Part shown: piece after piece, positions 1 to 64,000 of the stretch
How the letters are laid out: each line of letters opens with the position of its first letter
Numbering within the stretch: the first letter of the stretch is position 1
Origin: a virus
Lineage: Duplodnaviria; Caudoviricetes
Direction: 5' to 3' (one strand)
Length of the DNA stretch: 64,000 nucleotides
Virus record (IMG/VR): IMGVR_UViG_3300031867_000003
Span: 96,001-160,000 of that record
Notes under the pieces: generated by a model
Databases searched by the model: none
What the model saw: the letters and a program-made list of their open reading frames with translations, nothing else
What the model was told of the DNA's origin: nothing
Made by a program: the position numbers and the translations under genes

Positions 1-2439
1 ATAATCAATTTGTGTTTTATCTTTACGATAATATCTTATTTTATTAGCATAGTTTGCTGAACCTACAACCACTGTTCCTTTTGGTATATGACAATATGCA
101 AAACCATCTTCATCTGGATTTTCAGCATCTAATAAATTTCTATCTACTCTTGCCATAGTTATAGAATCCCATCCCTCAATGGGACAAATGTTGGAGTAAG
201 GTTCATAACTAGTCGCGGAACTACCAGATTCTAGCTGATAGTTATATAAAGCAAGAGAAGTAGTAGAACCATTCTTTATTACAAATAATCTAATATCTTT
301 TTCTTCTTCAATAGTAAAAGTTAATAAATTTGAATTTGCACTACTAACCATACCAGTATCATCATTTTTAGCAATTACATCCGCCGTTGTATTAACAGAA
401 AATGTATATGTTCCAGCTTTTAAATGAATAGATCCATTTGGGGTTGATGAAGACACGGTGCCACCAAAAACAATAGCTCCATTATTTTCTTCGAAATTAT
501 TTTGATCCAACAAATTCTTCCCACTTCCCCCAATCCACGGCTTATCATACCCATGGAGGTCTTGCTTCGGCAAAAACCATACCTTACATTCCTTCAAATC
601 CGCCGCCATATCCGTACCAAAGCTAATAATACTGTTTTTGGCGGTCACTGTATGCGGCGTCGCTGTAAAGATATTTTTCCTGGACTCTATTGGATCAAAC
701 ACCCCGATGTAATCATATTCGATTTCAATGCGGTCGGCATTGCTCCAGAAGTTGTTGTCGAACATGAGGGTACTTAGGGTGGTGGGGGAGAGTTGGTGAG
801 TAGTGTAAAAACTATCATTAATAAATGGATAGGCAATATAATGACCAGCATATTTTGTTTTAAACTCTTCCACGGTTGACACCGTACTATCATAAATATA
901 CATTGATGTCCCTTGAAATGTACCATCAGCAGTTGCAGTAGCATTTTCTAAACAATCGCATAATATCTCATTTGAAGCTTTAACACAGTATCCTTTTCCT
1001 GATACCCAATGTCTTAATAAAAAACGATGTAACCATGGCTCACCAGCACCAGAAGATTTTTCAATACTTGAAAATTCGCTCATATCTCGTCTTTCCCAAG
1101 TTTCCACCAATTCTCCGCTCACCAAATCTACATACCCACCATACACAGTCCCAACATCCTCGGACCAATCAATATCATAGCGGTTGACCGCGGGGCCGGT
1201 GACAAATTCGCCAGTTCCAGAATTGGTGTAGAATTGACCGGAGACCGCATCATACATTCCGGCGACTTTGTCAGATTTGCGGTAACAAGGGATAAGGTTA
1301 AATGCCAGATTTTCACCGTCATATAATGCAATTGAGTAACATTTGCAACCAAACATATGAGTTGAAGCACCGTCTGCAAAAAGTTGAACAGGTTTAGTTG
1401 ATTTAATACTGTTTGTATGCGTTGCTGTATATGTTTTGCCATTAACGACCATTGTTTTCTCGTTACTATCAAGATTATAGGTTGCTTCAAAATTATATTT
1501 TGTATCTACTGTGCTACTGTAAGCGTCCGTAGTCACATTAGTTTCACTCGATTGATACTCCCTAGAGTATCCAAAAAACTTGTATTGATAGATGCCAACA
1601 ACAAAACGTCCTGTTCTAGTATCCTGATTTCCAATCAAATCGCGTTCAGATGATATAGTCTTTGTTGTGAAATCAGCCAAAATCTTTATATTCTCTGTTT
1701 GCACATAATAGTTCGTATCTATATACTGCGTCCCTGTACTCTCCAAATATTCAACCTATTGATACTCCTTCGGCAATGAAAGGTTGGTTTTATAGGGAGT
1801 ATATTCGGTAGCTTCTGAGCCACGTTCAAGTTGAAGATTATAAATTCTATTTACAGCAGTTTTTGACGCATTCCCAAAGCAATTAAGAGATAGATTAATA
1901 CAGAAATCTTCTTCTGCCGTAAATGTTGTTGTAATATGACCGCTATCGTTACTAGCCTGTGGAATAGTCTTATATGAAGCTGTCCATGCCAAAGATGGTT
2001 TTCCAATAATACATGGTCTCCAATAATAATTTCCAATACCATTTATATAATCAAATGATAACGTATACGTACCAGGTGGAAGTAAATTGTCATAAACGAA
2101 TACGCCTATATCTCGTTGACCGGAAATAATAGTTCCAGATAATTCACCACTGGCAAAAATCATATCATTTGGTTCGGTTTTAACATTAGATGGATGATGA
2201 TAACTATTTATATTTGTTTCTAATAAATTCTTCCCACAATGATTTACCTCAACCCCAGTCCAACCGCTAATCGGCCGCACATTCTCAGGACTAGGAGTTC
2301 CGCTCCCTTCTTGCTTCGGACTAAAATATACCTTAAAACTACGTATTCTCTGGCTTCTGGGAGTGTAAAAATTCAAAAATTCCCCCGATAAAATCTTCGT
2401 TTTATCATTTGTCATAATTTCGTTCGTTACGTCTGCCAT
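1..2439 (-). CDS. Mosaic tail fibre / receptor-binding protein, partial (runs off the window)
   Basis: ORF 1756..2439 continues through TAG (LPKEYQ*VEYLESTGTQYIDT, a familiar phage fibre motif) and stays open to the window edge. Repeated modules GKNLL...QLExGSxATxYxPY. Confidence 0.8.
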
Positions 2440-2966
2440 GATGCCACACTCCCATAAGTTGCATTCTCAATGCTGATTGCGTATGTATAACCGGATTCAA
2501 TCACAAACCATTCGGGCATTTTGACAGTTGCGGGAAGAGTAAGAGTCGGAACAGTAGTACCGGCAGAAAATATTACTTCAGTGACACCTTCGCTTGGAGG
2601 AGTGAATGTTAACGAAGTAACCTCACCACATACATAGCGAGTGTTGGGGTTAGCTGTGATAGTAGGAGTAGTTCCCGTCACATTTATTTCAATACCGTCT
2701 TGGAAGCTATCGGCTACTACAGCTTTAACATCGGACTCGGTCTAATAACCGGCTCCGTTAGTTAACTGATTATTATTAGTAGGAATTGCCGCTTCAACTC
2801 TGTTAATCTCATCATCAACGTAAGTAGTAGTAGAATAACCGGCACCGTTTGTTAGTTGATTATTATTAGTGGGAATCGCCGCGTTAACTTCGGTAATTTC
2901 CCCATCTATATATTGTTTTGTTTTCTAAAGAGATGCTTGCAATTGATCTAATGTCGTAATTGCCAT
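2427..2966 (-). CDS. Small tail-fibre-associated protein (179 aa, TAG=Gln)
   Basis: ATG at 2966 with GAGGTG RBS; two in-frame TAGs; tandem IPTNNNQLTNGAGY repeats; joins ORF 2427..2681. Confidence 0.75.
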
Positions 2967-3004
2967 TATTATTCACCTCATTTCTTTAATAATTAATTAT
3001 ATAA

Positions 3005-3997
3005 TTAAGCTTTATATTTGTTGTACGATGTACGAAGAGTAGTGTCATCCAAACAAATATAAGCAGTAGTAGTATTAATATTGGAATGTCCCATAAGCTT
3101 TTGGATTTCATGAATATCCATACCGCGTTTAGATAAGTTCGTTGCAAATGTACGTCTCATGCGGTGAGGGTGTGCATTGTCCACGTTCGCACGTTTAGCA
3201 AGTTGGTTAAGAATAAACCTAACTCCGCCGGAATTTAACGGCTCATGATTGTGATTATAAAACAACATATTACCGGTTTCCGGGCGGTTATTCAGATAAT
3301 AACTCACGTATTTAACAGCCAAATCATTAGTATAAACCATTCGCTCCTTTGCACCTTTGCCGTGGCGAACATGAACGGAATAATCTATTAGATTAACATC
3401 GGTAGTTTTCATAGCAGTTAACTCCGATACCCTGATTCCGGTACTTAACAACATTTCAATTAACGCTCGTTCCTTCGCTGTTTTACATGCACACCGAAGA
3501 GCGTCAATTTCGACGTCGGAGAACGGTTTCTTGATTTCATCCGTATATTTTACCGGTTTAAGTTTGGCAATCGGATTCTTATCCAATATATCTTCATTAG
3601 TCATCCACTGGAAGAATGCGCTTAGATTTGCCCTGGTATTTTCAAGAGTGCGATTAGATACCTTTCTATCTTTCTCCATCGCTAGGAACATTCGTATATC
3701 ATAAATTCCCATCTCGGGAAACGGTTTATTAATTCTATCAGATAGTTTCTTTATGGTTCTGATATACTGATAGATAGTATTTTGGCTTTTACCTTCAATA
3801 ACTAGACAACCAATATAGCGGCTGATTAGCCTGGTATTAGTGTCATCGAGCGGAACAATTTCCGTGCAACGCTCAGTTACCTCATAGTCATTCAGTGTGA
3901 GAATAACCGTATCTGAAATAACCGATAGTTGCTCGGAAGTAAATAATCCGCATAATTTATTTTCAATTGTTTTAACTATTTCCATGCGATAATCCAT
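3005..3997 (-). CDS. Tyrosine recombinase (XerD/integrase family) embedded in the tail-fibre cluster
   Basis: STGIRVSE, GKGAKER, HPHRMRRTFAT and LMGHSNINTTTAY catalytic motifs; no internal TAG; AGGGAGG RBS. Confidence 0.92.
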   Translation of the reverse strand: MDYRMEIVKTIENKLCGLFTSEQLSVISDTVILTLNDYEVTERCTEIVPLDDTNTRLISRYIGCLVIEGKSQNTIYQYIRTIKKLSDRINKPFPEMGIYDIRMFLAMEKDRKVSNRTLENTRANLSAFFQWMTNEDILDKNPIAKLKPVKYTDEIKKPFSDVEIDALRCACKTAKERALIEMLLSTGIRVSELTAMKTTDVNLIDYSVHVRHGKGAKERMVYTNDLAVKYVSYYLNNRPETGNMLFYNHNHEPLNSGGVRFILNQLAKRANVDNAHPHRMRRTFATNLSKRGMDIHEIQKLMGHSNINTTTAYICLDDTTLRTSYNKYKA

Positions 3998-4036
3998 TGA
4001 CAACCCTCCCTATGCGTTTAATAATTAATCAATAGA

Positions 4037-4066
4037 ATTATAGCATAAGAAGGATTCTAATGTCAA
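4037..4066 (-). promoter_or_regulatory. Consensus sigma70/sigmaA promoter for the recombinase
   Basis: TTGACA-N18-TATAAT with extended -10 (TGcTATAAT), 40 nt upstream of the ATG. Confidence 0.8.
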
Positions 4067-4221
4067 CAATATGGTATTTAATAAATAATTATAAGTGTGC
4101 TTTAAGTTAGTAGTGCTATCGGTCTACAATTCCGTCCGATTATCGGAGGCTTGCTGAGTTCTAATGTTTTTTCAGAGCATTCGCCGTTTGTTTTTAAAAT
4201 TGTGTGCTTTAAAAGAGTTGA

Positions 4222-6294
4222 TTAGCTGTTTAATAGATTGTGCATATATCCATTGTATGCAATACCAAACGCTTCATAACCATACTGTGACGGATGCACG
4301 TTATCTGTATATACAGTTATCTGTGTTGGATTGTTGTATGTTGCATTAACTTGTGCTGTTACAAAATCATACATATTATCAAGATTAAGATTTTGATAAA
4401 CAATGTTTGCATTTGTATATGCGACAACCTGATTGTAACGGAAGCAAGCTAAATCAAATTCTTGATTATTCTGCATATACTTTCCTGTTCCGGTGTTATT
4501 CGCTGCAACATTACTTCCTACCATTACCGTAATTATTATATCAGCATTATAACTATGTATGCTGTTAATAATCTGTTGCATACGAGGTATTATGCTTGTA
4601 GAAAAACCATTATTTCTACCGAGTAATATATTAACAATTTCAACATCGTTAAATGATGTGTTGTTTGCCATGTAATAGCTAAAATCAAATGTTTGTGTTG
4701 TAGGGTTGTAAAATGGATTTGTAACACCACCTTTTGATGCAGAGAAGTAATCATTAACACTCCACCCGTTTCGACCTTCATGCAAATATGGTGCTGTTCC
4801 TCTTGATCCATACAATGTGACTTTTCCTTCATTGTGGTCATAAAACCATTTTTGAATATATTCGGCATTTGTGTATGAGTCACCTAAGAAAAGATATTTT
4901 TTAGGTGGCAATTCTGATATATTGCAATGAACAATAATCTGCTTACTTGCCACTTGTATTCCTTCTCTTTTAAATTTTATGGTTACGGTGATGTTTTTGG
5001 TTGACCTCACATTAAACTGAATATATCTGTCAGAGTATGTTATCTCTGGATAAGTGGCGCCTGTTGCTTCTACAACAAAATATCCATCATTTGCACCTCT
5101 GCAAAGTTCGTTGAAATATATTCTCTGTTGTACATTGGTTATATATACATCGGTTAATGGTAAGAACCTTATAATGCCAGAAGTTCGCATAATGCACGCT
5201 TCCTCTATTTTCGTTGATTCTATTGTAAGTCCTAAACCATTGGCTAATGTTATTTTGGACCAATCAACAACTGCTTTTGCAAGAAGTATGTTGTTGCTGT
5301 CGTAAATATATACTGTTTCAGTCGGTAAATCATTTCTGGAAGGTCTTGGAGCAGACACATAAATTCCGGTTCTTCCGCTTGTGCTTCTAATCTCCATTTG
5401 CGATGTATGCTGACTGGCATGATAAGCAAACAGTGCAGACACGTAATAATCGTCGTTATCATCCGCATATACCACTAAATCCTCTATCCCATTTTGTTCC
5501 CTTGAGTATACAATTTGTGCTGGGTATCCCGGTCTGTATAACGTAGAATCAGCAGTAAAAGGGTATATTCCTTGCGTTTCAAGAAAAGAAGCAAGCTTGT
5601 TTAGTGTAACAAGATCATTGTTTATCAACTTTACAGATGCAAACAAGGAAGCATTTGAGGGGGTATAAGCGGAAAATGTCGGGTCAATAATACCATTATA
5701 TCGTATCATTGGTCTAAAAATGACATTATCAAACGTTCTGTTTGCAGTAGTGTAAAACCTAAGTCGATAAAGTCCTGTATATGGTGCTGTAAAAACAACA
5801 TCAGATGGACCATTAACGGTGGCAACTATATCATTTTCTTCAGTTAGAATCTGCAAATTCATGTTTGCCTGTCCACCATTAAGAATGTATTGTTCATTTT
5901 CTATAAGATTGACTGTTTGAACATTTGCATATAACTTGCCTGTAGTGGTCCCATTTACGGTATATGTCCCATCTGAATTTGCTATTATTGATAATCCCAC
6001 TACAGACGGACTATTATATGTTGATGGCTGTAGCAGGTTTTTTGCTCCCATTTTATTCTGATACACACTTAAATCTGCCTTTATCTAAGATACATCATCG
6101 ACAAGTTCCTAGTAATCCGCCGGCGCATCTCCGCCACCGGTCGGTAAATTTTCCACGGTCTCAGTAAGACTATCTAAATCCGTTTGTAGCTGCCCAACGT
6201 CAGTATTGAGCGATTCTACTCCGGTTTCTATATTATTCATTTTATTGGCAGTGATGATATCTCCATCACTCCATGTAGTTTTCGTATAACTCAT
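4222..6294 (-). CDS. Tail-associated protein with C-terminal SGNH/GDSL hydrolase domain (690 aa)
   Basis: ORF 6109..6294 joins 4222..6066 through two TAGs (APADY*ELVDDVS*IKADLSVYQNK). FLGDSYT, LLGRNN and DNVHP SGNH blocks. Confidence 0.8.
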
Positions 6295-6307
6295 ACCAAT
6301 CCTCCTC

Positions 6308-8305
6308 TCATGAGAATACCTAATTCAACATTGTTGTTACAGAAGCATCGGTTGCTATGTCGGCATCCGTTAGGTAGCCGGTTAAATCAACTTTGGTGTC
6401 ACCAATCTATTCGAATTTATCTCCGGTGTAAATATATTCATAAAAGATATTATTAGTTGTGGCAATAGTAGCAGTACCAACTTGTGCTGTTCCGGTTATT
6501 GAATTGTTATCAATCCCTGTGTCGCCAATTGGCTTTGGCACAAGATAAATTACTCCAAGTTCGCCGGTTAATGTCGGGATGTAGGTAGTTGAATTATATT
6601 CACCGGGTTCGCAAACGTGATAGCGAGTGTTGACGAGATTATCTATTGCACTAGATATATCTGAGGACGTTGCGAAGCCTAACATAGTTTTGATGGCAGT
6701 CTTAGCTTCATCAGTATAGGTTCCTACGGCATTTGCGGATGCCGATTGAGTTGTATCACCGGCTGCTTTAGCTAAACCATAGAAAGTTGCAATATGCTAC
6801 CGAGCAGTATTAACTGCATATTTCGTATTATTGCCAAGCTTTAGAGAAAGATCTGTAGGATTAGTAGGCGATAGTACACCATTAGAATCAACATAAATCC
6901 CATTGGTAGAAACCACCTTTACTACCCCCGCTTTATTACCTGTAGCAATATCATCAAATGTCACATAATTACTCAAATCAATATCCAAAGTTCCAAGCCG
7001 TTCATACTTATCCGTAATCCAGATGTACTCATCAAAAACATCATTCGTCCCATGAGTGTGAGCAACCAGATAAATCACGCCTTTAGTTCCGGTAGCCGGG
7101 AGTTCAGTAACAACCTGGAATTCAAAACTGGTTATATCACTGATAGCGTCGGCGATTGCTGAGTCAATTCCTAACATAGATTGGATTGCGGTTTTTGCGG
7201 AATCGGTATATGTTCCGACAGCATTGGAAGATTGACTCTGTGTTGTGTCTCCAGCTGCTTTTGCGAGGCCGTAAAATACAGATTTATGTTGCTGTGACGG
7301 TACAATCGGTCTGAAATTATTAGTGCCATTATGGCAATCGTTATCTTCTGCTTTTACAACAGCAATAAATTCACTCCCACCAACTTCCAATCCGTATGCT
7401 CTATTTGTTTTTATAACACCTGCCGCATTGGTGCTAGAAATCGGAATATTAGCCACCTTGTTCTCAAGTATGCTCGTTCCGTTAACCTAAACATCATCAA
7501 CCTTACCAGCTTCACCAAATTCCCATGAAGTTACCTTGCCGTCGGAAACCGTCTTTGGCATCATAGCTTTACCGACATCAGTAGCAGTAGCGGTACCATA
7601 CTGGAGAGTATCTTCTTTAGTAGCTAATCCATTGGTAAGTTCTGTAGTAGTAGCATAAGAAGAATCATTCTATAGCTAACTAACCTTAGTCGGAATACTT
7701 GCTTCAAGAGTATCAAGTTCTCCGTCAACGTACTATTTGGTAGCATAATCACTATCATTCTGTAGTTGACTGGTTTTGGTCGGAATCGCCGATTCAACGC
7801 CAGAAATTTCGTCATCAACATAACCTTTGGTTGTGTAGTCACTATCATTGGTCAAATCACTTGTCTTAGTCGGAATAGTGCCGGAAAGTTCCTCAAGCGC
7901 TTGAGTCATTTCTTGGGCAAGTTGATTATCTGCGTTATCAAATTCTTGTCTAATTGCAGTAGCAGTTTGAGATAACGACTAGTTAACCTCGGCAATCGCA
8001 TCACCGGTTGCTTTGGCATCAGCGGATTGTCCGGAGTTTGTCAGTGTTGCATCCACAAGTGGGATAGCAATGTTGACATTCTTTTGGTCAATAGCTTGCG
8101 CATTGCCATTGACCTGGATTGATTCTATTATGTTCTCCTAGGCACCGGATTCGATTGATTCCAATTTAGCCACATCGGCATCCGAATAGTTGTTATCGGA
8201 CAATGACTTCCCGGGTTCTTTGTCAACCTTTGTGGCTAATTTCTCCTTCATGTAGGTAACCAGAGTACGTACTCCGTCAAAAGAAAGAAATTTTGGTTTT
8301 GCCAT
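6308..8305 (-). CDS. Fibre-like virion protein (665 aa, TAG=Gln)
   Basis: ATG 8305 with RBS; KVDKEPGKSLSDNNYSDADVAKLESIESGA*ENIIESIQVNG motif; IPTKTSQLQND repeats; same frame as ORFs 6797..7456 and 6407..6685; ends TGA. Confidence 0.8.
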
Positions 8306-8324
8306 AATGTATCACCCTCCTTTC

Positions 8325-8630
8325 TTATTCGTTATTTAATAAATTGTTGAGTTCCTCCTAGCTGATTTCGTCAGCCGGCAGCATAAATAATTCCTTTAGT
8401 TCGCCGATTAATTCTATACCGTTCAACGTTGGTAAGTTAGTAAGAGTCTCATAGTCAATCGTCGATAGATCGATCAAATCTGTCCATGAATCCTCGTCAA
8501 GGTATTTCCAGCGAAGCGTAGTTCCATCAATTGATAGCTCTACGGGGATACCGCGTAATGTTGCGTTACTAAGTAAACCAGTTAACTATAATTTTGGATT
8601 AATATTCCCATATAATGTTAAATCACTCAT
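8325..8630 (-). CDS. Hypothetical tail-associated protein (101 aa, TAG=Gln)
   Basis: ATGA overlap with the upstream gene; DYETLTNLPTLNGIELIG motif; two TAGs; ends TAA. Confidence 0.7.
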
Positions 8631-8980
8631 GTCCATCTCCTCCAGTTGCCTACCTCCGGAAGTATTTTAAATCGCGTAGGCGGAATGGCAGTCGTCACAA
8701 AATCCGCACCAGCAAGTGTTACCTCAATGTCATAGAAGTAATCCCCGGGAGGAATATCGCTTTCCTCTGGATTAATCCGCAATTCCATCGTTTCGGGAGG
8801 AATAATCTTTTCAATAATTGGTTTTTCGTCATCGTCGGTTGACGATTTCAGCCCAAATTTGATGATATCATCGGGGCTTGGTTCATAAGGATTTCCGTCG
8901 GCATCGTTAAGAGATAACTATATGCAACAAGAATCAGCCCTAGTTAATCCAATAATATTTTTCTTTATCCAACAAGCCAT
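8627..8980 (-). CDS. Baseplate upper (BppU-like) small protein (117 aa)
   Basis: GGAGGTG RBS; LTRADS...GDYFYDIEVTL...FKILPEV pattern; one TAG. Confidence 0.6.
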
Positions 8981-9004
8981 ACATTAATCACCTCCATAAA
9001 TCAA

Positions 9005-9046
9005 ATAAGTCGGCTACCGAAAATATCCAATTCCGGCAACCGACCA
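9005..9046 (-). terminator. Putative intrinsic terminator or hairpin
   Basis: GTCGGTTGCCGG...TCGGTAGCCGAC stem followed by TTATTT. Confidence 0.45.
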
Positions 9047-9058
9047 ACGTCGCGACAA

Positions 9059-9343
9059 TCAGCCATTTAATTTTGACCTCAAGTCCGCTATTAAATCACT
9101 ATATTTTACTCGTATCAAATTTGTTCCATTGCTCATAATAACATAATAATCATTGCTCAACGTTGTCTGCGCAGAAACCGCATTGATGTCTTGGGAATTA
9201 GCCGGGGTTCCGTAGAACCCATTAGCAAACCTCGCCGCTCCCGTGACCACCATATTGCCCGCGTAAACCTCGTCCGAGTTGATTGAATTAGCCCGTAGAT
9301 TATCCACGGTCGTTGTTTCTGCGATTTTTTCCGACATAATCAT
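9059..9343 (-). CDS. Hypothetical tail-associated protein
   Basis: ORF with GAGGAGG RBS; AGNMVVTGAARFANG motif also occurs in the large fibre gene (AGNLIVTGAGRFTNG). Confidence 0.7.
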   Translation of the reverse strand: MIMSEKIAETTTVDNLRANSINSDEVYAGNMVVTGAARFANGFYGTPANSQDINAVSAQTTLSNDYYVIMSNGTNLIRVKYSDLIADLRSKLNG

Positions 9344-9349
9344 GCCTCC

Positions 9350-9979
9350 TCAATATTCTATAAATTCAGTAGTATCGATGCGCCCGTCATAAACTCGCAT
9401 TAGATCGCCGGTTTCGATAAACCCCGGCTATGAACCATCGACGTATCCCCAATCGGTAGTATGTGGTAACCACGAAGTTGCCTACGGGCTACCTATTTCA
9501 ATTTTAAGATTACGTATGTACCAAGTTTCCGGATTCCCTTCTGCCGGACCGGCATATGGTTGTACCGCTACGCTAAAGTTAGATACCGAGGCAATGTCTG
9601 TGGGCAATGTATAACTCATAACAGTTCTCCCTTTACCGACTAACTCTAATGAACCAGTACAAGGATATATTGTTGAGGTCAAAGTTCCGTCGGTTTTATA
9701 ATAGCGGAATGATAAATGACACCCATATCTTCGTCCAAGTGTAGAATGTCGCCCAGTATTAACATTACGTTCTCCCAGCGTACAGTAATCATACGAAAAC
9801 CAAAGTATTTTGCCTTGATTAGCAACAATAATATCAGCTATCCCAGGACAAGACACACTTCCCGTGAAAGAATGTGACGAATATGTTGTAATACACGAAT
9901 AATTACCTGCGATTAAGTTAGGAAATATGGGGCTTCCGGATGCCAATATAATTCCCGTTTTATTGAATGGTACTCCCAT
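9350..9979 (-). CDS. Hypothetical tail protein (209 aa, TAG=Gln)
   Basis: ORF 9482..9979 extends through two TAGs (LKIEIGSP*ATSWLP) to TGA at 9350. Confidence 0.7.
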
Positions 9980-9982
9980 GGA

Positions 9983-11761
9983 TTACACCTCCGATAATTC
10001 GCCTTGGGTTAGGAGAGTTCCGGAGTTACTCAGGCTGATAGGCGTATGATATAAATCTGCAATTTCATCGGCACTGAGAGCGGTGTTATATATTCTAAAA
10101 TCTGACATTTGGCAATCACAATTATGAACTCTCTTTCCTATGGTGTAATAATAATCCATAGAATTACTATCTGTAATTGTGTTTGTATACACAGATTTTC
10201 CATTCTAATACATTGTAATTACTCCATTATCATATGTAAGAGCATAATGTGCCCATTCACCTATGGTGTACGTCCAATTATAGTGATCGAACGGATATGT
10301 CGATTCTCCCTATCTAATTGTTAAGCTCATTTTATTGGCATTAGAAGCATGTAAGGCATTACATATAGAAAAAGTTCCGCTGACACCATTTAATGCCGCA
10401 GTATTCTGTAGAAGAAACATCCCCTCCCATTTTTTTTGCCAACTATTCACTTTGCCCCACCAGGCAATCGTAAATTCGTTACTTAAATGGATGGTGGAAG
10501 TATTATTAATAATATATGATGAGCCATCAAATGAGGAACTTGCAGAATACCGTGGTGTATCTCCAGAAGCGATGATAGTATCAACTTTAGTAGCATTATT
10601 TCCAAAACCGCTCACATCGTAAACCACATTACTATCTAATCCCATATCCGAATAGAGACTATCTGTCGAGTTGGGTATCCAAGGCGTCGGTGTATCACCC
10701 TCTTCAAGTTTGATACATTTTATCGAGACAGTTCCGGTTCCGGAACTCATATTATAAGTATTTCCTACCGCTCCCATTCTCGGACAAATCACATGTTTTA
10801 CGGCCGTTGTTTCATTCTAAGAATATGTTACCCAATAATGTTCCCACTCGGTAGACAATGTAAAATCCATATTCCCGTCACTAATTGTCTTTGTAATTCC
10901 TTGGCTACTTACGCAGGTTGTGGTTGTGTTTGGGCTATAAAAATGCGTTCGTATTTTATCGCCGTCAACAGTTGATTTTGCCCAAAACGATAATGTATAT
11001 TTCGAAGCCGTCGGAACAATAGCCGTGACACAACTCCATCTATCCGAGAATGAACTAGACGGATACTCAAAAGTTCTTTCTTCTGGCCAAGTATTCGGAA
11101 TAATATTATCTGCTCCAAAACCTTCTCGTGATAGCGGATAATGAAGCAGCAGCGCCTTGGATACTTCCTTGATCTCACGAGGAGAAAGAGCAGTATCATA
11201 AATGCGGAAATCATTAATTCTTCCATTCAGAGTAGTCGCTCCGGTTCTGTAATCTCTTCCTAAATAAAATAACCCTGAAGTTTTTGTTAATTTAATTAAC
11301 GAACTGGCATAAGTATCTGTTTGTAATGAACCATTTTTATATATACATATTTTACTCCCATCGTATGCAAGCACTATATGCACCCATGTGTTTATTTCTG
11401 CGGTAGTGTCTGTAAATATTTTATCCGGACCACCATTCCAGAAAAATCTAATTTGGTGACTAGCGGTTAGTTCAATGTTAAAATTAATATGTCCGGATAA
11501 TCCATAATCTCCAAATATAATCCCTCTTGTTGAATCTGCATGATATATCCAGAACATTATTGTAAACGGCTTATCGCCACCTTGTATTATATTATATAAA
11601 TTAGAATCATCTACACTAATAAAACTATTGCTGCCATTAAAACTATAGCAATTTCCTATTTTCCCGGACGTATTAATGGTGGCTCCGCTATTAGTGATAA
11701 CCGCGTTATCAAGCCCATAGTTATTAAGATTATTAATCAACGGTAACCATAAAGCTAACAT
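9983..11761 (-). CDS. LamG/concanavalin-like domain tail protein (592 aa, TAG=Gln)
   Basis: Three same-frame ORF fragments joined by TAG; two LamG-like ends (INDFRIYDTALS, MSDFRIYNTALS). Confidence 0.8.
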
Positions 11762-11812
11762 ACTCCACCTCCTCCCAATTAAATTTATTTTTCATTATCA
11801 TCAGTTCCTTTA

Positions 11813-14800
11813 TTAATTAAATACAAAATCCAAACAACCCAGTGTTTTGTTCATTATAAGGCTGCACGATCCATCAATATTAGTACCACTTGTTCCGATG
11901 GATACCTCGCCGTTAAATGCAGCATTGCCGGCATTATCAACAGAAGCAACCGTTGCACCTGCCGTATTATTTTTTAATATCCAACCGCGATTATCCGCTC
12001 CGCTCATATAACTATAAATTGCCCAATCGCCTTGAACGTGACCATGTTTGCCACCATTAGATGTTTGTCTCATTGCAATACCATAAGCAGTAGGAGCGGT
12101 ACCATATAGTGCTATTCCTCCGGCGGCGCCGGAATTTCCGGAATTTGCCGCTATATAACTGCTTGTCGCAAAACTCGTCCCCGTAACCGCTCCGGTAAAT
12201 TCTCCGCCGGTTTTAGGAACGGCATAATTACTATAATTACTATTGTCGAGCAATATTTTCCAAGCATTCCAGTTAGCAGTATCGGATGAACCGGAATCAT
12301 TCTGTCTCCATTGAAGGACACCATTGTTGGCAATAAGCTGCCATTTATCATTGCTGCTTCCGACTTGAAGACCGACCCAGTCAAGTCCAGCCCATGGAGT
12401 CCCACTTCCGGCAAATGAGAACGTACCGGCTGTGTTGTTAATGGTTGTTGCATCAACGACATGATTAGCTAAGTAATCGGCATTTGTTGCTTTTGTCGCA
12501 GACGTAGCTGTAGTAGCAGTAGTAGCATTCCCCGTTACGTCGCCGACTAAATTTGTCGCATAAATATTTGACCATTTTTTAGATGAAGTTCCTAAATCAT
12601 AAGTATTATCTGTATTCGGAGTGATTGACCGATGAATGGGATCATCAATTCCTCTTGACATATGCGTCATTCTTGTACCTATACCACCATAATTAACAAT
12701 ACCAATTTGTGCAATTCTATTCTATGCATTAATAGCCCATCCACTTAATACAATCCTTATTCTATTAAAACCGGTAACAGATGTTCCACTTGCATTGGTA
12801 GAATTATGAGAGAATCTGACCATCCAGTGACCAAATACATTATTGGTAATCGATCCTTTCTATACGTAAGCCGACTCTGTTGCAGAATTATATACCAAGA
12901 ACTATATATTTTTTGCTCTCCAATTAGCAGATCCGAAATCTATATAGAATGTATTGCTATAAGTATAAGTCTACGGGCATGTGATATCAATAACCGTTGT
13001 TTCTGTTTGTGGACGATTAATTCCGACATATGTTGGGCTACCATCAAACGCATTGGTCAAATTAATAGAAATAGGCGTTTTATCGATTGATAACGGGGTA
13101 AATGACGTTGCCGTGGTCGAATACATCTCATATGAACCGCCTCGTTCATCAAGATATGCTAAATCATTAAATAAAAACGGCAATATAACACTCTCGGTAT
13201 CTTCCGGCTATAAGCTCAAATATGTTGTTTTTTCCGGTACGCCGTTATTAAAATAAACCGGTGTTCCCCATGAGCCGGCACTTGTACTTAACTTCGTCGC
13301 GGTTGTGGCGGTGGTTGCAGTAGTAGCATTGCCTGATATATTAATACCCCAAGTCCCGGTTGCCCCGGTGCCGTCAAGTTTAGGAGCATAAGTATTATAG
13401 TTATGGGAATCTAACAAATATTGCCATTCGCCCCAGTCAGAAGAATTTGCAACACCATCAATAGTGGCGCTTGCAGCACCTCTAATCATAGCTTGTGGTG
13501 TTTTTGTGTGCTATACATAAAACTGTGATCCCCATCCACCATTGTCCCAACCAAATGTCAAAATACATCCGTCTCCAGCCGGCGGTTTATGAGTTGTCAT
13601 AGAGGATGATGCAAGAGCAAATGTCACCTTACTTAACTAAGTGCTATTCTATATATCGGCAGAAGCAAGTCTACCAAGTGACGTTATTTTTTTTGTGGTA
13701 GTCGCTACACTCCATCCAGCTTGTGAACTTGCTGTACCGGTTGTATCGCCGGTAAGCGTAACCGCCTACGCACTCGCAAACTTTGTGGCTGTCCCGGCAT
13801 TACCGGTAATAGTAGTTATGCTCGGTAATGTTAGTTTATTAGTTCCCGTTGCGGTAATATGACCATTGATATCATATGTTACGGTTGGTACCGTAAAACT
13901 TCCGCCGTTAGTTAATGTGGTATTGTTTGCCGTACCTTGTGCAGTTCCGCCGGCAGTAAGTTGGTTCGTATGTTTGATGGTGGCTATACCACTTGAAATA
14001 GTAACATTAATACCGCCATTAGTAGCACCACGAATAGTATCGGCACCGACAGTACCAATGTCTGATACGGTAATTGAATCAAGCTTAGCTTTGTCTTCTT
14101 TACTCATCCAACCATTTGCTCCGTCGGTTGCGCAATCCGAAATTTCTGCTTGAGTAAATGTTACTGCACCGTCCCATTTGACGGCGGTTTTCTTCGTCTT
14201 ACCGATGGTAAAATCACGTCCGGTAGTTAGAGAACCGGCAGTTCCGGCACTTCCGGTAACAGATATCCCCCAAGTACCGGATGCACCGGTACCGGCTTTT
14301 GTTACAGTATAATCAGTATAATTACCTGACGTTAAAAACTTATTCCAAGAACTCCAAGAATTTGAAGAACCATCGTAAAACCGTATCCATTTAGTTCCGT
14401 TAGATGCTAATTCTTGTGTTACATGACCACCGGCAGAAGCATAAGTTACCATGCCAAACTAGCGCCCAGCATTTGTATCCGGAGTAGTTTTTGAATTTGC
14501 TGGATTATTAGATACATTATTGCTTCCAAGGGCATAATAATACAACGTTTTTTGAACCGTACGATAATCATTCAAATCCTAATTAGTTAATGCCGTTGGA
14601 GTTATTGAAGTTGCTGCATCAGCATTTGTAGCAGAAGTAGCAGTCGCGGCATTGCCGGTAATACTGATTCCCCATGTACCGGTTGCACCAGTACCGGCTT
14701 TGGAAGGAGCGTAGATATTATAATTATTCGAGTCAAGTACAGTTAGCCAGGTTTCGTCCCATGAGGTACTATTATTACCTCGAATATATATATGAGGGGT

Positions 14801-17800
14801 AGTATCAATTTTTATAGCTAACTATGCTCCCCATCTACCGCTATCCCATGCAAAATTTAATATTCCACCGTCTATAGGTGGTTTTCCTTGTGTCATTGAT
14901 GAGGAAGAGTAAAAATATGAAATCTTACTTTTATAATCGGCTGAAGTATTATCTACATTTGCACTTTCTAATCTGCCCAGGCTAGTTAATTTCTTCGTTG
15001 TCGTCGCGACGCTCCACCCTGCCTAAGAACTTGCCGTACCGGTAGTATCACCGGTCAATGTTACTGACTGCGCACTGGTAAACTTAGTTGCACTGAGAAC
15101 ATTTTTGTTAGCATCAGCAGTGTTTTCAACATTATTGAGTCCCAAAGTAGTCTTTACATTGGCCGCGCTAATTGCTCTCAGCTCATATCCATTCCAAGCT
15201 GCGAACCATGGGGTCGCTGTCCAATTTGCTGTTAATCCCGATTTTGAGTAAGCAAATGTAGTAGCAGTACCATTACCACTATCAAATACCTTGGTTGAAC
15301 CCCCGGTAATATTACCGGTAAGATCTCCATATAATCCATTGGTGAATCTACCTGCGCCGGTTACAATAAGGTTGCCGGCAGTTAACTCTGTAACGCTTCC
15401 ACCGTCAGTTGTTATAAATTCATCAATATTATGGGTGACAATATCGCCTAATTTGCCCTAATACACATATCGAATATTAGAATTGGTATTATTAAATCTA
15501 CCATCCCAATACGCTAGTGTATTTGTGGTAATCAGTGTGTTATCAACATTCGCACCTGTCCATCCCAAATAACCTATAGCAGTGTTATTCCTAATCGCCC
15601 GTGTCTGAATAGCGTTGGAGCCGTTACCAATTAACACGGTTCCGGCAGTAAATGAAGTTGCTCCGGTTCCACCGTAACCGACGCCGATTGTGCCGACATT
15701 TACGGCGGCACTACCGTCAAATGATTTGTTGTTGATTGATAACGCATTGGTAACTTTATTAGCGGCGGTTGCCGTACCTGTTAATGTCCCCTTTACAATA
15801 AGATTACCATTGACCGTACCCCCGGTCGTAGATATATATTGCCCTTCGACATCACCAATTGCCGCATAGCGTTTATTTAATGGCTGACCTTGTTCATATA
15901 TACTGCCTTCATTATCAACACAGAAAAAGTATGTCCAACTAGAATCAAGCCCAGGCACAGAACTCCCGGTGTATTTTCTTCCGTAGAAGAATGATCTGTT
16001 GTATGTTGTAACCGCACTTTCGTTTTTTGTATAGCCATTAAAATCAGAGGGTATCTTCATACCGACATCATAAAACGTGTTTGTGTCATTATCCTTATAA
16101 TATGTGGACTGGCCATAATACTCGGAAGTACTCGCATATTTTCGCGTGGACACATAATTATCACTAACTTGCCAGTTTCCCGTTTGAAGATATGCATTCC
16201 CGGTACCGACAAGCGCAGCTTTAGTCCCTATATTGTAGTCATCAACTTGCTCAATGTTCCAGTACGAAGACTTACTGCCGAATCGACCCGCTGTACCATA
16301 TACCGTACCACTAAACCATGCCCCGGGAGTAACAGTCGTACCGCTTGGGGCTACCTAAATAACGCCGAAATTCGGTGTCCAAAAGTTACCGTTTGCCAAA
16401 TCGAGAAACGTACCCGCGATAGAATACGGAGAAGCCGTATCAGTATTGGCACGATAATTATTACTCATAATTGCGTCAGTAGCCAACTAACTTGATGTAA
16501 TTGTGTTGGTAGCTATCCAACCGCCCTAAATCGTTGTGGTATCTGATATAGCGCCGTTTGTCCATTTCTTAATCATGCCGATCGCATTTTTAGTAGTAGT
16601 TCCATTGTTAGTAGTCCAAACTACCGCATCGTATGCATAACCATACGGGTTGTCCAAAGTAGTAATAACTTCATATGCTGTTTTCGCCGGGTCGTATAAT
16701 CTGGCATCGACAATTGCCCCTTCGCTATGAGGCTCGACGAATTGTCCGATTACAACGTCGCGGTTTTCGTCCCATGACCAAGTACCGCCTACCGAACCCG
16801 GAGTGGGAGTCTCGGCATACTTCCAGCCCGAATCATACCAAACCATATAAAGATCGCCGGAATTTGCCGAAGCCGACGTCAATCTGACTACCAGATATAT
16901 TGTTTTATAGAACGGACAAACAGTGTTGGGATTAATCATAACTCTCGCAACATTAATTTTGCGCCCCTTCCAATATACGTAGCCGTTGACGTCCGCCGGC
17001 TCATTATCACTGTTGAAGCCGTGAATATAACACTCACCATTATTAAATGTTGAAAATGCAGAGTAATTTATTTTCATAGCCAACCCGGGGACAGAGCGAT
17101 CATTGGCCAAGTTCGCGGAACTCAGCGCCTCGTCTGCCGTGGAGTTTGCCGTATTCGCCGTGGATTCGATAGTATTGATTTTTGTTTGAGTGGTGTTGTC
17201 CAACATGTTGAAGCTGACATTGCCGATAAGGTCTACCTTGCCGGCAGAAATGGTGGCAGTTTCTGGCGATAAATTTATTTTTGAAATAACTTCATCAGCA
17301 CCGACTTTGCTACTAACCTAGAGTAGAATATTATCCGTAGTCTGTTTAATTTCGGATTTGGCAGTATTTACCACGTCATCCGCATATTTTTCCAGATCGC
17401 GCGGATTAATAGCGTACTCAGAAGCAGTAGTAGCTTTTTCTACCATTGCATAACCGTCATTATAACTTCGGTACGACATTCGCAGATAATTAACTCCTTC
17501 CGGAATTGTTATTTTATACATAAGATGCTCTTGTCCCTCGGCGGTTACTTCAACGCCGGAATTGGCATCATTTCCATATTTCGCAACACGGTTACCTACC
17601 GCAGTCCCGGAGTTATTGCTATAATATTGATAAGCAAGCCAGGAGTCACCGTCACTACCTACCGGGGTCACCCATGACTAGAGAATATAAGTTTCGCTTT
17701 CACGAACAGGGATAAACTACGAGGTTACTTCCTTATCAACCGCATGCTGTGTTACAACCGTTCCTCCTGTAGCAGCCAAATACCCGGGAACCTCGTCTGC

Positions 17801-18673
17801 AATTACGTACAAGTTATTGCCACCAATTCTAATACTGCCGATTGCCTTATCAACATCACTGAGTTTTGCATATGTAGAAGTAACTGTCTGTCGGAATGAA
17901 CTCGCGGTTTGCTCATTGGTAGTAACTGTATTTTTCAGAGTTTTGAATTCTTCGCCGTCTGCTTTGGTAGATAATTCAGATGATATATCGGAAACTGTCG
18001 AAGTAATCCCTGTAATATCCTATTCGGTTTGACTTACGCGACTTCTTATGTCGGCGCCGGTTGTACTGTCATATGCATTAATAGAAGAGCTAATATCGTC
18101 CTACCAGATTTTTTGCGTTATCTTTTTATTAATTTCGTCGGCAAGATTTATTAGTCCACTAATTGTAGAGCGGTGAACAGCGTCGGAATAAACCACGCTA
18201 CCGTCGCTCATCGTAAGTTCAACTCGCCCCCACAGATATTTATTCTCCGGGATTTCGTCAGGCTCCTCATATGACCATGAACCGCCGGTTACACTCGTTG
18301 AAGAGGTAGACACATACCATTGTTCCCGTTCGCGAGAAACAGTTGCGCCAGGGTCACCTTGGGTACCGTCCATACCCGATCTACTCACGTTATAAACAAT
18401 TGTAAATTGCCCATCGCTGTATATGGTGCGAGTTCTCGTCCACAACCATTCGCCCTCGGCAATAGTCGGTAATTCAGCGCTCCAACTACCCTGGGTGAGT
18501 ACCACGCCGTTTATGTCGGTAATAATATTGCCGTCTCCGTCCTTAAGCGGTGTTCCAGGTACAACCGTACCACTTGCGGATGTAGCATACTCAATTATTG
18601 AATCGACTACCGAATTCCCATCTTGTACATCAACCACAGACGTGGAACTCATTGCCAGTATTTTTGACATCAT
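11813..18673 (-). CDS. Large tail fibre / adhesin-like protein (about 2286 aa, TAG=Gln)
   Basis: Eight track ORFs share one frame and are separated by TAG at the joints checked; GTWGISITGNAATAT-type repeats; internal duplicated module. Confidence 0.8.
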
Positions 18674-18751
18674 GTGTCACCTCCTCTCTAAAATAAATGA
18701 ACATTATTTTATTATATTTCTCCATTTATATAAAACCTCCTTTTATGAGGT

Positions 18752-21244
18752 TTACTCATCCTAAGATACTTCACAAATAAATTGCATACGTCCGTTAATC
18801 ATGGTGGGATCGACATACTAAACTCTCCCTGTCTTCCACGGAGCCGCAGTATCCACAGAATCGCCGGCGTTATTGATTCGATAGTATGAATAAATATATT
18901 CATCATTGTCTACGGAAGTAGCGTTATTCCATTGCGTTCCATTGTACTTTTTGAGTGTACACGTTTTGTTAGTACTATCAAGATGATAATAAAAATCTCC
19001 GGAACTTGCTCCCGTGGGAGCAGTAGCTGAAAACGTTGTCGATTTAATTGGATCTACCTCAACACCGTTTCTGTATACTCTGGTATAAATAGCCCCAAAT
19101 CCTTGAGAGTTTTTAAACTCGGCGATTGTAGCATATGTATACGAAACGAGAGGATCTGTCACGTCATTAATGGTATAATACGCACTATATGTTCCACTAT
19201 TATAAGTAGCTTCACATTTAAGCCACATTTGATCGGTAACCATAGCCGGAGTGATTTCAATAGAACTTGCGGTCTAACCATCAATAGCCTCATATTTTCC
19301 TCTGGTAAATTGCTTCCAAACAAAAGTAGAAGAACTTGTTACGTCCGTTGTGCCGGAATATACAATGGCAGTAATGGTAGTATTTTTACCTTCCTCAACA
19401 TTACCGCCGTCTGCGCTATATAACTGAAGAAGTACAGCACTGGTACCATTGGCGGCTTGTTTACTTTTTGTCCAGGTGTATTTATAATCTATGCTCTTAG
19501 ATTCTGCAGCTAATGTAATAGTAATGTCCCCGGTCATAGTCGAAGAAGACCCAAATGTTGCGCCATTTGCTACCGTTAACTTCAGCATACCGTCTGCCTA
19601 GGCAGTTCCGGCAGTATTGCTTTTAACGCTAACCCCGGTCGGAAGAGTACCTACAGTTGCCGTAACCGGAACTCTTGTAATACCCTTGTATGCAAAAAAT
19701 GGGATTGATATCTCACGAGCGGCAGCAGCGTTACCGGAAGTATTACACGGAATAACATCTGCATAATTACCTAGCCCCATGTTTATTGCGTCAACGCCCG
19801 GGGTTCCGTCTTCTCCCGAAATTCCATCCTTGGTAATTACAACAGATTGGCTGTCAAGTTCTTGGGTCGTACCACCGGCTGCGTATAAAGTACATTTAAT
19901 CATTACAACATTATTTGCAGGTGTATAATTCAGAGACTCGGTTGAAGACATATTTGTATTACTTGTCTTTCTTACTGTAAACTATGTACCGTCAGTAGAA
20001 TCACTAATGATAAATCTTCCGGAATAATTGGTTCTTGCGTTAGTCCCGATTTTTTCGTATGCTGTAAATACAACCGTTGTCGGCGTAAAATTGCCACTTT
20101 CATCTAAATTTAATGTATAAGCATTAGGGATTACTTCATAAACAACAGCGTCTTTGCCATTCACGCCCGCATATTGTTTCTGAATAGTATATCGTTTGGT
20201 AATCTAACTATATCCGGTTCTTGTACATGTAAATTCAGCATAAGAAACATCAGTTGTAAATTCTGTCGGCGTGTAGGTGTGCGTAGAATTGTCATATGTG
20301 CCGGTTAAACCGCTACCATCTACCTTTGTAATTGTCCACTAATTTGTTATGTCCGTGCCACCCTCGTAAATATGGATTTGAGTAGATGAATTATCAAGAT
20401 TGACTACACCTTGTGCATTAACAGGAGCCGTATGATTTTCATTTGTTAAAATTGCCGTAACAGTTGCATTACCGGGAGCTCCATCCCTAATTTTTATAAT
20501 CTGAGCAAAATCATAGACTGTGTCGTCATTAGTAGTTAATTTTACCACTACGGCTTTATCGTTATTAATCCATACGTTTGCCATATTCGGCGTAATTGTT
20601 AATACCCCTGTTTGTTGATTAACGGCACTTGTAGGAAACGCCACAAAATCACCGTCTGAATTTTTATATTGCCACTGTTGCAATGAACAATTGGTTAATT
20701 CCGGTGTAAGTTCAATGCTTTGTGCGCCGACGAGATCCCCATTCGTATTATATAAAAAGGCATTATTTTCTAATAATATACCGGCATATTTCAATTCAGA
20801 CGCCATTGTTACAAGCGTATATGTTAATGATGTTTCTGCCTCAATCGGGACACCGGTATTTGGGTCTGTATAAACAATCTTACAAATATAAGTAAGCTAT
20901 CCGCTTGCAACAGAACTAAGTTTATTTGCTTTTACATTAAGAACGCCACTCACAACAGTTTCTCCGGTTGTCAGTGCGGTAGGTGTCCCGGTCCCTTCTT
21001 TTCTTGTATATGTAATAACTAATCCGGTAGCATTAAGCGCAAGACTTGTCCCATTGTAGGAAATTACCGGGGTTATTTTTAAGTTATTAGATGACCAATC
21101 GGGAGAATATACGCCATTGCCGCTATTCTGATTAGGGTCATAAATAACACTATTTGGCAAATTACTGGTGCAATAGAAGTTAATTTGGCCAACGTCGGTT
21201 AAGTCTACAACACTTACGCTAGAAAATGCTTGTATTTTAGCCAT
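18752..21244 (-). CDS. Minor tail protein (about 830 aa, TAG=Gln)
   Basis: Six same-frame fragments; GGAGGG RBS; DGxDA collagen-like/Ig-like repeats; ends TAA. Confidence 0.78.
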
Positions 21245-21263
21245 ATTTCAATTTCCCTCCTTT

Positions 21264-24200
21264 TTAATCCGATTCAACGGTAATGTTTTCGTATTCAAAC
21301 TTACACTAAAAATCGGCGTTCTTTCTTACATCATTTGCCGTAATTGTGATAACTTTTGCCCCTATGCTGTGACGAGCATTCCAATAGGTATCTTCGTCCT
21401 AATCACGGCTTGTTCGTGTCCAAATGAAACATGACGCGTCATATTCATCAGTGACATCAACATTATTTCTTAATAATTTTACATTCAGCTGAATGTTTCC
21501 ACCCCATATGTTCGTCCCATACGGGGTTTCAATATATAAATCATAATTAGCCTTATTTTCTAAATCATAACGCAATGTGTCCAAGGCAGTAGTAGTGCCG
21601 TTTTTGAACTCTGTATATTCAACGCCAAAGCTTCCACCTCCGGTAGTAATCTGTTCTATGGACACTGTATCTCCCTATTTCATGATATTAAAACTGAGCT
21701 TATCTTCTGAAATAGTTCCGTCATGAATCATGTTATTTACAATCAAACCATCCGCGACTGCATCCGCCGTGATACCACTCGGCTCAATAATTGTCGCCCC
21801 ACTTTCATTTCTAAGTACTAAACTCGGCTGACCGTTTGTGGCATAGCCAAGCTATACACCGACATAATCATTGCCCTGTGAATCCGTGCCGAGAATTTGG
21901 AGTGCCTACCCGTTCATAATCATTTTACCATTCTCAGACAGTATCCGCATTTGGTCGCTGACAGTAATATCCCCAGCCGCAAGATCGCTGACTGTAATTT
22001 TTCCAGCCACAGCATCATAAATATAAGCGTCTGTAATTGTACTGGTTGCCGCGGTAGAAGAGAGTGCCTGCAAACTTTTAATAAAAGCATTGCCGACATA
22101 TTCACTTTCTATATTTGCGACATCAATTGTGGCAAGTTTTGCTTTAAGATCTTCGACTCTAATTTCAGACGCAACAACCAATGTACTCTGAAGATATTCA
22201 ATAAATGCGGTATCGGCGGTAAGGCGCTCAACGTCCGCTTCCGTTGCAGATAATAATGCAGTAATTACCGCGTTAGCACTGACAGTACCGGCCTAGATAT
22301 ATGGTGCAATCAACTCAGCGAATTCCGCATAGTCACCTTTAATTTGACTGACATCAATGTCGGAAGCACTAATCTTTCTGGCTACTACCTAATCTATCGT
22401 CGCCGAGCCGGCCTCTAATATGTTGGTAGACAACTGGTCGAAATCAGCACTCTATGCCTGAAGCAATTTGGTGACAATCATATCGCTTTCAAGGTACTTC
22501 GTAATTACTTCATCAAATTTACCGGTTTGAGCGTTAAGTAGAACAGTAGTAATGGAATCGGCACTCAACCTACCGGAAAATAATTCATCAAACTATGCCT
22601 ATGTTCCGGTTATATGATCGACCTATATGTTAGTATTGCCCATATAGGTAGAAATTAAATTATTAACCTCAGCAGTATTTGTTCCGCCGACAACAGACAT
22701 TGCCTGACTTCTTACCGCATTGGTAAATAAGCCGGATTTTGTCATCCAGGTAAGTAAGGTTGTCGCATATTCTTCATCGCTTTTAGAAGCTCCGGTTCCT
22801 AACGAAATACTGTTTTTTTGGCCTCTGTTATTCTCATCATCAATTATCTGAGTAAAATCATTACGCCCGCTACGGGATGTTATCATAGATGAGAATACCA
22901 GCGTAAGATTTTCATCTACTTCGCACGGATTATATTCGATTTCAATGATTCTTAATTTTACACTAAAATCATCGCGGATTCCCAAACGAATAAATCTCAT
23001 TAGCCGTAAATCTTCCGTCCAGTCAGCGAACTCGGGAATGCGCAGTAAATTATCCAAACTCACACTGAACTGATATTGTGGACGAGCAACTTCCGACAAC
23101 TTGTCCACAGCATCTTTGTATAACTCATAACTACGATCCACTAAGGCATCGGCATTATCGAGAGAAGTAGATAATATATTAGAGTTGGTGTAATCCGTGT
23201 CAATAAATAATGTTCTGATATAATTCTTTTCGTCCTCGGTGAAATCCTCACATGTATCCAGATTATTAGCAATATTGGCATCTCTGATGTAGCCTTCAAC
23301 TTCGGCGAGTGCGTCTTGAAGATTTTTTATTCTGTCCTCGAGAAGGGTTTTTCTTTCTTTCATTTGTTTAATCATTTTTTGGATATGAACATAATCATTT
23401 CGACCCTAAATATTATAAGCTTCTTCTGTAACATAATTAAGCTTTTCTTGCTTGGTCATCTGAGTTTTCCAATCCTTGGAGAAATGATTAAGCGCCGGTA
23501 ATTTATCCTCTTCGTAGTTTTTAAGCTTGCCATCAAGTTCATATAAACCATACAGCTCCCAGTTCTCTTCGCTTTCTGTGCCAAATCGGATTTTCTGATC
23601 ACTCGGCACATTTATATTGATCATTGCCTATTTAATGTATGGAATTACATATGTAACAAGTTCAATGTAGGCATAAAGTCCTCCGGTGTTTGTAGTATCT
23701 AGTTTATTTAAGTACCAATCATGATCTACTTCCTCAGAACCGTCCTTTTTCTTAGGAATATAATTATGATTTTTATCATATTTTTCCGAATCCTCTCGGT
23801 CGTCTACCGAAGATTGGATGGCAGCCAACTATGCTTCACTTAAAACAAGATTTTCTTTCAGTCCTTCATAACTCATGTTATCCCATTGCTTCCAATAGGT
23901 ATTATCACTCGGAACATGATACTACAACTCATCAATTTGCCGGTTGAGTTCCGCTGCTCGTTTTTCATCTCTAACAAACTATTCCCTGTACGTGTCACGG
24001 CGATGTATCCACTAATTTATTTTATCAACTAATTCTTGTTCCATATATGGTTCGCCGAGGAAGTACGACAAATCAAAACATTGCTCCTCACCATAATTGG
24101 CGTTAGTAATCATTAGATCATTGTCACCGCGAACTCTGAATCTTGTAAATACACTGTCTTCATTAACAGTAATATCAACATTGTTCGCCAGATTTCGGTA

Positions 24201-24890
24201 GCCAATAAATATGTTGGTGTCGAAATCAAGATTCTCTTTTCCGTACGCGTTAACTGTTCGATTAAGATAATCAAAAATAAATATCAATCCTAGTCTGGGG
24301 GCGACAGTATTGGTCATTATTGAATATATATTTGCATTATCAACTTCAATAATTGGAATTTGCATTTTATATAAGCCATAATCAATATGTCCAATGCTCC
24401 AGTATGGGAGTTTTGTCAACATCAGATGAACAAAAGATAACTCCGGATTGTCCGGATTATAAAATGTAACAAAATTTTTAGCCACGCCAAGTTCATTTAT
24501 ATTGTCGGTAGCTAACATTTCGAGGCTGTCTTCTTTACCGCAATTAATCTTTAGTCCAACCCAATCCTTTTGTTCAAACTCTTTTTCCAGCGAATAAGCC
24601 TGGATTTCTTTATATTCGTAATTGCCGTCATTATGGACCGTCGGTTCCTATATTTGGAAAAATCCAATCCCTTCGAGGAGTAAATACATATAAACCTTGA
24701 GGTCTTCATATCCATTAGACTCGACCAATTCGCCGTCTATGGACAAATAACGGTCTACACTAAATGTCAGTTCATCATAATCTTTTACATACTGATGAAG
24801 AGTTACAGAATCTGTTTGCAAACCGTTCAATACGGTTCTGATTTTTAAATCGGGAGTACACAAGTATATTTTTTTGACATCCTAAATCAT
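21264..24890 (-). CDS. Tail tip protein (Tal/central fibre-like, about 1208 aa, TAG=Gln)
   Basis: ATGA overlap with Dit; seven same-frame fragments joined by TAG; position directly after Dit. Confidence 0.75.
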
Positions 24891-25738
24891 ACCAACCATC
24901 CCCCGGCAATTTTAACAGGAGAGTCATACTCTAATTTTATTGTAATATCTCCATGTACGCCAATTAAATTTCTGCCCGGTTTAAGCCTAAACCAATAAAT
25001 ATTATCAACATCTTCCCATCCCAGTTCCCTAAAATGGAGAGTTCCTGACTAATCTGAAGCAATACAATGATGACAATCAAAATAATATTTAACATGGCGA
25101 GAGGTCGTCACACTCATGGTATTCCCTCTATCGGTAACATTAGTTAACTTAAATGACGGATTGCTATTTAAATCTGCACAATATATCTCAAATTTTGGAT
25201 ACACCCATTCTTCCAATTCATCAGAAGCACAATCAACAGTGAAGCTCCAGTTTGGTAGTCCATCTGTGTCATCAACCGCACTATTCGGGGGTGGTGATAA
25301 ATTCATTATATGATGTTCATATGCATACGAACCATTAACCGAAAATGTAAAATCCATAGCATAAAAACCGTCATCAATCGGATACCACTGAGTCGTGGTA
25401 AATTTTCCATAGTATTTATATCGAACCACGCCATTACAATCTGTAATCTGAATAGGCAATGAAAATTTCGGTGAGGTCAACCACCGTTCTACGGCGATTT
25501 GCTCGGCGTATGTAAACATGGTTGTATCGGATTTAATAAGAGAATATGTGAATTCTAAATGTTCAGCTATTGTGCCGTACTCATTAACAAATGGGCGGCT
25601 AATAGTCGGTTCGCCACCCATAAGAGTACGCGTTACTCCCTGGACACTGCTTACGGCGCCGTCGGTGGAGCAGAGCAGTAGTTCTACATTTGGCAGAATA
25701 TTAGATGTTGACTTCCCATTATAAATAAAACCGGCCAT
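24887..25738 (-). CDS. Distal tail protein (Dit-like, 283 aa)
   Basis: MAGFIYNGKST N-terminus; reads through TAG to YWFRLKPGRNLI...GGWLV; immediately after the tape measure gene. Confidence 0.75.
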
Positions 25739-25757
25739 ATTTCCCCTCCCTTCTATT

Positions 25758-25801
25758 ATTAAAAAGGAGGCTGCTGACTAAAGTTAGTCAAACAGCCCCC
25801 G
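25758..25801 (-). terminator. Rho-independent terminator after the tape measure gene
   Basis: GGGGGCTG..TGACTAA/TTAGTCA..CAGCCTCC followed by TTTTT. Confidence 0.7.
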
Positions 25802-25806
25802 GTTAA

Positions 25807-28800
25807 TCAGTGTCCGGCTTTTCTCATATCTTTAGCTATTTCTTTGGTAGTATAGTTATAAATGTTCTTTTTAAATGATGCATTGCTCATTAATCCCTTG
25901 GCAATTTCTTCTAACTGTGGCACTATGGACTGATCCGCGTTGCCGTCAATTCGAATAAGATTGTCATAGTGGATGGTGATGTTCTGATTTGTGCTATGAT
26001 TAATATTATATTCCGGTGTCTGGAAGTTAGGTGTCTAGACAGGCACCATTCCAGATTTAGCCATAGCCATAAGGTTCTCCGTAAGGTCTGCCGGGATAAC
26101 TCCGTCTCCGGCTTTTAACGGCATTAACATTACACCACGACGGGTGATAATAGCTTCCGGACCCTTTTCGTTGATTTGATAAAGCCCCGGCTTCGCGGAT
26201 TTCGTTCCTTTCGCAAGACCGCCACTAAGATATTCTTCTCCTAGTTTACCGCCACTGAAATCACCGTTTATGAGTAATTGTCTAAACATGTCATTAAGAT
26301 CGCCGACCTGCTCGCTGATTTTTGTCGCCTCGGATTTCATAGCTTGCCAATAGTCGTATTCTTTTTGAGAAAGATTATCTTTATAAATGTCTAATTTCTT
26401 GCGTATATTACTGCTACTAAGATTAACTCCTTCAACATATTTATACTATACATCGAGATCTTCTCCGACCATCTATGGAACACCCATATTTTGTTCGCCC
26501 TAGAAGGCATCGGGGTGGAACGACTTAAGATAAGCATTAAAAGAAGCATTTACGTTACCAAGTGAAGCTTTAAGGTTAGTGGCAGAATCAACTACAAGTT
26601 GTGCCGCATGGTCAATATTTATAGATAAGTCTTTTACAAACTTCTCATAATTTTCTTGAAGTTTTGCTGAAAGATCGGTTAATCCGTCAATACGGAGATT
26701 TACTATATGATCTTTGACAGTGTCATCAAGTTCTTCTTGCATTTCCGCACGTTGTGCTTCAAGGCGAGCCTTTTGAGCACGGCTCTCGGCATCAGTTCAT
26801 TTATATTCACATGGTTCGCTACACCATGCCGTGTGAGATATAACCAATGGTATATCCACACTGCTCATGCTTTCACATGAGATTAGACTATATCATCTAT
26901 GGAAATTTTCCATAGTCTGTTGTTTCGAATTGCCAGCTTGCAATCCTACGTCCCTACACTCATCGGGACTAGTCGTTGAACGTTTCCTAGTATGTCTAGA
27001 ACTTCGCTGCTGATTGCCCAATATTTATCATTTTTAAACTATCGTAATTATTTATTATCACTGTAGTGATAAATCTCTAAGGGTTTCCCAGCAATTAAAC
27101 AGAATGCCCAATATAATTAGGCCATTTAGTGCGCGGATTTGCTGTTCGATAAGCTGCACATCTTTATTTTGCTTGCGTAGTTTCTTATCGTAATCGTACA
27201 TCTCTTTCTTTTTATTTATCTCATTTTTCCGGGCTTCAATAAGTTTGTTAATATAAGTAATTTCTGTTTGATACCTATCGGTTACATCCTTAATAATCAC
27301 CTGTCTCTGAGACGCGAGAGAAGTAATTACATCGCGAGATTGCGCTTCATATTCTTTCATTTTGGAGTTATATGTTTCTATATCAAGAGACGGATCTTCT
27401 CTTAACCGATTAGTAAGCACTTGTTGAGCTGTTCGAATTTTTGTAAACTAATCTTGTAGCATTTTATAGCTACGAACATCCATTGCGTATTTTGCAGTAC
27501 CAAGTTCAGTAAAGGTGCCGTCGGTCGTATACATCATTTCCGGAGAAATTGTTCCTTTGAGCTAATCTAAGGCTTTATGTACGGTGTCAATATTTTTAAT
27601 CATATCTTCCAAAGGTTTGAAATATACATCTTGCCTCATATCATCATATAAATTATTGATTTCTTCATCTAATTTATATACTTCTATATTAGCCTTTTGT
27701 ATATTTGCCATCATTGCTTTGTGCGCTTCGGAGTTCTCCAGAATTGTTCCGGCTTTAACATAGCTATCTAATAACTCCTGCTGGGCTTTCGCCTAATTTG
27801 CATATGCTTTTTGAGCGTCTTTTAATCGGTCGATTTGTCCTTCATAGTTGCTCTTCAAAAAGTCAATCGAAGAGTTCTTCTTGATAGTTGCTTTTCCGGA
27901 TTGATCATAAGAATAGCTAATTCCGTCAGTCAGTAATGTCGTGCGAGGTATATTGGTATTTCTGACGTATTCTCCGTCTTCATTCTTAGTAGCAATATAA
28001 TATCCTTTATCTACCGAATAAACAACTCTTGATTCACCGACTTTTTTTCCATTGGTCTTGAATGTCGGCTATGTGCTATTAAGTTGGTCGGGAGCAATAT
28101 AATATCCGCGTTCTTTCCATACTTTACGTATTTCTTCGCGGCGATCCGCCCAGGTTTTGGATAAATTAACGGCCGCTTGATACCAAGACTCGATATTATC
28201 CATCTTTTCCTATGCGATCTTTTGCTCGCGCTCTGCAACTTCAACCGCAGACTAAATGAGTTCTTCCCTCATTTTTTGCTCTTGTTCTCTGGCTTGACCG
28301 AGAGCGCCGGTAACATTTTCCAATGATGCCGTAGCATTATTCCATAACGCAACCGCCTCCCCAAGTTCGTTAGACACTCTTGTCGGATCTATTTTCCAAC
28401 CGTTATTTAAAGCTTTATTAATAAAATCTTTTTCTGATTTGGAAGCCTTTTTATACGCGTCATTGCTCAATATAGATTTCTTTGCTTTGTCGGATTCTTT
28501 TTTTAGCGAAGCCTATTGAGATGCAAACTGGGTTGTTATTTCCTATTGTTCCTCTATAGCGATCCGGCGCTTTTTCAATTCCTCTTTCAGCTAACGCATT
28601 TCCTTATCAATGTTTTCATTTTGCGCTATATAACTCGGCTTATTAAGAGAGCTTTCCATAAGTACATTAGCCTATCCATAAGAAGTGTCTTGTAAATTTT
28701 TCAATTCGTTTTTGTCGGCTCGGTTCTATTTTCTAGCGGCCTAATACGCTTTATCCGCACTATTCTTGGCGGTTTTGGCAGCTGCTTCTTTTTTGATTTT

Positions 28801-31800
28801 ATTATTGTAATCATCGACAAGCTTTTTGAAATAAGGCCCCCTATTTTTATTATATGGAATAAGTTCACCTTTTTTCATTGCGTTTAGTATTGAATTTTTA
28901 TCATTCTTCGAAACTTTTTTATTTGCTTTAAGATAATTTTCTAATTCAGTTTTGGATTTCTATGTTAAATCTTTGCGGCTTTCATATTTACTTTTGGCGT
29001 CATTATAATTCTATAACTTAGTGGCTCTGTCAGCTGTAGACTTAGCTACCACATCTTTCTATGCTTTTACCCCCGTGGCAAATTCTATCCAGCGCTGCGC
29101 AGACGCAATGCCGGATTTTCCGCCGGAAATTGCACTTGTTATTCCGGAAATAGTATTGATTCGGTTCTCAATTTTATCAAGCGCCTTCTCTAGCTTTTCG
29201 GTCGGTAGCTAGATAATCTGGCTCTGAAGATCTCTCATTGTATTCGCAAGTTCTTGTATCGCATTATTTGCGTCGCGAGATTTATTAATATAATCGAGAT
29301 ATGCGCGAGCGCCTTCAACAAAAGCGGCCTAATTAGGATTGGTCGTCTCTATTTGTTCAAGATTATATTTGCCTTCAAGTAAATCTTTTTGATTAAATTT
29401 GCTCCAGATATTTACTGTCTGTTTGTTTCCGTCTTTGTCCGTATAAACATAGGCTTTTGCTAATTCTTCGGCGAAATTTTTGTATGTCGTCGCGGCGCGA
29501 GAGTTGGCTTTAATTTCATTCTGGAGTGCGGTAACTTCGCTGCGAAGAAGTTTCCCCTTAGTTGCGTTGGTCACATAATCGGTAATCTTGTCGGCAATTT
29601 TCTTCGTTGCGTCAGCAAAATACTGAAGACGAAGTTCAACGTAATCGAATATTTCTTGGGAGAATTGAGGTTTATCGGCATTGTCATTGTTATTATTTCC
29701 GGCATTGTTGTTACCGCCACCACCGGTACTTGCTTGCTAATTGCCACTACCGACATTTACGTTGTTATTATTGCCGGTAACAGTTACTCCGGATTGCCCA
29801 CCACCGCCACCGGTCCATGTAAATGTTCCGCCGCCATTACCGGCATGAGCATTCATTCCATTAACTGTCCCTTTCGCAAATGCGGATGAGCCGCCAATTA
29901 TACGTGCGTGGCTAGATGTACGACCTTGTTTAAGAAGATCTTCCGTTTGTTTGTGATTAAATCATATATGTTTTTCTCAGTTCGCTACGCTGAGAAGGAA
30001 TTATTATAATTCCCTCATAGTTTCCTATGAGATCAGACTATATCATCTACTCAAATAGAAGAGTAGTTTACCGTTTCAAGGGTCAATAGCTTACCCCCTA
30101 CATGATAGTCGTTGAACCTTATTCTATTCGAATCTTGGCTGCTGATTACCAAATAATAATATTTTAAAAACTTTCACGATTATCTATATTTCATAATTTC
30201 GTTGTAGTTATTATTCTCTAATGGTTTTCCAGCAATTAGATAAATTTTTCAATGTATGTTGCCATACAAAGTCGCATAATTAATACGACGTCGCCCCTCT
30301 TAAGGTTTTCTATATGTGGTCCACCAGGAACGAGGAACCATTTGCCGTTTCTTATGATTGATTCCGTTCCCAATTCATTAATCAAGCTTTCTTGGTCTTT
30401 GTCTATTGCGATGTCACCTTTTGCATATCCACTCATATCTTTGTAGTTAAGCATATTATATGCGCTACCGGATTTTGCTACCTTGCCTTCTTCGTCAAAC
30501 GTGCCTTTTGCATAACCTCGCCCTATTGATGAGAGAGTACCAGAATATGAAGCAGCATTTTCTGCTTTACCAGGTTTATTAACTTTGCCAGGTTTATGCG
30601 AAGCACTAGAACTTGCACTCTAACTTGGCTTCACAACAGTACCAGTAACAGTAGCACTAACATGGGCACTAATACTAATGTTGGCAATCATAGCACGAAT
30701 TCTACTTACTGCACTTTGCGCAGCGCTTATTGCCCTATCTGCATTACCGTCAATTGTGATTCTGGCGGTTCTTCCATTCGCAGACGCAACCGCTTGATTA
30801 ATCGCACTAATTGCGCCAGAATTATTGCCATTAATGGTAATTCTACCGGAACTTGAGTTAGCATGAGAAACCGCAGTAGCTATTGAACTCATTGCCTAAG
30901 AGTTGTCTCCACCAATTGTAATTTTGGGGTTTGCATCTTCAACAGTGGAGACCACTTCTTCCACAGAAGAAATAGCCTACTCATTATTAGCCTAAATATT
31001 TATAGGTTCAGAGGCAGATGATTTGATATTATCAACCGCAGTTTGGATTGCCTAAACCTGTGAAAGAGCGCCGGAAGTTGTTATGTTTAATGCTATATTC
31101 TGGGCAGCAGCTTTAACTCTGTTAATTAACCCAGATAATGCACTAATCTAACCGGCTGCCTAACTGGTATTTGCAGTAGTTGTAACTGTTTCTGTTTTTG
31201 TTTGCGTCTAATCTTTATTTCCGCCAAATAAACCCGAAATAGCATTTTTTGCTTTTTGAATTACTTCAACTATAGTAACTTTTTTTGTCGCTGGTTTTTC
31301 CGCCTATGCTTGAATTTCATCCTAGCCGGTAGCTTCAAGTTTAACTTCCTTTGTGTACTCCTCGCCATTAATCGCAGCACTAACAGCTTCATTAATCCCC
31401 TAGAGAGAACCCTCGTCTAATTTGACGGGCATAGATATTTCTTTTCCGTCAATAGAATTAATCATTGCTTCGGCGGTTTCCACATCAGATGTATCTATGT
31501 CCAAAGTGGCGGAAAGAGTTCCATCATTCATCGATTGCTATAATTCTTCTAATGAACCGCCATCTTCAAGATACTGTTCTATTGCAACTCGCACGTTATA
31601 CTCCTGTTGGGTCTTTGCTTCAAGCTATTCAAGCTATGCAAGTGCTTCTTGTCCGCCTTCTTCTTCGACATTGATTTGCGCTTTCATTTCGGATATTTCA
31701 GCTAATTTATTCTAAAGTTCATCAACACTCATCGAAGCGGCATCGAATTGAGTAGCCCCCTCGAATTGAGTACCTTTAAATAATGCTTCAACCTTGTCGG

Positions 31801-34800
31801 TAGCAACAGTAGTACTATCACTGAATTGATTCATACTATTGATAGGTCCAGCAAAATCAATTACTCCAAGCGCCGCAAGAATCGGTACTAGCTGTTCAGC
31901 TTGGGCAGAAGATAAGCCAGCTGCTTGTGCAATACCCTCAAGGGCATCCTCAGCAGCTTCGAGTCCCTTAACATTATAGTCTCCATCTCCCAACTTAATC
32001 TATTTGAGCTCATCATACGATATGCCTTTAAGGGCGTCAGCATATTCCATAACCGCATCTTTCGCGTTCTGAATTTTGGTCTTACCGGCTTCGAATGCCG
32101 AAAACTCGGCGGTATTACGATCTATTCCAAATGCTTCAGCACCAAGAGGAGATTCCCACGAACCGATTTTGCCCTCAAGGTCTTTCATAGCAGATTCATA
32201 AGATGCTTCATCAACCTCGAAGTCGGCATTTACTTTGATACCATAATCATCGGCTAAATCTTGTGCTTCACGGAGAAAACGATTTGCACTTGCTTCATCG
32301 CCTCGCTCCATTGCATCATCATAATATGATTTAAGGTCTGCAATACTACTCTTGAGATTCTTAAGGTTGCTTACGTATTCCTATGCCTGTCCTCGCTAGA
32401 AATTTTGAGTAGCTGTCTGTACGGCATTCAGCTATCCTTGATACTGATCAATGACATCCTACTGAATCGCCAAATCATCGGCGCTTGCGCCTTCACGCTT
32501 CATTTCGGCATATTTAAGCTATGCATTGGTAAGTTCATTAGTCCATTTCTACGTCTGAAGTTGAGCGTCTTCAATAGAACTGACGAACGCACCCATTCCA
32601 CCATATTCCTCAGCTTTGCCAAACATGTCACGGAACCATTCTTCTCCGGCTCCAAATTGATGGGCGGCTTTAGCTAAATCGGTAAAGTTCATCACCAATC
32701 CTTGTGTGCCGTCTTCATATGTTTCAAGTGTCGCCATACCGGCACTCTGCAAATCCATCATGAATTTATGTACGCCCTAGATATCATCGGTCATATATTT
32801 AGAGAATTTATCATAGTTCTGTTTGAATCGTGTCGGATCGGATAAACCCCATTCGTCAAAGTAAGCTGCGCGGGTCTTGTAGTCGTCGGTGCCAATCAGA
32901 CCTTTATCCCACATTTCTTTAGCTTCTTTGAGATAATTCATTGCCTTATCATAATTTGCTCCTTGATTTACAGTTTGATCCGCAAGTGCAATTTGACCAT
33001 GCTGTGAGAATTGTTCCATAAGTTGCTGATAAGCGGCAAATACTTGTGATTGCTGTTGCTATAAATCCGCAAGTTCTTGCTTTAATTTGCTAATACCCGC
33101 AGTATTTATATCACCGCTGGCATTCTCCATACGGTTAAGGGCTTCGGTAGTTTGATTGATTTTTGTTGTTAAATCATTGTTAGATAATTCATATTCTTGT
33201 TGCGCGAGACGCTGTAATTCGACAACGTTCGCTTTAACGCCGTCGGTTGTATTATAGAATACACCGGATAAATCGGCAGAAGAACCTAAGTCGCTAAATG
33301 CGGTGGATATTGCTTTGATTGTATCCGGAGTAATACCGGTAGGAGTGGTCATTTCCGAGAATGCGGACTAAATAGCAGAAGAGAGGTCTTGCGCTTGAGT
33401 AAGTAATAAATTACGAGCTTGATCATCATAGCCATAGGCGTCAGCAAGTGCTTGCGCCATGGATGATTCGTTTTGGCGGATTTGGTTAAGTGTATCTTGG
33501 TATTCTTGTTTGTTGTTTCTAAGTGCAGGAAGTTGATTCCTCAATGCCCTGTTTTGGTCTGATAAATTCTTTGCTTGCTGTCTGGATAAAGTCGCAAGAT
33601 TTTTGTATTCTTTTTCGTTAGCTTTGATACCTTTTGCCTAATTTACGGTAATTTCGTCATTAATAGCAGAAGCCTAGTCCTAGATATTTGTCATCTAATT
33701 TTGTAATACATTAAGATGAGATTCTGCTTCATTATACATTGGAGAAGTGTATTTCTGGAGACCGGATATAACTTCTTCAGCATCTAATGCTTCCTAATAC
33801 ATGCTTGCTGACTACTCAAGGTCATATATATCTGATTTTGGATTCCCATATCTTTGAGCAAGATCAAGGGCCTCAGACATAATAGATTCCTAAATTCCAA
33901 TCTGTTCTTTTGCATTATTCGCCTATAACTTTGCAAGATTATGAGAAATATATTCTCCTCTGTTTTCAATATCGGTGCGTTCTTTTTGTAACTAATCTCC
34001 GTTAGCTTTGGAAGTGGCATAATCCGTTTTTAGATTATTTAAATCTGTTTGCGCATTTTCTTTTCTGGTTTCTATCATTTCTGTTTCCGTGCTTGAAATA
34101 TTTGCTATAGCCTCTCTATAATCAGCTAATGCTTTATCATATGCTACCTAATCACGTCTATCAGCCGCTTCATTCATCCTTCCAAGTGCGGTATTGGCCT
34201 TATCGTGATATGCCTAAATATCTGATTCATATAATGGCATGACACTATTATTAAGTTCTTCCTCAGTTAAACGTTCGCCTTTTGCTTGACGGTTCTCATT
34301 TCTTGCATTTATTAAGTTTCGCTTTTGTTCATTTTTCTCTAAAACAGCTTCAGCCTCACGATCTTTAATAATCAAATCCCATTCAATCTTTTTATGATTA
34401 TACTCAGCTAAAATTTGCTATAATGTTGATTCTGCCGTAATCGTACCATCAAGCGTCAGTTCCCAAAGAACATTATAATCAAGTTCTTCGCCATTCTATG
34501 AGAGAGCAGTTAATACATCATTATATTTCTATTCGTTAAGATGAGAACCTGTCTAATCTGTATATGAAAACGTTTCTTTTAAACTGTTTTTTGCTGTTTC
34601 GGCAGAAACAGTAAGGTTATCATAAGATTCAATTAAATTATCAATATACGCCTGTGATGCCCTTGTGGCTTCCGGTGTGAGTGGACCTTTGTCTGCCTAT
34701 ACTTTTTTAAACTCTTTGATATATTCAGACAACTATTTAACCGCAGCGTTATTAATGCCTTCAAATGAAAAATCGTCCATACTTGGCATAGCATCTTGCA

Positions 34801-37800
34801 AATTTTTCATTTCTTCTGCTGTAAGTTTACCGTTTTCACGGTAAGACTCTAGTGCATTATTCAGTGATGATAAATTAGATTCATACTGTGATGCACTTTT
34901 GGAAAAATCTTCGTCATTGAGAATATCCGCAAGAGTACCGGTTCCGGCTTCTTCTTTAATCTAGGATAACTGGTTCAAATATTCTCTGAGGGATTCAATT
35001 GTATTGCCAACAAAATTAAAGTTTTGATTGTTCATCGCTGTCTGGGCAATTCTTTGTTCTTTTTGCGTTAAACTCTGTATGTCATCCCAAGATATCTTGC
35101 TTTTGCCTTGTTTATAGACATTTTTACCATTAGCATCTTGAGTTACCTCGCCTCCAAGTCTTTTGAATATGGCAGCTCGAGTGTCAGTAGCGTTCCAGTG
35201 GTAATCACCATTTTCATCCTCATATTTGTATTCAAGACCAACAAGAATTGTTTGCTTTATTTTATAATTTTCAGTTCCTTCGCCACCTGGGAAAATCGTA
35301 TTTAACACACCATTAATCTGATCTCTCATTTCTTTATTGGTGGCGTCATCAAATTCAAAATTAAAAATTTTAGATAAAGCTTCTTTTGATACGTCTCCGT
35401 TGCTAACAGCTTGTTCTATCGGCGCAAGTATTCTATTTTTAATATCATCATCAAAACTTTCGCTATTAGAACCTAACTGTTCATATAATGTATCATAATC
35501 GATATTATATAACTAAGATAAAATACTATCCGTTAAATCTTCGCCGAGATGTAAAAAGTTAGGATCTGTCTTTAAAGTCGAAATTAAATTAGGAACAAAT
35601 CCAGTCGCCCAATTTGCCGACTTCTAAACATTGGCAGACTTTATAGTATCTTGTGCTCTTTCTATATAACCATTAAGAATGTTCTGGTACCCGTCCATAG
35701 AACTAGATAACTAGTTTAAATCGTCCTATGTTAACTTAAATGTTATTTTTTCACCCTAATCTCCGTGGCTATAATAACCATAATCTACCCCAAGACTGCT
35801 CAGTACATTTTCTAGCGCGGATCTGGCCCCGGAACTTGTAGGAGCATCCCACACTTTTGACCCAGTAGAATTTATCTCTGCAATCTTATTCTGTATTTCT
35901 TGTACCTATGATATCTGTTTTTCCGCACCGGCAATTTCGTCGTCATAGTTTTTGTTTCCTTCAACGATTCCTTTAACTATACCAGGCATTTGTTTTTCAA
36001 TTTCATTTGCTTTTATTTTATTCTGTGCTTCAATTAATTCATTTAATTTATCTGTTGCCTATTGAGCATTTTCCCCTAAGTCAACCAAAGACTATCCGCT
36101 ATCTGTTACTCCTGTTTTTAAGGATGGAAATGTATCCGCGAGCTATTGATTGATTGCCAAAAACTCCTCATAATCTTCTGTTGAGAGTGAGAGATTTTTA
36201 ATTTGATTTCCTCTCATATAAACACCGGAACGAAGTTCATTATAACGTTTTCTAGCGTTTTCGCCAACTTCATTAACAGCGGTCATTTCTTCTCTTGCTT
36301 TTCTAGCTTCTCCCTATGCCGCTAATCCTTTATTTATTTTGTTTTCTCTATAATGTGCTAGATAATTAATCCCTTCGATCCCTTTACCAATCGCAGCCGT
36401 AATAGCCATAGAAATTGCACCTGTTGCAAGACCGGAGATAGCAGTTAAACCAACGTCTTTAATGAATGAGGTAGCTATACCCTTAAATGTTGCTTTCTCA
36501 TTAAGTGCCTTTTTAAAATCATCAACAAGCATACCTTTGCCGCCACGTTCTGCAATGCCGGCGATTATGTCTTGCGCTTCATCCTTAGCATTTGATAAAC
36601 CGGTCTGCCTAACATCTCTTACTCCATCCCAGCCAAAAAGCTATCCGACGGTAGTAGCATTTCTATTTCCAGCTATTCTTTTATTAAGCCATTCAATTGC
36701 ATCTTCCTTTGGTTGCGTGTTAAATAATGCGTTCTTAAGACTTTTAAAAAATCCCCCATTAGTAGAATCAAATCTAGTTTTCATATCCTTAAAGATATGT
36801 CCAAATTCCCAATCCCCCATACCGTTTTTACGGAATAATCCGTTTCCGGTAAACTGAAGAAATCCGCCGATTCCGGCTCCAAGAATTCCACTAAGGCCGC
36901 CGAATGCGTCTACTAACTACGTAACTACTTCAACGGCAGAAGTGCCGAGTTCAATGATATCTTTAAGCCATTCACTGTCAATTGTTACTGTTGCCAGTTG
37001 TTGTAAACTATTTTGAAGCTGTGCCATTTTTCCTTCTACAGAATCAAGATATGTGTTAAGCTCGTTTTGTGCCGATCCTTGTGAGTTCATTAAAGAGTCT
37101 TGATAGACATCTTTTAATAGCTGTGGATTTGATAATAGGCTACTTGCTGCTGCTGCACGCGTTTTTCCTCAATTATGTTAAACATGGTTCACAACACCAT
37201 GTGATTCGTAATAAACGAATCTCTTACACTTTCATGCAAGTTCTGACCATTTCTTCACCCTCAGCATCATCTGTTAGGGGCATACCTTTTCGGCGTACCA
37301 TAAGTTTGTACCCTACGATTATTCATAATCTGGTCGATGAACGTTCGCCAATATATATATCCAAAATATACATACAGGCGCTTCGATGCAAGAACAGCCA
37401 ATCTTTATGTTATAAAACCATCATAATATATTTTCATTATTATTGTGGTATAAAGCTCTAAGGCATTACCTGCAATTAGATATGTTCTTTATATATATTT
37501 CTATATATTGTGGCAAGCCGTTTGCCACCGTTTCAAGTAATAGCGACTATCTATTAGTGCCCAGTTTCTTATCTTCCTCACCAATTTCCTTAAATACCTC
37601 AGCGATACCGAGCATACGTTCGTATGTTGTTTTGTAAGTACCGTCGTCATTCAGTATATCAAAACCTTTATATCCGTTTGATTGCACCTTTGTTGCGTCA
37701 AGAATCGTTTGTCGCAGTTTCGATTGTGTAGTAATTAAACCATCGATTTCTTCGCCGGCTTCTTGCATGTCTTCTACGGAAGTGCCGCTCAATCTCAGTG

Positions 37801-40800
37801 AGATTGTCTTAAGGGATTGGCCAACCGTGAGAGGATCTTGAAGGACGGCATTTGCAGCAGTAGTAAGAGCCACAGCTTCGTCAAATGAATCCGATCATGT
37901 TAAAGATAGTTCGCAACGCTATCTTAATTTATTGATAAACAATTATCAATCTTTATCTATCAATAAATTCTTTACCTTTCGGCAAAGTCCCGACTATTTC
38001 TTCACCCTCACCATTACGTGGAGGGGCATACCTTTTCCAATTCCATTTGCGATTGAATTGTACAATTAGTCTGTGAACGTTTATCTTCAATTAAAAAGAT
38101 ACTTCGCTGCGCGATCTACCAATTCTTATTTTTTAAGACTATCATAAACAATTGCTTGCTTATTGTAGTAATAAGACTCTAAGGTTTTACCCGCAATTAG
38201 ATATGTTCTTATAATATATTTCTATATTATCGGGCAATTGTTTTTACCCGTTACTTGTAATGTACCAGCAGATTTCTGAAGTGACTCAGCTAACTCTGAC
38301 GTACTGATTGCGTAGTTATTGCCTACGTAGTTTAACTTATCGATGATTTCCGATTTATCAAGATCTTTATACGCTTGGCTCATTGCAGTTAATGATTCAG
38401 TTGCAGCATTAATGTCTTGGAATTCCGACACATTAAGAAGTACAGTTGACAATTCCGCACTTTTTTGTGCCTACTCAAACGACTCGCCCAGTCTTAACCA
38501 ATCCGCAGTACTTTCTTGAATTTGTTTAGACGTTGTCCCGACGCGATCGGCAGCCTCAAAGCTTCCGTGTTGTGCAAAATCTTTAAGAACACTAAGTGGC
38601 TCGTCAGACACTTTTCGCATTTCCGTGAGGGCAGTGTCAAGTTCTCTGACGATATTTACTCCTTGCTTGGCAATATTGATTACTTCATACAAATCCGCGT
38701 ATGTAAGTAAATATCTCGCCATTCCCTTGAACGAACCTTTAAGAGTCTCACCAAATGATTTGCCGACATCTCCGGCTTCCGTAGCCTAGGTTTTTATCCG
38801 CTCAAATGCTGCGGCGATTTCATCAAGATTACCGGCGGACGCACCATTTATTGCGTCTTGAAGGTTTTGAATTTGTGGGAAGTATTCAGTGGCAGCGGAA
38901 TTTTTATACATCCACTCTGACATACGGCGATTGAGAGTAGCAGCATCTTTTTCGTCGGCGGGAGAGTAATACCCTCCACTAGATCGTTGAACTACGTCAT
39001 TCAATCTGCCTCTAAAAGATAATACCTAAGCCTAAATCTAGTCACGTCTATCGGGGGTGGCTTTTTCATATTCCCCAGATATTTTAACCAAATTTTCAAA
39101 CTCTTCGTTTAAATCATGCAGAACGTTTACTCCATCTTCATTCCAGTTTCCATTGCCTAATTTTTGAAGAACTTCACCCATTTCCTCAAGGCTGTCGGTA
39201 AATGCAGACGTCTGCGCCTCATTCATAGTGTCATCAAATTGTTGTCTTAATTGTTTTAACGCATCCGATGCCTCACCTTGTGCGGTGACGAAAAGTCCAG
39301 TTTTATTTATCGCATTTTCATAAAAAGTTCCATATCTGTTTAAAAACGCCTATTCAGAATAATCCAACATCTATCCGTTTCTCTGCTTTTCATTAATTTG
39401 CGCATAACGCTCTGCATACTTAATAAGTGTTTGATATCCACGCTCAACATTTTCAAATTCATAATTCTCATTATCATTAAATGCGGACATCCCTGATTTT
39501 AAAACGTCCACATCTGCCATTTTTTGTCTATAAGTATCAAGAGCCGCATTAGGAACAGTCCCATCGTTTCTCTAATTCAATTTGTCAAGCGATTCATATG
39601 CTTTTTCTGCTTCCTCGCGATACTTTTCCATTGTTTTTATCGCCTGTTGTAGCTAATTGGCGCTTATCTCTCCAAGATTAAACATATCCTATGCATTAGA
39701 GGCTCGCTTTGCGGCATCATAGTATTGCTATATTTTACCGGCCTATTCACCGACATATTTAGATTCAGTAGCCTCCCATTCCTTTGCCAATCTGGCATCA
39801 TGTGAGGCAATAGCTCTATCTAAATCATCTCTGGATTTATAAGAACCATCTTTCGAAGTTACCCATTTGTCTAAAGCAGAGTCTGTCTATTCCTATGTAA
39901 TTTTCGATGCTTCCTTAAATTCATATATTTTTTCTATCGCTTCGTCCGCAGCTTCTGCTGTATCTTCCATCATTCTGACAATAGAACTTTTTACATTGTC
40001 CGGAATCACTTGCCCTTTTGCCTCATCTGTCAACATTTTATTATACGTATCTCTAGCTTCAATTGCCCTTTTTATTATATTAATTTGCTCTTCATATTCA
40101 TCCTTATTCTTTTTATTCACTGCAGCTGTTTTTTTATCCTAGGATTGTGCGGAGCCATTTTGAGCAGCTTCCCACGCTTTTATCCCTTCTTGATATTGCT
40201 CATCTGTAATATCATCTTTTATAGCCTCTAATTCACGCTTCGCGTCAGCAGCTTCTTGATATGCTTTTGTTAATCTAGAAACGGCCTCAGCCCATTCTTG
40301 TGTTTGTTTAATTTCAGGATTAGACTCGGCTTTTGCCTCTAGCTCATTCATTTTAGTTCTAGCGTTAAATAATTCTTTAAATTTATCAGTTTGTTCTTTA
40401 TAAAAATCACTAATCGTTTTATTTCGTTTTTTATTATCATCAGCTTGTGCCTTACCCTATGCCTCATAACGCTTACGCCCCATATTATATTCAGTGTTAC
40501 GCGCTTTTTGATATTGCTATTCTTCCATAGCGATTGCCATAGCATCTGATTTTTGACCTTCATATTCAGCATTTACATCCTTAAAACGTTGTTGAATAGA
40601 TCTTAATTTATTATTAAATTCCTCTAGGTCTTTGGATTTAAGATTGGAGCCGATATTTTTTTCAAGATCACTCAATTCTTTTTCTAAATCTGAGGTATCT
40701 ACATTAGACTTCTACATCTTACGCATGGTATTATGTATATCAGTAGTTAATTTATCTTTGGCAGCTGTTATGCTATATGGATTAAACTGAGTGTTTGCCT

Positions 40801-43800
40801 TTTGATTTTTTATAGCCTACTGCGCCGTTATTTTATATTCATTAATCGCAGCCCCTAGCTGTTCCTTTACTGTTTTCGGCATTTCTTGCCCAGCGTATTT
40901 ATCAAAGAAATCTTCGAATATTTTATTATACAAATTAGTAAGCTTTGTATCGTCCTCACTTGAAAAAGTTACTCCCGCATTATCTATATATTTCGCTTTT
41001 ATATTTTTAAGATTGCCCTTTTGCCTAGCAATAAGAGCATCGGTATTTTCAATGGATTTATTTCGCTTTTCGTTTTGTCTAAATTCTATTTCTTCATTTC
41101 TCTATTGTAACTTCGCCTAAACAATATCCGCAGACTCCTTTGCCCTTCTCTCGAAATCTTTTTTCTAATCTTGTCCAGGTTTATTATCAGCGCTATCGTA
41201 ATATCCATATAATTCATCGGTCATTCTCTGAAGCATATCATAGTATAATCCAAGTTCGTTTTGCATTGCGTCGGTGTTTTTACCTTGTTTTTCGGCATTT
41301 TTAATATTATTATCCAGCGTAAGCACTTTGTTTTGCATGCTTATTACTTGTTTTTCAAGGCTTTCATAAGTATTGTCTGTTTTAACCGATTCAAACTCAT
41401 TACCATCCTCATCGCGTATAATTCTAGTGGTTGCCTTTTCTCCATAGCCTAATCGCATAGTATAGGACGTTCTTTCGCCGTTTACTTTTGTTTCCCCAAT
41501 ATACGTACCTTTTCGATTATCAGAAGTATCACCTTGCTGAGTTACCTCAGATATAGCATCTGAATTTCTCTCAGCAGCTTTACCTTCATTATCAAGGCCT
41601 TTTGTCGCTTTCTTTGTGGCGTCAGCCGTCTTTTCACCAGATTCAGCAACTTTTCGGTTAGCCTCTTCAAATTTCTTCTTTTTTATCTCCGAAACCTCGG
41701 CAGCGTCACCCTCATTTTTTATTTCCTTAGTGGCGTCCCGAAGCGGTTTAGCTCCATCAGTTGTGTTTTTCGTAATTTTTACCGAAGACTCAGATAATAA
41801 TTCATTTAAATGTTGTTGATCATCAACTGATTTTTTAATATAACTTAGAAAATCATCTTTGCTAGATGGTGGATTAGATAAATATTCGTAAAGCTATGAC
41901 AATGCACCCTATGTATTAGTAGAAGTATCAAAGATGTGTCCAAAAGACTCATTTATCTCTTCCAAAAATGATATCGCATCTGAACCTTTTTTAGTTGATA
42001 AAGTACCAATACCAATAGTTCCAAGAATGTTGTTCCAGTCATCACCAAATTCTTCTCGGTCACTTTTAGAGATTCGTATTTTATTAGATGATACAAAACT
42101 TCTAATTTGTTTCCATAAATTCATATCGCCATATGATTCAATTACTCCGCTATCCCTAGAAAGAATATCAAACAGATTATCATAAGTTGGTGTTTCACCG
42201 TTTGCGGTTTCAACCAAAAGATTTCGAACTTCATTTTTTAATTGTCCAAATATTTTAGTGGACTTCACACCGAATTCATCACGAATGGCAGACGCTACCC
42301 TAGTTGTTTCTTTTTCTAAGTTTTGTTCATCAATTATAATATCGTCTATAGGCGACTCACTGGGTATACTTTTATCCCACATATTAGATATTTCATTAAA
42401 AGTATATCCAAGTTCTTTTGCTTTAGAATTAAATTGATCTATCGCGTCTGTAAACGGAAGATTTTTTTCTGTAACCTAAAATTCCAAGTCGTCTACTATA
42501 GACTACAAACTTTTTGGAGCCAACTTGGTCATATTTTCAAATTTCTAATGCGGCAAAATATCCTCGCCATTTTGTGAAATCTTCTTCCAGGATCCAGATA
42601 TTTCATCAAAAGCATATCCAACTGACTCGGCAAATTTTCTAACGGCCTCTTCACCTTTAATAGACTCCTTGGTTATTTGATCTAAGAAAGCACCATATCC
42701 GTCCGGAAGTTCATCCTCCGCCATTCCCATAGCATCTAAAATAGGCTATGTTCCCTCTGTGAATTTCAATATTTCACCATTTACACGACCATTTCTTTCA
42801 CGTTCGGCTACAAGTTCTTCCTATCTTTGAGCTATATGAGATTTAAACTCATCCATTGCCGCATCATATTCTTTTTGCCCAGTAGCAACGTCGGCTATTA
42901 GCTGATTTACAAAATCTTGATTTGCATCAGAATATCCCTCTATGGAGCGGATATCTTTTCCAAATGTTCGACGTCTGTCGTCTGGGACGGCAACTGGTGA
43001 AACTGGAGCCCCATCAGAATCTCCAGCTTTATGATTTTCATCATCTATAGCATCGGCTGCCTCTTCAATCTTTTCTGCCGTTTCTTTCCCAGATTCAGCA
43101 ACTTTTTCTTTATTTACTTTCGCGAATTCTTCTTTATATGGGATTGCCTCTTTGGCGGACTCGCCCTCGGTTTTTATTGCGTTTGCACCTTCGCGGAGAG
43201 AAGATAAGTCAATAGAAGATATGGTAGACTGAAATGTTGTGATAGATTTATTTAACTCATCAAAATTACCGGCAATGCTTTCCCAATTAATATTTGATAA
43301 TATAGAATCGTTACCACCTAAACTAAAAGCGTTCTATATAGCCTCTCCCATTTTTTCGGCGTTCTCAGCAACTTTCTGCATTGTTTCGTTAAGTTGCTCA
43401 AGAAATGATGGCGCTTTTGCGTCTTTCGGAAGAAGCCCCTTTGACATTACATTATGCAAATTGCCTATTGCATCTGTAAATAATTGGATTTGTTGTGTGT
43501 ATTCTTTTACGGAATCGGATTGCCCAATTTCATCATCAGCTTTTATTCTGGTCTAACTCAACGTTTCAAGTAACTGGTCTTTTAACTTCTGTTTATCTTC
43601 AGGAGACTTTGTAATTTCTGCCTTTTCACGAATTCTTTTACTTATATATTTGAAATCCGTTGCCGGAAAATTTGATTCCAACATTTGATCCCAAAATGAG
43701 TTTTCCCCTTTTCCGACACTTTCAGCGGTTCTCTATATAGAAGAGATGAATGCCATTATTTGTTTAATCTGGGTCTTTGAATCTGGTAATAGTTTAATTC

Positions 43801-45619
43801 TATCTGGATTAAACTATTCAACGAATTCCTAAACATTAGGGAACGCTTCCAAAAACCCGGAACTTCTTGGTGACTATGCCATAATATTTGCTAAAAGCTA
43901 TATATCACTAACATCTCCACCAAGCATACCTTCATCTTTTAATGATAATTTATATTTGTTTACGACGTCTAATATATTTTTATATGCTGCCTAATATCTT
44001 TCAGCCTAATTTAACCATTCTGTTTCTATATTTGCCTCAATTGCTGCGTCCGCTACATCGTCTTTAACATGCACATTAAACTATTGTTCTTTTCTTGATG
44101 TGGCTCTCGAAAAATCCCACATTTCTCTATTAAGTTGCAATAATGATTTCTGATTATTTCTAGCTTTTTGGTTAGTACCTTCTCCAAATCTACCTATAGC
44201 ATCAGATACCTAATTAACCACAGATAACAAAGACTAAAACTAACTAATTAACGGTTCTATTCCAGCGTCTGTATCTATTTGACCAAATGCAGAACTAATA
44301 TTTGTTATTTCCGTATTTAAATTTTCTAGTGTATTAATCAACTATTGAATATTTTCCGTATTCCAAGACGTAGAATCACCACTTGTAGCATGAATTTCTG
44401 AAGACATTTTTTCTTTTTTTTTATTAATATTTTCTATATGTTCCTCGGTATCATTTAAAGCCTATTCCGTTTCATCTATATTTGGCATTTTTATTTTTGA
44501 AAAATCAAAATCATTAATAGCCTATTTAATATCATTAAGTGCATTTTTAAGTTCATTTAATGCGTTTGTTGCGGAAGTTATTTGTCCCTCATCAATTTTA
44601 AATGTTAGTCCATTACCATCTTCTCCGAGAGCATCTAGGGACTACGAGACTTTATCTATAATATTTTGAAATTTCTAAAACGTTCCGTCATCTTGAAATG
44701 CTTTCTTAATTTTGCCAATAGAATCGGCTACGCCGGATTCGGTCTCATCTTCAACTCTATCAGCCATCTGTTTGGATGCCTCTAACTCCCTCTCAAGTTC
44801 TGCTCGCTGCTATTTTAATGACTTAACCTAGGACTTATTTATTTCATCTGGATTTCTTCCAAGATTCTATAAATTTTTATTTCTAACATCAACCAGTCTA
44901 GCCTATATGTCTTTATAGTTTTCAAACACGCCGGAATCTTTAATTATTCTGTTATCGGGGTTTAGAGCAGTTCTTAATTTTTTAGTAATATCAAATATTA
45001 TTTGAGAAAAATCTTTATCGTCAAACCCTATTAACTAACTCAAGTCTCCGCCTTGACCCAAATATTTAAATAAATTATCAATATAACCACGCAAATCACT
45101 TGCATTTTCCTTAGAAAATAGCCCGTCCAATTGAACATTTGATGTAGCAAGCTATTGTATCTTTCTATATCCTTGACTATTAGAATCAAGTAAATCTCTT
45201 TGTATTTTCCTAAAATTATTTTTTGCCTAGTTAGCATTTTTAATTTGTTGATTTATGTTATCAATATCAAAACCGATTACTTCCTCTGGTCTAACAGTTG
45301 TTTTTCCGGCTATCTGATTAACGGTTCTTCCAACATTTTCTAAATTGCTCTATACTTCTCGAAGAGAATTGCTAAGTTCGTCCATCCCTGCAACATTTAA
45401 ACCAAATAAATCTTCGCCGTTCTATCCTTTATACATCTTTGTTACATTTTTAATCGCGGATTCAATGTCCTTAATTGAGTCTAATATTTTTGATGTATCT
45501 ATATCTGCATTAAATTTAATTGGTTTTTTAGCTCTTCTTTCCAATTCGTCTATTTTTTTAGTGCCACTATCATCAACTTCAACTTTCAACGGCACAATCA
45601 CGGTTTCAGTTTCTTTCAT
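25807..45619 (-). CDS. Giant tape measure protein, about 6153 aa after splicing. Exons 45619-38246, 37891-37524, 37169-30285, 29962-27119, 26797-25807
   Basis: The tape-measure fragments of the ORF track fall in frames consistent with this exon structure; TMP core motifs (ELDTALTEMRKV, IIDKLNYVGNNYAIST, GQSLKTISLRL); dense in-frame TAG; exon sum 18462 nt is divisible by 3. Confidence 0.85.
26798..27118 (-). ncRNA. Group I intron D in the tape measure gene (321 nt, ORF-less)
   Basis: P1 GCCU/AA..UUGGGC with U.G pair; core AAUUGCUGGGAAA, AAUCAGCAGC, GUUCAACGACUA, GAUAUAGUCU; terminal G; splicing restores ALNGL-TDAESRAQKARLE. Confidence 0.88.
29963..30284 (-). ncRNA. Group I intron C in the tape measure gene (322 nt, ORF-less)
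   Basis: P1 GUCGU/AU..AUGCGAC; full core motifs; terminal G; splicing restores LKRGDVV-FNHKQTEDLL and explains the frame change. Confidence 0.9.
37170..37523 (-). ncRNA. Group I intron B in the tape measure gene (354 nt, ORF-less, C-G at the 5' splice site)
   Basis: P1 GUGGC/AA..UUGCCAC; core AAUUGCAGGUAA, GUUCAUCGACCA, AAAUGGUCAG; splicing restores LLETVA-GKTRAAAASSLL. Confidence 0.82.
37892..38245 (-). ncRNA. Group I intron A in the tape measure gene (354 nt, ORF-less)
   Basis: P1 CGGGU/AA..UUGCCCG; core AAUUGCGGGUAA, GUUCACAGACUA, AAAUAGUCGG; splicing restores LQVTG-DSFDEAVALTTAAN. Confidence 0.88.
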
Positions 45620-45633
45620 TATTACTCACCCCC

Positions 45634-46071
45634 TTATAAAATTCCATTTATATATTCAACAATTAAATCACTAATAGGCGTAGATGTTGGTACATTTGCA
45701 AATGACCATCCACCAGCACCATTGGGTCTCGGTCCACCATGAACACCATAATTAACGGCTTTATCAAACGCATGTCCAGAATCACCTGGGTAAGTTGTAC
45801 CCCATGGCGCCTCCCAAGAATTTACTCCCACCGTCCCAGAAGTAAAAGTATATACCAAATCACATCCTTCTATCCCGTGCCATCTTTCTTCCGGCTCTAC
45901 TTCTGCAAAACTATCAAAACCAAAAACACGATCATAACTACCTGGACCACCAGAACCGTACCATTCTGCCACGGCACCGCCAATAGCAGCAGGGATTTCT
46001 TCTTTTATTTTGTTTACCTATTCTTCGAGCGCAAGTTTTATTATCTAATCCGGTATAATATTTTTATTCAT
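45634..46071 (-). CDS. Hypothetical virion protein (145 aa, TAG=Gln)
   Basis: AGGTAGG RBS; ATG 46071; two TAGs upstream of ORF 45634..45972. Confidence 0.7.
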
Positions 46072-46121
46072 AAATTGCACACCTACCTTAACGGTATATA
46101 ATTATACCGCTCATGTTATTA

Positions 46122-46637
46122 TCAATTAAACGTGTTATCTAATATTGCATTCAATTTATCTAAATCTATTTTTTCAAAAATAGGATATAGTGTAGCTCCG
46201 ATTAATTCCCCAAATCTTTCAACTTGTTTATTTATATAACTATGCGGCTCATATTCATTTGTTATCATGTCATTACACTTCATATTAAGAATAATTTTGA
46301 ACTCATTTAAATCTTTTTCATCAATCATAGACACAATATCATCAAGTGCCATAGATGCATCTAATTTATTATATTCATTAAGCCCATCCTTAAAATTTAT
46401 ATCAATATCCGTATACATATCTACAATACTTAAAAATGTAAACATATGTTTTGCAGTAGAATTAACTTTAAAATTCCTATTCTCATCATAATAAGAATTA
46501 TTAATAATTATCTGAGATCGAACATCTTTTTCCTCAAGAGGGATATAAGATTTTACAATATGCTCTTTAACAAATACAATGCGCTTATCCGTTTCTTTAC
46601 AATTATCATATAATTCCATAAATTCATCAAATTTCAT
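46122..46637 (-). CDS. Hypothetical protein, possible tail assembly chaperone
   Basis: AAGGAG RBS before MKFDEF; acidic protein located upstream of the tape measure gene. Confidence 0.55.
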   Translation of the reverse strand: MKFDEFMELYDNCKETDKRIVFVKEHIVKSYIPLEEKDVRSQIIINNSYYDENRNFKVNSTAKHMFTFLSIVDMYTDIDINFKDGLNEYNKLDASMALDDIVSMIDEKDLNEFKIILNMKCNDMITNEYEPHSYINKQVERFGELIGATLYPIFEKIDLDKLNAILDNTFN

Positions 46638-47751
46638 AATATTTCTCCTTACAATCATCTACAGTAGTTACCGTAATTTCTGTGTGCGGATTTTCTTTGT
46701 CATAGCCGATTATTTGAAAAAAAGAATTAAGATTTAAGCAGTTGGATTTATCTTCGACAATATTATTATTCTTATGTTTTTTACTAAATTCCCAGTTGTC
46801 TATCCAACCGTAAATATCCTAAATGGAGTAATACAATTTTTCATCTATAATAATTAGTTTAGAATTTTCAACTGGATATTGTTTTGAAAACAATTCTAAT
46901 CTCAATTTAGATTTTTCATCCATCCATCCTTTAATTTCCAACCATAAATCATAATCGGGCAAATAAAAATCTGGCTAATAACTCGCAATACCTTTGATAT
47001 TTTCATTAAAGAAAAAACGCTTATATTCATACTTCCACTAAATATTTAAACAATTTAAAACTCTGGCAATATTAGCCTCCCAAGAACTTCTAAAATATTG
47101 ATTTAAGTCCTCACGTTTTCCACCTCTACATCTTGAATACGCATTTTCCGTTGTTCCATAACCTCTAGACTTTGCTCTTGTCTATACAGCCTTCATAGCT
47201 ATGTTATGTTTCTCTTCATACGACATATTCGCAAATAATTGCTAATGAGTTTCGGACATCTTCTTTTTTGTTTCTTTATTATGATGTTTTCCAAGCATAC
47301 CTCTAGAATGTCCGTTTTCTTTTTGATAATTCTAAGTAGCTAGTGACAATTTTTGTCTTACCTCATTTTGAAATCTCTCAGATTTGTGATATAAATCAAC
47401 ACCATTTTTCACTTTTTCAATAAACTCATCGGTTGCCTTTCTATTGCCATCTGTTAACCCAGCCTCTCTAGCAACACGTTGTATAGATATAATTGGTCTA
47501 TTTATTTTTCTTGATAGAGTCTCAAGATTTAAATATTCGCCAGTATGGTCATTATAATAATCAATTATAATCTGTTTCTCGTTTTCCGTTATTGGTTTGG
47601 GAGCAAGCCAGTTTAATCCTAGTTTGGTTTTCATCCCTCTAATACTACCAGATGACCTATTTAAAACTTCACTAATCTCCTAAACAGTTTTCCCCTAACT
47701 ATATAATTTTACTAGTTTATCCTTTTCCTCATCTGTCCACTTTTTATCCAT
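46627..47751 (-). CDS. Free-standing homing-type endonuclease: HTH + NUMOD3-like + PD-(D/E)XK nuclease (374 aa, TAG=Gln)
   Basis: KWTDEEKDKL; GMLGKHHNKETKKKMSETH; YFRSSWEANIAR; Y*PDFYLPDYDLWLEIKGW; open only if TAG is a sense codon. Confidence 0.8.
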
Positions 47752-47770
47752 AAAAAACTCCTCTTAAAAA

Positions 47771-48208
47771 TTATATTTCTTTAATATAAAATTCGGTTCT
47801 TGGATTATCTTTGTCATATCCACCAGTTATTGTAAGTTTTGTAAGATTAAGATAATTATCATCAATAATCATTTTGGATTCAGTAAACGCATCCATAAGC
47901 AGTTTAACCCCTCCAACGCAATTGTCTAAATCAAATCTTCTTCTCGTTGGCATATAAACTTTTACCTCAAGCTCGAACATATCTAAGCATAAATTTTCAT
48001 ATTCATAACGGTTTACTAACCACATTCCAAATTCTTTATATTTAGCTTTTAACGCGGCAATTTGAACCCTTTGTAAAATCAAAATCTGATTAAGAGTTGG
48101 CATTATAGGTCTATCAATAGGATTTTTTTTCGCCCTAGGATGGCATTTGAAATAATACTTGTTATATTCGTCAACCAACTATTGGTCTATTATTATTTTG
48201 TATTCCAT
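47771..48208 (-). CDS. rusA: RusA-like Holliday junction resolvase (145 aa)
   Basis: RRRFDLDN...LMDAFTESKMIIDDN...DKDNPRTEF motifs; true ATG at 48208, one TAG upstream of the listed ORF. Confidence 0.75.
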
Positions 48209-48222
48209 TCAGTTTTCTCCTA

Positions 48223-48438
48223 TCAAACGGTCATAGAAAGCATTATATTGGCAATATCTCGCACACAATCTTTGCGACCAATATCTTTAACTATAGCTAT
48301 GGCTAAATATGTTTCCCAATAATCAACAAAATGTTCGTCATCTTCAGTAACATCATCGCATCCCCAACGTCGCACTACTTCATTAAACTTTTCACAAAAT
48401 TCCAATATATTTTTACATTCTTCCATAAACCGCCTCAT
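48223..48438 (-). CDS. Hypothetical protein
   Basis: ORF overlapping the recombinase stop (ATGA). Confidence 0.5.
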   Translation of the reverse strand: MRRFMEECKNILEFCEKFNEVVRRWGCDDVTEDDEHFVDYWETYLAIAIVKDIGRKDCVRDIANIMLSMTV

Positions 48439-49439
48439 TGTATTCCAAACATCTCATTTATTTTATCTTCGGTTTCATCCTTAAAATAGCCGGAAGTGGT
48501 AGTCAAATCAGAATGATGAGCAAATGCCTGGATTTGATCTAACTCAAATACCTTATTATTGCCATTTTCATCTTTAAGCCGGTCATCCCAACCTTTTTTC
48601 AACGCTTGGAGTCGGGAATGGCGACAACTATGAGGAAAAATATTTACTTCCTCTCCGCGAACTTCAGATAATATTTTACTAATACTAACAATCCTGTCAT
48701 AAAGAGCTCCACAGTCAACTTCAGAAGCCGTTTCCCCATGTCCCTTAATCCACAAGGAATCTATTCCGTCATCTCCGCGCCATTCCAAATATTGCCTAAT
48801 TAATTCCCTGGTGTCATTTAAATAAATAAGAGGAAACTGCTTTCCTCGCTTTCCTCTGACTATATTGGTTTTATTGCCTTCAAGAAGACCGTCTTTTTTA
48901 ACTTGATAAACCTCATTGCGTCTCGCTCCAGAATCATACATCAATGACCACAACACAGCATCTTGCAGTCTACCACGTTCAAGAAGAATATCTCGTGTTT
49001 TTACAAACTCTTCATATGTAAAGAAGAAATCATCATCATTGGTTTTGACCTTTTCATTCGGAACTCCGCGAACCTTTTTACTATAATTGATTTCATAATC
49101 ATAATCGTCATCTTCTTCGCAAAAAGTCAACATTGAGTTAATAGAAGAGTGGAGACGATTGCATCTTGCCGGCGACATTCCGGAATCGTCAAACCATATA
49201 TTTAAACGTCTAAAATCTTTCTTTGTCATCTCAAGCACTGATTTATTATCAAAGTCCTCTAATATTTTAATAAATATTAATTTCAAATCATATCTGTAAG
49301 CATTAATGGTGTTAGGACTTTTTTTCTGCTGGCGAAGTTCCGTAAGGAAGTCTTCCATAATGGCTTTATTTTCTGGATTAACCTTGGCCCATTTTTCATC
49401 GGTATATATTCTATTATAAACTCCTCGGCTTCTAGCCAT
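48435..49439 (-). CDS. Tyrosine recombinase (phage integrase family) within the tail module
   Basis: DSGARRNE, GKRGK, FPHSCRHSR and AHHSDLTTTSGY motifs; no TAG. Confidence 0.9.
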   Translation of the reverse strand: MARSRGVYNRIYTDEKWAKVNPENKAIMEDFLTELRQQKKSPNTINAYRYDLKLIFIKILEDFDNKSVLEMTKKDFRRLNIWFDDSGMSPARCNRLHSSINSMLTFCEEDDDYDYEINYSKKVRGVPNEKVKTNDDDFFFTYEEFVKTRDILLERGRLQDAVLWSLMYDSGARRNEVYQVKKDGLLEGNKTNIVRGKRGKQFPLIYLNDTRELIRQYLEWRGDDGIDSLWIKGHGETASEVDCGALYDRIVSISKILSEVRGEEVNIFPHSCRHSRLQALKKGWDDRLKDENGNNKVFELDQIQAFAHHSDLTTTSGYFKDETEDKINEMFGIQ

Positions 49440-50621
49440 TTAATTATCACCTCCATAATTAGAATACATAATTACATTCCTACCATATTTAATTTCTGTA
49501 CTGTATTCTAATTCTCCATTTTTTAATACTAAATCCCAGTCAATATTATTTTTCCTAAACTGTTCAATCTTAATTCTTAGGTCAATACTAGGATTATCAA
49601 GAATCTAATCCACATTGTTTTTTGTCAAATCACAAGGAAACAGAATATAATATATTAGTCCTCCACTACTTAATAAATGTTCTTTATATTTCAATTTCAA
49701 TCTATACTTTTCTCTAGAATCGCTTTTATCAATAGGTTTATCCATATAATAATAATCTTTATATGCTTCTATTATTCCGGGAATTTCAATATAAATCGTT
49801 TTCCCATGATATTTAATAACATAATCACAATTCATATTCCCGCTATAGCTATCTATAAAATCAGAATATTTTACATCTCTAAAGTAATCTATTCCAAAAA
49901 CTAATCCGCGAGACCTTAAGTACATAGATAATAAATATTCAAACTAACTTGTAGTTATCTCTCCATCATCAAACGAATATAATGTCCCTCTCCCTGCTAT
50001 TCCAATTTCAAATCCATTATTTTTAATATATTCACCAAGTGTCTGATTATAATATTTTCTGCATGAATTTTGTAAACATGCTATAGACGGAATGTTATCC
50101 AAAGAAGAAATAAATTTATCCGTAATATAAGGAATATTTTTCTACATAGCAACACTAAAAACATACTACATCGCTTTATTAAAACCTTCTATGTCCAAAG
50201 CCTTGGACATCATATCTTCTTGTATGATTTCCAATCCAATTTCTTCCTTCATTTTATTAAGAGAACCCCATACTTTATTTATATATCTTATTGATGGGAC
50301 TAATGCCCCTAGATCCCTAAAGTCATCATAATACAAAGGTCTGCCTAATTCTTTTCTGTATTTTTTTATTCTTTCAATTGCTTCCTCTTTTGGCATTTTC
50401 ATTGTAAACAATCCAGACCAATTTACAAAATCAGACCAACTTTTTACATTTGAATCCGGGCAATGCTTTACGAACCATCTAGCATCAGGCAAATCATAAA
50501 ATCTAAGTTTAGCATGTGAGATGTGTCTACGATTATTAATACTTTTTAATATAAAATCGTTCACATATAAATCATATTTGTTTAAATCAAATTTACGTGG
50601 AGACATTTTTTTCTTTTCCAT
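49440..50621 (-). CDS. Free-standing putative homing endonuclease, repeat domains + PD-(D/E)XK-like C-terminus (393 aa, TAG=Gln)
   Basis: ORFs 50166..50642 and 49605..49925 share a frame joined by TAGs; ELGRPLYYDDF...VWGSLNKMKEEIGL repeat-type motif; NCDYVI...IYIEIPG nuclease-like motif; TAA abuts the recombinase ATG. Confidence 0.7.
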
Positions 50622-50649
50622 ATTTATCATTCCTTTCAACAATGATTAT

Positions 50650-50727
50650 CCTTTCACAAATAAAAGCGCAGAAGAGCAGTGAAAGGTTCTGCTCCCACTA
50701 GGTTAATTACTCCTAATGTTTCTGCGC
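50650..50727 (-). promoter_or_regulatory. Structured leader RNA (three-way junction with anti-RBS loop)
   Basis: Outer stem GCGCAGAA/UUCUGCGC, hairpin UAGG-AGUAAUUAA-CCUA, hairpin GAGCAG-AACCUUUCA-CUGCUC; loop is complementary to downstream UGAAAGG. Confidence 0.65.
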
Positions 50728-50758
50728 AGATAATAAAAAATACCTATGACAGTATTAT

Positions 50759-50830
50759 TTATTCAGTGGGAAGAATCTGTTTGATTAATTCCGGCGTTGT
50801 TATATTGTTATATACTGTTTTACGTCCTAT
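50759..50830 (-). pseudogene. Stranded N-terminal remnant of a tyrosine recombinase
   Basis: RBS GAAGGGAG then (ATA)GRKTVYNNITTPELIKQILPTE*, similar to MARSRGVYNRIYTDEKWAKVNPEN of 48435..49439. Confidence 0.6.
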
Positions 50831-51008
50831 AACAGATCACTCCCTTCTCATAAAATTTAACTTTCATCAACCAAATAATATTCTATGGTTAATGGTATTA
50901 CCACAAATTCCGTATTAGTTTGGAAATCTTCCATATAATGCGTTTTGCGCCGCCCAGTGGCCACCAGTGCGTTTGCTAGTGGCCACCCGGCGTTGCCAGT
51001 GGCCGGGG

Positions 51009-51755
51009 TTAATCAGCCACTTTTCGTTCAATCATAACGATGTAGTGTTTCGTCACCCGCTTGAGCAACGAGTTGGATGATACCTCATCCTCCATCAGCA
51101 TGGAGGGCCATGCCTTTGGCTCGCGCTGCGAGCAGATAATACAGCTCCTTGACAATTCATTCCGTTTTTCCAGGATGTCATACAGAGCCTTGACTTCATC
51201 ATCCTCTGTGATTGGGTGCAGAAGAAAGTCGTCCAGGATCACAAGATCAAGGTTAATGATCGCCTTTACCTTCTTCTGATACTGCTTGAATTCGATTTTT
51301 CTGGCCGCGGCAAGCTCACTTACGAGTTCATCGCAATGATAGTAACCTACACGATATTCCCGGCATGCTTCGGCACCAAGCGCTCTCGCAAGATAGGTCT
51401 TTCCGCTATCAGAAGCCCCGAAGATACAAAGGTTCATGCCTTCCCGTACAAAATCCAACGACGAAAGCGTATGGACGATATCCAACGGTTGGTACTGGCG
51501 CTCTTTGGAATCAACACACTGGTCAAGACAGCTGTCACTTCCTTTCAGTTTTGCCTTCTTCAGACGCGATGTATAGCGGTTTGTAATCGTTACGATATAT
51601 TCGGCGTGAATGATAGTACTGATCAACTCCAGACGTCCTGTATTAACAAAGGCCGGCTGCTTATAAAGTGTTTCAAGCTCTGCGGCCATATGCGGCAGTT
51701 TCAGTTCATCCAGCTCCTCCAGGATTGACTTCAGCTCCTTTGCTCCTGTATTCAT
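51009..51755 (-). CDS. istB: IS21 helper ATPase IstB
   Basis: Walker A GASDSGKT, Walker B LVILDDF; overlaps the istA stop. Confidence 0.93.
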   Translation of the reverse strand: MNTGAKELKSILEELDELKLPHMAAELETLYKQPAFVNTGRLELISTIIHAEYIVTITNRYTSRLKKAKLKGSDSCLDQCVDSKERQYQPLDIVHTLSSLDFVREGMNLCIFGASDSGKTYLARALGAEACREYRVGYYHCDELVSELAAARKIEFKQYQKKVKAIINLDLVILDDFLLHPITEDDEVKALYDILEKRNELSRSCIICSQREPKAWPSMLMEDEVSSNSLLKRVTKHYIVMIERKVAD

Positions 51756-53368
51756 TGCTGCGCCTCCTTTCCGGACTGATCCGCGAGGGTACGGCTGCGA
51801 TTCAGCAGTTTTTCCATGTCGGAGTAACTGCTGTCCATGATGTAGGAGCCTTCGTTCCGCTTTTTATTCTTATCGGTGTTGTAACCTTCAGAGCCAAGTT
51901 CTTCGGCTACCGCGCCAATGGTGGTTTTGATATAGGTGTAGGTCGTCCTCTCAGCAGCGAGAGCGCGCCTGCAACATTCCTCCAGGGCAGAGCGGCTGTA
52001 CTTCTTTGTGAAGCCAAGAACGCCCACACAGAGCCTGTAGGTCTGAACTTCCAGCTTCCGGCTCTTCAGGATCCGCTTAATTACTTCCGTAGTGTTGCTG
52101 CCAACTGTGGATGCTTTCCGGATAAAGTAGGTGCTGTTCCATTCCGAAAAATCCTCGTAGTTTTTCGGCAGACGGCTGGAGTCTGTTTTCCATTCGCCTC
52201 TGTAGGTTGCCCGTGGCCATTCGATAATCAGTTCGCCTTCGAGACTGAAGATCTTGACAACGGAGGCAGTTGCACGAATGATGACTTTTTTGTGCAGATA
52301 CGCTTTGTCTACGCTATAATAAGCATTGTCAAAGCGGATGTGGAAGTCGCTTGACACCTTTGCCGTGGCCCTCTCCATGTAATGGTACTGCGTGGAGGGG
52401 AGCGGCATCAGCTCTTCCTTTTCTTCTGCCCAATAGTAGGAGCGGCAATGCTCCTTCTTCTTAAACGGAGCGTCATTCAGCTCATCCAGCTTCTCCCAGA
52501 GGTCTTCATTGAACTGCTCAAGCGAGAAATATCTGCGTTCTTCCAGTTCATGGAAGAACCCTTTCTCGAGAATGCCAACCGCGTTTTCCACAGAAGATTT
52601 GAAACGGGGTTTCCGGACCTTGGCGGGAAGAATCACGGTGTGGTTGTGCTCCGCCCATTCTGCGTAGTCCTGATTCAGTTCCGGCTGTATCCAGTCCTTG
52701 TTTGCGATCACGGCCTGTTTGCAGTTATCGCAAACGACGATAGCGGGAACGCCGCCAAAAGCCTTCAACGCGTTGTTATTGACCTCGATCCACTGCATCT
52801 CCTTTGTGGATTCCATACCCTCAGCGTAGATGTACTGGGAATACGGAAGGATAGCAACAAATACGACGATCGGTGTGATCTCGCCGGTAAGACGGTTGAT
52901 CAGATCAAATGTCTTGCCTGCAAAGTCGACTTCCATCGTCTGGGCGATCACGGCTGTAAAGTGTGCTGTTTCGTAGTTTTCCTCGCACCACTTGCCGAAG
53001 AGCTCACAGAACTGCCGGTACTGGTATGGTTTCTTCTCCTCGGCATTGCAGCGCTTGACATACCGGTCCCAGCACACCTGAAGCGTCATGTTCTTTCTTT
53101 CGTTCATGAGCTTCAGAACCTTCGGGTAGTCGGGGTACTCGTAGCTTTCATCTCGACCGCCTTCGCCCGGCACTTTGCCATACACCTTCATGGCAATTCC
53201 GGCGTTTGTGATCCCGGGCGGGAGTGGGAAGTCCAGATCTTCGCACTTTTCGAATGCGTGGATAAACTTCTGTATCCCGGATTTGCTCATACCGGTTTGC
53301 CGGCTGATTTCTCTCACCGACAACTTGATCACGAAGTATTTGTTGAGAATGTCTCTGTAGTCTAGCAT
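51752..53368 (-). CDS. istA: IS21 transposase IstA
   Basis: N-terminal HTH, MEVDFAG, VCDNCK, PRFKSSVENAV (DDE), FDNAYYSV. Confidence 0.95.
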   Translation of the reverse strand: MLDYRDILNKYFVIKLSVREISRQTGMSKSGIQKFIHAFEKCEDLDFPLPPGITNAGIAMKVYGKVPGEGGRDESYEYPDYPKVLKLMNERKNMTLQVCWDRYVKRCNAEEKKPYQYRQFCELFGKWCEENYETAHFTAVIAQTMEVDFAGKTFDLINRLTGEITPIVVFVAILPYSQYIYAEGMESTKEMQWIEVNNNALKAFGGVPAIVVCDNCKQAVIANKDWIQPELNQDYAEWAEHNHTVILPAKVRKPRFKSSVENAVGILEKGFFHELEERRYFSLEQFNEDLWEKLDELNDAPFKKKEHCRSYYWAEEKEELMPLPSTQYHYMERATAKVSSDFHIRFDNAYYSVDKAYLHKKVIIRATASVVKIFSLEGELIIEWPRATYRGEWKTDSSRLPKNYEDFSEWNSTYFIRKASTVGSNTTEVIKRILKSRKLEVQTYRLCVGVLGFTKKYSRSALEECCRRALAAERTTYTYIKTTIGAVAEELGSEGYNTDKNKKRNEGSYIMDSSYSDMEKLLNRSRTLADQSGKEAQQ

Positions 53369-53703
53369 AGGCTACCTCCTAATAAGAATCTCCATCGCTA
53401 TAGGTGGGCGTTCTCATTATAGGAGATAACGGTATTCAAAACTCAATAAACCCGGCCACTCGCTCCGCTCCGTGGCCACTTACGGCCGCATAAGCGGCCA
53501 CTGGGATCCGCCGTATGCAATATAATTCATAAGCACTATATCTGCGATATCTTTATCATATGTTTTAGTAGCCAATTCAATATTAGTTACAATTTCCCAT
53601 TTATGGTCATGTAATGAACGTAGATATACAGTTTTTCCTTCTGCATCAATGGAGGCTATTACATATTTATTTATAGTTTTTTCCAATTGCTTTCTCATAA
53701 TAT

Positions 53704-54837
53704 TTATTTCCTTTTAATTCCTTTATTATTTATTAGTTTTAAATTATCAATAACATAGTCAATGTCTGATTGTGTCGTTTCATAATCTAGTGAAAATCGA
53801 ATAGAAGCGTTTGCATCATCATCCGATAAACCGATCGCTTTCAGCACGTATGACGGTTCATCGGAATCTGAATTACATGCGGATCCGGTAGAAACATAAA
53901 TTCCACTCATATCTAACATTCGCAGTATCTGTTCTCCTCGACATCCCTTAAAACACACATTTAAATTTCCCGGTAATCGATTATTAAAATCTCCATTAAT
54001 AACTACGTTGTCGAATTCCTCTAAAAGCTTATTAGCAAAATAATTCCTTAAATAAAGAATGTTTGCCGTATCTTTTGAATTATTTAAATTCACAATTATA
54101 TCAGCAATGCAACCAAAACCAACAATTGCCGGCACATTTTCAGTGCCAGAACGCTTGCCAAATTCTTGTCCTCCACCATAAATAAGTGGTGATATATCTA
54201 TCCCGTTTTTCACATATAGGAATCCTATTCCTTTCGGACCATGAACTTTATGAGCACTTACACTCATCATGTCAATATTAAGTTTATTTACATCAATGGG
54301 AATATGACCATATGCCTGAACCGCGTCGGTGTGGAAGATTATATTATTTTGATGAGCAATTTCTCCAATTTCTCTTATTGGCTGAATAGTACCGATTTCA
54401 TTATTGGCACTCATTATAGATATTAGTTTTGTGTTAGGAGTTATGGCATTTTCTACATCTTTAGGATTGACTATTCCACCATTATCAACCCCTATATATG
54501 TTACGTTAACACCTTTTTTCTCAAGTGCCCAGCACTTATTTAAAATAGCATGATGCTCTATTACACTAGTTATTAAATGATCGCCAGGTTCGAGAATACT
54601 CAATGCCCAGTTATCACTTTCTGTACCCCCGAACGTAAAATATATTTCTTCGGGAAAACAACTAATTGTTTTTGATAAATTCTCCCTAGAAACATTTACA
54701 AGTTCTTTAGCTGCATTTCCGACCATATGAGTAGAAGAGGGATTACCATAATATCTAGAATATACACTGTACATTTCCTCTATTACTCCTTGATATGGTT
54801 TTGTTGTAGCCGCGTTATCTAAATATACTTCTCGCAT
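53704..54837 (-). CDS. iscS: Cysteine desulfurase (IscS/NifS family, PLP-dependent)
   Basis: YLDNAATT, GNPSS, HTDAVQ, SAHKVHGPKGIG, RSGTENV and STGSAC motifs; AAGGAG RBS before MREVY. Confidence 0.92.
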   Translation of the reverse strand: MREVYLDNAATTKPYQGVIEEMYSVYSRYYGNPSSTHMVGNAAKELVNVSRENLSKTISCFPEEIYFTFGGTESDNWALSILEPGDHLITSVIEHHAILNKCWALEKKGVNVTYIGVDNGGIVNPKDVENAITPNTKLISIMSANNEIGTIQPIREIGEIAHQNNIIFHTDAVQAYGHIPIDVNKLNIDMMSVSAHKVHGPKGIGFLYVKNGIDISPLIYGGGQEFGKRSGTENVPAIVGFGCIADIIVNLNNSKDTANILYLRNYFANKLLEEFDNVVINGDFNNRLPGNLNVCFKGCRGEQILRMLDMSGIYVSTGSACNSDSDEPSYVLKAIGLSDDDANASIRFSLDYETTQSDIDYVIDNLKLINNKGIKRK

Positions 54838-54847
54838 AGTATTCTCC

Positions 54848-55084
54848 TTACGTAAGTTCATGCTTACACCATAAATCAAAATATTTCTTGCTCTGCTCCC
54901 GATTAAAAATAAAACATAATATCGGGTCTCCTGTGTTAAAATCCACGCTTATATACAAATCAAGAAGTTCACATCCATGTTTTAAATATAAAGTGGCTTG
55001 TCTTACATTAACTATGCGGACGCCGTCCTATGGATAATAATCTTTTCCCGTTATATCTGAATGAATATCATTAATGTCTCTCAT
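54848..55084 (-). CDS. Hypothetical protein (78 aa, one TAG)
   Basis: AAAGG RBS; MRDINDIHSDITGKDYYP*DGVRIVN...FDLWCKHELT; missed by the ORF track. Confidence 0.7.
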
Positions 55085-55112
55085 ACCTTTTATTCCTTCC
55101 TTAAAAAATCGT

Positions 55113-55156
55113 AAAAAAAGGGGACAACCACAAAACGAATGTGTAGTCGTCCCCTA
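55113..55156 (-). terminator. Rho-independent terminator
   Basis: AGGGGACGACTAC...GTGGTTGTCCCC followed by a T run. Confidence 0.7.
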
Positions 55157-55211
55157 ATATGTGATCCGGTCATGCCGGTTCACTCCGTATCTTATAATCA
55201 CATTCACTAAT

Positions 55212-55691
55212 TTATTTTGCCGCAAATTTTGGCTTAATCTTCTTATTCTGATAACTCTTATTTTGGTTATCATTCAGAGGTTTATTATCTTCAATAGTCT
55301 TATCGCCATCCGAAGATATCTCAGCTTCTTCATGTTTCACATCTGAGACTTCGGGATTAACTTCCGGTGTCTCATTTTTTAACGCTGACATAATTGCCTT
55401 GGCATTAGTAGTATCAATCTGCTGAAGCTGATTAATCGCGTCTTTCACCCAATCCGGAAGCTTCTCAACATACTCTTTATCAAGCGTAAGTTCGCTAAGT
55501 CTAGCAGCTTCAATTTCCGGCTTAAGCCAATGATTTAAAAATCCAGCAGTAATATTGTAAATCTCTTTACATCTTTCAGAACAATATGCGTCCATCCAAC
55601 GCGGTAATCTATCAAAGTCTGAGCAATTAGGGCAATACTGATATGTCGAAGAGCAAATAGTACACTGCCTTTCAAATTTCTTTTTTGCCAT
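55212..55691 (-). CDS. Hypothetical Cys-rich (zinc-binding) protein
   Basis: AAGGAGG RBS; CxxC-CxxC-CxxxC cluster at the N-terminus. Confidence 0.7.
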   Translation of the reverse strand: MAKKKFERQCTICSSTYQYCPNCSDFDRLPRWMDAYCSERCKEIYNITAGFLNHWLKPEIEAARLSELTLDKEYVEKLPDWVKDAINQLQQIDTTNAKAIMSALKNETPEVNPEVSDVKHEEAEISSDGDKTIEDNKPLNDNQNKSYQNKKIKPKFAAK

Positions 55692-55879
55692 TGTCGTTTC
55701 CTCCTTAGTAATCATAATTTTTCACTATATATAAAACGGATTATAAATACCGTATTCTTTTCAATATTAAATAAAATAACGAATGTATGATTTAGTGCTT
55801 GATAATTAATTTAAAATGTTTTTTGAATAGAGCCGCCGGATTTGACCCCGGCGACCCCAGATTATTTATAAATAATAAA

Positions 55880-57098
55880 TTATTCGTCTTCCTCGTCATC
55901 TTCAACAACATAGATGCTATAAAGTCTCTTATCAGCGTCGCAGTAAGAAACCTGAAGCTGTCCATTAAAGTCGATAGTTTGGTTGTCGGAACTCAGTGAC
56001 ACTTCGCTTTCCGGCGATACCTGGAAGGACGGAATGTCGATATATGCTGCACGAAGTGTATCTGCGGAGCAAGGATCGACACAAAGAACCTTGAGAATAA
56101 GACGGATAGTTCCCGGGAACTTATCAGCTTTATTAATCATCTCAACAGCACCAGCTGTTGCGGCTGTGCCGTCAAGTTCACGATCATAACGAATCATGTA
56201 CTGAGTATAATCGTTGCTAAGCGGAAGAGTAAGAACTCCCGTCCCATCATCATAAGTAAACGTAGAAGCTGTAGCACTACCACCAGTCTGGAATGCAGTA
56301 CCAAGAGTACCGTTGTTCTCCATGCCATATACCTTCGGAGTGCCGGTTACATATTTAAGAGTAACTGTCGGACCATTAGATGCCTTAGCAATTGTGATAC
56401 CAGGTGCGGTAATTTTATGATTTGCAGTAGCCTCAATTTTACCGGAACCCGCTTCAGAACCAAGAATATTAAGATTAATGAAAGCGTTAGTTGCGGTAAA
56501 CTCACCAGTTTTTGCTCTCCAGAAACGTTTCACGAGGTTGCCGTCTTTATCGGTAACATCATTAGATTCTGCGGTAATATTAAGAGTAGCTTCCTAAAGC
56601 TAGGTGAGTGTATAGAGAACGTTGCCGTCAAAGTCTTCAGCAGTTGCGACCTGGATACGGTCAATAATCAAATCCTAGTTTTCTTAAAAAGAAAAATGTT
56701 CACATGGGGTCGCTAGTCCCATGTAGTTCTCAAATGAACTTCTTATTGTTTCCAATAAGTACAGACTATATCTTATTCTACAGCATTACCTGTTTAGACC
56801 TAACCATTTCGAGAGTCAATAGCTTACTCCCTACTTTCTCTTATGAGAAATAGTCGTTGAACCTTACCTTACGGTCTTGGCTGCTGATTGCCCATTGTTA
56901 ACGGTACTTAGGATTTAACCATATACCATATAGTAATTTTTTTCTACTTTCGTAGCTCTCACGTATATATCTATTAGATATTGCGTTGTAGCTTCACTAT
57001 CTTTAGGGGTTCCCAGCAATTAGATTAGTTATTATAATTATGACATATACATATTTCTATATATGCTGACTAGATTATTAATCAAGCTTGAATGCCAT
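55880..57098 (-). CDS. Major tail tube protein (270 aa after splicing; exons 57098-57081 and 56674-55880)
   Basis: AAAGGAG RBS; spliced MAFKLD-DLIIDRIQVATAEDFDGNVLYTLT*L*EATLNITAES...; position after neck genes; followed by a GC-rich hairpin. Confidence 0.8.
56675..57080 (-). ncRNA. Group I intron in the tail tube gene (406 nt, ORF-less)
   Basis: P1 UGAU/UA..UAGUCA; core AAUUGCUGGGAA, AAUCAGCAGCC, GGUUCAACGACUA, GAUAUAGUCUG; terminal G. Confidence 0.9.
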
Positions 57099-57169
57099 AA
57101 TACATTTCTCCTTTCATAATATTTTTTATCATTTTATTGTATTAACCGATTATTTCGGGTTATACCAAG

Positions 57170-57964
57170 TTATTTATTATCACTATTTAAATCTCTCATA
57201 AAATTAAATGATTCCTTTGGAACTTTAGACATGTCCGCAAATCCACTCATACTACCGGCTAACAGCGCCCGTGTATTTTCATAGATTTGTAAACGCTGCA
57301 CAGAATCCATAAACACAACATAGTTAATATCCTTAAGCTACTCAAGATTGTACTTAAACCCGGGATGATTAATGCATGCAGAAACTAACGGCAACAATGC
57401 GGAAGTAGGAGCATCCCCATCTTTTTTTTGACGAGCCAAATTCTGCTCATCCTCCCAAATAATTGCCTCCTTCGTCGCTTTACCTTTGGCTTTTTCAACC
57501 TTAGGATGAATGTTGAAAGCAGTGCGATAATACTCTGAAATTGTAGTATAATCCTCTTCGCTAATTTCTATATCATCTGCGGCATCATAAAGAGTTACTA
57601 CCTATGAATCAACCAGATTACCATCTTCATCCTCTTGCTAAACATTTTTGGCATATAAGTCGAATTTCTCCCAGTCTATGTCTCCAAATAATAATTTTGT
57701 AACCTCAGGAGTTTGACCTTTATACAACATAAGGAATAACTGATAATCTGTTATTTTATTCCAATCAACGCCAGCATTCCAAAGTTGAAGCCGATATGTC
57801 GTTGGATTACTGACCCATATATTTAGCGAACTGTAAAATGAAATGTCCGCATCAGGCAAATAAAGGATGTCACCAATTGTCGGAATATATAGTGTCATAC
57901 CATTGCCGACTTCATACGGTAGTCCAAAATACATTTTTAATGGGTTGAATTTAAACTCGCCCAT
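57170..57964 (-). CDS. Conserved tail-region protein (264 aa, TAG=Gln)
   Basis: ORF 57638.. continues through TAGs to ...SKVPKESFNFMRDLNSDNK TAA. Confidence 0.75.
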
Positions 57965-57965
57965 A

Positions 57966-58532
57966 TTAACCACCTATTTTATTTACTACACGCGAAACAT
58001 TGTCTTTGGTTTTAACAATGTCTTTGCCCATAACCATTTCGAACGTTATAGTGCGAGTAGCATAGTCATTATCCGTAACAGACGGCAAATCCGACAGCAC
58101 ATGACATTGTGTTCCAAATTTATTTGTCCAATTAAATAAATGTTTTATTCTGGCAGCAATTAAATCGTGACGAGCAATACCGGTAAGTTTTTCAATACCG
58201 TTCTTTTCTTCACAAAGTATATAGAAAATAATATCTACATACATAAGACTGTCATTGTATCGAGGGGTTTCTTTAAATTGCACCTCATAACAAATAAAAT
58301 TCTACACATTGTGCTGAGTAGGATGAATCATGTAGTACGGAAGTATATTAACATCTAAATAATCGCTTGGGTCTGCATTCTCATCCTCAAGTTCCTTGTT
58401 GTTTAATAAATAAATAATCAAAGGATCATCTATGAGAGTTTTTTTAATAATTTCTTTAAAACGAATATTATTATCATCCATTGTAATCTTATAGGCACGA
58501 AGTTCCTGAAGTTGTTCAGTTGTTAATTCCAT
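57966..58532 (-). CDS. Putative tail terminator/completion protein (188 aa)
   Basis: ORFs 58302..58532 and 57966..58283 are joined by one TAG (HNV*NFICYEV); synteny. Confidence 0.65.
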
Positions 58533-58545
58533 AACTCATACCTCC

Positions 58546-61282
58546 TTACAACGCAATGATTTCAATTGGCAACGAAGCAATTATATCTTCGCCGTCAACT
58601 TTATATGTTACAGTAAGTATTTTGCCGATATACGAATCGTCTCCCAAGAACTTAACCTTAACATGATTATCTATTACAGATAACGTCAGCAATTCTTGTG
58701 GAACAGAATTCCCGTCTATAGAAAATTCCCAAGTACCGGGAAGTGTATCTATCGACGTACCGTCTTCGTCGGCAAATACCACGGTGAATGTTTTGGCAGA
58801 GCCGCCTATACGAATCTGCTGTTTACCTGAGCATGTAATTGTAGTAGTGGTAGTGGGAGTTGGGATAATATCATCTACCGGAACAGCCGGAGTAGGTTCT
58901 ACTTCACTAGCTTTCCAATCCGCCCACCAAGCAACTACATTGCCATCAACATCATAATCAGCTTTAAGTGTATGTTGATTAGCAAGATCTTGCGCACAAG
59001 TAAAAATCGCAATTCCTTTAGAATTTGAACGATTTATTTTACTAATCTAAAATACGCGAGGTTCTGTTAATACGTTGGCATCTATCACCAAGTAAGTGTT
59101 ATAATATAAATGTTCCGTATCACGATTTAACGGAAGACAGAACTAGGTCTAGTCTTCTGGTTGCTAAAATTTATACATATACGTTACTTTATCAAGTCGT
59201 TAATTTGATAAAGAATTATTTAATTCATTTAAAAAAGCCAAATACTTAGAATGTTTTCTTTCTAAATATCTATTCGCATCATAGTATAACCAATCCATGA
59301 TTTTTATTACATTCTTTTTGCTTAATGTTTGAAGAACGGATGTAATATCATTTTCCTCTGGATGAGCGAGTTGAAGACTTAAATTTACACCTAATTTATT
59401 TTGAAATATTTTATTAACACTATTACAAAAATCAAATGTAGATATTATCTTAAATCCACACCTTAAAAGCCCATTATCTTGAAACGTATAAAAACTTCCG
59501 TCCCCGTCAAAATAACCCCTTATAAAATGTGAATGTAAAAAATCTGGAATGTCTGGGAACGTCAACATCAAACTTTTGTTTTGAACCATTCCTTGCTCTA
59601 CTAAAGAATTTGATAAATGTTTACTTGATAGTTCTAAGCATATCTATGGTTTAACATTATCAGCTTTTATTAATCTATCTCCAATATACGAATCTCTTTT
59701 AATAATTTGTCGCAGTGGTCTATTAGATCCTATATCTTCACTAAATTTTTCTATTATTTCACGATCATCAATTTGTAAGTCTAAATGTATCGCATTCCTA
59801 GGAACATTATTACAACCATCCGCATACAATAATCCCAAGTAATATGCCTTATCTTGGGTATCTATTATATCAAAATACTCTTCATTTAATGAATATTTTC
59901 TACGACCAGGATTCTTTATTCCTAGATTAATAAATAATTCAGATATAAATCTCTAGCTAACATTATTTTCTTCAGATAATTTTTTAATAGATTTCCCAGA
60001 CTTATATTCATCGATATGGTTATCAATATTCTCCAAAAACAATTTTCTATTGTATTTTGCATCTTTATTATACATATAATTAATCCTCCTTCAAAAGATA
60101 TAATGTATGCTATAATAAAAACAGTAATTTTTATGTTGAAGGCATAAAAAAACGGTTTGCAACCCGCTGTCCTGTTTTTATTCAAAATGATTAAATAATT
60201 TTTCTTATACTTTCATATAAGATCGGACTATATCTTTAACCGCAATTGCGGTTACTTCCCACTGGACTTACTTGAGCCACTTAGTCTCTGAACTTTACCC
60301 TCATCAAGTCTTAGCTGCTGATTATCCAATATAATATATTTTTTGACTATCACGCTTAGATGTATCTCATTATTACGTTGTAGTTATACTATCTCTAAGG
60401 AAGTTCCAGCAATTCAAGAAGTTTTCATCGTATTATTACTAATACGTGCGACTATTTCTAATCGAGCCATAATCCACTCATTATGTTATCATAAGGCTTT
60501 TTATCCTTATCTCTTACTGTCGCCAGTAAGATCAGCATATGTTTTCTCCATATCATTAACTTGACTTAGGAGTCGGACACTCGTGGGAATATTATATTTA
60601 TTCAATTCCTATGCGTTACAATACTTCGCAGCCTTTCGCTATCTGCGAAGTTATCTCGGCGTTGTCTACGAGAGAGTTCCACCGATTTTGCCCGATTTTC
60701 ACTCATAAGTTTCCTTATAAGGCAACAATTTTTATTGTAAGAATTTTGGCTCCTGCTGACCCCAGGGAACTCATAATATTTCCCATCTTTAATCCAGCGG
60801 AACACTTCGTCACAACGAAGTACTTCCCAAGTCGGAAACATATTTTCATCCCGGTCAGCTGTAGCAACCACTAACCATCTACGGTATATGTCATCTTCTC
60901 CCTTTAGCCAAACATAAAGACCAACTGGATATCTAGCTCTATACCGCTTACCAAACACTTCTTCGTAATAATCAACACCGCACTCATGACCTGGTCTAAA
61001 CTAAATATGCATAGTCTATTCATCTTTTTGAAATGTCTTAGAACTATGTGCAATAAATTTCACATCTATAGGGGTTGGATTTGTATCCTCTTCCGGGTTA
61101 AATCCTTCAAGACGAAGTCTATTCTGCGGCGCGGTATGGTAGTAATCGAAGAAATATCCAACCTAATACTAAACATCCTATGCAAACGTAGCATCCATGA
61201 TTACATCACTTTGCTACTTCCTCGCCCTCCCCGGTACACTAATATTATTGTGCATTGCCTAAAAATCTCTGTAGGTAATCAT
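58546..61282 (-). CDS. Putative head-closure/neck protein (398 aa after splicing; exons 61282-60734, 60478-60461, 59175-58546)
   Basis: Spliced GVSRSQNSYN-SGLWLD-YKF*QPED*T*FCLPLNRDTE; many TAGs; exon lengths 549+18+630. Confidence 0.78.
59200..60075 (-). CDS. Intron-encoded double-motif LAGLIDADG homing endonuclease (291 aa, two TAG=Gln)
   Basis: KAYYLGLLYADG and FIRGYFDGDG motifs in one frame; AAGGAGG RBS. Confidence 0.88.
60085..60182 (-). promoter_or_regulatory. Structured leader RNA (three-way junction with anti-RBS loop) before the LAGLIDADG ORF
   Basis: Outer stem AAUAAAAACAG/CUGUUUUUAUU, hairpin GCGG-GUUGCAAA-CCGU, hairpin UUUUUAUG-CCUUCAA-CAUAAAAA; loop is complementary to UUGAAGG of the RBS. 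Confidence 0.65.
60479..60733 (-). ncRNA. Compact group I intron (255 nt, ORF-less, different subtype)
   Basis: P1 CAAU/AA-AAA-UUGUUG; core AAAUCGGUGGAA, AACGCCGAG, GUAACGCAUA, CAUAUGCUG; terminal G before SGLWLD. Confidence 0.82.
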
Positions 61283-61283
61283 A

Positions 61284-61616
61284 TCAATCACCTTCCTTTA
61301 TTTTCATAATCTCCGCACCGGCATCGAGGATAAGCTTTCGGTAATTTTTAAAATCAAAACTTTCACTTAAATATTCGGATTTTGCCGACTCAAGGATACT
61401 CATTGTAAGCACCAGTTCCGGCGGTTCACACAAAATACCATTTAAACCATTTAATTTATATTGTAAGCTATGGAATGCCTCCACAACATCAATATCTGGA
61501 TATTCTTCCTTTGTATTCGGATCTACATAAAGCAACAGGAAGAAAATTGCCTTACGCAAAGAAATTTTAGTAGAATGAATCTGGGCAGAAGAGTAGTGAC
61601 CATACCGAGTTTTCAT
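61284..61616 (-). CDS. Hypothetical protein in the head-tail module
   Basis: Intact ORF, ATGA overlap with the upstream gene. Confidence 0.7.
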   Translation of the reverse strand: MKTRYGHYSSAQIHSTKISLRKAIFFLLLYVDPNTKEEYPDIDVVEAFHSLQYKLNGLNGILCEPPELVLTMSILESAKSEYLSESFDFKNYRKLILDAGAEIMKIKEGD

Positions 61617-62077
61617 ACGGTATCAACTCCATTGATAACGGATAAACTATATCCATAATCTCGGATAAGCTTTCGAAGGTCTGTTTGAGCTTTGGCGTAC
61701 ATAGCATGAAGTTCGTTCATTTGAGTTGACTATGCATAAAACTTCTATTCACTGTTTGATATAAGTTGCGATGTCAACAACGTAGAATGATACCTAGGAT
61801 CAAGCCATCGTTCAACCATCCCCAAAGCTAATACTTCCTCCACAAAATCTTTATCGGAATCCTCATCCAGGGAGTTCCGCAATTCATATTCTATCTCTTC
61901 TATATCTTCATCAAGCGTTATCGACTAAAAAAGCCTACGCACCATTGGTTTGGATAGCGTAGACTTCAAATAGCCGAGTAACATTTGTTTCACTAATTTT
62001 TCTTCTAATCCCGATGTCTCGTAATCTTTTACACGTAGGTAAAAGCGAGAATATATTTCATCAAATTCAGAGGTCAT
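61613..62077 (-). CDS. Putative head-tail adaptor (154 aa, three TAG=Gln)
   Basis: AAGGAGG RBS; MTSEFDEIYSRF...NSE*KFYA*STQM...; missed by the ORF track. Confidence 0.7.
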
Positions 62078-62092
62078 GGGATACCTCCTTTA

Positions 62093-62776
62093 TTAGATAA
62101 ACTCTTTAATTCCGGTACCCAGAATATTGTCAATAATGACGAGTTTCTGCAAAGACGGATAGTTTTCATTGCGAATCATATCCATTGCGGTATATTTAAT
62201 AACTTCCTTGAATGTATTAGATGCTTCACTTAGCATTTTTTCAAATTCACTGTCGGATTTATCAAAAAACTCTTCCGGATAGTTAACGCCAAGGTATCTC
62301 TGATAAATAGCACCAATATCATGTTTCCACTGTTCACAAATATCAGGGTCTTCAATCATAATCATTCCATCGGTAATAACCGGTTTCTGTCTCCATGACT
62401 GAAGATCCCTATATGTAACATATTCTAAATCGCCAAAATTAGGCCATTTGTATGTTACAATCTTATCAAGCCCAACAGTTTCAAGATACCATGGGACAAT
62501 ACTTCTACATGGAATTAAATCGTCAGGTGCAAATTTCTTTATCTCTTTATTAGGGATAATTTTTTCTCGTTTTTTCGCCGGAGCCAACTTCGTTTCTATA
62601 AGTTCTTTACCGGCGACTGTTTTTGACTGAGTAGAAAAATAAGAAGTAGATTTTTCAATCATCTCGTCAGTTACGTTTTGCATATGACTAGAAACTTTAA
62701 AACCTTGAGATTTTAAATAATCTATAACATCCTTGTTTTTTACTCCAAGTTTTTTGGACAATTCGTTAACAATCAT
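62093..62776 (-). CDS. Post-capsid protein with an N-terminal IF2-N-like domain
   Basis: MIVNELSKKLGVKNKDVIDYLKSQGFKVSSHMQNVTDE resembles the N-terminal domain of translation initiation factor 2. Confidence 0.65.
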   Translation of the reverse strand: MIVNELSKKLGVKNKDVIDYLKSQGFKVSSHMQNVTDEMIEKSTSYFSTQSKTVAGKELIETKLAPAKKREKIIPNKEIKKFAPDDLIPCRSIVPWYLETVGLDKIVTYKWPNFGDLEYVTYRDLQSWRQKPVITDGMIMIEDPDICEQWKHDIGAIYQRYLGVNYPEEFFDKSDSEFEKMLSEASNTFKEVIKYTAMDMIRNENYPSLQKLVIIDNILGTGIKEFI

Positions 62777-62809
62777 CTTTATTCTCCTTGTAATCCTATA
62801 TAGTCCTTA

Positions 62810-63916
62810 TTACTGATTATCCTCGATTACACCGAAGAGCTCATCAATAACAACACCGATGCCTTCATGATACCAGATTTCAGTATCCATAGTACGATCC
62901 TGATAAAACAAACCATCTTCACCGCGGCTTGCTACTTCTACGTCACCTTCGTTAACTCTTTTAATTGGCTTAAAAGAATCATCAATCGGAATAATAAAGA
63001 TTTTCTTATTATCATTGGCAGTAAAGATAGAAGTGCGCGTCCCCTCTTCGTTTACACGATCAAGAACAAGACATTCATAACCTTCCCACATTCCAAGCAT
63101 ACCTTTAGTATGACGTTCGGTTTTCATTTCATTTGACCACATGGAATACGGAACAGTATTCTGAAGTTTCTGCATAGCAACACGAGTACCAACGAGCATT
63201 ACATCTTTACCCGTAACAGCCTTAACTGCTTCAATTTTATCAATAATAGAATCTTTACTTGCTTCAACAATAGCAATGCTAGACTTCATATCAGCCGGAA
63301 GATAGGTATCAAGACTCATAAACGCGGTATAAAGAGCAGAGTAACGATGTTTTTCAATACTTGTATACATAAGATTAATCATCTCCGCAAAGTCAACTTT
63401 GCCAAGCATAAATAATTCATAGTCTGTATATACTTTAATTACATACGGTGATGTATCAATGCTAAATGCCTTCCCAGGAAGAACTTTCTGACGCACTACA
63501 TCATGATGATTTCCAGCCCATTTACTAACCTGAAGAAGGGCATTCGAATTCACATAAAACTGATTAATATCACCACGAGCAATATTAACATCCTCAACGA
63601 GATCCATAAAACGAGCGTTACTAGAATCCCATCCAGAAACCATTTTATCCGCAAGGGTGTTCTCAATTACCGAACAAATTTCAATACCGTGAGCTCTCCA
63701 GGCCTATCTACGCTGCATACGGGTTGCGTTTTTAAAATCGATACCTGTAATTTTATTAAACTGATTACGGATAATCTCACTTGTTTCAGATTTAGAATAC
63801 TTATTATAAATATTATTTGAAGCGTCCATCATAAGATCGTTAAAAACAAGCATATTTTCATAATTGTTATCAAAATTAGCAACAACATTTGCACTAAAAC
63901 ATGTAATATCTCTCAT
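62810..63916 (-). CDS. Major capsid protein (368 aa, one TAG at 63704-63706)
   Basis: AAAGGAGG RBS; ORFs 63704..63916 and 62810..63643 joined in frame (RMQRR*AWRAHGIEICSVIE); size and synteny. Confidence 0.75.
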
Positions 63917-63940
63917 TATTTTCTCCTCCTTTCTTCAAAA

Positions 63941-64000
63941 TTAGTTATTATCCACGTTCTGAATTACATAAATACGAACAAGGGTATAATAGTTGTTTGT
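63941..64000 (-). CDS. 3' end of upstream head gene (partial)
   Basis: Open frame TNNYYTLVRIYVIQNVDNN then TAA just before the capsid RBS. Confidence 0.5.
   Translation of the reverse strand, partial: TNNYYTLVRIYVIQNVDNN

Follow-up and report, generated by a model that had tools for sequence, protein, structure and literature searches.

How are the virion genes of a large tailed phage read when annotation with code 11 calls their region as ∼100 meaningless fragments? The genome concerned is that of a 202-kb tailed phage, siphophage-like and 100% complete by CheckV. The window (the whole stretch of 64,000 nucleotides analysed here) very probably represents the core of its late, minus-strand virion arm, in which UAG serves as a sense codon for Gln (NCBI code 15); the practical value of this lies in annotation. 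The host is probably a member of the rumen/gut Lachnospiraceae: genomes of Lachnospiraceae and Clostridiales have annotated full-length homologues as well as near-identical IS21 copies.

A preliminary description of the window had held that TAG is a sense codon throughout the morphogenesis module, with genes stopping only in TAA or TGA, and coding density agrees with the former. ORF coverage of the window rises from 0.653 under code 11 to 0.938 when TAG is read through, while read-through of TGA or of TAA, as controls, yields 0.716 and 0.804, respectively. Three minus-strand frames of 2,286, 2,310 and 2,499 codons are interrupted by 22, 55 and 57 TAGs, respectively, but not by a single TAA or TGA. 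Since base composition leads one to expect a TAA or TGA about every 21 codons by chance (an estimate), frames of this length are far beyond chance. Altogether, the minus-strand genes of the window (1..63916) hold ∼240 in-frame TAGs, and in the recoded genes ∼31% of all Gln codons are TAG.

The ends and starts of genes show the same pattern. Under code 11, 64 of the 98 minus-strand fragments terminate in TAG. An RBS-like motif is present in only 9 of the 68 fragments that lie downstream of an in-frame TAG, in 18 of the 30 that follow a TAA or TGA, and at 24 of the 31 starts of gene models built with TAG as Gln. Thirty of these 31 models have a 3' end of their own, and all stop in TAA (19) or TGA (11), just as had been claimed; the remaining one, an exon of the tape-measure gene, runs up to a splice site. 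On the plus arm, 110 ORF ends comprise 63 TAA, 43 TGA and 4 TAG, and two of the four TAG-ending ORFs continue for more than 150 codons past the TAG. Genome-wide, TAG is almost never used as a terminator. A DNA search with the tail region against deposited phages gave no match.

The features of the window, together with the candidate decoder tRNA beyond its right end, are listed in Table 1. The TAG of the major capsid gene falls inside a region conserved with the capsid proteins of large Bacillus and Lactococcus siphophages, and several relatives of the tail protein at 21264-24899 carry PF06605. No family match was obtained for the fibre-like protein at 11813-18673, which owes its name solely to its position and to its label in the preliminary description. 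Sequence searches of the PDB with three virion proteins gave nothing informative. Intron I4 lies just after the start of a structural gene that continues at 55880-56674.

Table 1. Features of the window, listed by position, and the candidate decoder tRNA (genome coordinates).
Feature	Position	Strand	Remarks
Tyrosine recombinase	3005..4003	-	TAG-free
Fibre-like protein with IPTK repeats	6308..8305	-	9 TAG; holds the IPTK examples
Fibre-like protein	11813..18673	-	2,286 aa; internal duplication; 22 TAG; holds the SS-x-AGW examples
Tail protein	18752..21244	-	phrog_3267; 8 TAG
Large tail protein	21264..24899	-	1,211 aa; 19 TAG; phrog_6211 minor tail protein
Tape-measure exon 5	25807..26797	-	5 TAG; ends in TAA/TGA stop
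Group I intron I1	26798..27118	-	321 nt; Rfam 74.8 bits; absent from related phage
Tape-measure exon 4	27119..29962	-	18 TAG
Group I intron I2	29963..30284	-	322 nt; Rfam 84.5 bits
Tape-measure exon 3	30285..37169	-	∼2,295 codons; 55 TAG
Group I intron I6	37170..37526	-	357 nt; Rfam 42.9 bits, below gathering threshold
Tape-measure exon 2	37527..37891	-	
Group I intron I3	37892..38245	-	354 nt; absent from related phage
Tape-measure exon 1	38246..45619	-	2,458 codons; 56 TAG; C-terminal part matches PF10145 and phrog_4211
Second tyrosine recombinase	48435..49439	-	TAG-free
IS21-type element	51009..53368	-	istA 51752-53368, istB 51009-51755; TAG-free
Class V aminotransferase / cysteine desulfurase-like gene	53704..54879	-	TAG-free
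Group I intron I4	56675..57080	-	406 nt; absent from related phage
Group I intron I5	59165..60476	-	∼1.3 kb, approximate boundaries; absent from related phage
Homing endonuclease ORF in I5	59200-60075	-	phrog_4645; weak LAGLIDADG_3 match; 2 TAGs itself
Seventh group I intron match, sub-threshold	60513..60744	-	33 bits
Major capsid protein	62810..63916	-	one TAG, near codon 91 (calculated)
Candidate decoder tRNA(CUA), intron-split	genome c164685-165002 (= L006 4885-5202)	c	ARAGORN intron option

The recoded block (genome 83–169 kb) is larger than the window and takes in the terminase, portal and endolysin genes. Sense TAG is ∼12-fold enriched in this late arm; within conserved alignments its frequency is ∼13 per 1000 codons (genome 80–168 kb, minus strand) versus ∼1 per 1000 on the plus arm, the other arm having ∼17 sense TAGs. 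Some of the highest TAG loads are those of the terminase, endolysin and tape-measure genes, and the TAG fraction of Gln codons is graded across genes, from 5 to 58%, instead of being all-or-none. Recoding of the whole module, as first described, stands for the capsid, tape measure, tail proteins and fibres, which all carry TAG, but 9 of the 39 gene segments are TAG-free. Likewise, TAG does separate consecutive fragments, but between several of them lie group I introns, not TAG alone. Among the TAG-free genes, IstA is 89–98% identical (full-length matches) to copies in rumen/gut Lachnospiraceae and Clostridia genomes, and is for this reason regarded as a recent import. The ORF at 53704-54879, tried as a capsid candidate, was rejected as it is a class V aminotransferase instead.

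The tape-measure gene combines both kinds of interruption, being a single ORF of 6,152 codons with ∼135 TAGs and four group I introns. The distal tail genes (24887-25738, then 21264-24899) follow immediately downstream of it, and it has a family match to PF10145 (34.3 bits, cut-off 33.2), while matches to phrog_4211 and phrog_8892 are collinear over its exons. Introns I1 to I5 score above the Rfam gathering threshold (61–85 bits), and a related phage is without all five; there, an uninterrupted ORF of 3,522 codons spans the I2 site. In-frame joining of the exons was checked for I1, I2 and I3, and at the I3 junction U is the last base of the 5' exon and G that of the intron. The boundaries of I6 were set by analogy, at the sole in-frame junction found. 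Translation of the entire gene needs ∼135 successive suppression events plus the removal of four introns at the RNA level, and a 135-TAG ORF requires ∼99% read-through per codon (0.99^135 = 0.26; 0.95^135 = 0.001). The locus is a natural test case for how efficient phage amber suppression can become against host RF1.

That TAG encodes Gln, as had been proposed from internal repeats, is backed by three independent comparisons: with internal paralogues, with the related phage, which is also recoded, and with 111 distant homologues. The four repeat examples originally put forward are all present, within a few bases of where they had been placed. IPTKTS-CAA-CTA-CAG-ND (7786-7754) corresponds to IPTKVS-TAG-CTA-TAG-ND (7696-7664), SS-TAG-AGW (15031-15014) to SS-CAA-AGW (13729-13712), and SA-CAG (about 15067) to SA-TAG (about 13765); over the internal repeats, TAG stands opposite CAA or CAG in 4 of 8 cases. 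The alignment with the related phage covers 40,296 codons at 81% amino-acid identity. The partners of 302 TAGs in that alignment include TAG itself (109), Gln (62), Glu (21), Ser (21), Lys (13), Tyr (12) and Leu (8), and in log-likelihood Gln is ahead of the next candidate, Glu, by 413 and of Ser by 475. The large tail protein (21264-24899) was tallied against 111 homologues, each of less than 60% identity. Gln makes up 18% of the residues opposite TAG, relative to a background of 3.7% and to 26% at CAA/CAG control sites; TAG site 84 is Gln in 107 of the 111 homologues and site 1016 in all 111.

A CUA-anticodon tRNA, which the preliminary description had suggested looking for in the rest of the genome, is found 4.7 kb past the right end of the window. 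At default settings, ARAGORN and Rfam detect a CUA tRNA neither in the window nor in the whole genome, and the dozens of tRNAs obtained with relaxed ARAGORN thresholds were dismissed as false. With the intron option, ARAGORN gives a tRNA(CUA) of 87 nt with a 231-nt intron, a putative group I intron, between U35 and A36 of the anticodon, and the joined sequence passes the default threshold. If spliced as predicted, the suppressor tRNA gains an anticodon only on losing this intron. The case shows that tRNA scans blind to introns can make a recoded phage seem, wrongly, to have ‘no suppressor tRNA’. The intron's guide sequence, GUUUUGGAG, base-pairs with AAAAC in exon 2 and with CUCU in exon 1, and a U.G at the splice site (P1), a P10 with the 3' exon and a terminal G can all be read from the sequence. 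A local search against Rfam RF00028 gives 29.7 bits (E 7e-6), short of the 50 bits set as gathering score, and in an 8.5-kb search the intron was missed by Rfam. Intron-less alleles in contigs L020/L075 and L063 equal the predicted spliced tRNA save for one loop base, which confirms, at the sequence level, the predicted splice junction; L020 is itself TAG-recoded. The T-arm 21-mer is shared by 16 metagenome contigs, 14 of which differ upstream of it and are without this tRNA.

The tRNA(CUA) gene is situated inside the recoded arm, just downstream of the portal gene and of an intrinsic terminator; a terminase gene with 11 TAGs also lies upstream of it. The motif AATGCGTT, which precedes the tRNA alleles, was dropped as a promoter candidate because it is no more frequent in the genome than chance predicts, and a sigma-70 promoter scan performed no better than on shuffled sequence. 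In the related phage this tRNA gene is missing and a different tRNA(CUA) occupies the same locus; as a close relative does without it, the putative decoder is interchangeable. A tRNA-Leu(UAA) of the phage likewise carries a similar intron, placed at the classical U34/A35 position. Neither a release-factor gene (PF00472) nor a GlnRS/GluRS-type synthetase gene (PF00749), which might explain efficient read-through, was found in the phage genome. The tRNA(CUA) is atypical, with a 20-nt variable region, the T loop UGCAAGU and a D loop without GG, and it carries U35, an unpaired A1.C72 and G73. Bacterial SerRS recognises a long variable arm and G73, and for that reason Gln charging rests on the codon alignments, not on tRNA shape. 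U35, the unpaired A1.C72 and G73 fit the Gln identity rules known from E. coli (review PMC9976931). The locus offers a test case for the identity of the synthetase that loads Gln onto so atypical a CUA tRNA.

TAG could be a sense codon for another amino acid, whether Ser, Leu or Tyr, Glu supplied by a non-discriminating GluRS without amidation, or pyrrolysine, yet this is very improbable. Glu is the second commonest amino acid opposite TAG, but the log-likelihoods given above place it, like Ser, far behind Gln, and two TAG sites coincide with invariant or nearly invariant Gln columns in the 111 homologues. The long variable region and G73 make the tRNA(CUA) class-II-like, but Tyr, Leu and Ser are only minor partners of TAG (12, 8 and 21 of 302). 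Its acceptor and T arm do resemble those of the phage's own intron-containing tRNA-Leu(UAA); the latter, however, has A73, which is required for Leu charging, where the tRNA(CUA) has G73. As for pyrrolysine, ‘Pyl’ is the label that ARAGORN gives to CUA tRNAs. Another reading takes the fragments for pseudogenes and each TAG for either an assembly error or a nonsense mutation in an element that is defective or in decay; its probability is negligible. The region is heavily broken up under code 11, but over 2,000-codon stretches its frames are interrupted by TAG alone, never by TAA or TGA, and in-frame TAA/TGA or frameshifts at similar density are not seen. Moreover, the 81%-identical phage keeps 109 TAGs in place and has Gln codons opposite 62 more, the fragments mostly have no RBS motif, and the genome is complete by CheckV.

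With TAG read as Gln, suppression is needed for full-length capsid, tape measure, tail proteins and fibres, since all of these contain TAG. In the mechanism proposed here, the tRNA(CUA) would self-splice and then be charged with Gln by host enzymes, through a GlnRS or the GluRS/GatCAB route, and the charged tRNA would out-compete release factor 1. It would follow logically that the capsid, tape-measure, tail, fibre, terminase and endolysin proteins are made at full length only when this tRNA has become abundant. Genes of host origin, or whose products must function in the absence of infection or during lysogeny (the IS21 element, the recombinases), would keep the standard code. Late genes overall contain ∼300 amber codons, ∼135 of them in the tape-measure ORF. 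It is possible, if doubtful, that TAG stands for Gln and that no timing device exists: a suppressor was acquired, CAG-to-TAG changes drifted into genes expressed only with the tRNA present, the TAG-free genes are recent imports, and the tRNA intron is selfish and without a regulatory role. The near identity of IstA to bacterial copies, the existence of intron-less tRNA alleles, the reliance of the relative on another tRNA, the presence/absence polymorphism of introns between the two phages and the graded use of TAG would all suit such a history; in many phage clades, however, recoding goes together with late and lysis genes and spares the integrases (Borges et al., bioRxiv 10.1101/2021.08.26.457843), and in the present phage the terminase, endolysin and tape-measure genes rank among the richest in TAG. 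That the code switch is gated by a ribozyme, so that late translation must await self-splicing of the intron from the anticodon of the only good tRNA(CUA), we consider unlikely; guanosine- and Mg2+-dependent self-splicing would then time virion assembly and lysis. The locus is a test case for whether self-splicing RNAs are mere riders on late genes, or timers.

Recoding as such is an already known phenomenon (code 15), to which this phage adds one more lineage; the putative intron-split suppressor tRNA is what is new. Ivanova and colleagues reportedly described code-15 (TAG to Gln) recoded gut phages in 2014. Such phages were also described by Borges et al. (bioRxiv 10.1101/2021.08.26.457843), and there is proteomic proof of TAG-to-Gln recoding in crAss-like phages (PMC9523058). 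Like the code-15 gut phages, the present phage reads TAG as Gln in structural and lysis genes, encodes a candidate suppressor tRNA, has TAG-free integrase genes and early genes readable in the host code; their hosts use the standard code, the probable host here being a member of the Lachnospiraceae. It is unlike them in its 202-kb siphophage-like genome with a capsid akin to those of large Bacillus/Lactococcus siphophages, in the putative group I intron that splits its suppressor tRNA gene, in that no release-factor or Gln/Glu-tRNA synthetase gene was found in the genome, and in having ∼135 TAGs within a single ORF. The crAss-like phages combine stop-codon recoding with self-splicing introns and homing endonucleases, and here, too, such elements are layered on a recoded late region. 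They are, however, podoviruses of Bacteroidota without a tape measure, and we know of no report of an intron inside a suppressor tRNA among them.

Group I introns in bacterial tRNA anticodon loops are known from the cyanobacterial/plastid tRNA-Leu(UAA) and from Azoarcus tRNA-Ile. The present intron resembles these in being small, ORF-less and within the anticodon loop, with P1 and P10 formed from the anticodon-stem exons, U.G at the 5' splice site and a terminal G, and differs in that it splits an amber suppressor (CUA), lies at position 35/36, reaches only 29.7 bits in Rfam, and is self-splicing by prediction. Theta (HDV-like) ribozymes adjoin phage suppressor tRNAs (PMC10879173), and there, as predicted here, a ribozyme is coupled to suppressor-tRNA maturation in a recoded gut phage; the theta ribozyme is small and self-cleaving and processes a tRNA end, whereas here a putatively self-splicing intron interrupts the anticodon. 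Beside tRNA-Pro, at genome c171243-171315, the phage has another, weak tRNA-like sequence whose loop contains CUA; it was left out of account. Its acceptor stem is poor, position 33 is A and Rfam gives no match there, while changes in the relative keep its pairing intact.

The phage genome is a single contig of 202,175 bp with a completeness of 100% (CheckV), and the window covers its bases 96,001–160,000. Bases 1–100 are repeated at 201498–201597, 677 bases before the contig end, but the match does not hold over 200 bases; an imperfect terminal overlap is one possible reading and a repeat another. Nearly all genes of the window are on the minus strand, and under the standard bacterial code (code 11) its ORFs are short and broken up, 64 of the 98 minus-strand fragments ending in TAG. 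Reading through TAG gives frames of 2,286, 2,284 and 2,497 aa, with 22, 55 and 57 TAGs, respectively. By greedy ORF tiling, coverage of the window rises from 0.653 to 0.938 when TAG is read through, compared with 0.716 and 0.804 in controls where TGA or TAA is read through instead. Elsewhere in the genome, reading through TAG adds little, no more than the read-through artefact seen for TAA. An RBS-like motif precedes only 9 of 68 fragments that follow an in-frame TAG, as against 18 of 30 that follow TAA or TGA. It is found at 24 of 31 starts once genes are modeled with TAG as Gln, and all 30 such models with their own 3′ end terminate in TAA or TGA.

The identity of the inserted amino acid was assessed by comparison with a related phage (IMGVR_UViG_3300021387_001709; 189,811 bp), the alignment spanning about 62% of the present genome. 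Across the 40,296 codons aligned (81% identical at the amino-acid level), TAG is partnered by TAG (109), Gln (62), Glu (21), Lys (13) and Ser (11). With empirical substitution rows taken from the same two-phage alignment, Gln is the best assignment, by 413 log-likelihood units over Glu and 475 over Ser. Independent evidence comes from a tail protein with 19 TAGs (21264–24899), which has full-length homologues in the hundreds, some annotated in Lachnospiraceae, Clostridiales and Robinsoniella genomes. Among 111 of these, all below 60% identity, Gln is the most frequent residue opposite TAG (18%, against a background of 3.7% and 26% at CAA/CAG-encoded sites), and occupies position 84 in 107 and position 1016 in all 111. 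In 4 of 8 cases the codon facing TAG in an internal paralogue is CAA or CAG, and the four repeat examples from which the preliminary description had deduced Gln were all found, a few bases from where they had been placed. Its main claim is correct, yet the system is of a kind already known: late-gene recoding of TAG to Gln is established for phages whose hosts use the standard code, as are suppressor tRNAs encoded by phages and integrases free of TAG (Borges et al., bioRxiv 10.1101/2021.08.26.457843), and there is proteomic proof in crAss-like phages (PMC9523058).

The preliminary description had named a CUA-anticodon tRNA, a GlnRS or a release factor as genes to be sought in the rest of the genome. 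The genome yielded neither a release-factor domain nor a GlnRS/GluRS-type synthetase, and default tRNA scans returned only Met, Gly, Gln(UUG) and Pro tRNAs, with no CUA tRNA. With its intron option, ARAGORN places a tRNA(CUA) at genome c164685-165002 (c, minus strand; 4885-5202 of L006, a piece of the genome beyond the window), 4.7 kb past the right end of the window, flanked by the portal gene and the head genes, and with an intrinsic terminator just upstream. An insert of 231 nt, a probable group I intron, separates U35 from A36 of the tRNA (87 nt when joined, and then above the ARAGORN default threshold); exon 1 ends ...GUAGUCUCU and exon 2 starts AAAACUAC..., and the joined exons form an anticodon stem of 5 bp and the loop CU-CUA-AA. 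The insert starts GAUGUUUUGGAG and its last base is G. Its GGAG pairs with the exon CUCU, with U.G at the splice site, and GUUUU pairs with AAAAC of the 3′ exon. The Rfam group I model matches it at 29.7 bits (E 7e-6) in a local search, but missed it in a search of 8.5 kb. In two other contigs (L020/L075 and L063) this tRNA occurs with no insert and differs from the predicted spliced product by a single loop base, which is decisive for the predicted exon junction; L020, too, is TAG-recoded, since an ORF of 591 codons directly upstream of its portal-position ORF contains 12 TAGs.

This tRNA(CUA) carries U35, an unpaired A1.C72 and G73, features that convert amber suppressors derived from tRNA-Ser, tRNA-Asn and tRNA-Lys to Gln inserters in E. 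coli (reviewed in PMC9976931). Its long variable region alone would suggest Ser, so it is the alignments, rather than tRNA shape, that support the Gln assignment. No precedent for a group I intron within a suppressor tRNA was found in the literature searched, coverage of which was incomplete. Given the alleles that lack it, and the variable presence of introns in the two phages, this intron may be no more than a selfish element; a regulatory role is the minority reading, and an unlikely one. The related phage lacks this tRNA gene and has at the same locus a different, GC-rich tRNA(CUA) of 73 nt (12935-13000, c112935-113000, of L015, a piece of its genome). The ORF that follows there, downstream to L015 12150, has in-frame TAGs and by reading of its translation is GIY-YIG endonuclease-like.

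Several other tRNA-like elements occur outside the window. On the piece L001, a second intron-containing tRNA (11553-11952, plus strand) resembles tRNA-Leu(UAA); its group I-like intron (314 nt, ARAGORN length) is at the classical U34/A35 site and is similar to that of tRNA(CUA), while the tRNA-Leu(UAA) of the related phage is intron-less. Two odd tRNA matches on L001 (12087-12168 and 14050-14141) are above the Rfam threshold, one having a 17-nt anticodon loop region and the other a 25-nt D-loop insertion. A weak element with the loop AA-CUA-CU (L006 11443-11515; genome c171243-171315), 9 nt from tRNA-Pro(UGG), is below the ARAGORN and Rfam thresholds, and is kept in the related phage with pairing-preserving changes.

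Group I introns also interrupt virion genes. Rfam detects seven in the window, every one on the minus strand, with five scoring above threshold and two under it. Exact insertion points are available for I1, I3 and I4, where U ends the upstream exon and G ends the intron; the boundaries of I2 and I6 were set by analogy and give in-frame junctions. Where the related phage has a single uninterrupted ORF of 3,522 codons, the present genome has three pieces. Because of this uninterrupted ORF and the in-frame junctions at the introns, the four large ‘ORFs’ at 25807-45619 are interpreted as exons of one predicted tape-measure gene (minus strand), join(45619..38246, 37891..37527, 37169..30285, 29962..27119, 26797..25807), with 6,152 codons, about 135 TAGs and four group I introns. 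A tail of about 0.9 micrometres would be expected at 0.15 nm per residue, provided that the entire protein acts as the ruler. Finishing this product requires a read-through of about 99% per TAG, and no less than about 98-99%, from which we infer that competition from RF1 must be all but eliminated. Homing endonuclease genes (phrog_4645/LAGLIDADG-like, HNH, GIY-YIG) are found in and around the late arm (59200-60075 in the window; 805-2373, 10134-11285 and 16045-17403 of L006). Most hold one or two TAGs, so for these too production only after the code switch would apply.

Coordinates of introns and selected genes (window positions unless marked otherwise)
Feature	Coordinates	Strand	Remarks
Group I intron I1	26798-27118	minus	exact insertion point from related phage
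Group I intron I3	37892-38245	minus	exact insertion point from related phage
Group I intron I4	56675-57080	minus	exact insertion point from related phage
Group I intron I5	~59165-60476	minus	approximate extent, by comparison with related phage; holds homing endonuclease ORF
Tyrosine recombinase	3005-4003		TAG-free; within tail/fibre region
Tyrosine recombinase	48435-49439		TAG-free; within tail/fibre region
IS21-type element (istA/istB)	51009-53368		standard code; in late arm
Class V aminotransferase / cysteine desulfurase-like gene	53704-54879		TAG-free; amid virion genes
Major capsid protein	62810-63916		homologous to capsids of Bacillus phages Thrax3, Izhevsk and PBC2 and of large Lactococcus phages
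Reverse transcriptase (7 TAGs) and Avd-like protein	L005 (piece beyond the window) 12594-14470 = genome 91794-93670		adjoin fibre genes

TAG is almost never used as a terminator anywhere in the genome: 110 plus-arm ORFs end in TAA (63), TGA (43) or TAG (4), and two of the last four read on for more than 150 codons. Per 1000 codons of alignment conserved with the related phage, sense TAGs number about 13 on the minus strand of the 80-168 kb block, against about 1 for the plus arm and about 0 between 168 and 184 kb. On the right, the recoded block extends past the window to take in the large terminase (11 TAGs) and the portal, and on the left an endolysin (6 TAGs) and a DGR-type pair of reverse transcriptase and Avd-like protein, whose position beside fibre genes suggests a diversity-generating retroelement. 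The window also encodes the tape measure, a large and a second tail protein, and fibre-like proteins. In-frame TAGs in the recoded genes number about 247, or 31% of Gln codons; a few of these TAGs lie in intronic stretches. Recoding is uneven within the module: two tyrosine recombinases, istA/istB and the cysteine desulfurase-like gene together have 47 CAA/CAG and no TAG (joint probability ~3e-8, calculated from a TAG share of 0.308). The recombinases may serve integration or the inversion of fibre segments. The cysteine desulfurase-like gene may be an auxiliary metabolic gene, or be tied to tRNA thiolation. IstA of the IS21 element is 89-98% identical, over full-length matches, to copies in rumen/gut Lachnospiraceae, Butyrivibrio and Clostridia genomes, which accounts for its standard code and is also a clue pointing to Lachnospiraceae/Clostridia as the probable host group.

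Follow-up and report, generated by a model that had tools for sequence, protein, structure and literature searches.

A TAG-free fibre tip, palindromic sites and an adjoining tyrosine recombinase in a recoded gut phage: a possible cassette for fibre-tip exchange

The locus described here is part of a 202-kb gut phage genome in which TAG is read as glutamine, and it was analyzed within a stretch of 64,000 nucleotides, referred to as the window. A fibre gene on the minus strand (6294-4222; 690 aa with TAG as glutamine) consists of a constant N-terminal anchor and a large C-terminal module, or tip, and is followed by a gene for a tyrosine recombinase. A short site, J, lies at the anchor/tip junction, and two further sites, 3' sites A and B, lie between the fibre stop codon and the recombinase. 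The features are listed in Table 1. Megablast against the INPHARED phages gave no match, and a scan of JGI metagenomes recovered only two short fragments of the anchor. No relevant long inverted or direct repeats were found in positions 1-12000 of the window. A crAss-like identity was considered and dropped in view of the strong Shine-Dalgarno sites, the sigma-70 promoters and the relatives in Clostridia.

Table 1. Features of the fibre-recombinase locus (window coordinates)
Feature	Coordinates	Strand	Remarks
Downstream native fibre-like gene	2427..2966	-	2 TAG codons; right-hand limit of the imported block; context
Xer-like tyrosine recombinase	3005..3997	-	TAG-free; 330 aa; ORF 3005-4003, likely ATG at 3997
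Sigma-70-type promoter of the recombinase	4037..4066	-	TTGACA-18 nt-TATAAT; read from sequence
3' site B, full site	4086..4110	-	AACTTAAA-GCACAC-TTATAAT; 20 nt ahead of the promoter of the recombinase
Non-coding insert between direct 3' sites	4111..4191	.	Short
3' site A	4192..4217	-	CTTTTAAA-GCACAC-AATTTTA; begins 5 nt past the stop codon
C-terminal module (tip), aa 77-690 + stop	4222..6066	-	TAG-free; beta-sandwich domains and a probable SGNH/GDSL esterase
Junction site J	6067..6086	-	AGATAAA-GGCAGA-TTTAAGT in gene orientation; encodes (Q)IKADLS; codons 70-76
Constant N-terminal anchor, aa 1-76	6067..6294	-	Native, recoded; TAG at 6109-6111 and 6085-6087
Upstream native fibre gene	6308..8305	-	9 TAG codons; context

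TAG occurs in the fibre gene at codons 62 and 70 only, and the second of these falls within the left arm of J. The tip (residues 77-690, 614 aa) has 27 CAA or CAG codons and no TAG. These features lie where they had been placed by a first-pass annotation, made from the sequence alone, which had seen two TAGs in the short N-terminal part and none in the 614-aa part. TAG makes up 26-36% of glutamine codons in the neighboring late genes, and the chance of a TAG-free tip was estimated as 0.7^27, or approximately 7e-5. The GC content of the tip is 0.353, compared to approximately 0.41 in the flanks.

Ten database proteins carried the same anchor joined to unrelated tips, and every break came after "KADL". 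Anchor identity was 76-95% for P0014 through P0019 and 65% for P0020, with unrelated C-termini. The same tip was also found behind other N-termini, in P0006 (85%) and P0007 (71%). Two relatives represent the donor lineage. In L031 an SGNH-type fibre precedes a recombinase with 57% identity to that of the phage, and L004 has a fibre with the P0006 N-terminus and a recombinase 58% identical. Relatives were placed in Clostridia genomes. The proposal of C-terminal exchange at the IKADL junction passed the breakpoint test set out with it, since relatives' proteins break exactly there, and the description of the module as imported and compatible with the standard code is supported as well. From the TAG depletion, the lower GC, the anchor/tip mosaic and the donor lineage we conclude that the tip was imported from standard-code temperate phages. 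The sites and the recombinase most likely came from standard-code temperate phages as well.

The last domain of the tip is probably an SGNH/GDSL esterase, judged from its sequence blocks. The GDS, G, GxN and xxH blocks were invariant across 9 homologues (G395-D396-S397, G431, G483-N485 and H591 in the tip), and precomputed PF13472 matches exist for homologues P0008 and P0009. However, the tip itself scored 18.1 bits with PF13472, below the cut-off of 32.9, and the SGNH assignment in the first-pass annotation is kept as probable only. A profile search of the PDB with the tip found nothing. With an AF2 model of the tip, whose pLDDT averaged 59, a whole-model Foldseek search returned meaningless low-TM matches and was uninformative.

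The junction motif TAAA-GGCAGA-TTTA was present where it had been reported (TAAATCTGCCTTTA, 6070-6083, plus strand) and encodes the anchor/tip junction. The loose pattern TAAA-N6-TTTA was not enriched genome-wide (12 matches, and 12 in shuffles); we had read it as trivial, with 4-bp arms at chance level, and reversed that reading once a family pattern emerged in relatives. The probability of the loose pattern falling on the anchor/tip junction by chance is about 12 x 30 / 202175 = 0.002. The family pattern, [ACT]TAAA-N6-TTTA[AGT], was counted in 39 related phage contigs, where its density was 0.21 per kb in fibre ORFs, 0.85 in the gap from stop codon to recombinase and 0.013 elsewhere. The motif at J is a true member of this family, and among 21 late genes the hinge together with a site was unique to J. 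Hinge codon choice was narrow, with TTA at 16 of 16 first-leucine positions compared to a 23% background.

In-ORF sites of relatives coincide with nucleotide-exact similarity breakpoints. DNA similarity ended 0-4 nt from J in six pairs of relatives' fibre genes, protein HSP ends were approximately 7-fold enriched at the hinge, and similarity downstream of the fibre began at the 3' site. Relative L077 has two fibre genes, both with an identical J and an identical 3' spacer.

The two TTAAAGCACAC copies reported downstream of the junction are present and were identified as the 3' sites. As the 11-mer GTGTGCTTTAA (4095-4105 and 4202-4212), they are the sole two copies in the 202-kb genome, and none of 100 shuffles reached two. 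In 3' site A the left arm and spacer are conserved and the right arm is poor. A site at matching position and of matching shape follows the fibre stop codons of relatives, and in relatives the site keeps a fixed position relative to the start of the recombinase (-184 to -218 nt). Site-insert-site arrangements comparable to A and B were found in L061, L074 and L077. The junction motif and the 11-mer repeats, taken by the first-pass annotation for recombinase sites, do share short palindromic arms around a 6-bp spacer, and we conclude that J and the 3' sites are one palindromic site family that brackets fibre modules in related phages. The 218-nt spacer of the locus folded no better than shuffled sequence (z = -0.43), and no tRNA or Rfam family was found in it.

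J and the 3' sites run in the same direction and have unlike spacers. No partner sharing the spacer of J, or that of A and B, was found in the phage genome; no second full site was found in the 12-kb locus of any relative, no inverted half-sites within fibre ORFs, and no site after the recombinase stop codon, where there were terminators only. A pair of inverted TAAGTGTG copies had also been reported (4092-4099 and 6064-6071). The pair is present, but as a site it stands at chance level, with 47 of 100 shuffles giving at least two.

The tyrosine recombinase right after the fibre gene was confirmed at 3997-3005 by a PF00589 match (5e-38; 131 bits, cut-off 27.1). The catalytic residues R191, K216, H280, R283, H306 and Y315 were invariant across 8 recombinase sequences, and no arm-binding domain family was matched. 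A Shine-Dalgarno sequence, GGGAGGG, lies at 4004-4010, and in relatives the recombinase gene likewise has a promoter of its own and is followed by a terminator. Recombinase relatives numbered 442 in IMG/VR and 175 in bacterial genomes, and the clade of the phage and its close relatives spans 47-62% identity. Of the 28 close relatives with enough upstream DNA, 23 have a large ORF of 200 aa or more on the plus strand upstream of the recombinase; many of these ORFs match tail-fibre or virion families, and a holin or endolysin lies downstream. Separate classical integrases were present in L004, L005, L031, L132 and L157, and the phage has a separate integrase elsewhere in its genome with a tRNA-Pro-type attP. 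These data indicate that the recombinase clade is fibre-linked and distinct from the phages' lysogeny integrases. The site arms co-vary with the recombinase clade, being TTAAA...TTTAA in the phage's clade and CTAAA...TTTAG in a more distant clade of fibre shufflons.

Members of that distant clade, at 31-43% recombinase identity, include true multi-inversion fibre shufflons. Simulated inversions in L157 and L142 gave in-frame fusions with four paralogous tips each; they worked in those two only, and inverted repeats flank at least 25 further relatives. The layout of L157 and L142 is exactly that of the Rin shufflon of Bifidobacterium prophages (Mavrich et al. 2018, Sci Rep 8:12772, PMC6109161), the likeness to Rin of Bb423phi1 being one of layout. 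The phage locus resembles the Rin shufflon in its XerD-like tyrosine recombinase with no arm-binding domain next to a receptor-binding protein gene, in a short in-ORF crossover site where a constant N-terminal part meets variable C-terminal parts, and in a separate lambda-type integrase elsewhere in the genome. The phage thus has several features of a shufflon, namely an armless Xer-like recombinase beside a fibre, a separate integrase and an in-ORF site at the constant/variable boundary; absent are two or more inverted sites with the same core and promoterless C-terminal segments on the opposite strand. Inverted full sites were found neither in the window nor in the 202-kb genome or 39 close relatives, and positions 4000-6300 have no opposite-strand ORF longer than 61 aa. 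The window and its clade have one large tip where Rin has several small inverted ones, and a single large tip cassette per locus is kept across the phage's whole clade. The clade's palindromic sites have a 6-bp spacer, direct order and two different spacer sequences. Inversion is impossible there, and the clade's hosts are Clostridia, whereas those of Rin are Actinobacteria. The suggestion of a shufflon therefore fails for the phage genome, which has no inverted partner sites, no alternative cassettes and differing J and 3' spacers; the looser suggestion of a shufflon-like system holds for distant members of the recombinase clade that run fibre shufflons.

Other known systems share parts of this arrangement. 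The R64 shufflon switches PilV tips with the tyrosine recombinase Rci, and Gin (Mu), Cin (P1) and Min (p15B) are serine-invertase fibre switches. In all four, site-specific recombination joins a constant N-terminal part to alternative C-termini (summarised in PMC6109161). They invert within one replicon on inverted repeats, whereas the window has no inverted sites, and Gin, Cin and Min are serine recombinases, unlike the tyrosine recombinase here. In mosaic tail fibres (T-even gp37/38; P2, Mu and P1), a conserved N-terminal attachment part carries swapped tips with breaks at short motifs; exchange there is credited to homologous recombination, with no dedicated recombinase or palindromic site pair. 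Integrons, which the first-pass annotation had also named, are recognized by a divergent intI with attI and by promoterless cassettes, each with an imperfect-palindrome attC of 57-141 nt. The likeness lies in a tyrosine recombinase adjoining a site where imported cassettes accumulate and in the site-insert-site scars at the 3' site (A/B in the window; L061, L074 and L077). The identification itself does not stand: of the models spanning the insertion specific to IntI, TIGR02249 scored 77.8 bits against a cut-off of 265 and NF011946 scored 55 against 435, XerA, XerC and XerD models scored above the IntI models, and no attC-like sites were found. The recombinase is co-oriented with the cassette and downstream of it, the sites are 20-nt palindromes instead of folded single-strand attC, and the cassette, instead of being expressed from Pc, forms an in-frame fusion with an anchor.

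We interpret 3005-6086 as one cassette of a recombinase-linked fibre-tip exchange system in phages of Clostridia, with a probability of about 45%. Such a cassette would run from the recoded anchor through J (ATAAA-GGCAGA-TTTAA) and the tip to the two 3' sites (TTAAA-GCACAC-...) and the recombinase with its own promoter. The recombinase would bind the arms common to J and the 3' sites. Within one genome it could not be expected to delete the tip because the J and 3' spacers differ; between co-resident phage genomes, recombination of J with J and of 3' site with 3' site would swap the tip, and this phage may owe the fusion of its recoded anchor with a standard-code tip to such an exchange. That the recombinase takes part is what we infer from sequence. 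In engineered recombinase-mediated cassette exchange, the cassette is flanked by two heterospecific lox or FRT sites that share their arms and have incompatible spacers, which allows exchange without excision; that is a laboratory design, and a natural equivalent in the window is our proposal. In its fuller form, the proposal is of a natural cassette exchange in which a Rin-related recombinase would use heterospecific sites in the hinge (LK-x-DL) and after the stop codon to swap whole receptor-binding or esterase modules between co-resident phages of Clostridia. Modules would then also pass from standard-code temperate phages into the TAG-recoded phage, across the genetic-code barrier. We offer this proposal tentatively, with more doubt than confidence.

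It is also conceivable, though rather unlikely in our view, that the hinge and the 3' motif are simply conserved linkers, that tips are swapped by homologous or Red/Erf-type recombination, and that the recombinase, as a degenerate Rin-like invertase, arrived with the imported block as a passenger and has no action at this locus. Identical stretches of 16-31 nt at J might suffice for phage-encoded machinery, and the 3' motifs also follow fibre genes in recombinase-less phages (the L018 group and L028), so the sites could act through another protein or general recombination. The unlike spacers of J and the 3' sites, with no same-spacer partner in the genome, are consistent with this as well, as is the right edge of the block just past the recombinase stop codon, which is a plain gene border with no site. 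However, conserved linkers would not be expected to have the same palindromic arm-spacer-arm shape in coding and non-coding positions, so constrained a codon choice in the hinge, or a site kept at a fixed spacing ahead of the recombinase. A passenger gene is likewise hard to reconcile with a recombinase that is intact, that keeps its catalytic residues, promoter and terminator across dozens of phages, and with whose clade the site arms co-vary.

Two further explanations start from the recombinase family. A Rin-like ancestor could have lost its alternative tips, leaving a decayed shufflon that is idle or an on/off switch that turns the tip off by inversion or deletion. In favor of this, the wider family is made up of inversion systems, and an 8-mer resembling a half-site, with spacer and one arm, is inverted at the junction. 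By our own reading, if J were inverted against site A, the anchor would stop after approximately 79 residues. We regard this as improbable, given that the inverted 8-mer is at chance level, that inverted full sites number zero in the phage and in all 39 close relatives, and that a single-cassette layout kept clade-wide argues against random decay. Highly improbable, in our estimate, is an ordinary lysogeny integrase or Cre/Xer-type dimer resolvase, with A/B as attP or a lox-like site and incidental adjacency to the fibre. Its PF00589 membership and Xer-like character would fit, as would a single palindromic site beside its promoter and a TAG-free gene, integrases of amber-recoded gut phages being reported as TAG-free (Borges et al., bioRxiv 10.1101/2021.08.26.457843). 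The recombinase gene resembles those integrases in avoiding the recoded stop, so that it is expressible under the host's standard code; it differs in not being the lysogeny integrase, and here a structural module is TAG-free too. Against an integrase stand the separate classical integrases of the phage and its relatives. L157 is an integrated prophage of Blautia celeris NSJ-34, and its homologue is internal, beside the fibre gene, with a classical integrase 0.9 kb away. A search for attB in 401 genomes from the order to which the Lachnospiraceae MAG of L033 belongs returned only AT-rich chance matches of at most 41 bits. The in-ORF J sites and the breakpoints there would also be left unexplained. 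Plain import en bloc with an ordinary integrase was set aside, being weakened by the separate classical integrases and the conserved fibre-recombinase-holin order.

The host range of phages is set by fibre tips, and precise tip exchange has mostly been credited to chance homologous recombination. The locus is a sign of a large, undescribed group of phages of gut and rumen Clostridia that have the tip as a defined cassette, with a hinge-encoded site, a post-stop site and a recombinase dedicated to it. Should exchange be driven by the recombinase, the system would be nature's equivalent of laboratory cassette exchange, would explain how a recoded phage has access to a pool of standard-code modules, and could offer a simple means, in laboratory strains, of retargeting phages whose anaerobic hosts are hard to culture. 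The comparison also widens the range of the Rin-type tyrosine-invertase fibre shufflon beyond Actinobacteria, to include many Lachnospiraceae prophages.

Residues 77-690 of the fibre protein, the C-terminal tip that follows a 76-residue anchor, contain 27 CAA/CAG codons and zero TAG; the only TAG codons of the protein are codons 62 and 70. TAG is read through in the late genes, all of which lie on the minus strand, and is absent from the early genes. Since TAG accounts for 26-36% of the glutamine codons in neighbouring genes, the chance of a TAG-free tip was approximately 7e-5, and the module is compatible with the standard code, as the first-pass annotation had proposed. GC content was 0.353 in the tip compared to approximately 0.41 in the flanks. 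A protein search identified ten proteins sharing the anchor MSYTKTTWSDGDII...(I/L)KAD(L/I) (P0014-P0020, P0022, P0023 and the window's own), with an anchor identity of 76-95% for the closest six. In each, an unrelated C-terminus directly follows the anchor (other GDSL esterases, GDPD phosphodiesterases, a BNR-type domain or Big_3 repeats), which places tip exchange exactly where it had been predicted, at IKADL. The window's tip was also found behind quite different N-termini (P0006, 85% identity; P0007, 71%), with nested breakpoints near residues 227 and 360, and its relatives sit in Eubacteriales, Lachnospiraceae and Ruminococcus genomes and in standard-code phage contigs. These comparisons demonstrate a modular anatomy and an imported origin of the tip. 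The tip bears a predicted SGNH domain with only a probable esterase fold; the Pfam score was 18 bits, below the cut-off, and the catalytic blocks are invariant among homologues.

All features listed in the first-pass annotation were found where it had placed them. The 11-mer GTGTGCTTTAA has just two copies in the 202-kb genome, at 4095 and 4202, and both form the left arm and spacer of two palindromic-family sites (A and B) after the fibre stop. The inverted TAAGTGTG pair is also present, but at chance level, and is the one item of the observation that was not confirmed. The junction motif TAAATCTGCCTTTA is present at 6070-6083; the loose pattern was not enriched genome-wide (12 matches vs 12 in shuffles), and the motif gets its meaning from its position and from the site family in relatives. 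The junction reads TCT TAG ATA AAG GCA GAT TTA AGT. Because the left arm of the in-ORF site (J) contains the last TAG codon, the right arm marks the end of anchor homology and the start of tip homology, and J is the sole hinge of its type among 21 late genes, the motif is genuine and code compatibility switches inside it.

Features of the fibre cluster, recombination sites and related loci. Positions are those of the window (bases 96001-160000 of one virus record of 202,175 bp that is rated complete) unless marked as genome or by a locus number (L, relative loci; L036, a stretch of this genome).
Feature	Position	Strand	Sequence or remark
Fibre P0003	8305-6308	minus	nine TAG codons; first in gene direction
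Gene under study (690-residue fibre protein)	6294-4222	minus	after P0003 in gene direction
Site J			AGATAAA-GGCAGA-TTTAAGT; encodes Q-I-K-A-D-L-S
Spacer, 218 nt			between gene under study and tyrosine recombinase
Site A			CTTTTAAA-GCACAC-AATTTTA
Site B			AACTTAAA-GCACAC-TTATAAT
Tyrosine recombinase	3997-3005	minus	downstream of 218-nt spacer
Fibre-like P0004	2966-2427	minus	after recombinase in gene direction
Fibre protein, 1070 residues	1-2439, begins before window (genome 95227-98439)		last of cluster
attP-like region	genome 82060-82330 (L036:2060-2330), outside window		promoter, 5' half of tRNA-Pro, TTTGTTACCT repeats both sides
Group I introns	26864-27128, 30014-30294, 37970-38255, 56742-57093, 60204-60481	minus	Rfam
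L085 3' site			TACTGACTTAAA-TAGACC-TTTAAGTCAGTA
L003 3' site			GATTTAAA-GGGCAA-TTTAAAT
L072 3' site			AACTTAAA-GGGAAC-TTTAAAC
Shufflon loci	L157:5600-9000 (Blautia celeris NSJ-34, NZ_JACOOU010000003); L142:5000-9500		site cores CTAAAC-TCCGC-TTTAGG and GAACTCCACTTTGG

In relatives, a palindromic site comes right behind the stop codon of the fibre gene and keeps a fixed distance to the recombinase start (-184 to -218 nt). The family pattern [ACT]TAAA-N6-TTTA[AGT] was also found within fibre ORFs, where it encodes a hinge, x-L-K-x-[DA]-L (SQLKEDLSE, TDLKADLNV, SDLKSDLDI), and its matches numbered 13 in the fibre ORFs (61 kb), 13 in the gap (15 kb) and 4 elsewhere (317 kb). The first Leu of the hinge was TTA in 16/16 positions vs 23% of Leu codons in the same genes, and Lys was AAG in 14/18 vs a 41% background; five different fibre genes share one identical 16-mer. 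These biases show DNA-level constraint on the hinge. N-terminal DNA similarity ended 0-4 nt from the end of the in-ORF site in six fibre-gene pairs, and internal protein HSP ends were approximately 7-fold enriched at the hinge. On the downstream side, phages become similar from the 3' site onwards, and the fibre genes upstream of it are unrelated. One recombinase (L077) is flanked by two fibre genes that have their in-ORF 16-mer and their 3' spacer in common. These data show a site family and breakpoints at it. Half-sites at the 3' end are duplicated around small inserts in the window, L061, L074 and L077, and look like scars of insertions there. In L031 (5931-6085), a 133-nt piece between two direct 3' half-sites is closed by a long stem and includes a T-arm-like hairpin (GCGAGG TGCAAAT CCTCGC), with no Rfam match and a fold z-score of -1.8. 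A second palindrome type, AACTAAA(C/G)NCCCATTTAG, lies in the post-stop gap of L064, L072 and L084, beside or replacing the TTAAA-type site, and resembles the shufflon clade's arms.

The recombinase is Xer-like, retains all catalytic residues, and has its own promoter (TTGACA-18 nt-TATAAT) and terminator. Among its 442 relatives in IMG/VR, 28 contigs at 47-62% identity had enough upstream DNA, and in 23 of these the neighbouring ORF on the upstream side was large (at least 200 aa) and on the plus strand; many such ORFs have matches among tail-fibre, virion structural, esterase or phosphodiesterase families. A holin or endolysin is the downstream neighbour. The comparison shows a clade that is, by its gene neighbourhoods, fibre-linked. 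A classical integrase follows on the other strand in L004, L005, L031 and L132 (with a CI-type repressor after it in L005), and in L157, a Blautia celeris chromosome, the homologue sits within a prophage, adjoining a fibre gene and 0.9 kb from a classical integrase. The present genome has three tyrosine recombinases besides the fibre-linked one, four in all. One, a 400-aa integrase (genome 81544-82746), adjoins a classical attP-like region with TTTGTTACCT as repeated arm sites, and together these are probably the phage's real integration module. In our assessment the fibre-linked recombinase is not the phage's integrase.

In two relatives at 36-37% identity (L157 and L142), the recombinase is surrounded by four sites of 24-54 nt that alternate in orientation, and simulated inversions kept the frame and gave four paralogous C-termini in each; these loci are predicted to be complete shufflons of fibre tips that use a tyrosine recombinase. 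The same inverted-repeat pattern was present in at least 25 further relatives (31-43% identity) from Lachnospiraceae prophage and phage loci, and in layout it matches the Rin shufflon published for Bifidobacterium prophages (PMC6109161). By this pattern, the wider recombinase family is one of shufflons. However, inverted repeats were absent from the whole 47-62% identity clade, and in this genome J and A/B are in direct order with different spacers. The window system is therefore not a shufflon; nor is it an integron. The earlier interpretation holds in outline: the tip is linked to a recombinase, exchangeable and code-compatible, and has a site at IKADL. The family it named does not hold. Rin-type systems diversify fibres with a tyrosine recombinase, but the window has a single cassette and direct sites, and is best filed as a putative new variant of them.

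The feature is real and non-trivial. Tentatively (probability approximately 0.45), the recombinase would bind the arms common to J and the 3' sites, and the tip would be exchanged with another genome carrying matching sites. Because the spacers differ (GGCAGA in J, GCACAC in A/B) and the sites are in direct order, the tip would not be excised or inverted within this genome. The main rival, in which general recombination uses the motifs as linkers and the recombinase is carried along as a passenger, is somewhat less probable; it draws on similar 3' motifs in phages without the recombinase and on the lack of a same-spacer partner in this genome. A decayed or on/off switch fits less well and seems improbable, and an ordinary integrase or resolvase, which also fits less well, is slightly less probable still.

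In this phage, sigma-70 promoters match the consensus and Shine-Dalgarno sites are strong; together with the closest relatives of several genes, this points to Clostridia as the host and argues against a crAss-like phage of Bacteroidota. In some relatives (L005:7510-7710, L031:6160-6360), a small reverse-strand ORF, ribbon-helix-helix-like as judged by eye, lies between the 3' site and the recombinase promoter. Another TAG-free tyrosine recombinase and a transposase gene (48435-49439, 51752-53395) occupy a GC-rich patch (0.46). The 1070-aa fibre protein has 26 CAA/CAG codons and a sole TAG at codon 228, with no LK-x-DL hinge or site; its C-terminal part looks like a second imported TAG-poor module. 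Five group I introns above Rfam gathering thresholds lie within or between the giant late genes.

Follow-up and report, generated by a model that had tools for sequence, protein, structure and literature searches.

Group I introns of phages are best known from nucleotide-metabolism genes, such as td, nrdB and nrdD (sunY) of phage T4, whose introns have peripheral extensions and carry GIY-YIG or HNH endonucleases. Genes for virion proteins can also be split. In prophages of the Bacillus cereus group, the tape measure and tail tube genes contain group I introns (TMP-IVS1/2/3, term-IVS and a tail-tube intron; Tourasse & Kolsto 2008, PMC2504315). These sister introns occupy several sites per tape measure gene within the most conserved part of the gene, have P1 helices and guide sequences adapted to the different sites, have lost the endonuclease gene from most copies and vary in presence among related phages (PMC2504315). 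In the Cluster J mycobacteriophages, which are large siphoviruses, introns in capsid and tail genes were shown by RT-PCR to be spliced (Pope et al. 2013, PMC3706429); they are found in only some of the related genomes, start after a U and end in G, and one carries a homing endonuclease while another does not. Dense introns (up to 14 per genome) combined with TAG/TGA recoding are known from Delta and Zeta crAss-like phages (Yutin et al. 2021, PMC7886860). In crAss-like and other recoded gut phages, introns and stop reassignment affect the same genes, the major capsid gene is found in five pieces, and a recoded homing endonuclease lies within a group I intron (PMC7886860; Borges et al., doi 10.1101/2021.08.26.457843). 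Introns in tail genes and the combination of introns with recoding are thus already published, contrary to the novelty implied by the first-pass annotation of the DNA studied here.

We analysed a window of 64,000 nt from an uncultivated, siphovirus-like phage of 202 kb in which TAG is recoded to glutamine. Seven related group I introns (I1 to I7) very probably colonised three late virion genes of this phage, as mobile selfish elements and not as regulators. The features listed above for the B. cereus prophages recur at this locus. However, a single gene contains four introns here against one or two there, the tape measure protein is about five times longer (6,153 versus >1,200 aa) with 134 TAG sense codons, and the introns are hosted by an uncultivated virus of 202 kb instead of by a prophage. 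The Cluster J traits (late virion genes of a large siphovirus, patchy distribution, U before and G at the end of the intron, copies with and without endonuclease) are also shared, whereas those phages use the standard code, have far fewer introns and have demonstrated splicing, which is predicted here. In common with the recoded gut phages, a virion gene is in several pieces, introns and reassigned stops occur together, and the intron-borne endonuclease gene is itself recoded. Unlike the crAss-like phages, in which introns were found via protein domains, this phage has six ORF-less introns out of seven and belongs to a different lineage with a virion module similar to that of Bacillus phage SPbeta (YonB, YomW and YomU_Tube matches on a relative's contig). 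The TAG recoding and the size of 202 kb fit the ~201-kb "Sapphire" clade, as a candidate clade only (Borges et al. preprint, doi 10.1101/2021.08.26.457843). In contrast to T4, it is virion genes that are interrupted, and the endonuclease is of the LAGLIDADG type.

The record was estimated to be 100% complete by CheckV. Glutamine is nearly invariant opposite TAG in the alignment of relatives (38/39 at two TAG columns). The sole tRNA(CUA), an amber suppressor encoded outside the window, is also interrupted by a group I intron; two weak tRNA-like matches (genome positions 12087-12168 and 14050-14141) were not accepted as suppressors, as their anticodon or D regions are abnormal. When the tape measure region was compared with GenBank phages by megablast, the only match was 45 nt long and at chance level; the 401-aa protein described below had no tblastn match in the same collection, so that an annotated close relative is missing there.

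The first-pass annotation had claimed seven group I introns, and a search with the RF00028 covariance model (Intron_gpI, Rfam; gathering score 50 bits) bore this out with matches at seven places, all on the minus strand (E-values 4.5e-20 to 1.2e-4; positions are those of the window). Five scored above the gathering score: 26864-27128 (I1, 74.8 bits), 30014-30294 (I2, 84.5 bits), 37970-38255 (I4, 70.1 bits), 56742-57093 (I5, 61.2 bits) and 60204-60481 (I6, 80.6 bits). The other two, 37223-37533 (I3, 42.9 bits, E 1.3e-7) and 60513-60744 (I7, 33.0 bits, E 1.2e-4), scored below it. A profile made from the seven introns matched the same seven and no other place in the 202-kb genome. For each of the seven introns, one or more contigs of related phages have an uninterrupted allele, and alignment to these intron-less homologues, as proposed earlier, set the junctions to the nucleotide. 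The tape measure gene contains four introns, the tail tube gene one and a head-closure-like gene two. Splicing in silico gave frames of 6,153, 270 and 401 aa with one stop apiece; the frames are contiguous and agree with uninterrupted homologues, in accordance with the predicted 4 + 1 + 2 distribution and restored reading. Also as predicted, six introns lack an ORF: only I6 has one with a family match, while the sense ORFs of the others do not exceed 34-60 aa and matched no family. Antisense ORFs within the introns or close to them (130 aa at 37069-37461 and 131 aa at 36462-36857) had no family match and were set aside.

Since the record is a metagenome-assembled viral contig, repeated intron-like sequences might have been mis-stitched into it during assembly. 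Such an artefact is, however, close to negligible in probability: the seven copies are diverged (mean column identity of about 50%), the guide sequence of each fits its own exon, and independent contigs assembled from other samples have homologous introns at these sites.

The tape measure gene (25807..45619, minus strand) becomes one ORF once its four introns are removed, with exons at 45619..38246, 37891..37524, 37169..30285, 29962..27119 and 26797..25807. The spliced CDS of 18,462 nt encodes 6,153 aa and contains 134 in-frame TAG codons and a single stop, with no TAA or TGA inside. Its identity comes from PHROG families phrog_4211 and phrog_8892 and from PF10145 (PhageMin_Tail). A tape measure protein is expected to have this domain, to be very long and helical, and to be encoded past the tube/chaperone genes and ahead of the distal tail genes; the product agrees with this, and minor tail protein genes lie downstream. 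The PF10145 score is 34.1 bits for exon 1; in the intron-less related locus L002, where the match spans the I4 site, it is 65.2 bits. I4 (38245..37892, 354 nt, minus strand, ORF-less) interrupts this domain; the 5′ exon ends in ...ACGGGU and the intron in ...AUCG, and P1 is CGGGU/GCCCG with a U·G pair. It is missing from L001-L004, in which the junction reads QVTG joined to DSFDEA. I3 (37523..37170, 354 nt, minus strand, ORF-less) has its 5′ splice site after C, with a C-G pair in P1. It is present in L001 and missing from L002-L004, which read ETIAGKTR where splicing is predicted to join ETVA to GKTR. We rejected an alternative I3 site after a U 3 nt upstream, which is also in frame: its use would remove one residue from a block without indels in three intron-less relatives and would disrupt the 7-bp P1. 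I2 (30284..29963, 322 nt, minus strand, ORF-less; P1 GUCGU/GCGAC) is missing from L008 and L011, and its junction, GDVV to FNHKQ, aligns with no indel. For I1 (27118..26798, 321 nt, minus strand, ORF-less), the intron-less L008 allele is nucleotide-identical over the predicted join, ...AAATGGCCT followed by AACTGATG... The related-locus search with tape measure exon 4 gave no match, and the intron-less alleles for I1 and I2 were taken from neighbouring stretches of the relatives' contigs.

The tail tube gene (57098..55880, minus strand) is split into exon 1 (57098..57081), with only six codons (MAFKLD), and exon 2 (56674..55880). Pfam searches with the tube and neck exons detected no family; both identities were derived from structure, and that of the tube also from a precomputed Pfam match to PF27173 (YomU_Tube) on the orthologue in a relative's contig. 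The AlphaFold model of the 270-aa product (pLDDT 94.3) matched tail tube protein 8xkn_B in Foldseek (E 9e-14, TM 0.67/0.74), with further fold matches to 8ygm_A and to the tube proteins of YSD1, Chi and JBD30. By this modelled fold, the product is the predicted tail tube protein. I5 (57080..56675, 406 nt, minus strand, ORF-less) places a TAA in frame right after the 5′ splice site. It is missing from L005, L006 and L007, whose junction is MAFKLD joined to DLIIDRI, and full-length homologues of the tube protein begin at residue 1.

The third gene (61291..58546, minus strand; exons 61291..60734, 60478..60461 and 59175..58546) encodes 401 aa. Its 18-nt mini-exon (60478..60461) encodes SGLWLD and separates I7 from I6, so that the two introns flank the pieces of an invariant motif, SYN-SGLWLD-Y. 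The 214 homologues of the protein are mostly uninterrupted and about 395 aa long; 20 of the 120 homologue clusters listed are half-length, with the break at residues ~180-189. In BFVD, the protein is closest to predicted proteins that bear the name "Head closure knob" (E 2.4e-19, TM 0.44/0.51). Structure searches against the PDB were dominated by a C-terminal Ig-like domain (residues 293-396) and shed no light on the N-terminal domain; a match to lambda gpV (E 4.6e-6, TM 0.18/0.27) was not accepted as tube evidence. The gene has the capsid-side genes on one side and the tube gene on the other, consistent with a neck role, and the modelled structure suggests a head-closure/neck-like virion protein. 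I7 (60733..60479, 255 nt, minus strand, ORF-less) is the most diverged copy (family profile E 3e-32), missing from L006 and present in L007. I6 (60460..59176, 1285 nt, minus strand; P1 CGAU/GUCG with U·G) is missing from both. Its core occupies the first ~330 nt, and the 3′ extension contains an ORF of 291 aa (59200..60075, minus strand) with two in-frame TAG codons and a GGAGG ribosome-binding site. The ORF matched the endonuclease family phrog_4645 (E 1.7e-51) and PF14528 (23.9 bits, cut-off 22.5) and has two LAGLIDADG motifs (LLYADG and YFDGDG); it is a putative double-motif LAGLIDADG homing endonuclease gene. The endonuclease ORF of sunY likewise follows the intron core, close to the 3′ end.

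The ribozyme features ascribed to the introns by the first-pass annotation, namely a P1 helix, the group I core and a terminal G, were found in all seven. Each guide sequence is complementary to its own 5′ exon over 4-5 bp, with seven different exon sequences. All seven introns end in G at the junctions set by the intron-less alleles. The RF00028 alignments are full-length (model positions 1-253) and include the P3-P8 core. The splice-site pair is U·G in six of the seven, in five by the best automatic register and in I7 only by an alternative 4-bp register read by eye (CAAU/GUUG), the automatic register giving U-A. The exception is I3, whose pair is C-G and not a U·G wobble; L001 also has this C. 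The guanosine-binding helix P7 reads GACUA/UAGUC in five copies; pairing is kept by a compensatory change in I3 (GACCA/UGGUC) and by a double one in I7 (GCAUA/UAUGC). An insertion between P3′ and P7 makes the introns look like subgroup IA. We infer this class, self-splicing in vivo and homing from sequence features.

C instead of U at the 5′ splice site lowers activity in studied ribozymes. I3, with C-G where U·G is almost universal, or the diverged I7, both below the gathering score, might no longer self-splice, in which case the tape measure or neck gene of this assembly would be a pseudogene or would rely on a protein cofactor in trans. This is very unlikely, however, because the exon frames are intact, neither TAA nor TGA interrupting the 6,153 codons, the genome is rated 100% complete by CheckV, both introns end in G with P7 maintained by compensatory changes, and both, including the C of I3, are conserved in the closest relative.

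This relative (G001) is ~87-96% identical at the nucleotide level over most flanking exon stretches. It keeps I3 and I7 and lacks five of the seven introns (I1, I2, I4, I5 and I6), and has introns elsewhere, of which one lies 4 nt past I3 and another interrupts a gene upstream. Contigs of the more distant relatives G002-G005 are uninterrupted at each of the seven sites that they cover. The intron sites are the most conserved stretches of the host genes. As close relatives lack most copies and presence varies site by site, the introns are best explained as mobile selfish elements at conserved sites. Each intron would fold once the transcript is made, with P1 formed by its internal guide sequence and the final 4-5 nt of the exon just upstream of it. 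The 5′ splice site would then be attacked by an external guanosine, and exon ligation would take place past the intron's terminal G. Such spliced mRNAs would yield the 6,153-aa tape measure, 270-aa tail tube and 401-aa head-closure-like proteins, all of which need TAG read as Gln. Against this explanation count the endonuclease in only one of seven copies, the C at the I3 splice site and the low scores of I3 and I7.

The requirement of the three proteins for both intron removal and TAG as a sense codon, noted in the first-pass annotation, holds at the sequence level. It had been extended there to a double gate, by which introns selected as a second post-transcriptional control would time or throttle tail production through splicing and amber suppression. 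In accordance with such a gate, all seven protein-gene introns are in the late virion module, and as the only tRNA(CUA) is split by a group I intron, the code switch and the three virion mRNAs would share one chemistry. The I6 endonuclease ORF, with its two TAG codons, is predicted to be expressed only once suppression is on. In I4 and I6, TAG is the first in-frame stop past the 5′ splice site, and suppression would thus let ribosomes enter the intron by 120 and 36 nt, respectively, a possible coupling of the two processes. However, in-frame TAG is kept in all the relatives G001-G005 despite the missing introns. Because these TAG-using relatives do not share the introns site for site, the double gate is unsupported and we consider it very unlikely. 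Intron sites that differ between relatives are characteristic of mobile elements, the analysis gave no sign of regulated splicing, and selfish mobility is the published reading for B. cereus prophages and for Cluster J phages, which show this pattern too (PMC2504315, PMC3706429). It is also very unlikely that tRNA(CUA) and the tape measure, tube and neck mRNAs are under a shared control for which group I splicing was co-opted; if they were, one physiological variable (supply of GTP or Mg2+, or ribosome traffic once TAG is no longer a stop) would set both the code switch and the tail yield.

The locus is a fully resolved case of mobile intron load on essential virion genes, with a natural intron-less allele for each junction. 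With code 11 and no intron model, as in standard annotation, these three core structural genes would fall into more than 12 fragments. The locus also provides natural material for testing the retargeting of guide sequences among sister introns, a C-G pair at the splice site, and group I introns separated by very short exons (18 nt in this phage, 4 nt in a relative). The picture of phage gene regulation would remain unchanged unless the introns prove to be rate-limiting.

Under the standard code, the minus strand of the window yields only short ORFs, but with TAG read as sense it carries tightly packed genes, the longest of 2,497 aa. The IMG/VR virus record, of which the window covers bases 96001–160000, is 202,175 bp long and rated complete by CheckV. 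In two well-sampled virion protein families, glutamine was the commonest residue in eight of the 13 TAG columns, and it occupied two near-invariant TAG columns in 38 of 39 sequences. In the tape measure protein, residues facing TAG share a polar profile with those facing CAA/CAG. Judged from these alignments, TAG very probably specifies glutamine. TAG is used as sense in all relatives examined.

The Rfam group I intron model (RF00028) matched the window seven times, always on the minus strand. Five matches scored above the gathering score (61–85 bits; E-values from 4e-13 to 4.5e-20), and two, I3 (42.9 bits) and I7 (33.0 bits), fell below it. A profile made from the seven introns and run on the whole genome found those seven only. 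The search thus recovered all the introns proposed in the first-pass annotation. Four are located in the tape measure gene (45619..25807; I1, 27118..26798; I2, 30284..29963; I3, 37523..37170; I4, 38245..37892), one in the tail tube gene (57098..55880; I5, 57080..56675) and two in a gene for a 401-aa protein (61291..58546; I6, 60460..59176; I7, 60733..60479). The Rfam model stops at the P9 hairpin. Past P9, most introns have a further conserved hairpin with the loop GUAGCGAA or a variant of it, followed by the motif AACAU...G; this hairpin was not seen in I7. Since the introns run on through these elements, their true 3′ ends are found 34–70 nt past the point where the model stops; for I6 the distance is about 1 kb.

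Junctions were set by comparing the window with related contigs from IMG/VR. I4 is missing in four stretches of these contigs (L001–L004); its site in L001 reads ...CAAGTTACAGGC|GATTCATTT..., encoding QVTG|DSFDEA. I3 is missing in L002–L004, which encode ETIAGKTR where ETVA|GKTR is predicted for the window. Both I2 and I1 are missing in L008 and L011, from the relatives G001 and G003, respectively, and the predicted I1 join is identical to the intron-less allele at every base. I5 is missing in L005, L006 and L007 (junction MAFKLD|DLIIDRI), I6 in L006 and L007, and I7 in L006. These uninterrupted alleles at all seven sites therefore give the exact coordinates of every intron and bear out the claim that intron removal restores contiguous reading frames.

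The 5′ exons of the seven introns end in different sequences, and each guide sequence is complementary to the final 4–5 nt of the exon preceding its intron. All seven introns end in G. The first-pass description of a P1 helix and a terminal G holds. A U.G pair at the splice site was identified in six of the seven: the register ranked best automatically gave it for five, and I7 shows it only if an alternative 4-bp register is read by eye. The U.G wobble at the 5′ splice site of group I introns is near-universal. For I3, the last exon base before the intron (window 37524) is a C, so that P1 has C-G at this position and not U.G; the G001 copy of I3 has the identical C. P7 is GACCA/UGGUC in I3 and GCAUA/UAUGC in I7, versus GACUA/UAGUC in the other introns; I3 and I7 thus keep P7 through compensatory changes. 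Rfam scores the P7 pseudoknot as sequence only, which in large part accounts for the lower scores of these two introns.

After intron removal, the tape measure gene reads through without interruption for 18,462 nt, with 6,153 codons, 134 of which are TAG, and a single terminal stop. It matches PHROG tape measure families, and minor tail genes are located downstream. PF10145, interrupted by I4 in the window, is intact at 65 bits in the intron-less L002. At the usual 1.5 Å of tail per tape measure residue, a protein of 6,153 aa would correspond to a tail length of about 0.9 µm. With I5 removed, the tube gene encodes 270 aa, and with I6 and I7 removed the third gene encodes 401 aa. Database homologues of these two proteins that are full-length and uninterrupted number in the hundreds. 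The structure model of the tube protein (pLDDT 94) matches solved tail tube proteins (8xkn_B; E-value, 9e-14; TM, 0.67/0.74). The tube orthologue on a relative's contig carries the Pfam family YomU_Tube and adjoins YonB and YomW family genes, and the virion module of that contig is SPbeta-like. The 401-aa protein has an Ig-like domain at its C-terminus, and its best structural matches, predicted proteins of siphovirus type, bear the name "Head closure knob". Therefore, the proposed distribution of four, one and two introns stands, as do the tape measure and tail tube assignments, while "neck" is a reasonable but not proven label for the third gene.

Only one intron ORF has a family match. It lies in I6, downstream of the core and ahead of the 3′ splice site, has a GGAGG site of its own, contains two in-frame TAG codons and encodes a double-motif LAGLIDADG endonuclease of 291 aa. 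The longest sense ORFs of the six other introns, which had been described as lacking an ORF, are 34–60 aa without family match. A 374-aa ORF with eight TAG codons (46627–47751, minus strand) matches endonuclease and Holliday-junction-resolvase PHROGs, and the tail module may thus include a homing endonuclease gene that is free-standing. An ORF island with almost no TAG (48435–54879) separates the tube gene from the tape measure gene and encodes a tyrosine integrase (48435–49439), a transposase (51752–53395; phrog_1157) overlapped by a 248-aa ORF, and a 391-aa protein (phrog_12787). The G+C content is 0.46 at 52–54 kb of the window versus about 0.35 in the flanks. This island resembles mobile DNA, such as an insertion sequence, that uses the standard code. 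On its head side, the virion module also encodes a TAG-free 227-aa protein (62093–62776, minus strand) with an IF2_N domain (PF04760; E-value, 1.1e-11).

As a matter of logic, building a tail in this phage would need seven splicing events as well as TAG decoding, which the first-pass annotation had read as a double gate on tail production. The distribution of the introns speaks against such a gate and resembles that of mobile parasites. The intron sites are the most conserved parts of the host genes: I4 lies within PF10145, and I7 and I6 flank the invariant motif SYN|SGLWLD|Y. Occupancy differs from site to site among relatives. Five of the seven introns are absent from the closest relative, G001, and wherever the contigs of G002–G005 extend over one of the seven sites, that site is uninterrupted. 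The G001 tape measure gene has two group I introns back to back (L001:6341–7200), the second only 4 nt downstream of I3. The 4-nt exon between them (AGGT; the exon between I7 and I6 in the window is 18 nt) has to act twice, as 3′ exon for the first intron and as P1 substrate for the second. G001 also has an intron in an upstream gene. In its stretch L007, an I5-like group I intron (L007:702–1059; RF00028, 67.3 bits) is located about 1.5 kb upstream of the part aligned to window 62991; this place corresponds to a gene just past the window end, where the present genome (G000) gave no intron match. For the 401-aa protein, 20 of the 120 listed homologue clusters are half-proteins breaking at residues ~180–189, so introns at both sites are common in nature. 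No indication was found that splicing is regulatory. What is conserved is amber decoding, with the introns as a variable overlay.

Two observations keep a coordinated role of splicing and recoding alive, with a small probability. First, the only tRNA of the genome with a CUA (amber-suppressor) anticodon, encoded outside the window (G000 c[164685-165002], minus strand; L015:2686–3003), has an intron of 231 nt interrupting its anticodon loop (CUCU|...|AAA). This intron coincides with a weak RF00028 match (29.7 bits) and has a CUCU/GGAG P1 with U.G and a final G. Second, the first in-frame stop past the 5′ splice site is TAG in both I4 and I6 (window 38245–38126 and 60460–60425). If suppression is active, ribosomes translating unspliced RNA would advance 120 nt into I4 and 36 nt into I6; under the standard code, the distances would be 24 and 3 nt. 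The CUA tRNA has G73 and an unpaired 1:72 position, which could explain charging with glutamine. This tRNA has a long variable arm and is not detected by plain ARAGORN. Another class-II tRNA outside the window (G000:C1:11553–11952, plus strand; L014:2554–2953) is likewise interrupted, by a group I-like intron of 314 nt (RF00028, 37 bits; ARAGORN -i). By analogy with the CUA tRNA, its join would give a Leu tRNA with anticodon UAA. The intron would then separate U34 from A35, as in the classic case of cyanobacterial tRNA-Leu. The two tRNA introns are alike and unlike the seven virion-gene introns.

Introns in phage virion genes have precedents. Prophages of the Bacillus cereus group have group I introns at three tape measure sites, in terminase genes and in one tail tube gene, and among them are sister introns distinguished mainly by their P1 (PMC2504315). 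Cluster J mycobacteriophages have capsid and tail introns in only some genomes, with splicing shown by RT-PCR (PMC3706429). For crAss-like phages, genomes with as many as 14 introns, a capsid gene cut into five and the co-occurrence of introns with TAG/TGA recoding were reported (PMC7886860), and "Agate" phages have a recoded intron endonuclease (preprint, doi 10.1101/2021.08.26.457843). Given these precedents, this recoded phage with seven introns is a well-resolved, rather extreme case of an already known kind.

Follow-up and report, generated by a model that had tools for sequence, protein, structure and literature searches.

Phage tail length scales with the length of the tape measure protein (TMP), at roughly 0.15 nm per residue, and a locus that seems to encode an exceptionally long TMP raises the question of what tail it would measure. 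The locus considered here lies in a 64,000-nt window (the whole stretch of DNA analysed) of a 202-kb phage genome in which the stop codon TAG is read as glutamine (translation table 15). It spans 19.8 kb of the minus strand, where translation with table 11 yields no open reading frame (ORF) longer than 229 aa. An earlier note on this DNA proposed that the region conceals a single TMP of about 6150 aa in five exons, with a tail approaching 0.9 µm unless the N-terminal part has another role. As developed below, the locus is best read, from sequence comparisons, as one tail TMP gene in five exons, belonging to a phage with a long and probably non-contractile tail; a probability of about 85% is attached to this reading.

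Five exons in one recoded frame

When TAG is translated as glutamine, the minus strand of the region resolves into five open frames of 2497, 135, 2284, 932 and 311 aa, and at 38% G+C a chance origin of open frames of ~2,300–2,500 codons is impossible. The five-exon model of the earlier note (45619..25807, minus strand, five TAG-as-glutamine frames with four introns between them) was confirmed to the base. Its exon sum of 18,462 nt, or 6,153 aa plus a stop, was recomputed with an identical result, the stop being TGA, and table 15 translation of the spliced coding sequence encounters neither an internal TAA nor an internal TGA, leaving no stop that splits the gene. The spliced sequence contains 134 in-frame TAG codons. 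Where a TAG aligns with a non-TAG codon of the sister phage (G001, 77.5% identical), the sister uses CAA or CAG at 32 of at least 55 positions, counted over the 12 commonest codons. The spliced product has 6,153 residues and a mass of 684.5 kDa, is acidic and contains 1.5% proline. It has no internal repeats in a self-BLAST at E 1e-3, and its length is thus not due to recent tandem duplication.

The gene begins with an ATG at 45619, preceded at a distance of 7 nt by a Shine–Dalgarno sequence read as AAGGGGGTG (45627..45635, minus strand), which overlaps the TAA of an upstream 148-aa ORF; the ribosome-binding site is rated strong. Exon 1 (38246..45619, minus strand, as are all features below; 7,374 nt, residues 1–2458) ends in phase 0 after GGT, and the Pfam and PHROG matches stop exactly at residue 2458. 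Exon 2 (37524..37891, 368 nt) lies in the TMP core, corresponds to PHROG 4211 positions 748–828 and encodes a protein segment 100% identical in the sister; because it measures 368 nt, its skipping would break the TMP frame. Exon 3 (30285..37169, 6,885 nt) is collinear with uninterrupted proteins of 4,251–4,887 aa at 33–37% identity. Exon 4 (27119..29962) has 2,844 nt, and exon 5 (25807..26797, 991 nt including the TGA stop) carries a match to the TMP family PHROG 8892.

Membership in the TMP families was established by domain searches, which returned PF10145, PHROG 4211 and PHROG 8892. The PF10145/PHROG 4211 core occupies residues ~2265–2700. Its first part (PF10145 PhageMin_Tail; PHROG 4211 positions 554–746) lies at 38246..38827 and the rest in exons 2 and 3. 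Exon 1 alone reaches 34.3 bits with PF10145 against a cut-off of 33.2, intron 1 cutting the domain at profile position 111 of 201, and PHROG 4211 matches exons 1, 2 and 3 in collinear order (E 2.6e-28, 1.2e-4 and 1.9e-16). The core is 29–41% identical to those of SPbeta YomI and the Thomasclavelia phages TR-TP1/TP2 (residues ~2230–2460 and 2581–2660 here); it starts at ~position 554 of 2,625 in the PHROG 4211 profile, but at residue 2265 of 6,153 in the present protein. Just past it lies a hydrophobic, Gly-rich segment (36833..36958, residues 2652–2693), followed by a second hydrophobic segment (36368..36481, residues 2811–2848). A membrane-type hydrophobic segment is usual in TMPs. When the protein is taken in 20 windows of 300 residues each, 14 show helical periodicity, with z 4–9. 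Sequence searches of the PDB, run with exons 1, 3 and 4, returned no credible match.

The genome, rated complete by CheckV, has this single PF10145 locus, and the sheath family PF04984 was looked for in it and not found. The genes directly downstream on the same strand are an ORF of 283 aa and two that match tail families, one for a minor tail protein of 1,211 aa (PHROG 6211) and one for a tail protein of 831 aa (PHROG 3267). Upstream, two small ORFs (148 and 178 aa) occupy the usual chaperone position; they have no chaperone or tail-tube annotation in Pfam or PHROGs, and neither database allowed a gene for the tail tube or a chaperone to be identified.

Relatives bear out the gene model. The sister has a spliced TMP of 6,443 aa, and metagenomes contain uninterrupted TMP homologues of 4,251–8,310 aa, of which those of 4,251–4,887, 5,668, 5,777 and 8,310 aa are collinear with the present protein over its N-terminal, core and C-terminal parts; the 5,668-aa homologue is encoded in the standard code. 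Another relative holds 6,236 aa in its first TMP exon alone. The claim of a single table 15 TMP thus holds on its frame, splice sites, family matches, synteny and collinear uninterrupted homologues.

The residues preceding the core

The N-terminal extension (38828..45619, residues 1–2264) contains no known domain and is predicted to be helical. Searches of Pfam, PHROG and the PDB gave no match, and Pfam matches are likewise absent from the extensions of two relatives (G002 and L087). Among 1.84 billion representatives 9 match it, which makes it nearly an orphan, and the phages in GenBank match the TMP core only, none of them the first 2,100 residues. In 300-residue windows, a hydrophobic periodicity of 3.5–3.6 residues has z 6–9 at starts 1–1201 and 2101, with z 5.7 at start 1801 and, further on, 5.6 at 2401.

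Structural models were obtained with AlphaFold for the sister's TMP (locus L009). Residues 1–1200 of that protein are predicted, at low confidence (mean pLDDT 44.6, 8 sequences), as 75% helix without a single strand residue, and residues 1201–2400, also at low confidence (mean pLDDT 61.8, 4 sequences), as 78% helix with 32 strand residues that form one four-strand meander. Helices reach 101 residues, no double-psi beta-barrel is predicted in these low-confidence models of sister residues 1–2400, and Foldseek comparison of both models with the PDB retrieved only generic helical proteins at E > 0.03. With a predicted helix content of ~75–78%, the extension has the look of tape, not of an enzyme.

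The point of comparison is gp96 of phage P23-45, which resembles the present TMP in being a giant single polypeptide with a long region before the usual TMP parts and with hydrophobic membrane-type segments. The present protein is 23% longer, at 6,153 aa, and has no detectable sequence similarity to gp96. Its gene has four introns and TAG as glutamine, and its probable host is a gut or rumen Clostridia bacterium, unlike the Thermus host of P23-45. Its N-terminal part lacks DFDGD/DxDxD and is predicted to be all-helical instead of a two-barrel RNA polymerase. Judged by these predictions, the extension resembles further tape, not an enzyme fused to the TMP like that of P23-45.

The earlier note had left room for another role of the ~2,300 aa that precede the core. 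Such a role, if it is not measuring, is the strongest alternative, possible although on balance unlikely: the TMP would be spliced as described, and its first 2,264 residues would be cleaved off or folded back, or would be ejected as a protein that acts, for example, as a conduit or anchor in a thick Gram-positive envelope. In that case the tail length would be ~0.55–0.6 µm, set by the ~3,900 residues from the core onward. The near-orphan status of the extension speaks for this alternative, as does its length, ~1,100 aa in P0003/P0004, ~2,260 aa here, ~3,550 aa in G003 and ~4,150 aa in G002. Being so variable (~1,100–4,150 aa) and poorly conserved among relatives, it may not be a strict ruler. 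Moreover, identity to the sister is 96.6% over the first 874 aa, which a 254-aa indel follows, and ~70% in the remainder; this first stretch therefore behaves as a separate module. A precedent also exists in the TMP of P23-45, where the N-terminal ~1,100 aa form a virion RNA polymerase in place of tape (PMC10770324). On the other side stand the lack of a catalytic motif, domain or fold match and the tape-like prediction of an almost entirely helical chain with very long helices. In lambda-type assembly, besides, the entire TMP lies inside the tail tube.

That the extension is a divergent TMP-fused enzyme missed by the searches, such as a virion RNA polymerase of the gp96 kind, is highly improbable. 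The one further TMP of similar size does provide a precedent (PMC10770324), and the low model confidence for residues 1–1200 leaves some latitude; however, DxDxD (D.D.D) is absent from the whole spliced TMP, searched in a 6,152-aa version lacking only Ala2581, the two 1,200-residue models contain no beta-barrel and 0 and 32 strand residues, and this extension has no Pfam, PHROG or PDB match, nor those of G002 and L087 a Pfam match.

Four group I introns and their splice sites

All four gaps between exons match the Rfam group I intron family RF00028 (gathering score 50 bits) on the strand of the gene. Intron 1 (37892..38245, 354 nt) scores 70.1 bits, intron 3 (29963..30284, 322 nt) 84.5 bits and intron 4 (26798..27118, 321 nt) 74.8 bits; intron 2 (37170..37523, 354 nt), which is clearly paralogous to intron 1, stays below the gathering score at 42.9 bits (E 4.5e-8). 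None contains an ORF, and the conserved core common to all of them recurs in other introns of the window. The terminal G is at 37892, 37170, 29963 and 26798 in introns 1 to 4, respectively, and the 3′ splice sites fall 50–80 nt past the end of the Rfam model, beyond two further hairpins.

A U·G wobble in P1 is near-universal at the 5′ splice site of group I introns. It is present in introns 1 (T38246·G38235), 3 (T30285·G30274) and 4 (T27119·G27109), while intron 2 has a C37524–G37514 pair in its place, at a position required by intron-less homologues. The 5′ splice site of intron 2 was placed after C37524 because these homologues have one more Ala; cleavage after U37527, which would give a 6,152-aa product, was rejected, as it would create a U–A pair and lose one conserved Ala. 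For the 3′ splice site of intron 1, G37896, suggested by analogy with other introns, breaks the frame, while G37892 matches the continuous sequence of the sister.

The junctions can be read off alleles without introns. The sister lacks introns 1, 3 and 4. At junction 1 its frame runs on as ...LQVTGDSFDEAV..., at junction 3 its continuous ORF aligns across the site without a gap, and at junction 4 its continuous reading is identical (...IRALNGLTDAESRAQ...). Intron 2 is also present in the sister (347 of 354 nt identical, 98%), and for junction 2 the intron-less sequences are those of more distant homologues (P0001 and L021), which read LLETIAGKTRAAAA. Together, the two TMP genes contain six distinct intron sites, three of them within ~150 codons of the core. 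These comparisons suggest that the four introns self-splice in vivo. That the region holds five separate genes, or one gene in decay, with intron-like RNAs that do not splice, is the least probable of the readings: the gene model does rest on sequence and intron 2 is atypical in its score and its C–G pair, but frames and phases are exact at all four junctions, intron-less alleles match residue for residue, intron 2 is highly conserved in a sister whose essential TMP gene needs its splicing, exons 2–5 have no start context of their own, and no other TMP exists in this complete genome.

Introns of this type have precedents. Group I introns in TMP genes have been in print since 2008, when Tourasse and Kolsto described TMP-IVS1, -IVS2 and -IVS3a/b in prophages of the Bacillus cereus group and assigned TMP-IVS1/2 to subgroup IA2; they occupy three sites, with up to two per prophage TMP (E33L) (PMC2504315). 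The present introns resemble them in being small, of phage type, in frame and in conserved TMP parts, in consisting of paralogues fitted to different sites via P1, in varying in presence between related phages and in mostly lacking a homing endonuclease gene. They differ in that one gene carries four of them, one with a C–G splice site, and in that this gene is recoded and five times longer. The TMP of Lactobacillus phage JCL1032 is another group I intron case. In Staphylococcus phage Twort, three group I introns interrupt the tail tube gene orf142 (Landthaler and Shub 1999, as cited in PMC11878797); the likeness is one of multiple self-splicing introns in a late structural gene of a Firmicutes phage, and the difference lies in the gene and in the number, four as against three. 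In-frame TAG is likewise abundant in late structural genes of code 15 (TAG-to-Gln) gut and rumen phages (Borges et al., bioRxiv 10.1101/2021.08.26.457843), and a term search of that paper's text found no description of giant or intron-split TMPs.

Tail length and meaning

Returning to the reading of one spliced TMP, the 19.8-kb gene would be transcribed into one RNA, from which the four small, ORF-less, phage-type group I introns would excise themselves, and the ribosome would decode 134 TAG codons of the spliced message as glutamine. The mostly alpha-helical product would have three parts, namely the 2,264-residue extension, the core with the two hydrophobic segments and ~3,300 further helical residues. 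It would be present in the virion as a single polypeptide and, like other TMPs, would be extended within the growing tail tube and set its length. The predicted tail measures ~0.92 µm if the whole chain measures, close to the earlier estimate, and ~0.58 µm if the measuring part is confined to the core and what follows it.

A tentative extension of this reading, with somewhat less than even chances, is that the whole chain acts as ruler throughout a lineage with TMPs of 5,668, 5,777, 6,153, 6,443 and 8,310 aa, plus the 6,236 aa of a first exon. Its non-contractile tails would be 0.85–1.25 µm long, exceeding those of P74-26, the current record holder for tail length, and the lineage would have been overlooked because standard annotation, faced with TAG recoding and introns, breaks the gene into fragments. 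A search of the literature turned up no usable measurement of a very long tail in a rumen phage. The TMP of the phage to which the longest known tail is ascribed has 5,002 residues, a length that the present TMP and its relatives exceed by 13–66%.

What is new here is the size of the TMP, the presence of four introns in one gene and the concealment by recoding. Recoding and introns together can keep standard gene callers from finding an essential gene of 19.8 kb. The TMP core with its clustered intron sites, including one intron with a C–G splice-site pair, is a good natural system for the retargeting of group I introns via P1. Relatives of up to 8,310 residues in uncultured phages hint at tails of ~1 µm and, if the ruler rule holds, micrometre-long tails are predicted in anaerobic gut or rumen phages, raising the questions of how such long tubes are assembled and keep their integrity, and how DNA passes through them.

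Gene model, recoding and identity of the tape measure protein

The window covers bases 96001–160000 of a 202,175-bp IMG/VR record that is 100% complete by CheckV, and every gene of the region is on the minus strand. Under table 11, the longest ORF in the 24–47 kb stretch measures 229 aa; with TAG read as Gln, minus-strand frames of 2497, 135, 2284, 932 and 311 aa appear between 45619 and 25807. Joined as five exons, numbered in the direction of transcription (45619..38246, 37891..37524, 37169..30285, 29962..27119 and 26797..25807), they total 18,462 nt, that is 6,153 aa plus a TGA. The earlier note had given the same sum, reproduced exactly here from our own exon borders, and table-15 translation of the spliced sequence reads through 134 in-frame TAG codons with no internal TAA or TGA. 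The predicted product (684.5 kDa, pI 4.9) starts at an ATG preceded by a Shine–Dalgarno sequence (AAGGGGGTG) at 7 nt.

Recoding of TAG in late genes is already established (Borges et al., bioRxiv 10.1101/2021.08.26.457843). IMG/VR holds one close relative, hereafter the sister phage (G001, IMGVR_UViG_3300021387_001709, 189,811 bp, loci L009–L011). In alignment with its tape measure protein (TMP) gene, 68 of our TAG codons pair with TAG and 32 with CAA or CAG, while other sister codons occur at most four times each among the 12 commonest listed. Since CAA/CAG are the main non-TAG partners, this comparison supports TAG as Gln in the TMP gene.

The domain search proposed in the earlier note points to a TMP: the PF10145 (PhageMin_Tail) match covers residues 2356–2458 and its end coincides with that of exon 1, PHROG 4211 (TMP) runs collinearly (profile positions 554–1807) through exon 1 residues 2265–2458 and exons 2 and 3, and exon 5 matches PHROG 8892 (TMP). 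PF10145 occurs nowhere else in the genome, from which the sheath family PF04984 is absent, and genes for a 1,211-aa minor tail protein (PHROG 6211) and a PHROG 3267 tail protein follow directly downstream. Among GenBank phages, relatives were found for the TMP core only (SPbeta YomI and Thomasclavelia phages; 29–41% identity), with no match to residues 1–2,100. Just upstream of the gene and two small ORFs, mobile-element-type genes break the structural module at 46627–50645, encoding resolvase/endonuclease-like (374 aa), RusA-like (145 aa), tyrosine recombinase (334 aa) and HNH-repeat (401 aa) proteins, with a class-V aminotransferase (414 aa) further up, at 53704–54948.

Four group I introns and their junctions

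Each of the four gaps between the frames contains one minus-strand match to the Rfam group I intron model RF00028: 38255–37970 (70.1 bits) in intron 1 (354 nt), 37533–37223 (42.9 bits, E 4.5e-8) in intron 2 (354 nt), 30294–30014 (84.5 bits) in intron 3 (322 nt) and 27128–26864 (74.8 bits) in intron 4 (321 nt). The model stops at P9, beyond which all four introns continue with two extra hairpins, the second of them capped by a conserved GCGAAC-type loop, and a short A-rich stretch whose final base is G. All are small and empty, with no internal ORF. A stop codon occurs 16–39 codons into every intron, so that unspliced RNA would give truncated products.

Group I introns almost always have a U·G pair at the 5′ splice site. 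Such a wobble is found in the P1 stem at T38246 (intron 1), T30285 (intron 3) and T27119 (intron 4), with the frame-restoring terminal G at 37892, 29963 and 26798, respectively. For intron 2, a 5′ splice site after U37527 was considered and rejected: it yields LLETV-GKTRAAAA, where the intron-2-less ORFs of two distant metagenomic homologues (P0001 and L021) read LLETIAGKTRAAAA. Splicing after C37524 (GTG GC–intron–A GGA) regains the missing Ala, and the covariance-model alignment likewise sets the position there; intron 2 therefore has a C–G pair instead of the usual U·G.

The sister's TMP gene lacks introns at our sites 1, 3 and 4. Its unbroken frames ...LQVTGDSFDEAV... and ...IRALNGLTDAESRAQ... 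are identical to our spliced product, with which its continuous frame aligns gaplessly at junction 3. Intron 2 is common to both phages (347/354 nt identical), and the sister carries an extra intron just 4 nt downstream, leaving the micro-exon AGGT (L009 12532–12535) within a tandem of group I introns (L009:12176–12993). The first of these corresponds to our intron 2; the second, with a U·G P1 of its own (AGGU/GCCU), ends ...ATTCCG before AAAACAAGG, and the frame is kept only if both are spliced. Our exon 1 runs on unbroken at a site ~24 codons before intron 1, at which the sister has a further intron of its own. Once spliced, the sister TMP has 6,443 aa without a stop and 77.5% identity to ours.

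At the intron 1 site (window 38246–38254), our exon ends in GTAACGGGT, with U at position -1 for the U·G pair, and the sister allele that lacks the intron has GTTACAGGC. Such synonymous changes directly at the insertion point would be expected from co-conversion or P1 adaptation. Codons 1–874 (window 42998–45619 versus L009:3062–5683) show 96.6% protein and 95.2% DNA identity to the sister, versus ~70% for the remainder of the gene, and are directly followed in the sister by a 254-aa insertion. The end of this block looks like a recombination boundary, or the block like a module under stronger constraint.

RF00028 matches of this kind number at least nine in the genome. Others on the minus strand are at 56742–57093 (61.2 bits), 60204–60481 (80.6 bits) and 60513–60744 (33 bits). 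The first, flanked by a 270-aa frame and by a 267-aa frame for a PHROG 2729 virion structural protein, probably splits another structural gene; the last two adjoin a PHROG 4645 endonuclease ORF (59203–60090).

Nature of the N-terminal extension

The nature of the 2,264 residues ahead of the PF10145/PHROG 4211 core is important in light of P23-45 gp96, the other giant TMP: within the first ~1,100 of its 5,002 residues lies a virion RNA polymerase that has a DFDGD motif (PMC10770324). Unlike gp96, our spliced protein has no D.D.D motif (searched in a 6,152-aa version lacking only Ala2581), and the extension has no sequence match in Pfam, PHROG or PDB. Uninterrupted homologues are collinear with our protein in its N-terminal, core and C-terminal parts, so the extension belongs integrally to the family, though it evolves fast.

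AlphaFold2 models of the sister's residues 1–1200 and 1201–2400, of low confidence (mean pLDDT 44.6 and 61.8), have helix contents of 75% and 78%, with single helices of up to 101 residues and a 32-residue four-strand meander as the sole sheet; Foldseek against PDB found nothing with either model. In our sequence, hydrophobic periodicity of 3.5–3.6 residues stands above shuffles at z 6–9 in five 300-residue windows starting at 1–1201 and in that from 2101 (z 5.7 from 1801, z 5.6 from 2401), with no excess of the beta period in these windows. Taken together, sequence and models lead us to read the extension as tape-like rather than as a fused enzyme. This addresses the caveat of the earlier note that the roughly 2300 aa before the core may have another role.

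Only nine proteins among 1.84 billion representatives, mostly fragments, match residues 1–1200 at E <= 1e-3. One of them, the distant relative P0009, is a 2,427-aa ORF with PF10145 from residue 2290, broken off mid-domain at the ORF end (profile position 126/201), and with 26% identity to our extension over 480 aa. P0009 thus probably represents one more giant TMP split by introns, and the position of its break suggests that the core hot spot is occupied by an intron there too.

A family of giant tape measures

A protein database search limited to lengths of up to 5,000 aa gave four PF10145 proteins of 4,251–4,887 aa related to exon 3, and a profile scan of IMG/VR gave 80 loci. Among these more distant homologues, L021 has a TAG=Q ORF of 5,777 aa and L087 one of 5,668 aa in the standard code. 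G002 (IMGVR_UViG_3300037400_002261; L091:11816–15301 + L028:92–21535) has a single TAG=Q ORF of 8,310 aa from the first Met, the longest TMP-like ORF met, homologous to ours from its core at residue ~4157. No Pfam domain was found in its 4,150-aa N-terminal part or in the L087 extension. The first exon of G003 (IMGVR_UViG_3300031867_000080, L012) encodes 6,236 aa, and more exons and introns follow: a group I intron (joined-region 28371–30016) lies 8 nt upstream of our intron 3 position, after ...KRG versus ...KRGDV in ours, with a 430-aa ORF located between the core of that intron and the exon that follows; a second intron comes ~4 kb further along the gene. Judged by predicted length, our TMP is large but not the largest in a family of giant TMPs. 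Genomes of these phages are about 160–200 kb (CheckV estimate), and the hosts may be Clostridia, to judge from two weak matches in metagenome bins of that group (Eubacteriaceae, Acutalibacteraceae).

In the proposed working, the TMP gene would be transcribed late, the four ribozymes would excise themselves from the RNA, a suppressor tRNA would serve translation and the TMP would template tube polymerisation. By the lambda gpH rule of 0.15 nm of tail per TMP residue, the full chain would correspond to a tail of 0.92 micrometre and the part from the core onward to 0.58 micrometre; for G002, the rule would give 1.25 micrometre.

Group I introns in TMP genes have been known since 2008 from Bacillus cereus-group prophages, as IA2-type paralogues at three sites, retargeted through P1 and mostly without an endonuclease gene (PMC2504315), and three introns in one phage gene from Twort orf142 and Bastillevirinae polymerase and terminase genes (PMC11878797). 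New are the scale, with 6,153 aa and four introns in one TMP gene, the long, predicted helical N-terminal extension, the C–G pair at the intron 2 splice site and a whole family of TMPs longer than the published record length.

Follow-up and report, generated by a model that had tools for sequence, protein, structure and literature searches.

Three-way-junction leader RNAs, candidate Shine-Dalgarno locks, precede mobile nuclease-type genes in an uncultured phage

Two RNA leaders encoded in a 64,000-nucleotide stretch of an uncultured phage genome (the window; positions 96,001 to 160,000 of virus record IMGVR_UViG_3300031867_000003) are, on comparative sequence evidence, real, conserved and strand-specific structures. 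Each is a three-way junction in which the loop of the second hairpin is complementary to the Shine-Dalgarno (SD) region of the gene downstream. One leader, E1, is free-standing and precedes a gene of 393 codons; the other, E2, lies inside a group I intron, 5' of a LAGLIDADG endonuclease gene. Their most likely function is that of cis-acting SD locks that would repress translation, a reading that is probably correct because the loop pairs with the SD and because T4 endonuclease leaders provide a precedent (PMC2988022).

The complete virus record is a contig of 202 kb. The genes of the window are on the minus strand, as are the leaders and the intron described below. Open reading frames of more than 2,000 residues containing 22-57 in-frame TAG codons (for example 11813-18673, 30236-37090 and 38126-45619) are open only when TAG is read as glutamine, indicating that TAG is recoded in this phage. 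Five group I introns in the window are at or above the Rfam gathering threshold (Rfam 15), and no other Rfam family reaches threshold there. The protein homologues fall in Lachnospiraceae, Eubacterium and Clostridium, which makes a host from the Clostridia probable. The neighbouring genes of relatives include the SPbeta-type structural Pfam families YomW, YomV and YonB. An identification as a crAss-like phage, which had rested on a 48-nt match, was dropped in view of these SPbeta-type neighbours and the homologues in Clostridia.

RNAfold folded positions 50727-50650 into a three-way junction (-27.1 kcal/mol, z -4.0). The E1 junction (50666-50729) scored 91.9 bits with the covariance model of its class, R2, and its helices covary in alignment A8. 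The closing stem, GCGCAGA/UCUGCGC, pairs 50727-50721 with 50672-50666. Hairpin 1 (50718-50696) has the loop AGUAAUUAA, the core of which, UAAUUA (50704-50709), is self-complementary and flanked by AG and A. Hairpin 2 (50695-50673) presents the anti-SD loop AACCUUUCA (50680-50688), which includes CCUUUCA. A U-rich tail, UUUUAUUU (50658-50665), follows directly 3' of the closing stem. Two target sites for the anti-SD loop lie downstream. Site 1, GUGAAAGG (50650-50657), is an upstream 'parking' copy that includes UGAAAGG at 50656-50650, and site 2, UGAAAGG at 50632-50638, overlaps the SD of the ATG at 50621. The sequence-only reading had described the loops of both leaders as complementary to the SD; the complementarity is present in both and is kept by covariation, but the E1 site that was named, 50656-50650, is not the SD, which is at 50638-50632. 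Site 2 is located in the loop of a small hairpin (AUCAU/AUGAU), so the E1 pairing would be a loop-loop kiss.

Immediately 5' of E1, at 50730-50780, there is a weak hairpin with a T run, and clearer terminator-like hairpins are found in the same place in two related loci, L009 and L010. E1 may start directly after the terminator of the preceding transcription unit, leaving no space for a conventional promoter. A consensus scan detected no sigma-70-like promoter at E1. In three unrelated phage contigs, the E1-type scaffold is preceded by about 45 nt with a common core (TGTCGG, then GG, then GTGG..TG; L164:1566-1665, L165:1566-1665 on the minus strand, and L166:1401-1500).

The E2 leader has the same layout. 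RNAfold of 60182-60085 again gave a three-way junction (-17.9 kcal/mol, z -2.1), which spans 60114-60182, scored 88 bits with model R1 and is supported by covariation in alignment A7. Its closing stem pairs 60182-60172 with 60124-60114. Hairpin 1 (60168-60151) has the loop GUUGCAAA with the self-complementary core UUGCAA (60157-60162), and hairpin 2 (60150-60128) presents the anti-SD loop CCUUCAA (60136-60142). The target, UUGAAGG (60094-60088), overlaps the SD GAAGGAGG (60092-60085), which ends 9 nt 5' of the ATG at 60075. The predicted energy of the loop/target duplex is -9.1 kcal/mol. The layout that the sequence-only reading had described as common to the two elements, a closing stem with two hairpins, was reproduced by the computed fold of each.

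Relatives were sought with covariance models, as the sequence-only reading had suggested; R1 (E2 type) and R2 (E1 type) were each built from 4-5 sequences. R1 detected about 30 loci (29) with E values of 1e-8 to 1e-23, and R2 about 38, in uncultured viral contigs. Every match was located at a fixed distance, a few tens of bases, 5' of the homologous gene, and the three-way-junction fold was found in every homologue tested. Queries of the viral contigs with single proteins gave almost no matches, and alignment queries were needed to find the relatives. All three helices covary. In the E2-type alignment, 94.6% of the cells were paired, compared with 73.4% after shuffling and 38-63% when the partner was slid, and both sides had changed in 18 of the 21 pairs. 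The E1-type helices gave 94.8% paired cells against 69.8% shuffled, with both sides changed in 17 of 21 pairs. The frequent G-U pairs fit the sense-strand RNA only, which ties the structure to that strand. Conserved residues were found at the junctions, GACAG and GAUUA in the E2 type and AGAAAC and CUCUUC in the E1 type.

These substitution patterns bear on the possibility that the elements act as DNA, their inverted and direct repeats serving as binding sites for the integrase, the nuclease or a repressor. A tyrosine integrase gene always comes next after the E1-type gene, the two direct and one inverted copies of the target resemble protein-binding repeats, and the hairpin-1 core is a DNA palindrome. 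However, the three helices are nested, show compensatory changes and contain many G-U pairs, a signature of strand-specific RNA, and the purines that flank the palindrome are asymmetric. The same design also accompanies an intronic LAGLIDADG gene that has no integrase in its vicinity, and in all cases the target overlaps an SD whose spacing to the start codon is the usual one. A DNA-level role is therefore very improbable.

It had been claimed that the difference between the two copies in the window was itself covariation. When the models were cross-searched with filters off, R1 on the E1-type loci and R2 on the E2-type loci, only noise was returned. Because R1 and R2 do not detect each other's members, the leaders were treated as two classes with one architecture, and the claim was withdrawn in favour of covariation within each class. 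Common descent of the two classes is possible. Megablast and blastn searches of both elements and their surroundings against GenBank phages gave no relevant match. R1 likewise had no sense-strand match in Bacillus phage 0305phi8-36, Thrax5 or Alicyclobacillus phage KKP_3916, cultured phages with related LAGLIDADG genes. So far, the motif has been seen only in uncultured contigs.

The pairing between the hairpin-2 loop and the SD covaries as well. Across the members, the loop complements the region just 5' of the start codon and the sequences vary widely, with 11 classes of distinct loop/SD pairs in the E2 type and 10 in the E1 type. Seven of the 11 E2-type classes are CCUUCAA/UUGAAGG, CCUCCUAA/UUAGGAGG, CCUCUAA/UUAGAGG, CUCCUGA/UCAGGAG, CUCCGAA/UUCGGAG, CCCUAA/UUAGGG and CUCUCAAA/UUUGAGAG. 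The E1-type targets include UGAAAGG, UGGAGAGAA, UGGGAG, UACAGGU, GGGUAAGG, AUGAGG, GGCAUAGG and GUGUAGG. The 3' end of the target is about 6-12 nt 5' of the start codon, and the loop/SD duplexes of the window have predicted energies of -9 to -12 kcal/mol. Since the register of loop and target shifts by one column between members, the counting of pseudoknot columns on the MAFFT alignment A9 was replaced by a permutation test in which each distinct loop was represented once (11 classes in the E2 type and 10 in the E1 type). The loops were permuted 20,000 times among the downstream regions, and in neither type did any permutation attain the observed complementarity.

The genomic background of such an arrangement is low. 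In the 202-kb genome, an SD complement of at least 7 nt was found in a predicted hairpin loop at 2 of 117 SD-bearing gene starts, one of which is E2. The other, at genome position 168882, was rejected as a candidate; its hairpin is in apparent upstream coding sequence and is not the leader motif. In the E1 type, the target is present twice in tandem in 16 of the 22 distinct members, the second copy being the SD. Four E1-type scaffolds (L054, L055, L059 and L165) are exceptions in which the loop complement is absent nearby, and their target was probably lost through rearrangement. In L054, L055, L059 and L060 (near 735-805), all of them lacking a loop complement in the vicinity, the scaffold is followed by a gene with its own strong SD, and this gene is about 700 nt 5' of the homologue of the 393-aa gene. 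These four look like scaffolds orphaned by insertion or gene replacement.

The gene that follows E1 (49440-50621) encodes 393 residues when its four in-frame TAG codons are read as glutamine; the length of 158 aa given earlier was corrected accordingly, and homologues of about 390 aa at approximately 50% identity agree with the longer product. Pfam detected only a weak HNH_repeat at the N-terminal end and no nuclease domain. The HNH_repeat is a DNA-binding repeat associated with homing endonucleases. Foldseek against the PDB returned nothing at E <= 0.001 for this protein. However, an AlphaFold model (pLDDT 84.9) was compared by VIA-align, and residues 208-367 matched TnsA (Z 8.7), Vsr (Z 8.6), VRR-NUC and I-Bth0305I (Z 7.0); these Z scores are moderate. 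D266 and E279 are invariant. The modelled C-terminal domain is thus a PD-(D/E)XK fold by its structural matches and conserved acidic residues, as the sequence-only reading had proposed for this gene.

A tyrosine integrase gene (48435-49439) comes after the 393-aa gene, and it is the next gene after the E1-type nuclease gene in every locus fetched. The window contains a conserved module, 48435-50621 and 53704-54879, that comprises a class-V aminotransferase, the E1 leader, the gene for the PD-(D/E)XK-fold protein and the integrase. The aminotransferase recurs in L010 and the nuclease-integrase pair in all loci fetched. By fold, the nuclease domain is closest to TnsA, a protein of Tn7, and it may be asked whether nuclease and integrase cooperate in mobility. 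An IS21-family insertion sequence is present at 50939-53519, with an istA-like transposase gene at 51752-53368 and an IstB ATPase gene at 51009-55. Its GC content is above that of its surroundings, its termini are TGC...GCA, the motif GTGGCC(AC) is repeated in it, and its target, the 6-bp TTATAT, is duplicated. The insertion interrupts a small open reading frame of the phage, which starts at 53698, resumes at 50938 and stops near 50866.

The E1-type scaffold is not confined to one gene family. A further good R2 match was found in the same genome outside the window (contig 172185-172251, minus strand, L162), where two targets, UCGGAUG and GGAUGA, are located 5' of a 185-aa gene with only weak HTH signals and without a nuclease signature. 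In another phage, an E1-type scaffold precedes a 350-aa gene of the PHROG homing-endonuclease family phrog_655. The suggestion that the leader is portable was therefore borne out: E1-type scaffolds stand before PD-(D/E)XK-type, phrog_655 and HTH-like genes, of which the HTH-like gene is not recognizable as a nuclease. A fourth, weak R2 match (contig 164616-164682, minus strand, L163) occurs directly after a tRNA-like 3' half.

The U-rich tail is not required by the lock model and suggests a transcriptional role. Of 22 distinct E1-type members, 21 have at least 5 U among the 9 nt that follow the closing stem, as do 19 of 25 of the E2 type. The possibility was considered that the main job of the elements is transcriptional, the closing stem and U tail forming a branched intrinsic terminator or insulator and the anti-SD loop serving as a backup on transcripts that escape. 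These counts favour such a role, as does the observation that E1-type elements are often preceded by the end of a gene, by tRNA genes or by a simple hairpin of terminator-like form; the weak fourth R2 match, right after the tRNA-like 3' half, is another instance. However, a consensus terminator scan found nothing at E1 and only hairpin 1 at E2, and branched terminators are unusual. E2 is intronic and 5' of exon 2 of a virion gene, which efficient termination would abolish. Moreover, one locus (L009) is without the U tract, yet the fold and both targets are kept, and the covarying loop/SD pairing would be left unexplained. Termination as the main function is thus unlikely, and an SD lock remains the preferred reading.

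The loop of hairpin 1 has a property that SD masking does not account for. In both types it is self-complementary, usually flanked by purines, with cores such as UAAUUA, UCAUGA, UUAUGA (with G-U), UAGCUA, UUGCAA and UGGCCA, or at least AGCU, GGCC or GAUC. In many E2-type members, the palindrome is just 4 nt long (AGCU or GGCC) within a loop of 5-7 nt, and the loop AGUAGCUA is present in members of both classes. A 'GU..AA' loop had been taken as the feature common to the hairpins; the common feature proved to be the self-complementary hexamer instead. In the E1-type alignment A8, all three self-pairs of hairpin 1 are paired in 100% of cases and vary on both sides. This count is a better test than the shuffle control for the palindrome, which is weak since the closing base pairs are included. 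The halves of the palindrome have no spacer between them, so the self-pairs cannot form within one molecule, and the simplest reading of the sequences is an intermolecular kissing contact.

By sequence, the purine-flanked, self-complementary 6-nt apical loop, for example AG-UAAUUA-A, falls within the definition of the HIV-1 dimerization initiation site (DIS) type of kissing loop. The HIV-1 DIS loop has the form AG-GUGCAC-A. In contrast to the DIS (reviewed in PMC7357161), the phage loop is found in a putative mRNA leader rather than in a retroviral genome, and many of the E2-type loops keep only the 4-nt palindrome. It is conceivable, although doubtful, that the leaders are self-dimerizing mRNA switches in which hairpin 1 kisses its counterpart on a second transcript and the monomer or dimer state sets the anti-SD loop on the parking site or on the SD. 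If this were true, translation of a selfish nuclease would respond to the concentration of its own transcript, the stacked kissing helices could become a substrate for RNase III, and phages would contain a natural class of homodimeric cis-regulatory RNA.

Alternatively, a ligand or a protein, such as the nuclease itself or a phage or host factor, might bind the junction or hairpin 1 and so set the position of loop 2. The conserved junction residues in both types would be consistent with such a regulated switch, and the two alternative targets of the E1 type resemble a two-state expression platform. However, the junctions are very short (0-3 nt) and offer little space for a ligand pocket, no Rfam riboswitch model matched, and the downstream genes have no common metabolic theme. 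Furthermore, the hairpin-1 loop varies and still stays self-complementary, as expected if it acts by base pairing rather than by offering one fixed sequence to a protein. Control by a bound factor is accordingly quite improbable. The terminator or insulator and the factor-controlled switch remain partial rivals of the SD lock.

The intron that contains E2 interrupts a virion gene. An intron-less homologue of 395 aa (P0244) aligns with exon 1 over residues 3-188 and with exon 2 over residues 190-395, and a group I ribozyme core recognized by Rfam (60481-60204) is upstream of the endonuclease gene, confirming that the LAGLIDADG gene is intronic, as had been proposed. The intron spans 59176-60718, with ends that are approximate and derived from protein homology; the splice sites would thus be near 60719/60718 and 59176/59175. 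Since the Rfam core ends with P9 at 60204, E2 is located between P9 and the endonuclease reading frame. The latter (59200-60075; phrog_4645, E 1.7e-51) encodes 291 aa with two in-frame TAG codons read as glutamine.

A segment just after P9 (60190-60200) is complementary to 59224-59214 in the 3' end of the endonuclease reading frame. In most E2-type loci, the P9-proximal segment and the last codons of the reading frame contain complements of 8-16 nt, the sequences differing between loci. The predicted helix would enclose the three-way junction and the reading frame in one large loop, and the last codons of the endonuclease would then form part of an intron helix. E2 resembles the P9.1/P9.2 extensions of group I introns in that it is directly 3' of P9 and in that a long-range helix closes its region. 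Unlike those peripheral domains, however, the same architecture occurs in the E1 type with no intron nearby, and the E2 loop pairs with the SD of the reading frame and not with a loop of the ribozyme.

Neither element could be assigned to a known RNA family. Neither matched Rfam 15 at the gathering threshold, and permissive scans gave only noise. The int-alpA RNA (RF02996) had no match anywhere in the genome at E values up to 10 and none in a permissive scan of E1, and the literature searched contained no description of such a scaffold. The statement that the leaders belong to no named family therefore held in these searches.

The mechanism class itself is already known. Hairpins that sequester the ribosome-binding site (RBS) control I-TevI, I-TevII, I-TevIII, segB and mobE of Aeh1 (PMC2988022). 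In these T-even leaders, the RBS is freed by a late promoter located within the structure; for I-TevI, efficient splicing depends on the hairpin, and in I-TevI/td the endonuclease reading frame contributes its 3' end to the intron structure (PMC2988022). In silico, the phage leaders described here are similar in that a cis-acting RNA just 5' of an intronic or free-standing homing-endonuclease gene pairs with the SD, and participation of the 3' end of the endonuclease reading frame in intron structure is also predicted in the E2 type. There are also differences. In the T-even leaders, the RBS is in the stem of a simple, idiosyncratic local hairpin, whereas here one arm of a three-way junction presents the anti-SD as its loop, the SD is beyond the closing stem and the two pair at a distance. 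The T-even hairpins are individual, whereas these form covarying families of dozens, which have a second, palindromic loop and in one class also two copies of the target. The embedded late promoter is central in the T-even case; here, only a sigma-70-like match at E2 was found (60139-60112; TCAACA, a 16-nt spacer and TATTAT), which is weak and belongs to match counts not above those of shuffled sequence. Relative to Rfam and the literature searched, the new features are the architecture and its occurrence as families, together with the target duplication and the palindromic loop.

According to the lock model, the hairpin-2 loop of the three-way junction (6-10 nt) would pair with the SD region 13-45 nt downstream to form a pseudoknot. 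This pairing would hide the SD from 30S subunits, so that read-through transcripts would yield little translation of the downstream genes, which are mostly nuclease genes. A further effect of the lock in E2 would be to exclude ribosomes from the intron; since the last codons of the reading frame would form the P9-proximal helix, a ribosome on the reading frame would disturb it. In E1, the loop would have two alternative targets, the parking site corresponding to the ON state and the SD site to the OFF state. The anti-SD loop is predicted to pair better with site 1 (-12.1 kcal/mol) than with site 2 (-8.9 kcal/mol), so the default state of E1 could be ON. Repression, the two-site ON/OFF reading and the protection of splicing are what we infer from these pairings. 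The conserved three-way junction and the palindromic hairpin 1 are not explained by masking of the SD alone, nor are the two target sites and the U-rich tail of the E1 type explained by a simple repressor.

To our knowledge, control of homing-endonuclease genes by hiding the RBS is known only from a handful of idiosyncratic hairpins of the T4 family. Here, the same logic is found in conserved, portable RNA scaffolds with strong covariation in large uncultured phages of the Clostridia type, where they front several unrelated families of mobile genes within and outside introns. This suggests that selfish nucleases are kept quiet by a general design that is so far uncatalogued. The models R1 and R2 provide a searchable marker for cassettes of mobile genes. 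Furthermore, the self-complementary loop and the duplicated target could reveal a natural dimerizing or two-state RNA switch, and in the intronic class, the combination of anti-SD lock, helix with the 3' end of the reading frame and splicing bears on the idea that ribosomes must stay out of introns.

Follow-up and report, generated by a model that had tools for sequence, protein, structure and literature searches.

A phage gene of 398 codons on the minus strand was found to be split into three exons by two group I introns, the middle exon being only 18 nt long. We assign a probability of about 0.85 to the reading in which two introns invaded the gene independently and splice independently of each other, with the 18-nt exon retained. 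The double occupancy is best explained as a side effect of a contested hot spot for insertion, rather than as a device needing coordination. The architecture of the DNA, the structures of the two introns, the existence of intronless and single-intron alleles and the clustering of insertion points in relatives are direct observations, and are described below.

The window analyzed here is a stretch of 64,000 nt corresponding to bases 96001-160000 of a phage record of 202,175 bp in IMG/VR, judged to be complete. ORF analysis of the window showed that its minus-strand genes have open frames only when TAG is taken to encode an amino acid. The group I intron model RF00028 gave nine matches genome-wide, with five above the threshold within the window, and a tRNA search of the 64,000 nt identified none. 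The exons of the host gene are 549, 18 and 630 nt long, each a multiple of 3, and all are in phase 0. Exon 1 (60734..61282, minus strand) is an ORF of 183 codons, seven of which are in-frame TAG codons read as Gln, and its 3' end is AGC CAA AAU UCU UAC AAU (SQNSYN). The micro-exon (60461..60478, minus strand; 18 nt, AGUGGAUUAUGGCUCGAU) encodes SGLWLD, the minus-strand letters at these positions being AGTGGATTATGGCTCGAT. Exon 3 (58546..59175, minus strand; 209 codons plus the stop, at 58546) begins with UAU AAA UUU UAG CAA (YKFQQPED) and was delimited as an ORF with TAG read as Gln and by tblastn comparison with all the relatives. The reading frame and the use of recoded TAG codons are intact through all three exons.

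A search of IMG/VR with exon 1 yielded seven related loci, and exon 1 was 78-95% identical to that of the loci numbered L001-L006. L003 and L006 have no insert: SQNSYN-SGLWLD-YKFQQPED is unbroken, with the micro-exon contiguous with both its neighbours, and in L003 the 18 bases are identical to those of the window. The exons ligated as predicted correspond to L003 and L006 codon for codon, so precise removal of the inserts restores the gene. L001, in which exon 1 is 95% identical, and L002 carry the upstream intron only, and in both the 18 bases run directly into exon 3. Among 1.84 billion representative proteins searched, there were 406 matches to the intronless L006 protein. The sequence R-x-Q/R-N-S-Y-N-S-G-x-W-x-D was present in all of about 65 full-length homologues and is the most conserved block of the family. 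Exon 1 matches PHROG 5251, and the alignment with this family spans the junction in the intronless protein. The initial annotation had placed an 18-nt SGLWLD segment between inserts of 255 nt and 1285 nt, and had proposed that homologues should be checked for SGxWxD; the coordinates and letters were as claimed, and SGxWxD was found at the same place in every one of these full-length homologues. Sequence comparison confirms the 18 nt as a true exon lying between two group I introns, an arrangement of two such introns around an exon of a few tens of nucleotides.

The AlphaFold model of an intronless homologue had a pLDDT of 90.9, with the NSYNSGxWxD motif in its least confident loop (pLDDT about 57-79 at residues 181-200). 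Exon 3 encodes a C-terminal Ig-like domain (residues 295-396 of the homologue model, Z about 9-10), and this domain dominated the structural search with the whole model. The N-terminal 290 residues gave Z values of 7.7 or less, mostly with phage neck, stopper and terminator proteins, and the top Foldseek matches were to lambda tail tube protein V, with low TM-scores. Profile comparison of the host protein with PDB sequences returned chance-level matches only, and exon 1 had no tblastn match in the GenBank phage collection. The host protein may tentatively be described as a conserved virion protein of the neck or tail-junction type, the tentative nature of this label following from the low scores of the structural matches.

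Intron A (60479..60733, minus strand) is an ORF-less group I intron of 255 nt. It sits between Asn and Ser codons, with the exon U at 60734 preceding it and a terminal G at 60479 (3' end ...CAUAAUG), and it is absent from L003 and L006. RF00028 matched it at 60744-60513 with 33 bits (E 5.7e-6), below the Rfam gathering score of 50, and the L002 copy scored 47.9 bits; we ascribe the low score to the sequence of P7, which departs from the usual phage one. P1 (60723..60737, minus strand) is formed by exon CAAU and intron AA paired with UUGUUG, with the wobble pair U60734.G60726 at the 5' splice site. RNAalifold, applied to the copies from the window, L001 and L002, recovered P1, P2, P3, P4, P5, P6, P8, P9 and P9.1, and 9 of the 73 predicted pairs of this three-sequence consensus were compensatory, with changes on both sides. 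P2 has a GAAA loop, P6 is long, and there is an extra hairpin between P7 and P3'. The pseudoknotted P7 (GCAUA with UAUGC) was found by eye only; it is invariant in the three copies and is therefore without covariation support. Intron A thus has covarying helices, a U.G pair at the 5' splice site and a terminal G, as expected of a group I intron, with P7 placed by inspection. The AGU at bases 1-3 of the micro-exon can pair with the AUU beside the guide, giving a P10 of only ~3 bp. The local fold also predicts a hairpin over the 3' splice site (CAUAAU with AUUAUG, the latter being bases 6-11 of the micro-exon), which could influence the choice of 3' splice site; it is present in L001 and absent from L002, and was therefore given little weight.

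Intron B (59176..60460, minus strand; 1285 nt) consists of a ribozyme core (60460-60204), a leader after P9, an endonuclease cassette and a 24-nt 3' tail ending in ...GUAUAUG. It sits between Asp and Tyr codons, with the exon U at 60461 preceding it and a terminal G at 59176. RF00028 matched it over the full model (1-253) at 60481-60204 with 80.6 bits, above the gathering score of 50. P1 (60449..60464, minus strand) comprises exon CGAU and intron UA, a GAAA loop and UAGUCG, with the wobble pair U60461.G60452 at the 5' splice site, and it forms in the local minimum-energy fold. This helix covaries: exon position -4 and its guide partner are C-G in the window and G-C in L037 and L071, a compensatory change and hence evidence for the splice site of intron B. 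The UAU that opens exon 3 can prolong the guide pairing as P10. The core is 71-79% identical to the introns of L037, L071, L005, L007, L010, L064 and L082, and the intron of L008 has the same core and tail but no ORF.

The cassette encodes a LAGLIDADG homing endonuclease (59200..60075, minus strand; 291 aa, with two in-frame TAG codons), recognized from its ORF, a Pfam LAGLIDADG_3 match (23.9 bits versus a cutoff of 22.5) and a match to PHROG 4645, annotated as 'endonuclease' (E 1.7e-51). Its translation shows two motif-like stretches, LGLLYADGC and IRGYFDGDGS, and a helix-turn-helix-like region at the N-terminus, and it is 33-40% identical to the endonucleases in seven related introns. We infer that the acquisition of intron B was driven by its endonuclease. 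A LAGLIDADG site typically covers about 20-22 bp. Intron A, inserted 18 bp from the insertion point of intron B, probably lies outside a target of that size; the initial annotation had suggested that it may disrupt the site.

The relatives and read-through fragments showed that the motif codons have been invaded at five or more points, all lying in a stretch of about 25 nt. The Asn|Ser site of intron A is occupied in the window, L001, L002 and fragments P0061, P0072, P0090 and P0100; other insertions lie inside the Tyr codon (U|AY; L005, L007, L012, L064, L082 and L011), after Ser-Gly (L004 and fragments P0025 and P0117), inside the Leu codon (CU|U; the second intron of L007, RF00028 27 bits) and at the Asp|Tyr site of intron B (the window, L008, L010, L037 and L071). 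A second double-intron allele, independent of that in the window, occurs in L007, with a micro-exon of 19 nt at L007 positions 6812-6830. Introns homologous to intron B occupy two points 23 nt apart, indicating that this lineage has changed site. Many database fragments start with Met and then YKF, consistent with an Asp|Tyr-site intron whose last bases are AUG. The 3' end of intron A, the 18 nt and the 5' end of intron B, searched for as an exact pattern, occurred together in no other contig of IMG/VR. In 73 of 80 loci the motif was scored as contiguous, but one of the two search patterns lay inside the motif, so this count over-represents intronless genes and should not be taken as a frequency. 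The introns of L005, L007 and L012, at the Tyr-codon site, end in A; terminal-G junctions were considered for them and rejected, since every alternative shifts the frame, creates a TAA, or adds or loses a residue.

The coding sequence around the insertion sites is mosaic. A divergence patch of ~200 nt of exon sequence (59021..60764, minus strand, introns excluded) extends from ~31 nt before the end of exon 1, through the micro-exon, to ~155 nt into exon 3. Within it the window is 76% identical to its closest relative, L001, versus 93-94% elsewhere in the coding sequence (Fisher p 1.3e-10), and 88% identical to L003, versus 75-79% elsewhere. Intron A itself is ~95% identical to the L001 copy. 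This pattern fits gene conversion accompanying intron movement. The patch also offers the one indirect hint that intronless alleles may be cut by the endonuclease at the insertion site or close to it.

It is possible, although we consider the odds to be against it, that the ~30 nt encoding NSYNSGxWxD constitute a landing pad contested among several intron lineages. Lacking an ORF, intron A may persist by hitchhiking on the gene-conversion tracts of neighbouring LAGLIDADG-driven introns, and, being 5 bp from the Tyr-codon site, it may destroy the target of the endonuclease homing there. Stable double occupancy would then occur only at a spacing of about 18-19 nt, as in the window and L007, a distance at which no endonuclease target and no P1/P10 pairing would be disrupted.

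No significant nucleotide similarity was detected between introns A and B, which therefore belong to different lineages. Both have the extra hairpin between P7 and P3', a feature associated with subgroup IA. The initial description of the two as different subtypes is thus borne out with respect to their unrelated sequences, but not by this shared IA-associated feature. The further statement that the micro-exon serves one intron as 3' exon and the other as P1 strand was upheld: its last 4 nt belong to the P1 of intron B, and its first 3 nt can extend the guide pairing of intron A as P10. Intron A pairs with bases 1-3 and intron B with bases 15-18, and the two pairings do not overlap. In a 111-nt local fold, P9 and P9.1 of intron A lie beside P1 and P2 of intron B (z = -4.9).

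We propose that the gene was invaded twice, independently, at adjacent points of the NSYNSGxWxD codons, leaving six codons as an exon. Each intron would be a complete group I ribozyme recognizing its own splice sites, intron A through exon-1 CAAU, paired with its guide, and only the first three bases of the micro-exon, and intron B through a local hairpin including the last four. Both are predicted from sequence to self-splice in vivo, and the product of joining exon 1, the micro-exon and exon 3 would be the same protein as in intronless relatives. Given the separate pairings and splice sites, independent splicing in either order is expected. B-type introns occur alone at Asp|Tyr in L010, L037 and L071 (the intron ORF of L010 encodes a LAGLIDADG protein with a helix-turn-helix), and, together with the alleles that have intron A only or no intron, they indicate that the intermediate of either order equals a natural single-intron gene.

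An alternative is that the two introns interact, such that the order of splicing matters or the micro-exon is sometimes skipped to give a functional isoform without SGLWLD. This is improbable in our assessment. The strong form of it, that the splicing order must be coordinated, is not supported, as the pairings are at opposite ends of the exon, the P1 of intron B folds alone and single-intron alleles exist. Skipping itself has precedents: it is reported for the exons of Twort orf142 (23 nt) and Coxiella 23S rRNA (34 nt) and for one engineered exon of 24 nt (PMC10136302), and likewise in phage SIOphi (PMC11878797). All the exons of the window gene are in phase 0, and the arithmetic by which the initial annotation predicted an in-frame isoform is correct. 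However, that isoform would lack the near-invariant G184 and W186, and the guide of intron B pairs less well with the CAAU at the end of exon 1 than with CGAU. The lack of sequence relationship between the introns makes it less likely that they follow the 'single large ribozyme' route put forward for similar introns, and the occurrence of alleles with an A-only or B-type-only intron also argues against interdependence. The 19-nt micro-exon of L007 has phase 1 and 2 borders, and its loss would cause a frameshift; in-frame skipping is thus not conserved. That the 18 nt are not an exon at all, the 1558 nt being one composite intervening sequence or the gene a decaying pseudogene, is a reading to which the sub-threshold Rfam score of intron A lends some weight, but which we consider very improbable and effectively ruled out by the universal motif, which joining exon 1 to exon 3 would delete, and by the identity of the 18 nt to the intronless L003 allele, quite apart from the P1 U.G pair, terminal G and complete core of each insert and the intact frame and recoded TAG codons of the three exons.

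The reading of two independent invasions has consequences for annotation. The gene is invisible to gene finders, as it is in three pieces as a result of the two introns and contains recoded TAG codons, and public protein sets hold dozens of fragments of the family that break exactly at the motif. The locus also provides a natural test set, with alleles carrying no intron, intron A, a B-type intron, both A and B, or introns at three other insertion points within about 25 nt. Comparing these alleles could reveal how self-splicing introns and their endonucleases vie for a single conserved target, and whether skipping ever affects a very short exon flanked by unrelated group I introns.

Short exons flanked by group I introns have been described in several systems. 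The case of orf142 in phage Twort is reportedly due to Landthaler and Shub (1999). As summarized in two later sources (PMC10136302, PMC11878797), two similar IA2 introns enclose an exon of 23 nt, which is either skipped or included. On these accounts, orf142 resembles the window gene in being a structural gene of the phage tail region with several group I introns and a short exon flanked by two of them, and it raised the same question of skipping versus inclusion. The Twort introns are highly similar to each other, whereas introns A and B show no sequence relationship, the exon is 23 rather than 18 nt long, and splicing has been shown in Twort but is predicted from sequence in the window gene. 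Unlike Twort, the phage of the window is TAG-recoded and has a recoded LAGLIDADG gene in one of the introns.

In the 23S rRNA of Coxiella, a 34-nt exon lies between introns of different subgroups and skipping has been observed (PMC10136302). The parallel with the window lies in two different group I introns around a very short exon. One of the Coxiella introns lacks the usual terminal G, a feature comparable to the terminal A of the introns in L005, L007 and L012, whereas both introns of the window end in G; furthermore, the Coxiella exon is in a bacterial rRNA gene and that of the window in a protein-coding phage gene. The Bacillus phage cases, phiNIT1 among them, differ from the window in that they concern DNA-metabolism or packaging genes of cultured phages with the standard code.

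The intron-dense, stop-recoded crAss-like phages (Yutin et al. 2021, PMC7886860) share with the phage of the window a large uncultured genome, TAG or TGA recoding, many group I introns and LAGLIDADG genes holding recoded stops; no micro-exons of the 18-nt size are described in that paper. Fungal and placozoan mitochondrial genes contain mini-exons of down to 3 nt or 1 nt between group I introns (PMC8971849). As in the window, conserved coding motifs are densely invaded in these genes, and their exons, far shorter than 18 nt, are correctly spliced; unlike the window, they belong to organelle genomes in which splicing is often protein-assisted. The arrangement described here calls for no new mechanism and is a further example of the short exons known from Twort, Coxiella, Bacillus phages and mitochondria.

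A second double-intron allele of the gene, a conserved virion protein gene, was found in the related phage locus L007 (IMGVR_UViG_3300021399_000115, positions 5548–7082), in which an intron with an endonuclease gene is followed by a 19-nt micro-exon (6812–6830) and then by a 252-nt ORF-less intron. Both introns of this allele lie at insertion points other than those used in the window. The reading of two protein fragments of the host-gene family, P0020 and P0122, runs through past the sequence YPVGL, at about residue 123 of the family, and this read-through points to another site of intron insertion, elsewhere within the same protein family. In the related locus L008, two further group I introns (2350–2681 and 2735–3002; 65.4 and 53.8 bits, respectively) are separated by only about 53 nt, in another gene downstream of the host-gene homologue. 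Four other group I introns scoring above the Rfam threshold were located on the minus strand of the window (26864–27128, 30014–30294, 37970–38255 and 56742–57093), and nine group I intron matches were counted in the whole genome.

In the window, a 6-bp hairpin (60469–60485, minus strand) is predicted across the 3' splice site of the 255-nt ORF-less intron, with CAUAAU of the intron paired with AUUAUG of the 18-nt micro-exon and the terminal G in the loop. This predicted hairpin is conserved in the related locus L001 and absent from L002.

The host-gene homologue of L004 (IMGVR_UViG_3300021400_000138) contains a 969-nt insert (5553–6521) directly 3' of the Ser-Gly codons of the NSYNSGxWxD motif. 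The 5' start of this insert is group-I-like in appearance, and no match to the Rfam group I intron model RF00028 was found in it. Two ORFs lie in the insert, one of 60 aa and one of 119 aa for a PemK/MazF-like toxin (Pfam 23.6 bits, cutoff 23.1), together with a promoter-like site and a match to the skipping-rope RNA (RF02924) above threshold (43.5 bits). The insert may be an intron carrying a toxin-antitoxin pair, rather than an endonuclease, as cargo.

In three independent contigs, the introns in the Tyr codon end at about 6811 (L005), at 6811 (L007) and at about 632 (L012), and the predicted 3' splice site follows an A rather than a G, since this position restores the conserved Tyr codon and also makes P10 contiguous with P1. 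The G-binding pair in P7 remains G-C in these introns, and the homologous introns of L011, L064 and L082 have a G at the corresponding terminal position. An intron without a terminal G has a natural precedent in Cbu.L1917 of Coxiella.
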